The position numbers and the translations under genes are program-made. From assembly GCA_043228905.1 (NCBI GenBank), contig JBHGNT010000007.1, forward strand, positions 2,666,001 to 2,730,000: DNA of 64,000 bases, written 5' to 3'. A model generated the notes under the pieces. That model did no database searches. It was not told where the DNA came from and was given only the letters and a program-made list of their open reading frames with translations. Shown here piece after piece: positions 1 through 64,000 of the stretch (positions are counted from its first letter, which is position 1; each line of letters opens with the position of its first letter). Source of the stretch: Azolla caroliniana (lineage: Eukaryota; Plantae; Polypodiophyta).

Positions 1-952
1 TTGTAAATTATCAACAACAGAGCGTAACTATTCCACAACGGAGCAGGAGGCGCTAGGGATGATCTATAGCATCAATAAATTCCGGCATTATTTACTAGGG
101 AGGAAATTCACGTTCCACATGGATCATTCAGCGCTGCTATATTTGGTGGAGAAACAAGCCTTGACGGGGAAATTGGTGCAATGGATGCTGCTGCTCCAAG
201 AATTCGATTTCGTAATCCAGCACTGACCAGGGGCGCAACACGCAGTGGCGGATTTTTTGAGCAGACTCGAGAATGGAGAAACAGTACAGAAAGATGACGA
301 CGATTTTCCGGACGCCGACATCCTGCAGGTAGCAGCACTAGCAGAAAGAACGGAATCGACCTTTCCGGACCGGTGGCTTATGGAAATGACGTACTTTTTG
401 ACTACGGGACTGCCTCCACCACAATTACACACGAACGAGAAGAAACGACTAGCCGTCCGAAGCTGTCACTTCTGCCTCGTAGAAGGAGTTTTATATCACA
501 AAGGAAGTGACGACATTTGGCGACGTGGGGTATGTCAGGATGAGAAGGAAGCAATTTTACGGGAGGCGCACTGCGGCATGGCAGGTGGCCATTACACGGG
601 CGATGTTACAGCCTGGAAAGTATGGCAGGCGGGCTTATGGTGGCCAACAACGCAAAAGGACGCATCCGAGTATTGTAGAAAGTGTGATTTGTGTCAACGG
701 ATGCGCCAGCCCGCGGAGGGCGCAAGGATGCCACACCAGCTTGTATTACCGCTAGACCCCTTCCAAAAGTGGGGATTGGATTTTGTGGGCCCCTTCACAC
801 CGGCGGCAGCTCGTACGGGCAATAAATACATATTGGTAGCTATGGATTATTGCACCAAGTGGGTAGAAGCAAAGGCACTACGTGAAAATACGGCGGCCGT
901 TACAGCCAGATTCCTTTACGAGCATATCTGGTACCGGTTCGGCTGTCCGATT

Positions 953-1652
953 TGTTGGGAGACAGGTTCCTCCGGATGGGAAGGGAGAAGAACAGTGCCG
1001 ATGAACAATCTCGGCCGAGGCCGAAACCGGAAGAGAAGTACCCGGCTACGGAGAGCCGGATGGTGCAGACCCGGTGTGAACCGGATGAGGAGTACCCGGC
1101 TACGGAGAGCCGGATGGTGCAGACCCAGTGTGAACCGGATGAGGAGCACCCGGCTACGGAGAGCCAGATGACGCAGACCCGGTGAGAACCGGAGGAAGAG
1201 ACATATTCGTAAATATGTTTCTGAGAGCCCATCGTGGCTATATTTGTAAATAGTCGAAAAGTCATATTAGTATAAATATGACTTAGGGCAAATATGTGTT
1301 GTAGTGGTTGTCATTTTCTTGTTGGTGCAAGAAGAAGAGAGAGCACGTAGCAGTGTACAGAGAGAGAGAGAGAGAAAGAGGTCATTGCCTCTGTTGTAAC
1401 CGCCGCCTGTGGCGAAGATTGTGAGTACGAGGTCGTTGCCTCCGTGAACTCATTGTTTTGTACATTCCAACATAGTGATAGTTTGCAGCCTGTGGGCTGC
1501 CGTGGTTTTTCCCTCTTTGGGTTTTCCACGTAAACATTCTGTGTACCTTTTCTCTCCTTTGTGTCGCGTACATTTGTTTCCCGTTTTCTGTGTATGATCC
1601 TAAGCTCGGTTGTGGCCGAGTGTTGTGCATAAGGAGCCTTGAGTTCCCGTCA
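953..1652 (+). mobile_element. Solo LTR (copia family related to the 6283-11335 element)
   Basis: TGTTGGGA...CCCGTCA ends; perfect 5-bp TSD CGATT (948-952, 1653-1657); shares TATAAATATGACTTAGGGC and TTTTCCACGTAAACAT blocks with the LTRs of 6283-11335. Confidence 0.9.
1025..1197 (+). repeat. 54-bp tandem repeat, about 3 copies, inside the solo LTR
   Basis: CCCGGCTACGGAGAGCC recurs at 1041, 1095 and 1149. Confidence 0.9.
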
Positions 1653-2719
1653 CGATTGAGCTCATCAGTGACCAGGGGAGTCACTTTCTCAATAGAGTGG
1701 TTCGGGAACTAACACATCATTACGCCGTAGTCCATAAAAAGAGAACGCCATATTATCCACAGGCGAATGGGTTAGCGAAATCCACCAACAAGACGTTGCA
1801 GACCATCTTGAAGAAAATCGTCAATGAAAATAGAACGGACTGGGATACCAAATTACAGAGTGCGTTATGGGCGTACAGAACCAGCTACAAAACAAGCATA
1901 CAGTCAACACCGTTTCGACTAGCGTTTGGGCTGGAGGCTGTGATGCCGGTCGAATTTCAGGTGCCCAGTTTGCGAATTCAGGTACGAGACCGACTATCGG
2001 AAGCCAAGTCGGAGGAGGTACGGCTCCACCAGCTACTTGAACTCGGGGAAAAACGCGTACACAGCATGGCTGTGTTGGAGCAGGAACAACGACGACGTAA
2101 AGCGTTTGTGGATCAACAGCGGAACGCAGGAGAAAAGGAGTTCGCCATCGGTCGAGCGGTGCTGGTTTTCCAAACCCGCATGGGCCATATGCCAGGGAAG
2201 TTACGCTTCCGCTGGACCGGCCCATACTGGATAATTGGAGTGGAACAAGGCACATTCCAACTAGGTACGCTGGCCGGGGAAGTAGTACGGCAAAAGGTGA
2301 ATGGGTTTCACCTTAAACCTTACCTGGGCTCTACGCCACCTAACCCATTCACTGCCAAATAGGACAAAGCCGGAGAACCCGCAGCGTAAATGGGCGGCCC
2401 CAATTGTACCATAATGTAAAAATAGTCTATATATAACCGTTACGAAAAAAAAAACAAGAAGAGAAGATAGCGACTATTAAAAGGACTAAATGCATGCACA
2501 AACTCCTAGTTCAAGAACACGCAGCACCATGATGGCTCACCGCCCAATGAACCCTAAGCCACAAAAAGAAGGAAATAGAAGATCTTCTGCACAAAACAGA
2601 AACCCACCTTCTAACTATCAGCGCTCCCATCGCTCCTCCCCCTCACCTTCTCCTCCATCCTATCACAGAGTTCCAACCCACCGCAACCACTAGTCTCCTT
2701 CCCACGAACCTACTCTACG

Positions 2720-5011
2720 ATGCCAATCTTCATCTCTACTGCCTTACGCCGATGGCTCTTGGAGAAACGCCTAGATGGGTACATCCGGGTCGCAGAGGCA
2801 CCCCCACACCTGGATGCCATGGACATCACCAGGAAACTGAACATCGACACGGTCACCAACTCTTCCATCCGGAAAAATTTGGACCTGTCATCGCTAGGCG
2901 AAAGGCATTTCGAAATCCCTCCTGCAGAGGCACTGCAGCGATATTTCGGGCCATACTCCTCCTCCGCCAAGGCCTATAGAACGAAGCAGATCCCGGATCA
3001 CTTCTTCTGTGAAGTTGCCAAGTTCCTGTTAGAGGTCGGCTGCGTACATGTCAACGCATATGGGATGCCCAAGCAGAAGGCGGGCATCATTATCGATACC
3101 TTTGAAGGGCGTGCGGTCGACTGGGGGGTCATCACAGGGCCGGCATTACGGGAAGGCCTGCATGCGTATCAGGCAGGAAAAAAGCTTAGGCCGATCATAC
3201 AACAGCACCTTACAGTACTATTCCCACCCCGAGGCCTGCTGGCACCACAGCCCAGCCGACCCACGCCCCTGCCCCAATCCGCAAAACGCAGGTTAGCGGA
3301 GTTAGCGGCCCTAGAGTGGGAAGAGGAACGCCAACCCGCCCAGCCAGACACGCGGACAACACCTCCCGCCCAGCCAGACACACAGACAATGCAGGAGGGA
3401 CAGTCGACACGTTCCGTGGCAGCAGCCCCAGAGCCTGACACCGAAACACGGTAGGATAGCCCCATACCAAAACGACGTAGATTGGACAGGAAAGATGGGT
3501 GGGGATTGGTCAAAGACGTCCCCACGGCGGCAGAAACAACGATTGACGACGATGGCTCCGCAACTACAGAGCACAATACCACCTTCGAAATCATCCGGGA
3601 GCCACGACCGATCATTACAACCTAGTCCCAACGAGGGAAAGCCGTATTGACAGTGGAAAGCGAGGTGTTGGCATATCTAGATATCTCGGATACGGCCCAT
3701 GAGTTCAGCACCCTCTTACAATTCGGAACCTCTTTTGAGATCATGGAATTCCTGGCAACACAACAGATAAAAGTCTCCCAACGACTGGCCGAGGAGCACG
3801 CAGAGCACCAGATGATCGAGCGCGCCCTGACACAAACGGTGGAGAGCGACGATGAGGACCGGTTAGCTAGGGTCGGCAGACAGAGGAACGCCGGGGTACA
3901 CCGAGTAGGGATGGAGCCACCCCCATTAAACACGGCCCTAGTTGAAGTCCATAGGGAACTGGCAAAGGTTAGCACGGGCGCCAAGGAGATGGCCATTAAA
4001 AATATGAATGTCTGGAAGAAGGTGAAAATGACCCAAGCCGAGCTGCAAAAAGCCAACGAACGCATCGCAGAGTTGGAAGCTAACGTGACTACGGCGCAAC
4101 ACACAATTCCGCCACCAAACCACGCCATCGACTCTTTGAAGGAAGAAATTGAGGCTCAGACCGCCATCACCTCGAAAGCAAAAAGGGTCGTGCAACTTGC
4201 GGAATCAGAAATTGGCCGCCTTCGAGTTGAACTGCGCCAATCCTCAGACAGAGAAAAGGAGATCCAGGCTAACGGTTGGAAGGCAGTAAAAATCCTTGAA
4301 GAGAAACTCGCTACGGAGGTAGCTTAGCACATCCAGACAAAAGGCGAAAACGCCCAATTATAGGATGAAGTGAAGAAATCAAAGGCGGCAATCGCAGGAC
4401 TTCGGGCCTTATTAGAGAAAAAGAAGGTATGGTTCGACGAGCAGTTGGTGGTCGAACAGGGAAGAAGGCATTAGCTCGAAATCCGCCTAAAGAATGAAAT
4501 GGGGAAATTAGAAGAACAACATGCAAAGGAATCCTAGTTGTGGGCAGGCATGAAGGCCACGTACGAAGAAGCGGCGGCGGTTAAAGAACAAGAAATTGCA
4601 AACCTCCAGAAGTCAATGGAGGACGCACGCAACCGTTGTCAGGCCATCACAGACAACGTGCGTATCCTTCTCCAAACAAATCGGGAGAGGTTCACAACGC
4701 AATTGAAAACGGCGGTGGACAAAGGATGGATGGTGTGGGCAACCTAGGTAGCGGAATTGCACGCGTATCATGCGGATTGGGAGAACCGGCGAAAAGACGG
4801 CCAAGGTTTCTATAAACTAAATGAGGAGAGCATTGCAGCAGTACGAGAGGACCTAGCGCAAGACTATCGTGCGCTAGCAGACCAACACTCCGAAGAACTC
4901 GCGCAGCTCTTAGACGATTTTGGTGAAAGCCAAGAGGAGCTATTTCACCAGATCACACAAGCTGGCAACGCGCGAACAAATGAGGAATCCAGCACGACGG
5001 ATGCAGCTTGA
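2720..5011 (+). pseudogene. Extra (env-position) ORF of the gypsy element, about 763 codons, coiled-coil C-terminal half, disrupted by in-frame TAG stops
   Basis: ORFs 2720, 3647, 4538 and 4757 share one frame, with no frameshifts between them; located directly 3' of the integrase. Confidence 0.7.
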
Positions 5012-5690
5012 AATGAATGGCTAGCGGGTAGGTCGGATGCAGCTTGTCACGATGACGGATCCTAGAATGTACTTAGCTGCTTTCATACATCGTCACAAAG
5101 TGTTGCACATTGTTGTACATCCCCGGCCACGAGTACCTTCCCTTGAGCTTCTCGAATGTAGCCCATGTCCCCCAATGTCCAGACTAGGGACTCTCATGGA
5201 ATTCCGCCAATAGTTATGATTGGTCCTCCTTCCTCGTCACAATGTGGAGTGGTGTACCATTCCGCTTATACGGATGCTGCCAGATTAACCCATCCTTTAG
5301 GAAGAATTTGTACACCTTGTTCCGGATCCGACCCACCTCCTCCTTCATCCATGATGCATTTGTCACCATCGTGCTCAGGAACCTTCCGATCAGAAGCCAC
5401 TCCCTATCGTAGTCGCCTTCCCTGAACGCATGTAGGGTCGGAGTGCTCTGCCCATGTCTCATCAGTCGGGCCATTTTGAAGAAATCATCTCCGACTTCCT
5501 CATCCTCTTGTACCATGTCGTCTTCTACTTCGAACTGCGCTCTTGACAGCATATCGGCCATGACATTGTCCTTTCCGAAAATGTGTCGGATTTCCGGATT
5601 CAGGGACTTGATGTATGCGATCCATATGAGCATAGAAAGATCCGGAGTGGCACATCCGGATATCATCACGAGAATCGGGAGACAGTCCAT

Positions 5691-6562
5691 TGTCGTGGAG
5701 GATTCCGGCTACCATGAGAGGAGTTTGTTGAATGCGTGTGAAAACAGGTGTGCAAGCATGCACATGAACACAGTCTAATATACAAAGAATTAAAATATTG
5801 AAGTATAATAACTACTTTAATGGCTTGAATAGGTACTTTAATGTCCCATGAAAAGAGAGGGAATAAAGTGTGTGTTGGGAGGAAAACAAGGGGAGAATCG
5901 CTAACAGAATCGGTTGTCTTAAATAGCTGATATAAGATCGACCCTCATCCCGTTTTATCTATAAAAGAAGAGGGGAAGACCGTTGAAGGTATCCATCATT
6001 TTGGAAGGGAAGATGTCATCAGTTTGTGCTCAGATTTTTCCGCTTTTCTGTTATGTGCATTCAGTGAGGGAAGGTGAGGCTTCTGCTCGCATAGGAAGCC
6101 CGACCAGAGGTTCACCAGTCGGTGTGTTTGTTGAGCTCAAAGCTCTGTTCCCGGCCGGCAGACCATTTCTTGTATTCTTTCTATTAATTAACTATTGATT
6201 TGCTATATTCAGGGCTCTTGTGTTCGTTACTCCTGTTGTGTCCGGTTTTTTGCTTCTTGTTTGTTGTTTCCAGGGAGGCATTTGTAGAGAAACATGCGGA
6301 ATATCGCTCGGCCACAACTGAGTAGTAAATCACTTCTTCAGGAATCAAACACAGGAATGGGAAGTGGAGAGTACACAAGAAAAAATGATACAGGATGTTT
6401 ACGTGGAAAATACCCTAATAGGGAAAAAAACCACGGGAGCCCAAAGACTCTGAACTATCATCACTATGAAGAGAAAAAAGGGGTTACAATCAGAGACTTG
6501 GAAGCAACAACCTCGAGCTATGTTTCTTTGCACAATGGCGGTTACAATAGAGTATCGCTTTG

Positions 6563-6613
<51 letters not shown>

Positions 6614-9600
6614 GTACAACAGTTACAACAACATAATAACAACACACTCTTTATATGTATATATAAAGTGATTGCCCTAAGTCATATTTATAGTTATATG
6701 AACTTAGGGCTATTTACAAATCTGTCCTCTCTTCCAGTTCTCACCGGGTCCTCTTTATTCATCACCGGATCCCATCCGGAGGGACTGATTTCCCAACAAT
6801 CTCCCCCTTTACTCCGGCATGGGATGTCTTACCAGCCCGATCTGCTTTTGGCATGCGTCCAGCTTGTCAGTTGTCAGCACCTTGGTCAGCATGTCTGACC
6901 CGTTCTCCTCCATGTGGATCTTCGTCAGCACGAACTCTCGATCTTCAACTTGCTCCCGAATCCAGTGGTACCTACATTGGATGTGCTTCGTTCTGGAATG
7001 ATAACCCGCGTTCTTTGCAAGGTGGATGGCACTTTTACTGTCGTAGTAGAGCCGATATTCCTCTTGCCAGATCCCTAGCTCTCCGATGAAGTCCTTCATC
7101 CATAATATTTCCTTGCCGGCTTCCATGGCTGCCATGTACTCCGCCTCCGTGGTTGACAACGCAACCGTCTTCTGCAGCCTCGACTGCACGAAACGGCTCC
7201 CCCTGCATAAGTCATTACATATCTGGATGTAGACCAGTTGGTGTCCACACCAGTCGACATATCTGAAGCGGTAAATCCTTCCATGAGGGGTTTACTGGAG
7301 CCGAATCGGAGGCACATACTCGAAGTGCCCTTCAAGTACCGGAGTATCCATTTCATTGCATTCCAATGTTCTTTTTTGGGGTTCGTCATGAACCAACTCA
7401 CCAATCCGATTGTGTATCCAATATCCGGTCGAGTACACACCATTGCGTACATCAAGCTCCCGACCGCAGAGGCATATGGAATCTTCATCTTATCCGCCTT
7501 CTCTGCCTTTGTCTTCGGGCTTTGCTTACCTGATAATCTGCAGTTTGCCGGGAGTGTCAATCCAACTGGTTTTGTTTCTGACATGTTGAACCGCTGAAGC
7601 ACATTTGTCACGTACTTTTCCTGTGACAGCCACAATTGCTTCTTTAACCGGTCCCGGATGATGTGCATCCCCAGTATCTGTCTTGCTGGACCCAAGTCTT
7701 TCATTGAGAAGGTTTGGTTAAGGTCCTTCTTCAGCATCCGTATCTTGACTTGGTCTCGTTCGACGATCAACATGTCGTCCACTTACAGGAGCAATATCAG
7801 GAAATCTCCTCCATCAAATTTCTTCACAAACATGCATTGATCGGCCTGCATCTTGTGGTACCCTTGATCGGTCATGAACGAGTCAAACTTCCGGTACCAT
7901 TGCCGGGGAGCTTGCTTAAGTCCGTATAAGCTCTTCTTCAGCCGGCACACCAGGTGCTCCTTCCCTTTCTTCTCAAATCCTTCCGGTTGATGCATGTAGA
8001 TCTCTTCTTCAAGGTCTCCGTGTAGGAATGTTGTCTTGATGTCCAGTTGCTCTAACTCGAGGTCCATGCTTGCTGCTATGCCCAATACCGTCCGGATGGA
8101 TGCCATCTTTACTATCGGGGCAGAGATCTCATCGAAGTCCACTCCTTTCTTCTGCTGGAAGCCCTTCACCACGATTCGGGCCTTATACCTTGGTGGATTT
8201 CCGGCGTCTCCCGGTTTCAGCTTGTACACCCACTTGTTCCAGAGTGCCCTCTTTCCTTTCGGCAACTCCACCAACTCGTATGTGTGGTTCTCATGTAGGG
8301 AATCCATCTCGTCCTGCATGGCACTCAACCACTTGCGGTTGTGGGTGTCCCCCCTTGCTTCTTCAAAGCTTTCCGGCTCCCCCTCATCGGTTAGCAACAC
8401 ATGCTCTGCATCCGGAAATCTTCGGGGGGCTCTTCTCTCCCGGAGGGGATATCTCTGTCCTTGGTTTCTGACTGCCGGTTCCTCCGTCTATTCCTCATCC
8501 AAATCTAATTCGGGATCTTGTCTGGTTCCGATGTCTTCTTGTTCTTCTTCTTCGGTCGGTTCGGTTTCTTGTCCGAATCTGGTCGGTTCGTCAAGTGTCA
8601 TCCGGTTACCGGGTATATCCTTTTGTCCTCAAGCCGGTTTTCAATGGATGATCTGGAGTTCGTTGCCTTCTTCTTCGACTCCCAGTCGGCAATGGTCCTG
8701 TCTTCCATGAAGACTTTGTCCCGACTCCGGAACACCTTTCTATCAACCAAATCCCACATCAAGTAACCGAACTCATCATCTCCATATCCAAGGAATATGC
8801 ATGGCTGGGACTTCGGATCTAGCTTTGCTCTCTTGTTCTTCGCCACATGCACGTATGCGAGACACTCGAACACCTTCAGATGCCGGTAAGACACATCTTT
8901 ACCGGTCCATACTTTCTAAGATGAGTCTCCTCCCAAGGGTACTGAGGGTGATCTGTTTATCACATAGGTCGCCGTCGTCAGCGCCTCAGCCCAAAACATC
9001 TTGGGTAACTTGGCATGTGCGAGCATGCTCCAGACTCTCTCCATTATGGTCTGGTTCATCCTTTCAGCCAACCCGTTTAGTTCCAGCATCTTCGGCACGG
9101 TGAATTCGAGCCGGATTCCCTTCGATCGGTAGTACTCCTCGAATTGCCCTCGGTATTCTCCTCCGTTATCTGCTCGAACTGCCTTCCACTTCTGGCCAGT
9201 TTCTCTTTCCACTCTCGCGTGGAGCTCCTTGAAGATGGATAACACTTGATCCTTCGTCTTCAACGGTGAGACCCACAGCTTCCGGCTGTGGTCATCTATG
9301 AACGTCACGAAGTACTACGATCCAGCATGTGACTTCGTGTCTACTTGACACACATCGGTATGCACCAGCTCCAATGGTGCATTCCATCTCATCAGTGGTC
9401 TTGACCGGAAGGAGGTGCGGTTTTGCTTGCCGGTCAGGCAATCAGTGCACTTCTCAAGTTGCACGTCCTTCAGCGGAATGAGGTTGTCTTCGGCAAGCCT
9501 CTTCATCCCCTTCTCACTCATGTGACACGGTCTCTTGTGCCACATGTGACACAGTCTCTTCCCGGCATATCCGGGCATTCATCAAGTACAACGTGTTGAC

Positions 9601-11582
9601 CTTCTGGGCTCGAGCCACTATTAAGCTCCCTTTGCAGAACTTTATGACACCGTTCTGAATGCTACCTGTGTAGCCTTCATCATCTAGATGACCGGTTGAT
9701 ATCAGGTTTAGTCGAACCTCCGAAACGTGTCGGACATCCTTCAGCAGCAACTTGCATCTGGTTGATGTCGTCAACAGCACATCTCCTATGCCGATAATTC
9801 AACATGTCCCTTCATTCCCCATCCGGACACAGCCGTGCTCACCGGATGTGTAGGATGAGAAGCATTTTTGGTCCGGGGTAAGGTGGAATGACGCTCCGGA
9901 ATCGACAACCCATGTTGTCTTGTCGACGGCAAGGTTTAACTCACTCTCCTCGGTGATGAGCATTAGTTCTTCTTCACTTGCCACGATCGTCGTCGTTCCC
10001 TTCCGGTCCGGGCCTCACCGATCCAAACCGTTTCGGTCTGGTGACTTCTTCGAATCGATACTGTCGGTTCCCTTGTCTTTCCGGAAATGCCGACAGTTCT
10101 TCTGGAAGTACCCCGACTTGCCACAATAGAAGCAAGTGGGCCTCCCCCTTGACTTTGACCGTGTCCCCGACTTTTCCCGGTTCTAGGGACTTCGATTCCT
10201 TTGTCTTCCGCATTCCGATTCGGTAAGGGGGTCTTTGGCGTCAGAGATCACCTCCTTGTCTTTTCGACGCGCCTCCTCATCTAGCAAGCTCGACTTGACT
10301 CTTGCTAGGGATAGCTATTTTCCTTCCGGCCCGGTGTTGCCCAACGTGACAACTAACGTCTCCCAGCTATCCGGGAGGGAACAAAGCAGGAGTAGAGCAA
10401 GTACCTCATCGGCGAGAGGTACTTCCAACGAGGTTGCTTGGTGTATCAGCCCCTAGAAGGCATTCATGTGCTCCGCCATACTGGAGTCGTCTTAGTACCG
10501 GAGCCTCACTAGCTTCCGAAATAACGAAACCCAATTAACGATATTCTTGTTCTGAAACATGATGCCTATCTTCTCCCAGAGTTCATGAGCCTTGCTCTCT
10601 TCATTGAAGTTCTTGTACAGGCTCATGTCGATGAAGCACCGGATGTATGTCTTCTTCTTCATGTGCATCACCTCCCACACCGTGGCGTCGATCTTATCCG
10701 GTCTCTTGTCCCTGAACTGAACCGGCAACCAAAGATCTTTGACCACTAGCATTTCCCTCATCTTCGACTTCCACAGTGAGTAGTTGGAGCCGGTGAGCTT
10801 GAACATGCCGCCGAAAGATTATTCCATTTTCTGTGTTGTTTGCTCTGATACCAGTTTGTAGAGAAACGCGTGGAATATCGCTCGGCCACAACCGAGTAGT
10901 AAATCACTTCTTCAGGAATCAAACACAGGAATGGGAAGTGGAGAGTACACAAGAAAAAATGGCATAGGATGTTTGCGTGGAAAATACCCTAATAGGGAAA
11001 AAATACCACGAGAGCTCACAGACTCCGAACTATCACTATGAAGAGAAAAAAGGGGTTACAATCAGAGACTTGGAGGCAACGACCTCGAGCTTGTTTCTTC
11101 GCACAGTGGCGGTTACAACAGAGTATCGCTCTGTATCTCTCTCTCTCTCTGTACAGCAGTTACAACAACATAATGACAACACACTCTCTATATGTATATA
11201 TAAAGTGATTGCCCTAAGTCATATTTATAGTTATATGAATTTAGGGCTATTTACAAATTTGTCCTCTCTTTCGGTTCTCTCCGGGTCCTCTTTATTCATC
11301 ATCGGATCCCATCTAGAGGGACTGATTTCCCAATAGCATCAATTCCCTCCTCCTTCGTTCTGTGTTTACTCTTCGTGTTGAGAGCCCAAGTGTTGAGTTC
11401 CTGAAATCCAGTGACAAGGCCGGATGAGATACAAGTCCTACGAGCCTGTGTGTTGCGCAAAGGTCTCCGGCAACCGAATCGATTAGAACGCTACAGGTTT
11501 CGCAGCTGCTCATTACGACTCCCTAGTCCAAGACCTTTGTGGTCCCGCCTGATCTAACACATGCACAGAGATATCTATGACA
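5691..11582 (+). mobile_element. Gypsy solo LTR (about 835 bp: 5691-6282 plus 11341-11582), itself split by a copia element
   Basis: TGTCGTGGA...TCTATGACA ends; flanks CCAT/CTGT; similar in reverse complement to the LTR at 14202-14970. Confidence 0.8.
6283..11335 (-). mobile_element. Full-length but degenerate Ty1/copia retrotransposon; LTRs 6283-6798 and 10857-11335
   Basis: PBS TGGTATCAGAGC (tRNA-iMet, 10842-10853); PPT at 6799-6810; TSD GCATT/GCATC; gag, WVVDSGAS protease, integrase, RT and RNase H fragments with stops and frameshifts. Confidence 0.95.
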
Positions 11583-13665
11583 CTGTCTCAATAATCACCT
11601 ATGTCCCGATCAAATAATCTTTGTCAACCTTGATTGCCGAAACAATATCCCATTGTTCTCTTAACTTGGGTGTATCCTTGCTGACGCTCACTTAGTACCT
11701 CCGCTCCAAATCGGATGGCGAATCTCGTGCCGCCTTCTTCCTCCTAGCTGATCACCCACCCGATTCCAGTCAAACTCGTGTCGACCGTCACATAAATTGG
11801 AGATTCCTTCCCATAGACCACCTTCTAGAGAGTTGGTGCCGCCGTTAGCATATTGTTTAGTCTCCTCACATCCTCCATGTGCTCTTTTCCCCATTCAGAC
11901 CTCCGCCCCTTCTTCAATAAGCCATGGAGTGGTTCGACGATATGTGCATAATGGGGAATCCAAATGTGGTAGAAGGCACATGCCCCTAGGAACAATCGAA
12001 CCTCAGTGGTCGACCTACATTTCTCCTTCATCGCTGAGATGGCCTCGACCTTAGCTAGAGACGGTTTCCGTCCGAAGGGTCTGCATATGTAACCGACCAC
12101 CAAGATCTCTGATTGTCTGAACATCGACTTCTTCCCAAAGAAGGTAACTCATGCTCCCTCCAACCTTTGTAGTATCTTCTCACCGTCAGCAATGTGGTCA
12201 GCTATGAACTTCCGACATTCATCTTCTGCGAACGTCTCGTCCTTCTGGTCCTCTGGACACCCCTTTATTGGAATGTCATCCAAGACGTGCATGGTGATGT
12301 CGGGGATGCAATCCCCTAGTACCTTATTCATTACATTCACCATGTCCATCACTGAATTCATTCCTCCTTGCGGTAGGGTACACATCCAAACTCAGTTGAG
12401 TGGGGTCTCTCTACACGACATGCCTCTTCCTTCCTTACCTTCTTTCTGGAGCATCCCTCTAACACCACCGACCAGAATCCAATGTTGTTTCCTATCTCGA
12501 CACTCTTACGTCCTCCAACTTGGATACCGGCCGACGCTAAGTAATGGATGGCCTCTACATGTTGTGTCGCCTCCTCCTCCATTATCCTCTTCATTCCCCC
12601 CCGATCAATGTCTCGGCCATTCCAGAGATAGATGACATTATTCTTCAGTGCCACAACTTAGTCAGCGTAGTCCCTCCGAATATGGTCAACACTACCACAC
12701 CACATGCACCAAAGGGTATGAGGTGGCCACCGATCTTGAGAAGGGCCCCCACCATCTCTCTGAGCTTGAGCAATCTAGAGGTCATGCACCATATTTGTGA
12801 GCTCCTCAAATGCCGCCCCTCCAGACGGTCCATCGACCATGTTAGTCAATACCGGGCTCAAGTTGACCCGTCTTTTCGTCTCCTCTGATCGAGTCGGCAC
12901 GTTCGCTACTACTCCTCCCTTCGTGGTCGGGCCTATCAACGTTGACCCCTCGTCATTCCATTCCCACCATTTGTTGAAACGGCCGCATACTCCCTTTACC
13001 ACCACCCAGTCGGTCGTTGGGCCTTCGTTAATCTCCAAGAGGAGACCAACCTTCTCTCGGTCGTGCAAGAACAGTCTGGTCCAATGTTGATAGTCGCGCA
13101 AATTGCTTCTCGAACTCCCAGAGAAGCGTCGTCGTGTTCCTTCCTTTCCCCAGGAGCTCGAACCACTCCATGAGCTCCTTCTTCGACAACAGGAGTGAGT
13201 CATCAAAGTCATACATTTTGAGGAGTCGCTCCTCGAATTCTGACAAGTTATGGCAGTCGGTATGTATCTTGAGCACCTCGGCATGAATACTCGGCGTGAC
13301 AACCTAGGAAAACCCGGACAACTGTCTATCGTCTGGAATGTCTCTCATCAACATTTTGGCCTTATAGGATTGATTCCAAGTAGTTCGTAACGTCACTTCC
13401 ATGAGATCGTCCCTTATAGGAATGTCCGACTATTGCTTCGATGGCCCTATCGAGGTCCGTTGAGCTTTCTTGAGTGTTCACGAGGCGGTCTATGGTAACC
13501 GCCATGGCTATGCGAGCTTGACTCCCCTCATCATTAACTCCCCTACCTCCCTTTCATGTCAGGTTCACCAAATATGTCACAGATATCTGCGGCTTTTGGG
13601 TCGGCTTGGGCGGGACCACCAGTGTATCATACCAAGGAGCTTAAGAATGAGTGACAGTTGAGGTT

Positions 13666-14201
13666 TGTAACGACCGATCCAGCCTAGTTACTAGAGTTTG
13701 TGTTCCATAGGCTAGAAATGTAATTACAAAATATGTAAACTCGCCGGTAGGTAGAAAAGTAGGTGAGGAAATAGGTAGAACTAAAATAGTCGAGTTTTGA
13801 GCCCCTCACAATCAGCCGACGACTCGGCTCTGTGTAAAGAAGAAAACTATATAACCCGAGACCTGCATACCTCGGTAGAGAGAGATATACCTAGATTATT
13901 ATCAAGATTAGTATAGTAGCGCTTAGCTCTGCACAAGACTGTTTCCGACCGAGAGCCGTGTACTGTATTCATTGTGAGCTTTCTCATTTAATATAAATCT
14001 CGCTCTTACTGTTCCTTCATCTGTGTGTTCTCCCCATACTCGTAATCCTAGCTACTTCTACTTCTACCGGGTTGTAGCCAGTGTACGCTCCACGTTCCCC
14101 TAACGTCTTCAGCATGTAGAAGAAGCCTTCACGTAACACGAACCCTTGATACCGATAGCCTGTGGGCTCATCGAAGGTGTTTCCTCCAGAAACGGTTAAC
14201 A
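13666..14201 (+). mobile_element. Probable solo LTR nested in the gypsy 5' LTR
   Basis: TGTAAC...GTTAACA ends; TATA-like box near 13848; imperfect flanks GAGGTT/GAGTT. Confidence 0.55.
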
Positions 14202-15635
14202 GAGTTCATTTACTGAGCACACGGGCTCGCAGAATTGTATTTGATCTAGTTCTATCACTGAATTCCGGAAGACGGAAGATGAGCACACGGGCTCTCAGAC
14301 GCAAGTGGGTAAGAGTATAATAGAGGAGAGAAGGACGACACCTTTCCAGACACAAGGGGCAGAGAAGAGAGTCTATTGTTAACCCAAAATGAATAGACCA
14401 ATACAAAGATCAGCCACACACCAGATACACCAATGCCAGTAATCGATTAAATATAGAGAAAGAATACAAAGAGATGGCCTTGAGCCAAAAAACAAAGCTC
14501 CGAGCTCAACAAACACACTCTAGCAAGCCTCTAGTCGGGAGCACAAGGGCTACCTACGCGAGCAGAGGCCTCACACGACCTAACCAAATAAGCAGAACAG
14601 AAAACCTAGAGCACACGACTTCACAATTCGACAGCACACCTTCACCTTCAAAAATGATTGATCCCCCCAAAAAAACAATTTCCTCCCCTCCTTTTATAGC
14701 TCAAGGAGGGCCGATTACATTAGTAGTTATGATAGTTGTTTATGTCAGAGATTTCCCATGATTCCCTTAAATTCCTCCCATCATGTCCTATTATTCCCTC
14801 CCTCTTTTCGAGGGCCCATAAGTTCTAATAAAATATGTATCATGTTGTACTTATTAATACTTCAATAATTATAATTGTTTGTACATAAGACCTAGTATGT
14901 GCATGCTTGAAAAGCCTTGTTCCTACGCATCCGACGAGTTTTCTCCTTGTGGTCGGAATCCCCCACAACAACATAAAGTACAACAATCTATACCCGCTCA
15001 CAATGATTAGTCAAGAGGGATCACTAAACGTAGCCGAATTGCTGGCCTCTACGTTTTGGCATGTCTTATTAGGACACATGTCACAAGCCATACTTGAACG
15101 TCTATTGACAATCGGCTACATACCAAAGCTCAACCATGCTGAGACCGACTTCTGCGGGCATTGCCGACATGGGAAATAGACCCAATGTCCTGACTTAGTT
15201 CATTTACGAGACAGTATGACAACCCCTAGAGTTGATCCACACTGACATTTGCGGGCCGATGCCTAAAAGGTCTCTAGATGACACACAATACTTCATCACA
15301 TTCGTCGATGATTGTACTTGCAAGGTATGGGCTTATTCGATCAAGTCCAAGGACGATTGCTAGAAGTTTTCGCTCGATGGCTAACCAAAGTAAAAAACTG
15401 ATCCGGCCACAAAGTGAAGACGCTATGGTTGGACAAAGAAGGACAATGCACCTCTAGAGCCTTCACAAAGTACCTATCCGAAAAAGGGATCAAACATCAA
15501 CAGACCATTCCCTACACCCCAATGCAGAACGGTGTATCCGAACCAATGAACTAGACGATCCAAGAAAGAGTGATGGCAATGCTCCAACAATCAAGACTCA
15601 AGCTGAAATTCTGGGCCGAAGCATTGCAAACGGCA

Positions 15636-16200
15636 ACATACTTGAAAAATCTATCGTCGTGTAAAGCAAGCAAGCTTCAAGTGCCACAGGAACTATGGTC
15701 GAGCCAATAGTCCAACTACGACTGGCTTCACATATTTAGAGGCGAAGCTTGTGCTCAAATACCACAAGAGAACATAACAAAGCTAGCCCCCCACTTGAGA
15801 AAATGCATCTTTCTCAAATATGGGACAAATGGGAATTTCGGCTACAAGCTATGGGAACTAGAGAACTATAAATTGATTCGGAACAGCGACGTAGTCGTCA
15901 ACGAAGACTCAATAAGCACATACTTGATAAATCTATCGTCGTGTAAAGCAATCAAGCTTCAAGTGCCACAAGCACTATGGTCGGGCTAGTAGCCCAGTTA
16001 CGACCAACTTCCCATATTCGGGTGTGAAGCTTATGCTCAAATACCACAGGAGAAAAGAACGAAGCTAGACCCCCACTTGAGAAAATGCATCTTTCTCAGA
16101 TATGGGATGGATGGGAATTTCGGCTATAGGCTATGGTACCCAGAGAAGCAGAAATTGATTTGGAGTAGCAACGTAGTCTTCAACGAACACTCAATAAGCG
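15636..16200 (+). repeat. 282-bp tandem duplication within the copia integrase
   Basis: ACATACTTGA.AAATCTATCGTCG at 15636 and 15918. Confidence 0.85.
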
Positions 16201-16204
16201 CAAA

Positions 16205-18889
16205 ACACGTTTGCGTTCACAAGTGGGAGGATCGCGCACAAATGGAAGGATAAGGAATATTCCATCTGATTTTGGGGCTTTTTTGGCCATTTCACAAAAC
16301 ACCTTGATACCAGTATCACATGTTCTTCGAAAACTTGATGAAAAAGCTAAAATTTTCACCATTTGGTAAAATTGAAAAATGCCAAATATTGGCCAAATAC
16401 GAAAAGTAACATTGTGTATTTTTAAGGAGAAATTACAACTAGTAGTATTTTAGATCCTAACGAAATCATAAGCGAAAAATTTCAAAACAATCATTTTTTT
16501 ATTTCATTCGATAAAATGTTGTCTAAATTTGTTACATATCGTTGCAAGAAAAATACATTTAGGAGTTATTTCCATCACAATCATCATTCCTTTCATGAGA
16601 ATCACTACTATAGCTAATATAAATTGTGACTCTTCCTCCTCATTTTCAAATGTACAAATCAAATCATTGTCTTCACCAAATGGTATCTCCAAATTGTGTG
16701 CACTAAATCTTCTTCGCCTTCAATCTAAGATATCTTCAAGACTTGGTAATATCTCTTTTATTATGTCTATCGTTGTCATTCTTAAACATCCGACTTTTGT
16801 CAATGTAAAGTCATACACAATGATATCCACCTCACTAATGTCAATGATAGATGTATTACAAAAGTTTAATGCATCACCACGCCCAAAACTTTACCAATGC
16901 AAAATTGGTGCGCTAGGTCATGGCCATCTAAATGTGTAGTTATTAATATCCCCACCTTGAGTTCTTGCAAGTTTCCTTGTCACCTGAGTTATGCTCGTGT
17001 TGTCATCCTTAGTTCCACATAAATGTTTCTCTGTTGTAGATGAACCAAACTATGAAGATCAACATTAAGTACTTGAAGTGGTGATTAAGAACCGCGTGAA
17101 TATTTTATAGACCACGTAAATGGCATTTGCAAGGTTCAGCCACCATCAACACAATTATTAATGGTATTTTGTTAATTAATGAAGCACATGTTCACTATAA
17201 GGTGTCTTGTTGTGCAACATACTTCTTTGCAGTATCGATGTGCATCTTTTTCTCTTGTAAAAACAGAGATTTTAGTACAATTCGAGTTCATGTTTAAAAA
17301 CCTTCTATTATTTGAAAAAAAGAAGATTTCTAAACATGAACTTGATACATTGTATCGAGTTGATGTAAAACACAGAGTTTTCATCACAATTACATACAAT
17401 GTATCAAATTCATGTTCAAAGTTTTTTTCCTCGGATTTAAAAATAAAATAAATCAAGCTTGAGTTGATGAAAAAACCAGATTGTTCAGCACAATTCAATA
17501 CAATGTATCGAGTTCATGTTTAACATAATTTTTTTTATTTATTTTTCAAATGTTATTTATTTATTTCTTATTTCTTATTTGTTTTTGGGAAAAAAACTTT
17601 AAACATGAATTCGATACATTGTATCGACTTGTGATAAAAACATTGGTTTTTTCATCACTTCAAATTTTAAAAAAAGAAGCAAAGGGACCCAAAATAAATA
17701 GAAAAAAATCAATTTAGAAAAAAAATATAACCTCCCCCCAAAAAAACTTTAAACATGAACTCGATACATTGTATCAGTTCATGTCGAAAAGTCAAATTTT
17801 CAACACGAACTCCATACATTGTACAATGTATCGAGTTCGTGTTTAAAAACAGAGTTTTCACCACAAACAAAATAAAAAAAATTTATTTTAAACATGAAAT
17901 CGATACATTGTATTGAATTGTGGTGAAAAATCTAGTTTTTTCATCTACTCAAGCTCGATTTATTTTTTTATTTTTATTTTTTTAAATCTGGGAAAAAAAA
18001 CTTTGAGCATGAATTTGATACGTTGTATGTAATTGTGATGAAAACATTGTTTTTTACATCAACTCGATACAATGTATCAAGTTCATGTTTAGAAATCTTC
18101 TTTTTTTTCAAATAAAAGTGGTTTAGGGTTTACATGAACTCGAATCATACTAAAATCTTTGTTTTTACAAGAGTAAAAGATGCATATCGATATTGTAAAG
18201 AAGTATGTTGCACAACAAGATACCTTATGGTGAACATGTGTTTCTTTTATTAACAGAAAACCATTAATAATTGTGTTGATGGTAATTGAACCTTGCAAAT
18301 GCCATTTACTTCACAAATTTTGTAGGGGAGTTCTCAAAATGAAGAAGAGGGCACTATGGATACCTTGATAACTATGTGATATGTTCAAATTGATATATTG
18401 ATATTTACATCTAAGTTTGGTAGTTTATGAATATTGTATACATTTCTTGAGTTCTGAATTTATGGATGTTAATGAGCACGAAATTTATAGATGGTGGCAT
18501 TAAGGATTACAATGTTACCTCTTATACTTAAAACATTTTCAAGTCTAACAATAGATGTAACTTCCACTTCTGGAACCTACATCTCCTCAAGATGGTGAAA
18601 CCATTAATCTTAACTTGTGCCTTGAGTTAACCATTGTGATTTTCTTTAAGTTAACTACATTTCATATTTGCAAACCATCAACGTTTAAACATTTATTAAA
18701 AAACTATTCAATTTTAGAAATTATCATTTTGAAACTTGTTAAATCTCAAAAAATTAGCAAATTTTACATGTTATTTAAAACATGTGATATTGGTGTATCA
18801 AGTTTCGGAAAATTGCCTAAAATCGCAAGATTATAAAAGGAATCTATAAGTGGAATGTACGATCCTTCCACTTGTGAACGCGAACGTGT
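16205..18889. mobile_element. Non-autonomous TIR DNA transposon with a degenerate coding remnant (about 16500-16950, minus strand)
   Basis: TIR ACACGTTTGCGTTCACAAGTGGGAGGATCG / CGATCCTTCCACTTGTGAACGCGAACGTGT; subterminal inverted similarity extends about 150 bp; the host copia resumes on both sides. Confidence 0.8.
17116..18309. mobile_element. Foldback / long inverted-repeat element with arms of about 400 bp
   Basis: GTAAATGGCATTTGCAAGGTTC... is mirrored by ...GAACCTTGCAAATGCCATTTAC; internal repeated palindrome AACTCGATACATTGTATCGAGTT. Confidence 0.8.
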
Positions 18890-18912
18890 TACAATCCAAA
18901 CAAAACCCCAAA

Positions 18913-19696
18913 CATGGTTGTTTACGTACCCGTATTTAACGTTTAAATACGTATAGTACTTCATAATTTGTATAGTACGTACTATACCTCAATGTTGTTC
19001 AGTCAAATATCATGTACATTTGTCCAATATGGTATTTAACGTACATTTGAAAAAACAAGTATAATACGTATCTATAAAAAAATGTAAGTAAAACCCCAAC
19101 AAAAAGCAAAAGCAAAAAAAAATAGTGAAAAAGAAAGGAGAACAAAAGAAATGACGATGACAAAGAAGAAAAAAAAGAGAGAAAAGACGATAGAAACCTA
19201 TCTCGACTCTGAGTGTGATAATCACAGAAGATAGAAGATGAAGATGAAGATGAAGATGACAGAAACCTATAATGAGTGTGATAATCGTAGACAAATCCTC
19301 AATCTATGAGGGCATAATCGTAAATAATTACAATTTGAAGTAGAACATCATGATACACACTTACACTTATTTATAGAACAAGTTATTATAAGTATTTTAG
19401 GATGTGAAATGTTTAAATGTCATATATGCATTTTAGGATGTAGAACTATAATGTGCATCACAAAATTGTGTAAACATAGATGCTTTTTACAATATTACAA
19501 ATATTTTTTAGAAAGGTAAATAATTTTCAAATTCTAGAAGTATTTAACATACTATACGTAAAATACGTATTTTATATGTATTTAACATATTAAAAAACGT
19601 ATTTAACGTATTTTTAAATTGGGAGTTACTATACGTGTATTAATACGTTATATATGTATGGTATCCGTACCGTATCTAATGTACCTAACAACCTTG
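18913..19696. mobile_element. Non-autonomous hAT-type element
   Basis: 8-bp TSD ACCCCAAA (18905-18912, 19697-19704); TIR CATGGTTGTT / AACAACCTTG; subterminal TACGTA repeats. Confidence 0.85.
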
Positions 19697-21145
19697 ACCC
19701 CAAACCCACAAGAAAGTTAGTTTTGACTATTCTCTAACCAAGTTTGAGAACAAAATGCCAGAAGTCGAACCCGAACTGGCTAGTGAGTCTACCAGCTAGG
19801 CTGAACGAGCACTCATAGAGGAAACTCTTAGTAACGTGCCAACTGATCGAGCCTAACTAGTGGTAGCACATGCAGCCTATAAATCCCTCATGGGAACTAC
19901 CTGGTCGAAAACTCCTGAAGTAGAAGATGAACATCCTTCTACAAGATCTCCTCTAACAAATTGAATCAAGGGTTCAGAAAATGTTGAACGAATACCTTGA
20001 CCAAATACCTGGATCGGTTGAAGAAGTGAACCGACCCAATTGGCACCGAGGAGATCTAGACAAGTCTGAAAGCTGATCGAGTTTTATCAACCGGGCTTGG
20101 GCTATGTCAACTATACGGATGTAGGTGAGTCGTGTACTTATGACAAAGCTATAATTGTGTCAGATGTTGACACATGGCGTAAAGTTGTGATATCTTAAAT
20201 GGACTCGATAAAAGAGAACGACATATGGGAGCAAGCTCCTCTACTAGCCGATAGAAAGTTGTTGCTATGCAAATGGGTGTTCCAATACAAGTATGTATCC
20301 AGTTTGGATGAACCCAAATACAAGGCTCCGCTAGTCGCAAAGGGTTTTAAACAAGAACACAACATCGACTATGACGATTTTTTTTTCCAGTAGTCAAGAT
20401 GACCACACTTCACCCGCTATTAGGAATCGTCACGACTGAAAACCTTGACCTCAAGCAAATGGACGTTAAGACAGCTTTTTTGCACGGAGATCTGAATGAA
20501 GACATATACATGTCTCAACCGGTAGGCTTCACGGAGATGGGGGAAGAAGGTCACCTCGTTTGTCGATTGAAGAAGAGCCTTTACGATGTCACGTAGAATC
20601 GCGCATGCATGTGCTACTCGAGCGGAACCACGAGGGTCTTGAACTAGAGAGTAGACTAGGATCGAAGAGTAGAAGATCTTGACTTGTCCTCTGTGGCCTT
20701 GAATTTTCCAGGTTTTGGCCACGCCATCCTTCATTCCAACCCTAGCTCCTAGCTAGTCGTGCTTTAGAGCTTGTCGAATGTACGAATGTTCGACGAGTCT
20801 CTTGTTGAACATTCGTTGCTCGTTAAACACTCAAACTTGTACCGGTCTGGTCCCTTCAGTTCTTTGAAACCCTGCCCCTCTCGTTGATCTTCTTTGAAGG
20901 ACACCCCATGAGCCATAGCTTCTTGAAGCTGCTTGACCTCCTTCCGCATCAGTATAACCGCCACCTAGAAAACACTCTAGCCTCGTTGCCTCGTATTCTT
21001 CTCTCCGATAATAGGCTTTAAAATTTTTGGGACTTCGTCCCCATTGAAACATCCGACTCTTTCGGCCACACTCTTGACGGCTTCTTGAGCCACATCTCGT
21101 TCGACTCCCCTTTTCGCTACATTTGTCCTCATCCTCGACATCGCC

Positions 21146-21602
21146 TTCATGAATAACAATTGACAATGGTTCGGTTTAAGAGTGTCAAAACTGAATAGTT
21201 TAAAAATTTTGAAACTTGAGCCGAACCGAACTAAACCACGAAACGTTAAACCGAACCGTCTAAAAAAAATCAAACCATTAAAATTGCGGTTTCAATTTTC
21301 AAGTTAGTTCAAATTTAAAATTTAAAATATTTCATTATTTTAAATTTAAATTTGTCAAAAATTTAAAGATTTTCCTAAAATGTGAGAATAAGGCTTGAAA
21401 ATGAAAAGATTCTTTTAATAATAAATAAATAAATATTAACCGTTACAGTGTTTAAACCACGATTTCTAACTGTTGGAATCGAACCGAATCATTTAAAAAA
21501 ACCTGACCTTGAACTGAAACAGACCAAACCATTTAAACCATTAAGTTGTGATTTTGGTTCGGTTCGATTTAAACCAAACCGTTGCCAATTGTTATTTATG
21601 AA
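21146..21602. mobile_element. MITE with AACCG-rich subterminal repeats
   Basis: About 34-bp TIR TTCATGAATAACAATTGACAATGGTTCGGTTTAA / TTAAACCAAACCGTTGCCAATTGTTATTTATGAA; AT-rich core; TSD not resolved. Confidence 0.75.
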
Positions 21603-21839
21603 TTCTCCTTCACCTGTTTCCCATCCTCCATCGGGTTCACCAGAAGATGTCGTATAGAATTGTGCTTGCGTGTGCTACTTGAGCAGGACCACAAGTGTAT
21701 TGAACTGGGGAATAGACTAGGATCAGGGAGTAGAAGATCTTCACTTGTTCTCGGTGGCCTTCAAACTGCTAGGTTTCTGTCACGTTGGCCTTCGTTCCAG
21801 CCTTGGCTTCGGGCTTGCCGTGTTTTAGAGCTCGTCGAA

Positions 21840-22297
21840 CGTTCGAATGTTTGACGAGTCACTTGTCGAACATTGGTGAGTGTTTGACGACCGTCGATCT
21901 TTGAGCTTCCATGTTCCTGAACAATTAGGGTTTTGACCCCAAGACGATTAACTCTTGATTAGGGACTTCATCATGAGATCAAGACAAAATTAGAAGAAAA
22001 ATGTACAAGTTGATGTTACAAAAAATGTATTAGAGCTTAGCTACTAATGTAAGCATATGATAAGGATACGTTCGAATGTTGGACGAGTCGCTTGTTGAAC
22101 ATTGGTGAGTGTTTGACAACCGCCGATATTTGAGCTTCCATGTTCCTGAACAATTAGGGTTTTGACCCCGAGACGATTAACTCTTGATTAGGGACTTCAT
22201 CATGAGATCAAGACAAAATTAGAAGAAAAATGTACAAGTTGATGTTACAAAAAATGTATTAGAGCTTAGCTACTAATGTAAGCATATGATAAGGATA
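21840..22297 (+). repeat. 229-bp tandem duplication
   Basis: CGTTCGAATGTT...AGCATATGATAAGGATA at 21840 and 22069. Confidence 0.9.
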
Positions 22298-22430
22298 AAA
22301 GATAGATAAATAAGAAAGGATCCCTTTGCTCGGGGTGGTAAGGTGGATCGACACCCTTCTTTCACTCTCTCCTTTCTTATTTATCTATCTTTTGTCCTTA
22401 TCATATGCTTACATTAGTAGCTAAGCTCTA
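22259..22430. repeat. Near-perfect inverted repeat (about 62-bp stem, about 49-nt loop)
   Basis: TTAGAGCTTAGCTACTAATGTAAGCATATGATAAGG... with its reverse complement ending ...TAGTAGCTAAGCTCTAA. Confidence 0.9.
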
Positions 22431-24638
22431 ACAAAATGGGTTTTACAACGAATTGGCTAATTACCACAATTTCGGTGGTTTTTACAACATAATCACCTGA
22501 ATGGTCTAAACAACAAGAAAAGAGGGAATAAACCGGTGAAGGTCAGTCTAGTGGGCTCTGAGCCCGACTACCTCTGCTGGCGACATTGCCTCGAACCGGG
22601 GTAGCTCTCGCGCCACTATGACCTCCCTTCCATAATCGATTCATCGAGTTTGCCCGCCCTTCACCCAAAAATTATCATCACACTGAACACTCTCCATTGT
22701 GGAGAGGACAACCAAACTACCAAGAATAAGACTGCCGAAAAATCCACTGTACAAACCGTCCAACCAAAACCCTAACTATAACAAGGTGGGAGTAAACCAA
22801 AACCCATAAACATATAAACCCTAAACTCACACAAATGAAGAACCTCTTATGCTCTAACTGTCAAGAAGAAACCTTAAGACCACATGGGGAAACCCTAAAA
22901 CCTCCCCCACTAAGACAAACAAGAGGGGAGGGAAACCGAAAAACCGAAACCCTAAAAGTGAAAGTAGAAAGAAGAAGGAAAAGAAGAACCTCGAAATCCT
23001 AATGGTGCACCTCAACTACAAACCCTAAAAAAAGTGATTCTCGACATATCAATCTTTATAAATTTTAGAGACAAATATAGTAACATAATTGCATTTCTAA
23101 ATTTGTTAAGTTGTATTCAAATTTAACATTTTGTACAATGAAGCATATTACAATTATAAGTGGATGCATTCCCATCATCTTATCTAATAATTGGATAAAT
23201 TTGTATGAATTAAAAAAATGTCGGTTAAATTTTAATCTGCAAAATATTAACTACATTTTTTAGTGGTGTCTTTAAAAATCATGTACGCATGCATGATAGG
23301 TTCTTGAAAGTTCGTTCAAAAAAGGTAATTCTTGACATCTCACGTGATTATTAATAAGGGAATGCGACATATTACCTGTTTCAAATGTCCCAGTGTTAGA
23401 AGAAGAAGAAGATGAAGACGCCCCCAAACCCTAACCTAATGGTACATCCCCTAACCAAAATTTGGGCGACCCCGAAAAACGCCCTCGTTTCCCCCTTTTA
23501 TAGAGAAAGGGGCTAATTTCTGCATTAAATCCAAAAATTATTTCCTTGGCTCATTAAAAGGAAATAAAATGTCCCCCTTTTTCGCAATTTCAAAGAATCA
23601 AACTTTGCACCTCCCTATATAAACTTTGCCACAAACTCTTATTAGTCTTTGTTTGGTTTCATATTTATGACAACGGCTTGAAGCAAGCATCGCGAATGTG
23701 GTATGAGAAATTCAACTCCCACATCCGACAACTTGGATAAAACACAAACACAAACACAAACACAAACACAGATACTAGCACAAACACCCACACACACCCA
23801 CGCATCTATTAGATATAATGTTCTCGAAGGTGATGAACAAGGGTCTTATGCATTTGTGAGGAGATGAACATGGGAGGATGAGGACTCGAGAGTTGCCATG
23901 TATCAATAGGATTCTTCGTTGAGGAGGGCCACAGAGGTCAGTCATAGCCAGGTGCATACATATATATATATATGTATGTAACGAGAGGAGGCGATTTTCG
24001 CAGGGGTGGGTGGATCATGGTCATGGTAATGGCCGGCGCCTAACGCGGACAACAAATTATGTTAAAAAAACCTGCATTACAAAAGACTTGTACATTTATT
24101 GTGCCCCAACTCCTTCTCTTTGATCATTCCAAATTTCATATTTTCTGTTAACCCCTAATATCTATTAATCATAATTTGATCACTCCATATTTTCTTCTTC
24201 TTCTTCTTCTTCTTCTTCTCCTTCTCCTTCTCCTTCATCAAACCCTTGCTCTGAGATTGCATCTATTTTGGCTCTCAGCGTATGTTTCACTGCCCTCTTC
24301 GCCCTCTCCATAGCCATTTCTTCCTTCCTCAAATCTCTGTCAGGTGTAGCTTCATCGTCTCGCCATCGGTAAGTGAGGATTTCCTTTCGCTCTCTGCAGA
24401 GAATGCTCCCATATCTGGTAAGTAGAAACAGTGGTTTCCTTTCTAGAAATTTCTCTGTTTGATTGGGCCCTTCGGGGCGTATGAAACTCCCGGAAGGAAT
24501 CAGAAAGAATCCAGAAAAAATATGAAGTTATATCCATTGATGAATCCACACAGATTTCGCCTAAGCTAAGTTGGTATGCCGGAAAAAAAATTCTCTGCTT
24601 TTTCATCTTTTCTTTCCTAAGTAAAGAAGATAGAAAGA

Positions 24639-27600
24639 ATGAATAGAAGGGTAAGGAGGAAAGTTGTAAAAATTAGGGTCAGCAGGGCTAAAGAATCTCT
24701 ATATGAGGAGGATGAAGAGAACTCTGAATCAGTCATTGTTTCTGTTCCTTACGAGAGAATTGTTGATTGGACTAGCCTTCCTCATGACACCGTTATAGCA
24801 ATTTTCAGCCTTTTGAATTACAGAGACAGAGCTCGATTAACTAGTGTTTGTAAACCATGGAGAGCTCTCGGAGCTTCTCCTTGCCTTTGGAAAACACTAG
24901 ATATGAGAGCGCACGTTCTAGATTTCACTATAGCAACTTATTTGGCCCAAAGATGCTCGAATTTAAGAAGTCTTAGATTTCGCGGTGCTTTGGCTGGATC
25001 AGCCATTATTGCCTTACAAGCAAAGGATTTGAAAGATCTCAATGGGGATAGTTGTAGAGAGCTAACTGATGCCTCTCTATCCATGATTGCTGCAAGACAT
25101 GGAAATTTAGAAAATCTTCAGCTTGGTCCTGATTGTGAAAGAATCACTAGCGATGCTATTCAAGTAGTGGCATTATGTTGTCCGAAATTGAAGAGCCTTC
25201 GACTCATGGGCCTTAGAGATGTTGATGTTGATGCTATCGGAGCTTTAGCAAGACATTGCTCTGACCTTATGGAAGTCGGTTTTCTTGATTGTGCTGTTGT
25301 GGATGAGAATTCACTGTCTTTAGCTACAAATTTGCGCTTTCTATCTTTAGCTGGATTGAGGAATATGCAGTGGAATTCAGCTGCTCAGTCGTTAAGCAAA
25401 CTCCCATCGTTAGTTGCACTCGATGTTTCTCGCACTGAAATCACACCTATTGCTGCCAATCGTTTTCTAGCAATGGAAAGCTTGAAAGTATTATGTGCTT
25501 TGAACTGTCCTATCATGGAAGAAGGGAGTGGATCAATCTTCTTCTCTCCAAAGAAGATCCTACTTGCACGGTTTACAGATCTCATGAAAGGACTAGAATC
25601 GCTTGCATCTCAATCTTATTTAAGTAGCAATGAGAGGAATCCGCTGAAATGGAATCAACAAGATAGCAAGCATTGTGATAAGAATTGCCTAGATATGGTG
25701 AATTGGGCAGAATGGGTTCTATCACATTCATTACTTCGAATCGCCGACAGCAACATACCTGGGCTAGATAGCTTCTGGTTAAAACAGGGGACGTCGACGT
25801 TGCTTAACTTAGTCAAGAGTACGCAAGAAGATGTTCAAGAAAGGGCAGCCACTGCGTTAGCCACTTTTGTTGTTACAGACGATGTGAATGCCACAGTAGA
25901 CCCTGCTAGGGCTGAAGCAGTGATGCAGGGAGGTGGGGTCAGAATTCTATTGGATTTAGCAAAGTCACGACGAGAGGGAGTTCAATCTGAGGCTGCAAAG
26001 GTGCTAGTTCTCCCTTCTTCGCTGTGTTGAATTCGTTGTAAAACTGTTTGTTTATTTGCTAGCTTTTTGTTGTGATATTTCAGGCTATAGCAAATCTCTC
26101 AGTGAATGCAGAGGTGGCAAAATCTGTGGCTTCAGAAGGAGGAATCAGCATATTAGCAACATTAGCAAAGTCACCCAATCGTTGGGTGGCTGAGGAGGCA
26201 GCAGGAGGCCTATGGAATCTTTCTGTCGGAGAAGATCATAAGGTGAGTGTCTCTATATATAGGCGTGTTTTGTTAATTTGCGTCAACATGTGTGACAGAG
26301 TCTTACTGAAGTTAAGATTCATGTTTCCAGGGTGCTATTGCTGAGGCAGGAGGCATCAAAGCATTGGTCGAACTGGTTTTTAAATGGCCAAATGGGGGTG
26401 ATGGGGTTCTGGTATGAAATCAGATACATTTTCTTTGAAGTGTGGTAGGTTATGATATGAACTTTAATCCTCAACCGAGTAAAACTTTACATGTAGGAAC
26501 GTGCTGCTGGAGCTCTTGCCAACTTAGCAGCTGATGATAAATGTAGTATGGAGGTGGCTATTGCTGGTGGTGTACATGCATTAGTAACACTTGCCCGGTT
26601 TTGCAAGCATGAAGGCGTACAAGAGCAGGTTTTTATTTTGTCTTGGTGAATTTATATATTGCAATCAAGTTATGCATTGTTATGAAGTTGCTGCCTCAAA
26701 AATCAAAGAAGAGATTATGTATGAATCACTGTGTTATGTGTTGCCTCTTATTTGCAAACCTTGTGATGCATTAACCTTTAGAGGAAAATTAAAGAGACGA
26801 GAACTGGAAGAAAGAAAATTAGATCTAGTTATCCTCTGACTTTCATAGAGGCGGGAATTAATCAAATCGCCACTTTTCACACTCCCGCTGGTTCATCTTG
26901 GAGGAACCGCACTGGAGTAATTCAGAGCTTGTTTTTATCCATACCACACCGTGTTAGCCTGAGTGGCATAATCAAATGCTCAGAGTGATTAAGATTAGTG
27001 TGGAAGATTTCTCTATGACATAGCTTATTTTCACAAGAGTGATTGAGATTTGTGTGGAAGATTTCTCCGTGACATAGGTTATTTTCCTAGTTTAATGGCT
27101 TTACATATTACTCTTTAAGAGTCAATGCTAATACGCAATACGTGCTGGTGACAGGCAGCTCGAGCTGTGGCAAACTTAGCTGCACATGGAGATAGTAATG
27201 GCAACAATGCTGCAGTTGGGCAGGAACCTGGTGCCCTTGAAGCATTAGTACGATTAACATCCTCTCAGAGTGAAGGTGTTAGGTAATAAGTTTGATTCAA
27301 GTTGCTCTAATTAGATATACTTTTTTCTATTGTACTAATGATTGCATTGCTGGAATTCAGACAGGAAGCTGCTGGGGCTCTTTGGAATCTGTCATTCGAT
27401 GATAGAAATCGAGAGGCAATAGCAGCCGCGGGTGGTGTTGAAGCATTGGTAGGCTACCAATTCGTTCTGCTAATTGTCTCTATCATTAATTTCCTTAAAA
27501 ACTATACCAAAAATTTAATGGGTGTTTTACAGGTTGCACTCGCACAAAGTTGCAGCACTGGTTCTCATGGTCTGCAGGAAAGAGCTGCTGGAGCCCTCTG

Positions 27601-30600
27601 GGGCCTATCAGTATCTGAAGCAAACAGGTGAGGTGTTCATGATTACTGCACACTATGTTACCTCTCTTTAAGGTGCACTACATGAACATGTCTAAGACAC
27701 TTAATTGTGTTTTTTATTTTCAGCATAGCAATCGGGCGTGAGGGTGGGATTGCACCTTTAATAACCCTTGCTTATTCAGAGGCAGAGGCAAGTGGGCTTA
27801 CTAGTTGTGTTGTATCATCAATCTCTCATTGCTCTTTCAGATGCACATGTCATTAAGCACCAAGTCGATGCTATATCAACTTCTTAACATGTTGTTCCAT
27901 GTTTGGAATGTCTTTCCAGGACGTACATGAAACTGCAGCAGGTGCTTTATGGAATCTGGCATTCAATTCTGGGAATGCTTGGCGTATTGTTGAAGAAGGG
28001 GGAGTCCGTGCCCTTGTACACCTGTGCTCTTCCTCAGGGTCAAAGATGGCTCGTTTCATGGCTGCTCTTGCTCTTGCGTATATGTTTGATGGAAGGTACT
28101 AAGACGATTGCTTTGTGAGCATATTTTTCTATCATATCTAACATTTTTGCAATGATAGTTATATTTAATGGTCATAAAGTTGTATATAGTTCTTTAATGC
28201 TTCATAGTTTTATAATGATTGTATCTAAACATTGTAAAATATACCAAATACCAAAGTATATAGAAAAGATTATAAAATGACATGAGGATAGCTATTTCCT
28301 CATTGATTGCTATAACATGGAAACAAGTCCTTATTACACCCCAAACCACTAAAGTGGGTGATGAGAGCCTGCAAAATGCATCTATCTAATCTCCGAGAGG
28401 CTGGAATGTGAATGTTGGGGTTCTACAAGTTTGTAGGTTCATTTAGCATCACCTCTTTCTGAAATCCATCTTTGACAATTATGTGTATTAAAATGTTGTG
28501 TTCAAGGTAGAGGTTCATGTATGTAAAAAGTCTTTAATAAGTCATTGTGTGGAACCTCCATGACACTGTTTAGATCCTTTGTTTCACTCTTAATGGATTT
28601 ACCATTGGATGCATGAAGTGTGGTCTCTGAGGTTGTGAGGGATACCGCCACCATGTCAGGCTATCTATTGTCATCCACATGTGTTCGAGGTGGATATATC
28701 TATGGGCTATAGAAAAACCAATGTGAAAAGCAATCACACAATACTTACGTTCTTGTGTCTTTGAAAAATGTCCAATGTAGCTTCTATGCCAATGTGCAGT
28801 GATGGAAAGGGTGAGGTTTGTCACATTCCTTTTCGGTAAAGGATATTAAGTTTTCTTGATTCTTGAGAAAACTCTTCCAAAGGGAGCAGTAAATGTGAGG
28901 ACACGAATAGTCTGGATGACACAACCGTACATGTAGAGTAAGCCCAGTCTAGTGCACTCAAGCATGTTGTTGACAAGCGTAGAGATCACTCTATGGTCTA
29001 AATGTATATGGTGTATCCTCCATTCCTAGATGGCCACACATAGATATGTGTTAGAAATGTTGACAATTGACTAGATAGGCATATAGAGCTACTCTAACAA
29101 AGATATATATGCATCAATAAAAACTTCCTATTACATATGAGAGTAGCTCACAATGGTAATCCTCCCATGTGCTAACACCTTAAGCATAGATGGGATCTGG
29201 ACTAGTCAACCATAGAGTTGGTTGACACAGATAATAGTCACAGCAGCTGTGTAAGAGAATGAGAGTGGATGTTTATGTTCTGCATTTGTGCTTATTGTCA
29301 CATTAAATTTGCAAGAGTCAGTTGATAGTAGTGGGGATATTCCTTTTCTGTTAACTGATGTGTCATTTAATATGACCTAGCTGCCTAGATACAAGCTAGT
29401 GCCAGATAATACATATCTTAAAGTCAATGGCAACTACTTCAAGACTAAGTACATCTTAACTTGCCAATAGAGAATATTCTTCTAGTCCACCTGGCTAGTC
29501 AATACCATTACCCTACTCCCCTCTTTCCTAAACACATTTTGTCCTACTCATCTATGGTTTCCAAAATTGATACCTCATCGACTCATATGGTTGGGTTGCA
29601 CAACAACTACTACTCATTAGGGGTTATCACAAAATGTGCACTCTAAGAATACATGTGGGGATGAACTGACAACTTGGGGGTTGATAATTGATTATATCTA
29701 ACAATATGCATGGGCCAGGACATATATTGGATGATTGGGAGGTTGATACTTGCCATATCTCTCGTCTGTATCCGAGCTACATAGGTAGACTACCTCTATA
29801 GATGTGATTGCAAGCATTATGCGCGGAGGTACAATGTGAAAGTATTGCCTTTATATATCATATAAGAGCCTTAAGAGGTCTGACAACTTATTATTTGTAG
29901 TTCATGAGGTTTCCTTACTGAAGTTATGGTGTAGTGGTAAAGCTTGTGGTTTGCTAATTGCAGCATTAAAAGTGTGGGTTCAAATCTTGAGCAATGGGTT
30001 TTATCCTGTGTTCATTTGGGTTTGAAGTCATGCACACTTAAACATCTGGTCCTATATAGCTCATATAAGAGCAGTGAGAGGTTCTGATCAATTACGAATA
30101 GCAGATCATGAGGTTACCTTATACCAAAACTCAAATATATTAACATGGTATAGTGGTAAGGCCTGTGGTTTGCTAATTGCAGCATTAAGAGTGTGGGTTC
30201 AAATCTTGAGCAATGGATTGATCCTCCTGTGTTTACTATAAGAAGTTTTCATCATTTGGATTCTAAATCATGCATACTAACCATCTGGTCCCAAGATATT
30301 GTGTGTATAAGTAGCAATGGACCTGGTTTCAGCTCAAACTGAACTGAACCGAAAAACCGTGGCTTAACGGTTTATAGGTTCAAAGATAAATAAACAGTTT
30401 GGTTTGGTTTCAAATGTTACTAAATCGGTTTCGGTTTGGTTTTGAATTTACCGGTTTACCGGTTTATTGGCTTATCGGTTTTTGTTTATGTGGTTCGGTT
30501 TAAAGGTTTATAGGTTTATTGGTTAAAAAATACTCAAAAATATTCTCTATAGGCTCTAACTTTCAGCATTTAATTTTAAACTCTTGTTTTAACTTATTAA

Positions 30601-32364
30601 ATTTTATATGTATTATATGTAGAGTTTCCTTTTCATTTATGATGATCAATTATGATAAGTATGATGATCAAATTTATGATAAGTATAATGATCAATTTTA
30701 TGATAAGTATGATGACAAATTTTATGATAAGTATGATGACAAAATTGATGATGAGTATGATGAATAAATTTATGATGATTTTCTCACACAAATTTATAAT
30801 AAGTATGATGATTAATATCAATAAAAAATGGTTTGGTTTGGTTTTAAATTTTTCGTAAACGGTTTGGTTTCTCCTATTCTTTAAACGGTTTGGTTTAATG
30901 GTTTGGCTCTAAACGGTTCAGTTTAAATGGCTTCATAAATTTTAAAACAGTTTGGTTCGGTTTTTATTATTAATAAATGGTTTCGTTTGGCTTCAAGGCC
31001 AAGAAACCAAACCGAACCGAAACCGAACCGGGCCCATTGCTATGTATAAGATCAAAGTCAACATTTTTCTCCATCGCATGAGTAAAAATGATAACATCTA
31101 TTTAAAAGGCAATGCTATTGTGTAAAGGGTATTGGCGTTTGTCTAACTAGAAAATGGAAAACCCTGGCTATGTCTTAAAACAGTAGTGGTTCATGTATCT
31201 ACATGTGAACAAATTCTGCTGATTCATAGAGCTGGAATGATGAGTAACAAATGCCAGCTTATTATGAACTATTTTCCATATGAGTTTATTATATGATTAA
31301 TTGAATTGTAGTGATGTCTCAAAAACTGCAAAACTATGGTATGTTGAATCCAGTGGAAAGTTCATAGGGAGTCGAGAAGAATGTAATTGTGAGTCATCTG
31401 AAGTAAGAACAAGGTATACAGATGAATTATATAACTAATTTGATTATTTTTAGGATGGACGGAGTTGCATTAGGTGCAACATTTTGTGAAAGTGTCTCTA
31501 AAAGTGGTGGCTTGGATGGAGCAAGGAGACTTGCACTGCGTCATATAGAGTCATTTATTCAAGCATTTTCAGACCAACAAGCCCTTGCAACGGCTTCCTC
31601 TACATGGGCACCTGCTGCATTAATGGCGGTGGCTGATGCTGCCCGAATCCAGGAAGCTGGACACCTTCGATGCAGGTATAAGCTACATTTACAATGCATT
31701 ATTTGCATTCTTGATGATGTTAGCATTGTTTCAGCATTTGATTCTTGATAATTTTTAGTGGTGCCGAGATTGGGCGATTTGTTGCCATGCTCAAGAATGG
31801 ATCACCAGTTCTACGGGCATGTGCATCCTTCGCAATCCTTCAGGTGAGCTTTTGTAGATACCTGTTCCAATGAGTTGGTGTTCTCATAGTTTTAAGAGCT
31901 AGTTTATTTGATAAGGTTTTGAGGTTAAAGATTCTCATGTTACTTTTTTGCTTAAATAGTGACAGTAAGATTTTTTGAAAAAAGAAAAATAAAGTCACCC
32001 AGTTTTCTTTAAATACCAATCTCACCAAAAGCATTTACAATAATTTGTAAGCAGTTTTTAGAGATATATCTATTCTACACAATTTGTGGGGCATCACTCC
32101 ATATCATACTTTTCTAATGAGAGATTGTGTAATCATACATTCTTTAAGTTCTTGTCCACATATATATGTATTTGGCAGTTTACGATGGAAGGGGGGAGGC
32201 ATGCTGTTCACCATGCAAGCCTTCTTCATAAGGCAGGTGCTGGGAGAGTCCTTCGTGCAGCTTCTGCAGCAGCAAGTGCACCGGCGACTGCTCAGCTTCA
32301 AGCGAAAGTGTTTGCACGAATTGTCCTTCGCAACCTTGAGCATTGTCCAGCAGCTATCACCTAG
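24639..32364 (+). CDS. ARABIDILLO: ARABIDILLO-like F-box / LRR / armadillo-repeat protein, 925 aa, 12 coding exons
   Basis: N-terminal basic NLS MNRRVRRK, F-box DWTSLPHDTV, LRRs and ARM repeats (QERAATALATF, EEAAGGLWNLS, QEAAGALWNLSFDDRNREAIA). Exons: 24639-26000, 26084-26242, 26331-26411, 26497-26628, 27155-27282, 27361-27448, 27533-27627, 27724-27787, 27920-28095, 31454-31675, 31759-31843, 32179-32364; total 2778 nt, in frame. Confidence 0.93.
29850..30292 (+). repeat. Tandem pair (about 205-220 bp units) of tRNA-derived SINE-like sequences in intron 9
   Basis: A-box TGGTGTAGTGG (29927) / TGGTATAGTGG (30146) and B-box GGTTCAAATCT (29977, 30196). Confidence 0.55.
30312..31042. mobile_element. 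hAT-type MITE in ARABIDILLO intron 9
   Basis: Perfect 8-bp TSD TGTATAAG (30304-30311, 31043-31050); TIR TAGCAATGG / CCATTGCTA; AACCG subterminal repeats; internal 24-bp GATAAGTATGATGA tandem array at about 30650-30780. Confidence 0.9.
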
Positions 32365-35199
32365 TTCTTCTTCATGCCCACCACTAACTAACTCTTTCAC
32401 GAGAACGTGAAAAGGCATTTCCAGGTTCATTTCTTTTTTCTTTTTCTTCCCAATGTTATGATGATTATGCACCATCGATTAGTCTTGCTTGAATCTTAGA
32501 TGTACGGATGTCTTAACCATAGCTTTTATCTGGTTTATGAATGGAGGCTTAGGCTTGAAAAAATCACTTCTTCCTGGAAGAAACTCTCGTTGGTAGATTA
32601 TTAACCCAATAGCAAAGCTGGAGGGTATGTGAGATTTTTTTTTAACATTTAACGTGATAAAAAGATAGTTAGGTATGATTTTGAAAGGCTAGGATATTTT
32701 TTGTATTACAGCCATATATGGTTCTGTATTGTTATCTCTATAAAGGAGACTTATGTAGTCTGGTTTGGTCATCATCTGTAACAATACATATTATTGTTAT
32801 TCCTACTGTTACTATTTTGCTGACTCGTGTACTCAGCCTTGTTATTTCTCTGTAAAAGCTCTTGGTGGGGGAAAAACACTTGTCACCAAACACTTGTCAC
32901 CATAAAGAAATCATGGACTTCTTGAAGATTATGTGAAGCACATCTATATTGTCTGTTAAGTGAGCCATATGTGGTTCACAGATCATGCACTGGCAAATAG
33001 TGTTCATGCAAATGTTAATCTAATGGAATGCTATGTTATAAATGCTCATTGGGTATTCAATGAGAAATATTACGATGTATTATGCTTGGTATGAGAAGTA
33101 GATACATACAAAGGAATATATGTGACTTCATAATGCTTGAAAGAGTTGCACTTGTCTTTTTTACTTATTGATACACATAAGAACTCCAAGACATGGCATC
33201 AAAGCTTGGACTAAAGCTTACAAATTGAAAAAGCTCCAACAGAGGGCATGTGTGGACAAAGAAATACCAAGCGTGTGGCATATGTTGACAAAAAACTTGA
33301 CTAACATGGAAATGTGTGCCCTAAGTACTTGTTTTTTGTAAGTTTTTTCATAGTAAAGACGGAGGAAAATGAAAGAAGTACAAAGAATAATAGGAAAAGT
33401 AGGAGAGTATGATAATGAGATAAAAGAGTTTCTTGAGTTTGTTTATGGGAATGTCTGGAGATGTATTAAACCATAATGGTTGGCAATTATGTGATGGTTG
33501 ACCTTAATACAGGAATAAAATGATGGTACTTTTAGGATAACTGCTTAGGTATATCGTTGAGATGAAATAATTTAAAAAATTTCCTGGATTGTAGTTCTTA
33601 GAGTTGTAGTTGGTACAAACAATATAAAAAATTACTAGAATCTAGGATTCAAGGTAAGTTGGTATACAAAATTTCTCATAGTTTCCTTGCAAGGCATCTG
33701 AAAGATGAAAGAAAATGATATTGTGATCCCTCTCCCCTAACATTTATGAAGGTTGTTTGGTCTAACTTATTGGCCAAATCCAAAGTTCAAACAAAATCAT
33801 GTTAGCAAACAATGGACACGGTTTCACTTGCAATAGAGGTGAGTGAGAAAGGGTTTGAGTCACAACCAATGAGTTTAAAGGATCAAGCAAATAGACAACG
33901 GCTCATCTCCAAATGATGGATTCAACTCTTCACAGCAAAAGGGCAACAAATGTTATTATGGTAAGTGAATTACACTAGAAATGGTCTATAACAGACATAT
34001 GCTCCAAAATATTAAAGTTTATGAAAATGATTTGAGGGGAGTCTATGGCTTCCTTTTTCCATAGTTATGAAGATTCATTTTCAAACCACATAACCGGTCG
34101 AACTCTAGTAGTGTTAATGAATGGTTAAGTCACATGAAACTATTGAATGCTCAAAGATTTGCTTTTGAGTGTAGTAGTTAATGTTCTCCTGATTTTGATT
34201 GTTGAATTTGAGCAATTAACATAAAAGTTAATAGGAATTGATTGGATGTGATCAAGGTTAGCGAGACCTCATTAGTGTTTGATCGTCATGAATTAGGTGT
34301 GGTTAGCATTTTATTGTGGTAATTAATGATATTCTATCACAATCAATCAAATATGCTATCTACTTCACACCCAACTTTGTGTCTGTCACACATCTATATG
34401 TGATTATTGCTCAATCTAAAATCAAAACTCTTCTCTCTCATGTGTGATAACTCATATGGTTGAGTTAGAGAGGACGATAGTAGAGATGATCATGATGATC
34501 TATTAGTGCCACTAGGGATCTAATAAACCAATCGGAATTGTCGTTGGCCTTTCTTTGCCAATTCATGAGTTAGGACTATGTAGTATAGCTTAACCTAACA
34601 AGAAAAAAACTTGAATTCCACATTGTGCAAAATAGCCACTTCTAGATACAACTCTTTAATATATGTGAAGGTTAGATGAGCTAACCTTACTTGAAAGTCT
34701 TTCTACTCTCCACATTGTCCAACAAGTGTGTTAGGACACACTCGTGATCCTCTATCTTGAACGACCTGACTTGAAATCCTTAGCTACAACGTCATTGTAA
34801 TAAGGAACACTTACTCAACCTCAGTATTAAAAGGAAGACTACTTGAATGATAACATCTTTGTGTTGCTTACATTGGTTAGACCACTAGACACAAATTAGA
34901 GTAGAAACATCCACATGAAATTATTTAAAGTAGAGACAAAGGCAATATATATTACAAAATTTATACCTTTTCAAATCCTTAATTATGCATAATCTCACTC
35001 TCTCTATGATCATGATGCAAACCTGCACACTTCAAGTGGATTTTGTGATCCCACCATTTGGCTTTAAATTATTATTTCTTGGTTCCATGATGAAGAGCCA
35101 CTATCCTCGCAAATTAGTCTTGACTCCTACCCCATCTATGTTTCCTATTTTATGCAATGTGGCATTCTAGGTATTCTCTATGTTAAATTATAGTCTGTA

Positions 35200-36820
35200 G
35201 GTGTGTGTGGTAATGGCTACATACGTAAATAACCAAAAAGGTTTTAACCAAATTCTTGTAGTGTTTTTTATTGTTGAATAGAGAAGTGATTTATGTGTGC
35301 CGACACAGTGTCTCTTTACCGCTCTCTCACTCTCCTCTTGCTTCATGGCTTCTTCATTCTTCCATTGTGCTTCTATTTAAACGTTAAGATCTAAACAATC
35401 TGTTGTAGCAATGCATTGCTCTTCCCATCATACAACAATTGGTATCAAGGCGGAAGTTGTGGGCGAAATCCATCTATTGTTCTATGTTGCAGCTCAGACA
35501 AGATCTTTGAAGCCAATTTCAAAAATCTATTTATGGTTTTTTTTTCGATGCGCGTTTGTATTTAAGCTTGCGTATGTGGTTCTTGCGTTTGGTGTGCCTC
35601 TGTCATTGAACTCGGCCATTGGTTTCGAGTATTAGACTCAACTGATATAGAGTACTAGAGACATTTTCAAGTATGACATCGATATCAAAATCAATGACCA
35701 TGTGTCTAAGGAAGTTTGATGCATCGAACTTTAACTTCTAGAATGAGCAACTATAGGATTAACTTGTCGTGAAAGGACATATAGACCGAAAATGAATTGG
35801 CTCTATCAAGTATGAAGCAGCAAAATGGTCTACCCCAATAAGCTAGCTACAACCACCTTCGAAGGCATTACAACTTTTGAATGCAAGAATCCAACTCGAT
35901 TGTTGGCCACTTAAACGTCTCCAAAGGCATTGTTGCTTTAGGGGATGAAGTTTAATGAAGAACTACATGCTCTACTCCAGATGTCCACTGACATTGATGG
36001 AATTTTTTGTGCACGATCTACAAATGAATCACGACCAACTTGACTTATGTTGCAGTCACTAGTGCAAGCTTATCCGATGTCACCCTACGTAAAATGTTCT
36101 CACAAAGGTCAATTGGTGAAGCCTATAACATGCAAACTTTAATCAACCAACTAACAACACAATAGAAGCCAAAGGTCTTCTTGAGGCCCAACCAATTCAA
36201 AGAGCTAAAGCCACTTGCAAGACTCTCAAACTTGTAATTACGGCAAGAAGCCCAAGTGTCAATGCTTGAAGGCTAAGAACACAAATCTCATACATCTTGG
36301 AAATCCGATAATTGAGGCAACCACATAGAAGACGTGAATCATGTTGCTTCAACCTTTGTTGGCAAAACTAGATTCTTAACAATATGGTGGTTAATCAACA
36401 ACGAGAACCTCATACATGCTCAAGGACCCAAGGTACACGCCTTGTATCTTGTATATGTCACTTAACGGGAGAGTGAACTTTCTTTTACCGATCTCTCATG
36501 CACGTTAACAAAACCAGCATAAGCCAAGTACATTCCTCAACTTTCCTATTTGACCATTAGTTTTGTGAGCATTGCTAGTACGACAAACATTCAACTTCAC
36601 CTTACCTTGCTAGCACGCCAAGAGAATCAAAACCTCTCAATTTGGTCCATTCAAATGTCTATGGACCTATGTTGCATTACTCTCTTCATATTCACTCATA
36701 CTTTGTGATGTTTACCTATTATGCTATTTAGAACTTGTGGACCTATCCGATATGGATCACAAGCAAAGTCTTTGTCATCCTTTAATTGTGCTTTGCAATG
36801 GTTGAGAATCAAATGGTGTC
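35200..36820 (+). mobile_element. Old, heavily degenerate copia: LTR, PBS and gag/integrase remnants
   Basis: TGGTATCAAGGC at about 35440 after ...TACAACA; KFDASNFNF-like gag start; NLVHSNVYGP integrase remnant; LTR similar to 41274-41530 in reverse complement. Boundaries approximate. Confidence 0.6.
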
Positions 36821-37150
36821 GTGATGTGGCATGCTTGAAGATAGAAAATGGCAAAATTTGCGAATAAAGGATAGTCCTAAAATTGTAAGTACGTTTTGAA
36901 GAAAATAAAGTTAAGATTAGGCTTAGTGGTTAGTGCCATCCATTATGTATAAGGAGTGTAGAGTGTGAATCTTTGCTAGTATGAATAAAGGAACTATGCT
37001 TTAACTTTTGTATTTTTTAATGCAAAGGGGAATAGTATGGATTACTCTTTTAGAGTTTTTTTTTTTCATTTCTGAAGTCAACTTTTGGGGGGAAGGAGCT
37101 CTTCATTTCGAAATTTTGGAGGATTTTGAGTTAAGATATACCTTCATTAC

Positions 37151-37187
37151 AATAACGAATCAGATGGATTCTGTGCAGCGAAAGAAC

Positions 37188-37256
<69 letters not shown>

Positions 37257-38703
37257 CTCAAGATTACAGAAAAATAAAAAATTGTATTAATAAGGAAACA
37301 AGAATGACCAACAGTTACAAAGAGAAGGAGAAGGTGCTTATGAGCCACCTTCTCTCTAAGTTCTCTCACTACTATTGCCTCTTGGGAAAGAATATGTATC
37401 TAGGATATTAACTTCTATGACACAGTAGTTACTATACAAGGAGGTGAGGTGGTTACACACTCCTAGAGTGTGTTCCCACACACGGGAAGTTGAGTTTGAT
37501 TCTCAACACACCCCTTCAAACACAACTTCCGATCGTCGAATGGTTGGTTCAGATTGGTCTTCGGTTGGCTTTGGCTTCGAATGGCTTCGAATGGCCGGTT
37601 CACTCTTCTTGCTCCTTACCCCCCCTCAAGCTCGGCTGGTTGACGGTCGAAAGAGCCAGGTTTGTCGTGATTTGCCGCAGTTGGTAGACTCTCGAGGCCT
37701 TGGTGAAGATGTCGACCATATGCAAATTCGTGTTGATGTGTTGTAGGTCGACATCTCCGGCCAGAACACGTTCTTGGATGAAATGGTAGTGCACCTCAAT
37801 GTGCTTAGTCCGAGCATGGAGGACTGGGTTCTAAGCGAGGTGAATATTGCTCATGTTGTCGCAGTAGAGGAGAATTAGACCCTTGATGGGAACACCCAGA
37901 TTCTTCAAGATTCTCTTGAACCAAACAGCTTCACATGCGGCGATGGTCGGGCCCCTGTATTCGGCTTCAGTGCTCGATTGTTTGGCCGAATTTACCACAG
38001 TATCCGCACTGGGCGGGATCATTGTTTTGTTGGTTGGGTCCGGCATGATTGCTCTCCCTTCTTCTGGACGCTCCACCTCATGCGTTCAAAGCGTCTTCTC
38101 GGTAGTAGAAGTTATGTTCTTGGAGTTGCTCTTGGTTGTGTTGGCCTTGTCCGAATCAACCTCTTCTTCCACAACCTTGTCCTCTTCCTCCATCAAAGTT
38201 CAAATAGAGCATGTGTCCTTCTTGCGCATTGCTTCTTGTTCGAACATGGTTCTCCTCGACCAACAACATCGACTGTAGATCGAAGAAAGAGGGAGGATTC
38301 TCCCTTGCGAGGACTGCCGACTGAATGGCTCCAAACTGAGGTGTTAAGCCTCCGAAGCAAATCTGCACCATTTCATCGTCGTCAATGCTAACATTGATCG
38401 ACCTGAGAGCATCGCACAGCTCCTTGATCTTCATGGTGTAGTTTTTGATTGATATGTCCCTCTATTGTATACCGTTCAACTCTTGACGGAGTTGAAGCTT
38501 TCTTGCGATCCTATTGGGCACGAAAATCTTCTTGAGGTTCCCCCACGCCTCCTTCGGCATTTTGGCCTCTCGTATGTAACCGAGCATGTGATCATGCACG
38601 CATGATGCAAGGCAATACAACACACGACTCGTTCCTTGCTCCCAAGCTGGGTAGTCGACATGTGTTGGGTTGGATTGATTTTTGTTTGCTCCTTCGACAT
38701 AAC
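37151..38703 (-). mobile_element. Deleted copia: 3' LTR 37151-37508, RNase H end fused directly to a gag fragment
   Basis: PPT at 37509-37519; STEAEYRG...CDNMSNIHLA and HYHFIQERV motifs; gag DDDEMVQIC...LLVEENH; junction near 37980. Confidence 0.8.
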
Positions 38704-38743
38704 TCTAATAGCCTTGGCTGACAAGGTATTTGGTGCATCTTGT

Positions 38744-40392
38744 ACTCCTAAGATGCAACTTTGTGCCCTGATAATTGGGCTTCCAGTAGAAACTGTTCCT
38801 AGCTATTGGAGGAATTGATTTTGGATATCCATCTTGCCTGTTGCAGTGCTCTTAGTTGGGATGGAGTTCTGTTCTAAGAGCCCAAAATGGTCAATTGGAG
38901 CAGCCATGTTTGTTTTGCAACAACACTCTGGAATCAATGTTGTGTTTTATTTCTCCCCAACAGTATTTAGAAATGCTAGAATCAGTTCTAATTTGTTTGC
39001 AAGTGTTTAGGTTGGGATTGTGAATCTTCATATAGATCCTGACCTGGCATATATGATTGGGAAGATAGAGAACATGGAATATCATGTGAAAGACAAGTTT
39101 GTTGAGGAGGTGTTATTATGTGGCTCATTTGGTGACATTGTCGCCTCCTCTCCTTCAAAGATATTGGTCTTTGTGTGATTGAACCATCGAAAAAGTTGGA
39201 TATTCGTAGATGTTGTTTATATGTGGGGTATGGTCTTCAGTACATGCGAAACAAAAGGCGAACATGAAGTTTTCAAACTACCAACCAGGGTGGACAACTA
39301 GGTTGGAGATTGTTGTCAGAACCAAGGATAAAAGATAGAGTGATGGAAGAAGGATATTAGAGAACACGAGAAGAAAGGAACCAGATACTAAGAGAAGAAT
39401 GGATGTATAAGATAGAGAAAGAAAGAGAATGGATACAAGATATGTAATGAGAGCTAAAGACTGGTGTTGATTCGAATTGATTTGAGAATACATGTATGCC
39501 CTTATTTATAGGTTCCTATAGAATAGCTTAGAGATTTCTAGAATGTTCTAGAATGCTCTAGGACATTCTAGGACATTCTAGAATAATCTAGAGTTTTTAC
39601 AATAATCAATGTAATACAAGAAGTAGCGTTTAACAATAAGCTATCTTAATGGTTGAGGTTTTCAAGTATGGATTACAAGGTTCGAGGTTCAAGTCCGGGT
39701 GACGCCATAATGGTCATGTGTTCATGACACTTGTTTTCGTTTTTAGTTTTTAGATGTGGTCTTCTACCTAGCGAAGATTGCTACATGCATTGGAATACTT
39801 TGTGCCCTGGTAATTGGGCTTCCAGTAGAAACTGTTCTTGGTTGTTGAAGGAATTTATTTTGGATATCCATCTTGCCTGCTGTAGTGCTCTTAGTTGGGA
39901 TGGAGTTCTTTTCTAAGAGCCCGAAATGTTCAATTGGAGCAGCCATGTTTGTTTTGTAACAGCTCTCTGGAATCGATGTTGTATTTTATTTCTGTTTTAT
40001 TTCTCCCCAACAATATTTAGAAATGCTAGAATCAGTTCAGATTTGTTTGCAAGTGTTCAGGTTGGGATTGTGAATCTTCATACAGATCCTGACCTGACAT
40101 ATATGATTGGGAAGATAGAGGACATGGAATATCGTGTAAAAGACAAGTTTTCTGAGGAGGTGTTATTATGTGGTTCATTTGGTGACATGGTCGCCCTCCT
40201 CTCCTTCAAAGATGTTGGTCTTTGTGGGATTGAACCATCGAAAAAGCTGGATACTCGTAGATGTTGTTTATATGTTGGGTATGGTCTTTAGTACATGCGC
40301 AACAAAAAGCGAACAAGAAGTTTTACTACCAACCAGGGTGGACAACTAGGTTGGAGATTGTTTTCGTTTTTAGATGTGGTCTTCTACCTAGT
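38744..40392 (+). pseudogene. Two tandem copies of a chimeric gene fragment: plastidic glucose transporter-like (sugar porter MFS) segments fused to an unidentified coding segment
   Basis: IATCIGILCALVIGLPVETV..W..FWISILP..LLVGMEF.SKSPKW joined to IGAAMFVLQQHSGINVVFYFSPTVF; contains stops and indels; copies at 38744-39772 (interrupted) and 39773-40392. Confidence 0.75.
39314..39729 (-). mobile_element. Solo LTR (416 bp) interrupting copy 1 of the chimeric fragment
   Basis: TGTCA...TGACA ends; TSD ATTGT/CTTGT; absent from copy 2 at about 40361; TATA box CTATAAATA on the minus strand. Confidence 0.8.
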
Positions 40393-42879
40393 AAAGGTGT
40401 TAGTGACAAGGTTGAGAGTTATATTCATGGATTATAATTAGCAGTATCTTGATAAATGCCAAAGCTTATATTTGGTATTGTTTTTGATAATATATATTTG
40501 TGGAGATGAAACAATATTATGTACTATTTGTATACTGCCTCTGGGCCTTTTATTAATACCAATGGAGCATATGTTTTATGGTAAAAATAATAATAATAAA
40601 CAAAAAAATCATGTTCTTTGATTTCCTCTTCTTTGATTAGATCTCCTTTTAGCCATCATTTGGTGAAATAATTTTAGATGAGCACAACCAACCTCCATCA
40701 ATAACTTGTTAACAATTTGACTACCAATCCATATAAGTTTAAATAGAACAAGCTCGAACGATAATATCCCTAGCACCAAATGGTCGATCTACTACAAGTG
40801 GCAATGAAGGGTTTCCGAAAGAATTAGGAACCAATAATTTTCGAGCTTTACTTACTCTAGAAAATCACAAAACAAGTCTCCAACAAGGTATAGATATGGA
40901 GGCAACAATTGAAATGTGGGAGGCTATCAAACTATCATAACATGATGACGTGTGGAACATGACCAATAAGGCCCATCATCTTGTCTCCAAGTAGGCACCA
41001 ATATGTCATTGTCCATGAAGAAACCCCTCCAAAGATTGTTGATCTAACTCTATCGAAGGGCAAAAAAGCCATCCCATGGTATCTCTAGATGCTAACACAT
41101 CGCGTCTAGCTTCATAACCTTCAACATCACTTGGATTGCCAAGCTTGCCAACTCTTTGATGATGCTAGACTGAGGTGCAGAAGATGAAGTCATCCCAAGC
41201 ATTGTCTAGTTGTATGTGTCCATGGAATTTGATTGTCTCACATGTGATCCATAGTGTTAGTTGTTTGACGAGTGTTATATGATGGGAAGAGCAATGCTTT
41301 ACTACAATAGATGATTTAGATCTTAATTTCTAAATAAAAGAACAATTGAAGAATGAAGAAGCCATGAATCTAGATGAGGATGATATAGAGACAAAGAGAC
41401 ATTGTGTGGGCACATAAATTATTTCTCTATTCAACAACAAAAAAAATTTGCAAGAAATTGTATATATACAACTTAGGGTTAACTTAATCCTTTTTGTTAT
41501 TTACATATGTGGCTATCGCCACTTACACATGTTATAGGTTTTAGGGCACATACACAACTACTCATAGACACAATTACACTTGTACACATTTACACATACA
41601 CATCAACAACATTATAGTCTTCCACCCTCGCTCATCACACTCGACTCTCTGTACATCTCGTACAGTAACACCACACATTATACTTTAACACTTACCCATA
41701 ATGGGCATATAAATTGTAATCAATTTAGCTCATGAATGTTGAAAGATTTTTGGTCATGGCATTAGATATATTGTAGGATGTCAGAATCTTGTCCATGACA
41801 AGTCTCTTCTTGGTGAAACATTCTCTTACAAAGTGATATCAGATCTCTATATGTTTTGATGCGGAACAGTGGACTTGATTCTTCGCCCAAGAGATAACAC
41901 CCTAACTATCACCATACAAGGTCAAAGTTGAATTAGGAACAATCCATCAAAACATGTTAGCTAGTTAATTGAGCCATAGTGCTTCCTTAGCTACCTCTGA
42001 TCTAGCTACATATTCAATTTCAGTTGTGGACATTTTGGATTAAGGGTTAGTTGTGTTGAATCTTATGCTTAAGTCTTGAGTGCCAATCAAACATCTCAAG
42101 TTATGTTTCACTACATTCTAGTACGATCGGTCGGGGTTGTGCATCACATTATACCAACCACATGCATGAATTCTAGTATGGTTGTGACCATTGCATACAT
42201 CAAAGAGCCAACAAAGACTACATGTTGGGGAATCTTTCTAAGAAAGCCTTCGGTTGGTTGGTAGTAGTGTCCCCCAAATTTGTTCAAATGCATGTTGAAT
42301 CTCAAGAGTAATTGGTTTGAGACAGATACAACTACCGAGTGGTTCTACATTGTGTGATTTTCATCCCGAGAATATGTCAACTGCATTGGTCGTCAGAGTT
42401 TTGGAAGCACACCAACATTTCAATCGGCGAGCAACATATAATCCACTTAGAGGGTGAGATAGATAGCTAAACCATCGCATGTGTCATTCAAGTATTTTAA
42501 TTTTCAATATCAATGATGGGGTGCCTAAATTCAAGTTATATAGAATCTTCTTGAGTCATGAAACTAGATGTTCTTGACTAGGTGACACAAAACATTCTGG
42601 TTGGTCCATATATATTTCCTCATCCAGATCAGCATGGACGAAGGTTGTTTTGACATACAAACATTGAAAATGCTCTATGTCCTTGACAACTACTAATCCA
42701 ATGAAAAATAGAAAGGTTGTTATTTTCACCATTGGTAAAATCATCTCTTTGAAATTGACGACGTATTCTTATCGGAAACCCTTTCTTCACTAACCTAACT
42801 AATAACTATATACTTGGGTTTGGCCAAATTGGATGTTTGTTTGAATGGGAAGACCCATCTACACCGAAGTGCTTGCCGG

Positions 42880-44776
42880 TGTCGCGAAGTTTCGCGCACG
42901 TGTGTTACTTGGGCGGGACCACGAGGGTCTTGGACTAGGGAGTACTCAAGGGATAGAGAAGACCCGAGGTTTGCTTTATGACAATACTACTTCCCGACCC
43001 CTTCCCGAGCAAGGTCTCGTTGCCCTTTGTTTTGTGAGGCCGGTGGCTCTCGTTGATCACGACTTGTTGACCTTTTGAGATCACCGCACAAGTCAAGTGA
43101 CCAAACGGGTACAAGCAAGATGAGCATGCAAGATGAACGCACAAGGGGACAATAATACAAACACGAATGTCCGTACGTCTTTATGAGGAGGAGAGGTGCA
43201 TGGGCACGCCCGAATTCTCCCTCATCACAAGACGACCGAACGTACGAGGAAGACACAAAACACATGCACAAATGCTCGTACGCCTTTATGAGGAGGGGAG
43301 GTGCATGGGCAAGCCCGAACACTCCCTCGTCACGAGACGAACGAACGTACAAGGAAGACACAAACACATGCACAAAATGCTCGTACGCCTTTATGAGGAG
43401 GAGAGGTGCATGGGCAAGCCCGAAACTGTCCCTCGTCACAAGACAACCGAACGTACAAGGAAGACACAAACACACACAAATGCTCGTACGTCTTTATGAG
43501 GAGGAGAGGTGCATGGGCACGCCCGAAACGCTCCCTCATCACAAGACAGCCAAACATACAAGGAAGAGACAAACACACACACACAAATGCTCGTACGCCT
43601 TTATGAGGAGAGGTGCATGGGCAAGCCCGAACGGTCCCTCGTCACAAGACGGCCGAACGTACAAGAAAGACACAAACACACGCACAAAATGCTGATACGC
43701 CTTTATGAGGAGGAGAGGTGCATGGGCAAGCCCGAACGGTCCCTCGTCACAAGACGGCCGAACGTACAAGAAAGACACAAACATACACACAAATGCTCGT
43801 ACGTCTTTATGAGGAGAGGTGCATGGGCACGCCCGAAACTCTCCCTCGTCACAAGATGGCCGAACGTACAAGGAAGACACGAATAAGGAAAGAAGGAGAG
43901 AAGGAAACACGAATGATATCGACCAAAGAGATAAATACGTGTTCGATTCCAACGCAAGAGGACCCTTTATAAAATAGGGTTTTGTTTACAATGGCAACTT
44001 ATAGTTAACCACAAGCTCAATCAAAACATAAATACTAAATGCCCTTAGAGACAAAAGTAAATCCGAACACGGCGAAGATGAACACATGAGCAACACCAAA
44101 ATGCCAATCCCAACAAACCACGACCACCCAAACGGCGAGCACACGGGCTCGCAACGACGAATGGGGCGGAGCAACGTCGAACCAACGAAGTTTGGGCTCA
44201 CGAGCACTTCGACTGCTGACGCAAAGAAGACGAGCACTTCGAGTGCCGATGCGAAGAAGACGAGCACGTGGCGGTGGGGGGATGAAGGGGTATGAGATGA
44301 AGAGAAGTGGCGAATAAGAAGATGAAGAGCCCCAAAGGAAAATTGGCGATAATCTCCTCCTCCCAAACGTCCCCCTCGACCTCCTTTTATAGGAAAAAAA
44401 GAAAGGGGGTCGCCAATTTTGTCTTCAATGAAAAAGGAATAAAATTCCTTAAATCATGCTGCATCGTAAGACTAGATTTGAACCATGCACATCTAGCTAG
44501 AAGTCAATGTGACTATCCACTAACCCATTAACTCTCTCTTATAAAGTATATAATTCCATTTCTATAAATTCCTAGCCTGTCTCCCCACTACCTTTTATCT
44601 CCCCTCTCTCTTACTTTTTGCACGAGCTTCTATACCTCCTTTCCACCCTTTCTTTTCCCTTTTATTTTGCATATGCACAATTAATCGCCTTTGTGTGCAC
44701 ACACATTGCACATTGCACATTTTGACCCCCCCCTTTTACCGGTTTTTCCCACTCTCGAGCACGCCACATCACGACA
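42880..44776 (-). mobile_element. Large gypsy solo LTR (1897 bp) with an internal tandem array
   Basis: TGTCGCGA...TCACGACA ends; perfect 4-bp TSD CCGG; terminal block GGGCGGGACCACGAGGGTCTTGGACTAGGGAGT shared with the LTR ends at 11520-11582, 13575, 20587 and 21648. Confidence 0.85.
43155..43881. repeat. About 105-bp tandem repeat, about 7 copies
   Basis: TTTATGAGGAG.AGGTGCATGGGCA.GCCCGAA recurs near 43180, 43285, 43390, 43494, 43600, 43703 and 43806. Confidence 0.95.
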
Positions 44777-45976
44777 CCGGTTATTTGGCAATGGAATGAA
44801 GTCGTAGGTGTCGATATCTTGAATGGAGTTCATCTTTGACTCCATAACTAGTTGCTAATTGGCTTAATCATCTATTGTTGTAAGTTCTTTATAAGTTGAA
44901 GGTTCATGGGCATTTGTATAGAAATTGCAAAGTGAATACAATTTGGGTAAATGAGATGGTCTTTTATATTAACATGCTAAGATCTAGCCCATCGGATCAT
45001 CACCGATGATCTCTTCTAAAGTGGCTGGGATATCGACTACTATCAATACAATTTGAAGCGTAGGATCAACTACTTTTTGAGTAACTAATTGGGCGTGTTG
45101 GGTGGGGTCATCGAGAGGAGACAAATATCAATTAAAGTTTGATTGCTTTGTGCATTGTCTAACGCCCGATCTTATCTTGGGGTCCCACAAGTTATAACCA
45201 ATGTTTCCATTGGAACCATAAAATCAACGAATGCTCTTGAGGTTACTATTGGAGGGAGGCAAAGTTAGGAGGTGAATATTCAAGGCCAACGCTCCCAAGG
45301 TGACCATTGGAGGGAGATGAATGCACCGATGCGAATGAAGAGAGGCAAAGGCTCGCCAACTAGCAATTGCTTAACCCTCCTCACTCTCACACATGCACAC
45401 ACAATGGCCTAAGGTAATTAACATATGATTAGCATCAATCACATGAGATTAGCATCAATCACATGAGATTAGCACTAATGCACTTGATTAACACTACAAC
45501 ACAAGAATAGCTTGAAATATATGTTTATACAGATATATTTGTTCTTTCTTACGACAAAATGGGTTTGCCAAATATTGTCATGAAAGTAGTGGCATTTAGA
45601 AGGATTAAAAGCTTAAAGAAGAAGAATGACAAGAGGTCTTGATCTTTTGGTGAAGGTGAGTTAGTGAACCGTCGATGTTGAAGTAGTGTTTCTCAGGCCA
45701 CTTCGTGCTCCCTTCAACAAGCGACGTGCAAGCTAGTTGAACCCTTAAACTCGTAAACACGTGGTGAGCTCAATCGTGATAAAGACCACGGCAAACTTCG
45801 AAGTAGAAGAGGAGGTGGAGAAGAAGAAGTGAAAATTGTAATTGTTGAGAATCAAACTCAACTTCTTGTGTGTGAGAACACACTCTAGGATACTCAAGTG
45901 TGTGACCATCCCACCTCCTTGTCTAGTAACTAGTGTGTCATAGAAGTTAATATCCTATGACACATATTCTTTACGT

Positions 45977-48900
45977 TGTCGGGGTAGTTGTGGTTCGTGC
46001 GGCAAAGTCGTAGGGACTAAGGTTAAAGGGAGTTGACGAAACTTTTATAAGGCTTTGCGCACAAATGTTAGGAAGATTAAGGATAAGAAGAATAAGAGTT
46101 TAAAGTAATGTGTGTGTGAGAGAGATGAGCATAGATAAAAGATAGAGAGAATGTATTATTTAAGAAGAAAGAGTATAAGATATGAACATGATTTATAGTA
46201 AGAGAACAAGTTTTTACCAACATTACAATGCTTTATAACAAGATGAACCCTTTCTCTACCGACTCTTGATTTGAACCCTTGACTCGAACTTGAAAACACG
46301 AGCCTCTTCACCAACAAGCTAACTTGTTTCATTAATTATGTTCTAACTTTCTCTTGATTCCCCTTTTGTTTTCCTGTCCCCTCTTTTTATAAGTATTGCC
46401 ATGCATATAGTAATGTGTAGGAGCATGGCATGCATGTAATGCATGAGTTACATGTGATGCATGATCGCCATTTGGCGCACATGCATTGTATGTGATGCAT
46501 GATAGCCATCATGCTCATTTGAGCTCCCATGTATGAAAATATATATGAGATAAGTATAATGATGGATATAACACTAAAACAAATAACCTAGCTTAGTGGT
46601 GTATGCTTTGTGCTTGACATGCAAGGTTGAGGGTTCAAGTCCCTCAATTTTACTTAATACAATATTTAAGGTTATTCTTATATAGTGAAGCACATTCTTG
46701 ACAACATTTCTAAAAATAGCCTACCCTAGTGGTATATACATTGTGATTGGTTTATAAGGTTGTGGGTTCAAGTGTTTGAAATATTACTGAATTCAATATT
46801 TAAATTTATTTTTATATCGTGAAGCAAATCCTTCACGACCCACCCCCTCTAAAGTTGCACACTGGTTGTGCAAAGTTCATCCAAAGTCTTGGAAAAACTC
46901 TTCATTCCGTTTCTAAACTGGATGTCCCCTCAAGCATTCTTTGTTTCTTTCATGGTTAGGCGTCATGGTTAAGATATGGCCCCTCTTCCTTCCATCCTAA
47001 CTCTTGATCCTCACGAAAGCTGAATCATCATTAATCACAGTTGTTTCCGACCTTACTACGTTGATGTATGGTTCACCATCCTTTGTTTCCATACTCACGA
47101 CGTTGATGTATGGTTGACCAAGGATGACGGGGTATGTTGATCCATCTTGTACATAGTAATTTTGATCCACCGACACATCTCCCATTGTTGCTTTCACATT
47201 AGGACATGCTTCGAATAGATCCTCCATCATCTCTGTTGCAACTCTTTTCTTCGAACCATGATTCTTATCGATTGGCCACCTTCCTTGAGCACAACATTCC
47301 GACGACATCATGTTAATTTCTGATCCATGATCTATCAAAGCAATACAGGGAATCTGTTGCTCCGTAATTTTTGTAGGCGCCTCCATTGTTGCTTGAGCCC
47401 AATGGTTCTTTGTATAATGAATCCTATCCCCTTCATGAATCCCAACATGATTTATCTTCTTTACACCTGCAACATTGATGGATTCATGATCCAAATCTTG
47501 GAGACTTGTTGCTGCACATTCTCTTGTAACTTCTTCCATGACATGTTTTATATCCGTCGTGTCTTTTGTATCCAAAGCAAGCTTAAAAGTTGGGTCTGTC
47601 TTCCCTTTGACTTTATCAACTTCTTTTGACTCAGGAGCATCCTTTTCCATCTCTCTTCTCTGAAGTTGTTCTTGTGTCTCATGTTTCTTTGCCGAATCAG
47701 CCTCGTCAGCTCTCTTTCGCTTCTCTTCCACTAGTGCATCTTGTACATTCACTTGGGCAAATGTTGATGGTGTGTCTATTGGATCATTCCATCCAGTGAA
47801 GTTCCGTATTTCATTACTCGCGCTTTTTAATTCATTCACTTGAACCTTCCCTTTTCTTGCATACTCCATCACACCTTGCCAAAAGCCAGATCCACCATAT
47901 GTGTCTTCTACACGCAACCCTAACGTTGTCACAGATTGTATTGTTTGAGTTGTTTATTTCTTGGCATCTTCCATTAGCTTTTTCATTCCACCTCGCCCGA
48001 AGTTGACTTGAAGTGGTTGTCGAGTCTCTATCGAGTGAATCTTAGCATCTTGATAATAGATTTTATCATGATTAAGAGCATCCCTATTTTCTTGACAATC
48101 TTTCTTATGATGGTCGATACTACTATCACACCACATACACCTTCGGATCATTCCCCTTCCTTGCCTTGACGAAGTTAAGCTTTGTCCCGATTCTGGCTTT
48201 GTCACTTTGATCGATAAGTCTTTCATGCCTTTCACCAACTCATGCAAGAGTGAATCTTCTATTTTCTTCTCTCCCGAGTTATTTCCCATTTCGTCTCCCT
48301 TCCTCTCAGGCAACTCCATAAACCATAACTTTCTTTTACAAAAATGGTTGCACACCCTTTTCACCTCCTCCCAGTCTTCGGTAAGTCCACTTTGACTATT
48401 TTGATCTTCCAGAAGCATTCCCAAGTCCTTCCTGTCTTTAATATTAGTGGTCCACTTTGACTATTTTGATCTTCCAGAAGCATTCCTAAGTCCTTCCTGT
48501 CTTTAATATTAGTGGTCCACTTTGACTATTTTGATCTTCCAGAAGCATTCCCAAGTCCTTCCTATCTTTAATATTAGTGGCTTGTAGAAACAATATTATT
48601 TTATCTGGCATTATTATATTTCAATCCCTAACATTTAATTGCTCAAATCTTTCTGAAAATTCTTTTAATACTTCCAAAACACTTAAATGTTTATCAAACT
48701 CTACCCAATCCATGAAAGCTCACCTTGTCATCATTGACATATCATTGAGGTTGTATTCATTCAATAATGCTCTTTCAAAAGTCGCCCATGTCTGATGCTC
48801 TCTTTGTAGTTCCTGGATCCTTTCTTGTAGCCCAATCGCAGCAACTCGACTAAAGCTATTAATTTTTGCCGCTTCGTCGACATCTCGTTTAAGCATTTCC

Positions 48901-49963
48901 TCTTTGTAAATCTTCAGAAATCTTGTTAAATTCATACCTTCGAAGATCCCTACTCGTGCGAGAATATTGTCACGGCTTTGTTGATGCTTGACATCATCCC
49001 TTGCTCCCGCATCATTCGTTCCATCATCGTACACATAAGCCTCATTTGTTCCTCCATTTTTCCTTGTCGCCACCTTCACATCAGGTTCATCAAATGTGTC
49101 GAGGTAGTTGTGGTTCGTGCGGCGAAGTCGCAAGGACTAAGGTTAAAGGGAGTTGACAAAACTTTTATAAGGCTTTGCACACAAATGTTAGGAAGATTAA
49201 GGATAAGAAGAATAAGAGTTTAAAGTAATGTGTGTGTGAGAGAGATGAGCATAGATAAAAGATAGAGAGAATGTATTATTTAAGAAGAAAGAGTATAAGA
49301 TATGAACATGATTTATATTAAGAGAACAAGTTTTTACCAACATTACAATGCTTTATAAGCAGATGAACCCTTTCTCTACCGACTCTTGATTTGAACCCTT
49401 GACTCGAACTTGAAAACACGAGCCTCTTCACCAACAAGCTAACTTGTTAATTTCATTAATTATGTTCTAACTTTCTCTTGATTCCCCTTTTGTTTTCATT
49501 TCCCCTCTTTTTATAAGTATTGCCATGCATATGGTAATGTGTAGGAGCATAGCATGCATGTAATGCATGAGTTACATGTGATGCATGATCGCCATTTGGT
49601 GCACATGCATTGTATGTGATGCATGATAGCCATCATGCTCATTTGAGCTCCCATGTATGAAAATATATATGGGATAAGTATAATGATGGATATAACCCTA
49701 AAACAAATAACCTAGCTTAGTGGTGTATGCTTTGTGCTTGATATGCAAGGTTAAGGGTTCAAGTCCCTCAATTTTACTTAATACAATATTTAAGTTTATT
49801 CTTATATAGTGAAGCACATTCTTGACAACATTTCTAAAAATAGCCTACCTGAGTGGTATATACATTGTGCTTGGTTTATAAGGTTGTGGTTTAAGTGTTT
49901 GAAATATTACTGAATTCAATATTTAAATTTATTTTTATATCGTGAAGCAAATCCTTCACGACA
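45977..49963 (-). mobile_element. Non-autonomous gypsy element encoding only gag and protease; LTRs 45977-46840 and 49097-49963
   Basis: Highly similar LTRs; perfect TSD ACGT; PBS complement TTCACATCAGGTTCATCA; PPT AGAGGGGGTG; gag with CMWC..HHKKDC knuckle; protease LIDHGSEINMM; no RT, RNase H or integrase. Confidence 0.92.
48386..48580. repeat. 65-bp tandem triplication within gag
   Basis: TCCACTTTGACTATTTTGATCTTCC at 48386, 48451 and 48516. Confidence 0.9.
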
Positions 49964-51049
49964 ACGTAGTTAAGACATGACCTCATTCCCAAGAGGCGTT
50001 ACTAATGAAAGAACTTAGAGAGAAGGTGACTACATAAGCACCTTCTCCTTCTCTTTGTAACTATTGATCATTCTTGTCTCCTTGTTAATACAATTTTTTG
50101 TTTTTCTGTAATCTTGAGTTCTCTCTCTCTATCTCTCTCTACACAGAGAGAGAGAGAGAGTTCTTCCGCTATACAGAATCCATTCAATTCGTTACATGGT
50201 ATCAGAGCACGTGGTAGCTTGATCCAAACCCATCGCCTTTACGTGTGTTGTGCCCAAGCCCGTGTTCGGAAAGAACCAATTGATCATTGTAGCAGCAATC
50301 GGCACAATTCGTATCAAGAGAAGAAGAAGAAGTTTGACAATGAACACTCAGATCGGAAGCGCTCTTCCTACCAAGAAACTCAACAGAAACAATTAGAGAC
50401 TACCATACGTTCCATTCATGTACCTGCTCATAATATTCTGCTTCACCCCCCACACCGTCTTCTCTCATCCTTATCCCTCAAAACAATTTTGCTTCTTAAG
50501 TCCACATCAACCATCTCGCCGATTACCACCAAATTCTTGTATACATAATAACGAAGTGAATATTTGTTCCAAATATTATGCACACTAGGAGCACAATCTT
50601 GTCTAAGAAACACATGATTCGGAATTCTAAACCTAGAATTTCTATGTTGCTCCTGCAAGACTATAACTAACCGAACCGTTGCCGATTGTTAACTACTTCC
50701 AACAAAAAGATGTTTTTAATATCCTTTCAGAAGGGTTTCATTATGTACTTTTGACCTTCATTGAGCGCATAAATGTTACTACATGCTTTTAAGACATTTT
50801 TTACTCATGGGAACTATACAATGAATCTTAAAATTACTTATCCTCTAACAGTACTTCCCTTCACTTAGTGGGGAGTTTAGTACACCACTTAAAGCTACAA
50901 AAAATGGAAAAAAGTTATAGAATATAAAAATTTAAAAGTTATGGAAAATAAATAAAAGGAAACATCAAATAATTAGGGGACTAATCAACAGGCTATGGTA
51001 AAGGAAGTGTTTAAAAACAAACACCAAAAAGAACAAGATTGTGAAATAT

Positions 51050-54000
51050 TGTTGGGTATGTGAGGAAGAGTGGGAAACACACAAGAAGCTCAAAGAAAGA
51101 AGCACTCACACAAGGAAGGCAATGGCTGAAATAGCTCTCTATTGATGAATGTTCCTAAAAAAATAGGAGCTGAAATATATATCCCTAAGTACTAAGTACC
51201 ACCACATATGAGTGACTCATGTATGTGGTAACATGGGGAAAAAACCTCTAGCCAGCACTAGAGTAAAAAGTGCCCATGTATAGGGAAAATGGTTCACATC
51301 AAAGCTACTAGAGGAACACGCAAGTGTAACAAACCCCCCTGGAGCGAATGATGTGAACATGTACAAGGAGTGACAGATCAGCCCCCACAAGGCAATAAGC
51401 CTAAAGCTTTGCGAAAAGCTTCAAACTTTTCTCGTGGAAGAGCTTTGGTGAATATGTCTGCCACGTTATCTTGTGTAGGCACATATACCAAATCAATATC
51501 TCCTGCATGAAAGCGCTCTCTCACATAGTGATAATGCACCTCAATGTGTTTGGTCCGTGCATGAAATACAGGATTTCGTGCAATAGCCAATGCACTCTGA
51601 CTATCTGTGAGAATACGTGTAGCAACTTCAATCTCCATGCAAAGATCCATCAAAAGGCGTCTTAGCCATATACACTCCACTGTAGCTGTGAAAACTGCCC
51701 TGTACTCAGCTTCACAACTTGATGTCGCCACTGTAGGTTGCTTTTTACTCAACCAAGATATACATGAGTTTCCAAAGAAAAAGCAATTACCACTAGTGGA
51801 CACGCGAGTATCATAACAACCAGCCCAATCACTATCTGTAAAAGCATGCAAGCATGGCTGAGTATCTCTGCCATAAAAGAGACCCAAGCTCAAAGTGCCT
51901 CTAAGATATCTGAACACACGTTTCACTGCTTGCCAATGCTTAGTGCCAGGGCTATGCATGAATCGACTCAATTGGGAGACTGTATACTGTATATCCGGCC
52001 TTGTATTGCATGCATATATAAGACATCCCACAGCTTGTTGATAAAGAGAAGTATCAAACGCATCACTAGAATCCTCAACAGAGAACCTAAATCCTGTCTC
52101 CACAGGTGTATAAACCGGCTTGCAATCCTCAAAGTCAAAACGCTGAAGTAGTTTTTCAACATACTTTCCTTGATGCATAAACATTCCCCCCTCAACGGAT
52201 ACAAACTGGATGCCAAGATAGTAGCTCAAAAGACCAAGATAAGTGACTTCAAAAGTATGCTGCAAATCAGCCATAAGAAAATCGAGTTTTGCATCACATG
52301 ACCCAGTCAAGAGTATGTCATCAACATAAAGAACGAGCACTAGAAGATCAGCCCCATCTTTGCGTACATAAAGTGTGCTTTCAATCGGACTACATGTGAA
52401 GCCAAGAGAAATCAAGTGCTTATGGATTTTTTCATACCATGCACGCGGAGCTTGCTTGAGACCATACAAGGCCTTATGCAAGCGACAAACCATATGCTCT
52501 TTCTCTTTCGTAGCAAATCCAGGAGGTTGCTTCACATAAACCTCTTCTTGCAAATCACCATTTAAAAAGGCTGTTTTTATGTCCAATTGATGCATTTTCC
52601 AACCTCTTTGGGCAGCCAATGCAACCACGGTACGAATGGTAGTCATGCGTGAAGTAGGTGCAAAAGTTTCCTCAATCAATGCCATATTGTTGGGCATATC
52701 CTTTGGCAACCAATCTAGCTTTGTAGCGATCAATACTACCATCGGGCTTTCGTTTAATCTTGTAAACCCACCTAGTACCAATCACATTCTTTCCTTTTGG
52801 CAATTTACATAACTCCCAAGTACCATTTTTATGAATGGAATCCATTTCTGATTGCATAGCACTCATCCAATGTGGATCATCACATGCATCTTCAAAAGTA
52901 AGTGGCTCCTCATTACATGCTATTGCAACAATAGAATAATCCACAAAATTACCTGATGCATGGCGAGAGCTTGATCTTGTTTTACCAAGTAAAGGTGCAC
53001 TCAATTTGCTATCTTGCAAAGTTTGTTTCAGCCACCTCAGCATAGTTTGTGACCTCTCGATAGCCATACGTTCATTATGTAATGCATCTTCAATATGTAC
53101 ATCATGCGTGGGCTGAATTTCATGCTCATTTTCAGCCACATTTGGTTGGACATTTCGTGCATTTTCAACACTTATTTGCTGGAAATTTTTATCCCTTTGA
53201 GACTCACTTGGCTGGTCTACATGTCCATGGTCAAGCGCAGCACTTTGGAACAAAGGCATGAGTGTATCAAACACATCTTGTGAGCTAACTGTTGGTTGTT
53301 TTTTGCATTCAAGAAAAGGGAAAGCTGAATTTTCAGCAAATACCACATCTCGACTCACAATAATTGTGTCCGTCAATGGATGATACAAACGATATCCCTT
53401 ACTTTCCGCACTATAACCAACAAATATGCATTTCTTTGCCTTGTCATCAAGTTTGTGACGTTGTTGTGATGGCACAAGAGCATATGCCAAACAACCGAAC
53501 ACACGCATATGACTAACCATAGGTTTATGTCCATTCCAAGCCTCATATGGCGTAATGACTCTCAACGCTTTTGTAGGGCAACGATTCAACACATAATTTG
53601 CACACATAACCGCTTCCATCCAAAACTTGTTAGGAAGATGCTTTCCTTTAACCATACATCGTGCCATCTCTAAGAGTGTTCTATTTTTGCGTTCTGCAAC
53701 ACCATTTTGTTGAGGTGTATATGGCACCGTACATTGATGTAAAATACCTCTTTCACAAAGAAAAGCATTAAACTCATGTGACATATATTCGCCACCACGA
53801 TCCGTGCGTAGAGTCAAGAGCTTATTTGCGGAAAAATTTTCAGCCATAGCTAAAAATGATTTGAAGCAAGAAAAGACTTCATTCTTTGCTTTCATAGGAT
53901 ACACCCATGTATGACGAGTAGCATCATCAATGAAGGTAACAAAATATACATGCTTTCCAAAAGATGGAGTCTTTACAGGACCACACACATCACTATGAAC

Positions 54001-56082
54001 AAGTTGTAATTTTCTTGTAGTGTGTGTATGACTATCTTTTGGAAAAGAAGCACGATGCATTTTTCCAAGAATGCAACCTTCACATGCATGTTTTTCAATG
54101 GACTCAAGTGTAGGCAACCCAATAACCATATCCTTCTTTTGCAAGTGAAGCAAACTATTGAAGTTCAAGTGACCAAAACGAGCATGCCAAAGCTCCATTT
54201 CAGCCATGGAAGAAGTATGTACAGCCAAGGCATTTAGAGAAGCCCTCTTGTATGTATCTAAACGGTACAAGCCATTGCATAATGTACCGGACATCACGAT
54301 AACATCACCATTGCTATAATCGTGAACCATGCACTTATCATCAACAAAATGTACATGAAGTCCGGCTTTGGCAATCAAAGGAACCGAAATTAAGTTCTTC
54401 TTGATACCGGGCACATACAATACATTCTTTAAGATGACAACACCTCCATTTGCAGCCGAAAGCTCAATTTCTCCTACTCCAATGATAGGATAAGAGGCAT
54501 TGTTTGCACATACCACATGTCCACCTTTGGGTGCATCTTTCAAGGATGCAAAAAAACTTTTGCATGAAGTAATGTGCTTTGAAGCACCACTATCAAAGAA
54601 CCAATCCGAATCAATCTCACTTACAACCATACATTTAGAGTGCAATGATGCATCATAATGATATGTAACAACACATGCCCAATAATCTTGAGCCATGTTG
54701 GCCTCATCACTCTGCACTTGAAACATTTTCAGAAATGGTCATGCCGGATTCCTTCTTCTTCTCATTGCGCTTAACAAGCTTTCTACATTCTTCAATCGTA
54801 TGGCCAACCTTTCGACAATATTTGCATCTTTTCTTCTTTTGCAAATCACCATCATTAGAGGAATAAGTGAAAGAGGGAGGTTGAGGCTTTGGTTTTGAAG
54901 AACCAAAAGCTGAACCATGCTTGCCTTTTCCTTTTTGTGAGATAGCAAGTGCTTGTGTTCCCTCTATCAAACCACTTCTATTCACTCTAGATTGTTCTTC
55001 TTGCAAAAGAAGAGACACAACCTCATCAAATGCGTACATATCCGTATTCCCTTTTGCAACCAAACGAATAGTAGTAGCAAAGCTTTGAAAAGATTCGGGT
55101 AATCCTTTCAACAACGTAGAGACAAGTGATGTATTCGAAATGATCTCATCAATGTTTGCCAATTGCTCTTTCAAATCTTTAATGCGTGTCACATACACAT
55201 CTACCGACTCATTTTCAGCCATATATACATCCTCAAGTTGCTTTCTCAAATATGCAACACGTGCTTCGTTACGCACGGCATACAACGAAGCAAGAGTGTC
55301 CCATGCTTGTTTGGACGTAGAGCATGACCGAATATGTGGAACTATATGACGCTTCACAGAAAGTGCAATCAATGCATGAGCTTGAGCATCTTTTCCATCC
55401 CATCTAAGTTGCTCTTGTGTTGGTGGAGTAGATGAAGTCACTGTGCTCGAAGATGAACCTGTATCTGTGATAGTAGACTGTGAAGTAGTAGGACCGGCGG
55501 GGCGTCGATCTACATCTACCACTATGTTCCATAGTTGTTTGGCAACAAGAACGTGTTTCATCATGTAGGACCACATTGGATAGTTTGTCCCATCAAGCTT
55601 ATCTTCAGCTTGAAGCATGCCAAACAAATCACCATTGTTTGCCATTTTACCAAAGAACAAGAAAAATGCGCTCCAAGTGCTGAAATACACTTCTCTATAT
55701 TCGGAAGTTGATTTGCACAATGAAAAGTGCGCGCGTGCCGCGACACCGCGATGCGGACAACCGAAGATGGAGAGGATGAAGAACTTGGCTCTGATACCAC
55801 TGTTGGGTATGTGAGGAAGAGTGGGAAACACACAAGAAGCTCAAAGAAAGAAGCACTCACACAAGGAAGGCAATGGCTGAAATAGCTCTCTATTGATGAA
55901 TGTTCCTAAAAAAATAGGAGCTGAAATATATATCCCTAAGTACTAAGTACCACCACATATGAGTGACTCATGTATGTGGTAACATGGGGAAAAAACCTCT
56001 AGCCAGCACTAGAGTAAAAAGTGCCCATGTATAGGGAAAATGATTCACATCAAAGCTACTAGAGGAACACGCAAGTGTAACA
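51050..56082 (-). mobile_element. Young full-length Ty1/copia retrotransposon; LTRs 51050-51331 and 55801-56082; gag-pol with two frameshifts
   Basis: Perfect TSD AATAT; PBS TGGTATCAGAGC (55788-55799); PPT at 51332-51340; 282-bp LTRs with one mismatch seen; CKYC..GHTIEEC, FDSGAS, HSDVCGP, YVDD and ADIFTK motifs. Confidence 0.97.
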
Positions 56083-57427
56083 AATATAACAAATCAAAAA
56101 ACACACTAACAAAACAATAAACCCTACCCTTAAGACGTCTAAACTCCTTAGTATAGACTCTCTCAATACTTATTAAGATGTCCAATGTGTCCTTGTTCTT
56201 GCCTTCTTGCTCCTTCTCTTTGCAAGAGGTTTTCATCATGAGCTTATGAAAAGCTCATCAATTTCTTTTAGCAACCATCTGCAAGTCCGTAGTAGCAACT
56301 GTTACGGGCATGACCATTTAACCCTTACACTTATCCACGTGTATAGAATACTACGGTAAATTCTCACCATGGGATATTAAATGGCCATGCCCGTAACAGC
56401 AACAATACAAAGAGTGCACGACTTGTTTGCACCAAATGCACATTTTTTCGCACCCGAGTGCATATCTTTGTGTCAATGGAGTTATGCCAAAGTGTCGAGA
56501 TTGTTTTGTCAAGGAATTTAGATCGTCATATTCCCGATTAATGACAAAGTCAAAGTGGTTGTCACGCATTCTCAAGTTGTGAACCTTGCATACCTAAACT
56601 AAGCGAACACTAACATTACCAAGAGTCTAACCAATGGCTCATTAAGGCTTAAGCATTAAACAATATAAACAAATAAAACCAATATGACTATAGAGAATAA
56701 TCACACTTCGATTTATTAAGATTTCCAACTTAAATACAATAGAAGGAGATATTAGGGTTTTGCTCCAAGAGCACTTAAAAATATTAGTCTCTCTAAAAAT
56801 ATGATAGAGATAAAGATCTCTAGCTTGAAGGCTTGAAAAAACAGCGAGATTAACAAAAAACTAAAAATGTCAAAAAGTAACTTTTATAGTTGTTTACAAC
56901 AAGACTTTGTTCCCTTTCACATTGGAGAAACCCTAAGGCTTACCTTTATTATACTTTATGAGTCTTCCTCTCTTCTCTCTTGATCCCACACTTGTGTTCT
57001 TTTGTACCGATGTTGATATCACTTCTTCTTTTTATAAAAGATTTTCTTCAATAGTATTAAGAACAAAATGCCCGAAGGCTACAACTTGAACCTAGCTACC
57101 AAGGAGGTTACAACTTTTCCTATACAATGATGTAAAATACAAGGTTACATTTGTTGATATTCAAGAAAGAGTCCATGGAAGTCGATATTGCCATTGAGAC
57201 TCTTGAGTTGGCATTGTAAACAAGGGCACCTTTTTCCATAAGTGAAGAAGCTTTTTCCTTTTCTTGTTCACAGTATCTAGGGACCCTGCATATTGTCATA
57301 CTGGCCACGGACTACTGCTAGCAAGTTCTCCCATATCTCAAACATCACATCTGAGAGATGAATGTCTACCCCATCATAAAGTCGGTTACATCAATATTTC
57401 CATAATGCCCATAATGTTATTGTGGTT

Positions 57428-60425
57428 TGTTGACATATTTTGGATAATGATGTGTGTGAACACATTTAGGACAGTAATGTGTAAACACACTTAGGACAAT
57501 GATGTGTGTGAACACACTTAGGACTATAGCGGCATTTTTTCCCTCTTTAGGAGGATTTTTCCCCCTGTCTAAAAATACTCTTACAACCCTAAAGTGGTGT
57601 AAGTTTTTGGGGATTCAAAATAAGAACCCAACAATGGTATCAGAGCTAAAAAGCAACATTTGAGCAACAACGCAACGGCTCTCATACGCAGTCCGTCTGT
57701 GCCATCTGTGGCATTTTTCTGTTGTTGAAAAAACAAATTTCTGCGTGTTTTCTTCCTCTACGTAGTTTCAGTTGTGTTTTTTTTTTCTACTTCCAAGTCG
57801 ATTCAATCCTAGAAAAAGCCTCCTTGAGTCTTCCAAGACATTCTTACAACCCTCAGAAATCAGATTTGCTTCCCTTTTCTCTTCGCTTGTTCATCTTTCA
57901 AGTCAAAGAGGTACGTTATTCCCTTTTATTCATTCAGTAGTTCATTTTTTTACATCAAAACGTGTTCAGTCCACGGCCATGGCTGAGAACAACGATGTAT
58001 TTCGAATCCTTGCTGTTGAGGATAAACTGGATGGAACAAATTACCCTTATTGGGCTTATATGATGCGCCATGTATTAGTAGCAAAGGGGTTGTGGAATGT
58101 GGTTCAAGGGGCTGAAAAATGTCTTGTTGTTGAGAACACAAATGCAAATGGTACTGATTCTGTTGAGGATGTTGATCATCCTGTTCATGCCCATGCTACA
58201 GTTTCTATTGTACCAACTGCAGAGCAACTTCATTGGGATGGTAGAGATGCTCAGGCACATGCTTTGATAGCTTTGTCTATGAAACGTGCCATTATTCCCC
58301 ATATTCACTCTTGTAAGACAGCAAAGGATGCTTGGGATACTCTTACCACTTTGTGCCAAGAAAGAAATGAGGCTCGTGTTGCTTATCTCCGAAAACAATT
58401 GGAGAGCGATCACATGAATGAAGGTGATTCTATGGAAAGTTTTCTGACAAAAATCAAATATTTAAAGGAACAATTAATTTCTGCTGATGGAAATGATATC
58501 AGATAGTTCACTTGTGCAGACCATTCTAAATGGTCTTCCTGATTCATATCAGAGTTTTGCTTCTACTCTTTGTTTAATGATGAAAGGCAATCCCAATGCC
58601 TTATCATTCGAGGATCTAGTCTCTGTTTTGTTATAGGAAGATCAGTCTAGGCAAAACGGGTCTATTATGCTTGTTGTAGATCAAGCTTTCTTAACTAGTC
58701 AGAAGGGCAAAGGTAAATGGAACTCTTCTGCTAGCAAGGAAAGATTTGCTAATAATTCACAAGTGAATGAAAAAAAACAAGAGCAAGAACAAAAACTATT
58801 TTGCAAATATTGTAAAGGAATTGATCATATTATAAAGAATTGTCCAAAATTGGTTGTAAAAGAGGCAAAGAAAAAAGAGGTAGGACTCGTTGTTGCAAAA
58901 GTTTCTGCACCAAAAACTAAGTCTACATCTTGTGCAGAATGAAGAATGGGCATTTACTATTATTTGTAGTTTTCACCCATCTTCACTTCAATAATGTATG
59001 TCTGTTGTACAATCAAATGTTTGGTACTTCAACAGTGGGGCAACCAAACATATTACCTCGCAGTGTGATTTCTTCGCTTCATTGGAGCCTGCCCCTACAG
59101 GGAATACTATCACATGTGCCAACAACTCATCTTATCCAGTTATGGGTGTTGGTAAGATCATTTTGACTACTTCTGATGGTAGTCCTTTCATCTTGTTAGA
59201 TGCTTTGTTTGTGCCAGGGATCAACAAAAATATGTTGTCAGTTTCAGCATTAGCCAAGGTTGGCTTGGTTATTGAATTTGTTGATGACAGGTGTACAGTT
59301 CATGATTTGTCCAATGGGGATGTTATTATTGCTTCTGGCATTTTATGTCGTGGTCTGTATAACCTCATAGATTATGAAAGATCTATAAATGATTCAGCCT
59401 ATGCAATACAAGATTCTTAGGCTATTTCAGATGCAAAGATTTGGCATGCACGCTTTGGTCATCTGAATTTTGCAAGTTTGCTTCACCTGCAGAAATCTGA
59501 AATGGTGTCCTCCTTGCCCAAACTTGAGGCACCTCAGAAGCATGTTTGTGAAGGTTGTATTTTGGGCAAAATGCAACGTTCATCCTCTCCAAAAGATGGT
59601 TCAGTTAGAGCTACACAAAAATTGCAGCTTGTTCATAGTGATGTTTGTGGTCCTATGTAGACACATTCTCTTGGGAACTATCTTTACTTCGTGACTTTCA
59701 TTGATGAATTTTCTTGGCACGCATGGGTATATCCATTGAAGGCAAAGTCCGAAGTGTTTCTGTGCTTCAAACAATTTCTAGCTTTGGCTGAGAATTTGTC
59801 ATCATGTAAAATGGGCACCCTCCATTCTGATCGGGGGGGGGGGGAGTATATGTCTTCTGAGTTTAATGCATTTCTGGTTGAACGTGGGATAAAACATCAG
59901 TGTACAATGTCATATATACCTCAACAAAATGGAGTTGCTGAAAGAAAGAACATGTCACTCATGGAAATGGCGAGGTGTATGCTCAAAAATCAGGCCTTAC
60001 CACATAGTTTTTAGCTTGAGGTTGTCATGTGTGCAGCATATGTACTTAATAGGTGTCCCACTAAAGCACTACACTCTATCACTCCATATGAAGCTTGGCA
60101 TGGCCAAAAGCCATCTGTTGCTCATTTGCGTGTTTTTGGTTGTTTGGCATATGCATTAGTGCCTAAACAACAACGCAAAAAATTGGATGATAAAGTAGTG
60201 AAATGTATTTTTGTAGGATATAGTTCTGAAAGTAAAGGCTATCGTCTATATCATCCACAATCTAAACGCATTTTGGTTCGCCGTGATGTTGTTTTTGTGG
60301 AGGATGCAATTCAGCCACTTCTTTCATGTACGAAGGAGACATCAGTTAGCTCCAAAGATGTGTATGACACTTTGTTACCTTTGTTTACAAGTGGACAATT
60401 AAGTGTTGACCCACTTGAGGCACCT
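57428..60425 (+). mobile_element. Degenerate copia related to 51050-56082 (5' LTR end, PBS, gag, protease, integrase), cut off by a later insertion
   Basis: ...CCCAACA then TGGTATCAGAGC (57635-57646); EDKLDGTNYPYWAYMM, HSDVCGPM and QQNGVAERKN motifs; left LTR boundary uncertain. Confidence 0.85.
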
Positions 60426-63400
60426 TGTAAATGTTATCGTGCGGAAGCGTTAGACAAACCGGCTCAGCCGAATAGCAATAGAGAAATACACGGGAGAGAC
60501 AGAGAGAGCAGAACGTAAACGTAGATTCAAAAATGACTCTAAAACTCTGTACATACAACGTGCTAAACAGCACTATTTATACAAGCCCATAAAGGACTAA
60601 CAAAAGTACTGACAAGTACTTCAATATTCCTACGTGCGACTGACACTAACTACGAGACAATGATTACCTAGTAGTCTAGGCTACTACTAGGCTTCCGGTT
60701 CCCACTCGAATCCGTCTCCCTGATCCGGCCGGTTGTTTCCAGATACCGATCCAGCCCATCCTTCCGAATGCCGATCCAGCTCAGGCTTATTCAACCGATC
60801 CGGATCCGGTTGAGCTTGCTCGCTCAACACTCCCCCTCAAGCTCAACTTGAGGTCGGATCGTGGTGTTAGTGTCTGTGGCAACCAGTTCTTCTACGCGGC
60901 TCCTTCTAGCGTTGCTCCACCTTGCTCACACTCCTCGTTCAGTCCAATCCTGTTTGTCGCGACCCTTCTGGTTCTACGCACCTCGACCTCCTCGGTCGGC
61001 TTGTCTGCTCAACAGGCCCATTTCAGCTCCCTCGTTGTTGCAACTCAGGCGCTTGTCGACCCGTCTGTTCCTCCCTGTTTGTGTCAACTTTCGCTGCGTC
61101 CGTGTCTGCTTGGCCTTTAGTTGATTTGGCTCCTCCGAATCCAATTGATGAAGCGAATCGGTTGTCTCTGATTCGTTCCCACTCTTGTCCGAGTCGGTGT
61201 TCTCCAACTCGTCTTCCAGTTTCAAGCCCTTCACCACATTAGACCATGTCTGGGTCTTGGCCTTCTTCTTCCGGTCGGCTCTGTCCTTCTTAACTCTACC
61301 GCTTGCTCCGACTTGTTTGGATGTGCTGACTTCCTTTGTCGACTCGGCTTCCTTTTTCCCTTTGTCTCCCCCTTTGTTAGTTCTTTCTTCCTCTCCGGCT
61401 CCTTGTCCGGTGCCATCCGTTCCCTTTCCTTTTCTCCCCCTCAAGTGCGGCACATCGAGATGCTGAACACCAAGAATTTCGGTGAAGTGTTGCAACTTTC
61501 CGATCCTAGCGGCTTGGTGAAGATGTTGGCAACCTGTCGATCCGTGGGAACATACCAAAGTTCAACTTCACCGCTTAGGACCCGCTCACGAACAAAGTGA
61601 TAATGCACTTCTATGTGGTTTGTCCAAGCATGGAATGAAGGGTTCTTGGTGAGCTGAATGCTGCTCATGTTGTCACAATAGATCAAGATTGGGGTCAGTA
61701 CCTCGATCCGAAGGTCACGCAACAGTCGTTGAAGCCAGATGGCTTCACAGGTGGCATTGGTAGCACCCCAGTATTCAGCCTCAATGCTCGACAGAGCAAC
61801 TGTTGGCTGCTTTTTGTTGCTCCACGCAACAGTCGCGCTACCCAGAGAAAACATGTAACCAGAGGTGGATCGGCGATCCGATCCATCACCGGCCCAATCG
61901 GCATCTGTATATCCGACTAGCTCTTTGGTTATACCATGTCGGTATACCAATCCCCGATCCTTCATGCTACTCACATACTAGAGTGTCTGGTGTGCGCACT
62001 GAACGTGCTCAACAATCGGCTTCTACATGAACTAGTTGATCACTCCGACTGGGTAACTGAGGTCAGGTCGAGTGATTGTCAAGTATATGAGGCTTGCCGC
62101 TTCTGCGTAGATCTCCGGCTCACACACTTCCGCCACTTTGGTCATGTATGTATAGTGATGCGCCATGTACTCATTGTACCCGTACCACGTAACGGGGTTC
62201 TTCATGCGGGAAGACCAGCGCAACTTGTCATCACCCGGTTTGGGGCCCTTCTTGGCCGGTTCAGGCTTCGTTCCTGAAGATCTGCCTTCATCCTTTCCGG
62301 AGTTGGATTATCTCTTATCCGACTTAACGTTGTCAGTTTCGTATTCTGGCATCTTCTTCTTCCCCTTCTCTTTGCGCGTGAACCGTCTCCTCGGTTCCTT
62401 GCGCGGGGAGAGCACGGCAGAGTCTCCACTACTCGCCAGTTCTTCATCTGACTGGTCATCTCGACTCAGCCGCTCATTCAGTCCATTGAGCCGGAATGAG
62501 ATCGGACTCTCTTCTAGAGTGTCGAAGTCTTCATCTTCTACCTGGACCTCCTCGGGCTCACTAGCCTCATCTTCTGGAATCGGGTCTTCGTCGGGAGTTG
62601 GAGTCGGTAAGGAGTACCATGATACCGTCTCATCAAACTCGACATCTCGGCTTACTCGAACCTGCTTAGTCTGGGGGTTATAGCACTTATACCCCTTCTG
62701 CTCATGCGAGTAGCCGACTAGGATGCATTTCTCCGACTTCAGATCTAGCTTCTTCCGCTTCTCATCCGGTACATGCACATATGCTATGCTACCAAATATC
62801 CGAAGGTGTCTCAAATTCGGCTTCCGCCCGAAATACAGCTCATGTGATGACACCTTGTCTCCGATCCGGTTTTGGATGTAAACGGCCGTCCATACTGCCT
62901 CAGCCTAGTAGAATTGGGGCATTCTCTTCTCCTCCAACATTGCCCTTGCCGCGTCGACAATCGACCGGTTTTTCCTTTCGGCCACACCATTTTGCTCTGG
63001 CGTGTATCTGCAGTTGAATTCTCTCCGAATTCCGTTCTGCTGCAAATAACTGTTGAATTGACCAGAAAAGTATTCTTTTCCGCCATCCGACCACAAGCAC
63101 TTGACCTTCCTCTCCGTTTCCCATTCAACTAAGCTTTGCAAGTTCCGGAAACATTCAAACACTTCGCTCTTCCGTTCGATGAGGTAGATCCACGTGTGTC
63201 GGCTTTAGTCGTCGATGAAGGAGACAAAATATCGACTCCCACCAAGACTAACGTTCTGTGTCGGTCCCCATACATCTGAATGTATTAGATCGAGCTTGTT
63301 ACGGCTCCGGTTTCGTTCGGTGGGTAATGGAAGCCGGTGTTGCTTCTCGAGTTGGTAGGCTTCACAAATTTCGGCCTTCCGACCATTGAATTTCGGCAAA

Positions 63401-64000
63401 CCGAAGACAACTTGTTTCGATTGCAGGTCCTGAAGCCTCCAGTAGTTGACGTGGCCAATCCGCTTGTGACACAGGTCGATGTCCGACTTGACCTTCTGCC
63501 CATTTGCAAACATGGCGGTGCCAACGTCATTGGTGTTGAGGATGAACATCCTCCCTTCTCTACGCCCTTGCGCAATTATCCGGCATTCTTCCTCGATGAA
63601 GCACCCTAGGTGCATAAACCGCACCTGCATCCCCTGGTCGACGATTTGTCCAACTGACACCAGGTTCTTTGTGATAGTCGGAACGTGTAGTACATTCATC
63701 AGCTTCCCCTTTTGTCTGACATGGCTTAAAGGGACTTTTATGACATGCACAATTGGGTGAGGGGTGTCGTCTCCGGTTTCGACAATCCCCGGTTGTTCCG
63801 GCTTCTCCAAAAAGGAGAACCACTCTTCATGGCTCGTCATGTGGTTGGATGCTCCGGAATCAACGTACCATACTTCCTCCGATTTGGAAGTAGTCTTCTT
63901 CATCGAGTTAGCCTTGTTCTTCATCACAAAGGCTGGTCCTTTACCGATTTTCCCGGTTCTAGATCCATCCGATCCTTCCGTGTAGTGCAAGCTTTGATGG
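60426..64000 (-). mobile_element. Copia element running off the window: 3' LTR 60426-60829, protease, integrase, RT core deleted, RNase H and a 3' extra ORF-like region
   Basis: WYVDSGASNH, HSDVWGP and EQNGVAERKN motifs; EPEIYAEAA fused to SLIYLTITRPDL near 62100; YTDADWAG; PPT at 60830-60840. Confidence 0.9.

What the first reader, a model, noticed from the sequence alone, without database searches (positions are those of the whole stretch)
5687..49967. A gypsy group that appears to insert specifically at CpG, making 4-bp MCGK target duplications
Seen: the TGTC/TGTT...GACA gypsy insertions have flanks CCGG/CCGG (42880-44776), ACGT/ACGT (45977-49963), ACGA/ACGG (20587-23672) and CCAT/CTGT (5691-11582). 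In the last case each copy is one deamination from CCGT, on opposite strands, and CCGT restores the host codons ET-DCL. The single visible flank at 14971 is ACAT, consistent with decayed ACGT. The copia elements here have 5-bp TSDs with no such consensus. Established: plant LTR elements usually make 5-bp TSDs with weak sequence preference, whereas sequence-specific 4-bp TSDs are known from Drosophila errantiviruses. Inference: an integrase that recognises a palindromic, possibly methylated CG, steering insertions into other TEs. All five sites lie within TEs. The sample is small, and two sites are reconstructed.
Basis: partly seen in the sequence, partly recalled or inferred. Interest (0 to 1): 0.82.

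Follow-up and report, generated by a model that had tools for sequence, protein, structure and literature searches.

The report
Phygy-type retrotransposons inserting at CpG
Five related jumping genes in this plant DNA sit at four-base target sites centred on a CG pair or its decayed form, a habit already published for the Phygy retrotransposon lineage to which they likely belong, so the pattern is real but mostly known, and whether the enzyme senses methylation is untested.

Summary
Independent tests agree: 7 of 8 genomic flanks of related LTR ends in other assemblies are NCGN, the eighth is ACAT (CpG background 3%), and read contigs give plurality MCGN in 4 of 4 runs. The motif is looser than MCGK: VCGB fits 10 of 10 sites. 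It is not new: REXdb lists Phygy as 4 bp (100%) NCGN with a tRNA-Trp primer, ferns are reported to carry Phygy, and Ginger1 transposons make CCGG/CCGT duplications. These elements match Phygy in TSD, primer site and lack of chromodomain or extra RNase H; a tree with true Phygy sequences could not be made. Methylation sensing and steering into TEs are untested. Small addition: an invariant D-R-G-E integrase motif as a candidate determinant.

The parts
5687..5690 (+). left target copy CCAT (likely decayed CCGT) of the solo LTR
5691..11582 (+). solo LTR of the lineage (about 840 bp of its own), split by a nested copia at 6283-11335; inserted antiparallel into the RNase H of a same-lineage element
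   Evidence: 5690-6191 is 65% like 14971-14447; 3' end aligns with the other LTR ends
11583..11586 (+). right target copy CTGT (likely decayed CCGT)
5007..5687 (-). end of RNase H and integrase zinc finger of the host Phygy-type element; broken off before the catalytic core
   Evidence: tblastn with P0046, 49% identity
11651..13366 (-). gag and zinc-knuckle remnants, RT and RNase H of the host element; stops, frameshifts, a deletion over protease and the start of RT
   Evidence: RT-RH 70% to P0020, 57% to an Adiantum protein, 53% to Riccia proteins
13559..13570 (-). primer-binding site, 4 nt after the 5' LTR
13575..14970 (-). 5' LTR of the host element
14971..14974 (+). single visible flank ACAT, in a copia pre-integrase region; original letters not recoverable
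20583..20586 (+). left target copy ACGA
20587..23672 (-). internally deleted element: 5' LTR 21648-23672, primer site 21631-21642, 3' LTR remnant from 20587 (78% over 230 bp); inserted in a copia RT
23673..23676 (+). right target copy ACGG, which matches the host codons
42876..44780 (-). solo LTR 42880-44776 with a ~104-bp tandem array, between CCGG copies; host is an old low-copy copia RT; family depth far above single-copy flanks
45973..49967 (-). non-autonomous element 45977-49963 between ACGT copies: LTRs 49097-49963 and 45977-46839 (839 of 862 identical), primer site 49081-49092, gag-zinc knuckle-protease 46916-48965, purine tract before 46839; host is a copia LTR

Best explanation
These are five copies of one non-chromovirus Ty3/gypsy lineage, likely Phygy, flanked by 4-bp target duplications centred on CG (consensus VCGB), and their integrase likely selects the CG from the DNA sequence itself. 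Inferred steps: the integrase joins the two LTR ends 4 bp apart on either side of a symmetric CG step. As in other 4-bp integrases the target is likely sharply bent at a central pyrimidine-purine step, which also explains the lack of T at position 1 and A at position 4. This lineage narrows YR to CG by an added base read-out; the invariant D-R-G-E after the second catalytic Asp and the conserved loop before GPY are candidate contacts. After insertion both copies become methylated with the surrounding TE DNA and decay by C-to-T changes, giving CCAT, CTGT, ACGA and ACAT. Methylation of the target is not needed to explain the data and is untested.
For: Shown: TSD length and letters; shared LTR ends and primer site in 3 of 3 elements with an internal region; 7 of 8 outside flanks NCGN plus one ACAT; plurality CCGT, ACGG, CCGT, ACGC behind the LTR end in 20, 33, 14 and 26 contigs of four runs; the filled copia-LTR site has ACGT where paralogous empty sites have AAGT. 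VCGB in 10 of 10 observed CG sites against 43% of NCGN words in the window (about 2e-4 by my arithmetic). Published: Phygy 4 bp (100%) NCGN, tRNA-Trp primer 81%, no extra domain; Phygy in ferns and a liverwort; foamy-virus TSD consensus VYRB with a bent central YR step and Ala188/Arg329 contacts. Intact relatives have RT-RH-INT with no chromodomain or extra RNase H, and D-R-G-E-L in 22 of 22 aligned integrases, the Glu aligning with foamy-virus Ala188.
Against: No Phygy reference sequence was available (REXdb fasta and main table too large; no Physcomitrium-named hit), so membership is by features. The tRNA-Trp identity of the primer site is recalled, not shown (searches found no tRNA gene to test it). 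The window's own integrase core is deleted, so the motif comes from relatives at 50-70% RT identity. In one search only 1 of 4 listed terminus rows read NCGN (CCTA 17 contigs, CCAC 11, CCGA 10, and TCTT before 42880, 24 contigs); these rows mix in purine-tract and primer-site junctions and lose flanks that match the reference. One search gives plurality letters only, and the runs share insertions. No residue was tested for contact.
Confidence: 0.75

Rival explanations
1. The integrase prefers methylated CG. Lacking a chromodomain, the lineage would reach silent TE-rich DNA by reading 5mCpG directly.
For: All five window hosts are TEs; the 45977 host LTR is strongly CpG-depleted (o/e 0.0 and 0.19); Phygy nested in Tcn1 is common in Physcomitrella; Phygy-class domains are enriched at centromeres in a liverwort.
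Against: No methylation data were examined. The window is mostly TEs, so TE hosts are expected. Decay of the TSD copies shows methylation after insertion only. CpG o/e within 300 bp of the 8 outside sites is 0.36-1.08, one lies near a gene exon. Foamy-virus and HIV local preferences are largely independent of chromatin.
Confidence: 0.2
2. The elements are a separate lineage, not Phygy proper (for example TatI, which also has 4-bp TSDs and a tRNA-Trp primer, or an unnamed DUF4100-type clade), with a shared or convergent CG preference.
For: TatI: 4 bp (100%), tRNA-Trp 75%. No Phygy sequence could be placed in the tree.
Against: TatI has an extra RNase H between protease and RT; none was found in full-length P0046 or in P0020. 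NCGN is given for Phygy alone. Selgy uses tRNA-Ala; chromoviruses carry a chromodomain.
Confidence: 0.15
3. Only DNA bendability is selected (any YR step), and CG is seen often by chance.
For: 4-bp integrases favour central YR steps; decayed copies show CA and TG.
Against: CG is 13% of YR steps in the window, yet 7 of 8 outside flanks are CG and none is TA (P about 4e-6). Mutation removes CpG, so decay cannot create the excess.
Confidence: 0.03
4. Chance or boundary picking by the first reader.
For: Five sites, two of them decayed and one one-sided.
Against: Boundaries are fixed by LTR homology and host frames; the outside flanks were taken with a pattern that did not constrain them.
Confidence: 0.01

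Closest known systems
Phygy clade of non-chromovirus Ty3/gypsy LTR retrotransposons (Neumann et al. 2019, PMC6317226; passages, section 9 and supplementary file 5 read)
   Same: 4-bp NCGN TSD; primer site that I recall as tRNA-Trp; no chromodomain, extra RNase H or extra ORF in intact relatives; non-seed-plant relatives.
   Different: Defined from Physcomitrella; here another plant, probably a fern, with decayed, solo-LTR and non-autonomous copies. The TSD here resolves to VCGB. Phylogenetic placement not tested.
Ginger1 DNA transposons (Bao, Kapitonov, Jurka 2010, PMC2836005; passages read)
   Same: Gypsy-like integrase with GPY/F motif, TGT termini, 4-bp CCGG (75%) or CCGT/ACGG (24%) TSDs.
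   Different: Ginger1 are cut-and-paste elements with inverted repeats in animals; these have direct LTRs, primer site, purine tract, gag, protease and RT.
Prototype foamy virus integration (Serrao et al. 2015, PMC4422553; passages read)
   Same: 4-bp TSD with consensus VYRB; T avoided at the first and A at the last position.
   Different: Foamy-virus preference is weak and accepts any YR; here the centre is CG. The Ala188 position, small and neutral across retroviruses, is Glu here.
TatI and Selgy (PMC6317226, supplementary file 5)
   Same: 4-bp TSDs in non-seed plants; TatI uses tRNA-Trp.
   Different: No sequence preference reported; TatI has an extra RNase H, Selgy uses tRNA-Ala.

Membership tests
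Phygy | RT/RH/INT cluster with the Physcomitrella Phygy clade | not testable with these tools
   REXdb fasta unreadable; tree of 32 rows puts the window RT-RH among unnamed, Adiantum and Riccia relatives but holds no Phygy reference
Phygy | 4-bp TSD | tested here: met
   4 of 4 two-sided sites, 3 of 3 host frames
Phygy | NCGN TSD sequence | tested here: met
   7 of 8 outside flanks, 4 of 4 plurality rows, 3 of 5 window sites with an intact CG copy
Phygy | primer site for tRNA-Trp | tested here: inconclusive
   conserved site in 3 of 3 window elements, 18 nt long in L003, L005, L006, complementary to a CCA-ending small RNA listed as miR894; Trp identity is recalled; searches did not confirm it
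Phygy | no chromodomain, no extra RNase H, no extra ORF | tested here: met
   Pfam on P0020 and full-length P0046 and precomputed domains of the 120 listed hits; tested on relatives, since the window copies are deleted there; extra ORFs not checked on DNA
Phygy | length 7.7-10 kb | not testable with these tools
   no intact autonomous copy in the window; no genome held
TatI | extra RNase H between protease and RT | tested here: not met
   none in P0046 or P0020
Chromovirus (Tcn1, Galadriel and others) | chromodomain after the integrase | tested here: not met
Ginger1 | terminal inverted repeats, transposase without RT | tested here: not met
   direct LTRs of 863 bp, RT and RNase H present

The most novel reading that the evidence does not exclude
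A chromodomain-free gypsy clade across mosses, liverworts, ferns and perhaps fungi finds silent DNA by reading methylated CpG with the integrase itself, through its invariant D-R-G-E motif or C-terminal loop; this would be a DNA-methylation-guided retrotransposon integrase and would link Phygy to the CCGG-specific Ginger1 transposases.
Probability: 0.15. Interest if true: 0.75.

Novelty: new member of a known kind. Interest (0 to 1): 0.22.

Why it matters
As it stands it extends a published exception (Phygy, NCGN) to several active-looking families in another plant, sharpens the motif to VCGB and names a candidate integrase motif. A CG-specific integrase that lacks a chromodomain is a clean case for asking how a retroelement integrase gains sequence specificity and whether it reads cytosine methylation; my searches found the NCGN statement only in the REXdb paper and no test of its mechanism. 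For annotation, tools that assume 5-bp TSDs will miss or misplace these elements.

Tried and rejected
No whole genome is held, so no genome-wide logo. First read-laying over 7.3 kb gave terminus rows mixed with internal junctions, 1 of 4 NCGN; a narrower call at an internal LTR junction removed that mixing. IMG/VR held no relative of P0020. Cluster look-ups for 10 proteins gave no organism names. Two scans for a tRNA gene ending in the primer-site complement found nothing; ARAGORN on 11 loci found one tRNA-Gln only; paper searches for the motif gave an unrelated mouse primer and miR894 tables but no tRNA-Trp assignment. GingerRoot was considered and rejected: 6-bp TSD, TA termini, only GC-rich preference. 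CpG o/e of flanks as a proxy for methylation was uninformative. The gypsy at 1-5000 is another lineage (DQGS integrase motif, extra ORFs; 22-26% identity to P0046) and was left out of all counts. Of 155 ORFs listed, 150 were scanned; of 42 flank ORFs listed, 24 were scanned. Three of the 11 loci (L003, L005, L006) are primer-site junctions and were dropped before the 7-of-8 count. No structure prediction was run.

Full report
Observation. Trying duplication lengths 3 to 6 at the four two-sided sites gives 0, 0, 1 and 2 mismatches at 4 bp and 3 to 5 at 5 bp. Three hosts are coding: a copia RT at 20587, an old copia at 42880 and the RNase H of a same-lineage gypsy at 5691; in 3 of 3 only the 4-bp option keeps the frame. 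The fourth host is a copia LTR whose paralogous empty sites carry one 4-mer, AAGT (locus L011, tables 5c and 7), while the filled copy has ACGT on both sides: the element sits in a copy that had a CG there. The fifth site (14971, ACAT) is one-sided and cannot be reconstructed. The two copia elements checked have 5-bp duplications, AATAT/AATAT and GCATT/GCATC.

Anatomy. The five are one lineage: their LTR 3' ends align, and the three with an internal region share a primer site 4-5 nt after the 5' LTR. 5691-11582 and 42880-44776 are solo LTRs; 20587-23672 is internally deleted; 45977-49963 is a young non-autonomous element (LTRs 839 of 862 identical) with gag, zinc knuckle and protease only; the element starting at 14970 has broken gag, RT and RNase H and ends after the integrase zinc finger near 5007. 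Its RT-RH, read with X at three stops, is 70% identical to unnamed metagenome proteins, 57% to an Adiantum nelumboides protein and up to 54% to Riccia proteins; a 32-row tree groups it with the unnamed ones inside a supported branch that also holds the fern and liverwort rows. The host plant was not determined; a fern is likely from these hits and from earlier unchecked notes on this genome.

Independent tests. No genome is held. A scan of metagenome contigs with the conserved LTR-end motif, which put no condition on the flank, gave 11 loci from two assemblies. Three are primer-site junctions; the other eight are distinct genomic flanks: ACGG, ACAT, ACGC, ACGT, CCGT, ACGT, GCGT, GCGG. Seven of eight are NCGN against a CpG frequency of 0.03 (P about 2e-10; about 4e-6 if only YR steps are allowed). 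These flanks are one-sided, so they test the motif and not the length. Contigs of four sequencing runs laid on an internal LTR junction of the 45977 family gave plurality flanks CCGT, ACGG, CCGT and ACGC from 20, 33, 14 and 26 contigs; these are plurality letters, not frequencies, and the runs share insertions. A first, wider laying gave NCGN in only 1 of 4 terminus rows, where purine-tract and primer-site junctions are mixed in. Of ten sites with an observed CG (seven loci, three in the window, taking the right-hand copy at 20587), seven fit MCGK and all ten fit VCGB, against 43% of NCGN words in the window.

What is known. Neumann et al. 2019 (PMC6317226; passages, section 9, supplementary file 5; files 1 and 3 unreadable, and they hold the sequences needed for a tree) report 93.4% 5-bp TSDs overall and name one exception with sequence preference: Phygy, 186 elements, 4 bp (100%), NCGN, tRNA-Trp primer 81%, no extra domain or ORF. 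Jedlicka et al. (PMC6911290, passages) confirm mostly 4-bp TSDs and frequent nesting in Tcn1. Phygy is reported in ferns (PMC13477047, one passage) and a liverwort (PMC12885004, passages). Ginger1 DNA transposons with gypsy-like integrase make CCGG or CCGT/ACGG duplications (PMC2836005, passages). The elements here match Phygy in TSD length and motif and in lacking a chromodomain and extra RNase H; the primer site is complementary to a CCA-ending small RNA listed as miR894 (PMC5846777, passages), which I recall as the 3' end of plant tRNA-Trp but could not confirm. TatI shares 4 bp and tRNA-Trp but needs an extra RNase H that is absent.

Mechanism. Shown: 4-bp stagger, central CG, no T first and no A last. 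Published for foamy virus: TSD consensus VYRB, a sharp bend at the central YR step, base contacts by Ala188 and Arg329, small neutral residues at the Ala188 position across retroviruses (PMC4422553, passages). Inferred: this lineage uses the same geometry and adds a read-out that narrows YR to CG. In 22 of 22 aligned relatives the second catalytic Asp is followed by R-G-E-L, with Glu at the Ala188 position; among 128 fetched proteins with this region, 116 have R and E, 6 R and D, 6 other first residues (many are near-copies). The other gypsy in the window has DQGS. These residues are candidates only. The decayed TSD copies are all C-to-T changes on one strand or the other, which shows methylation after insertion and says nothing on the state of the target before. 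All five hosts are TEs, but so is most of the window; of the eight outside flanks four are in recognisable TEs, one is near an AAA-ATPase exon and three are unassigned. Methylation sensing is therefore open, at about 0.2. Searches for a test of it found none.

Verdict. Real and well supported, but a new member of a known kind: Phygy-type elements with the published NCGN preference. Interest 0.22; 0.75 if methyl-CpG reading were shown.

Noticed in passing
window 1-5000 (+): A different non-chromovirus gypsy (RNase H, integrase with GPY, then extra ORFs at 2615-3454 and 3626-4327); its integrase is split by an insertion or gap at about 1000-1640 that includes a 54-bp repeat and sequence like the copia LTR at 6378-6721.
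   Followed up: no
window 4998-5047: The junction between that element and the Phygy-type integrase carries a 12-bp direct repeat 37 bp apart, as from microhomology repair of a deletion that removed the integrase core and 3' LTR.
   Followed up: partly
window 13559-13570, 21631-21642, 49081-49092; L003, L005, L006: The primer site is the complement of the small RNA catalogued as miR894, which in Cryptomeria maps to gypsy repeats; it ends in CCA and is likely a tRNA 3' fragment, not a microRNA.
   Followed up: partly
window 24621-about 27630 (+): Host gene of the ARABIDILLO type (F-box, LRR, Armadillo repeats; name recalled, domains), with further exons likely downstream.
   Followed up: no
window 17116-18309: Fold-back element with ~425-bp inverted arms at 88% and internal ~100-bp subrepeats.
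   Followed up: no
window 21150-21600: AT-rich element with short inverted ends nested in the internal part of the 20587-23672 element.
   Followed up: no
window 51050-56082 (-): Young copia with LTRs 99.6% identical over 284 bp and long open frames; 5-bp AATAT duplication.
   Followed up: partly
window 43135-43890: Tandem array of ~104-bp units inside the solo LTR; read depth there is far above the single-copy flanks, and joints show copies with other unit numbers.
   Followed up: no
window 20587-20816 versus 21648-21877: The two LTR ends of one element are only 78% identical although its TSD copies differ by one base; possibly a recombinant of two families.
   Followed up: no
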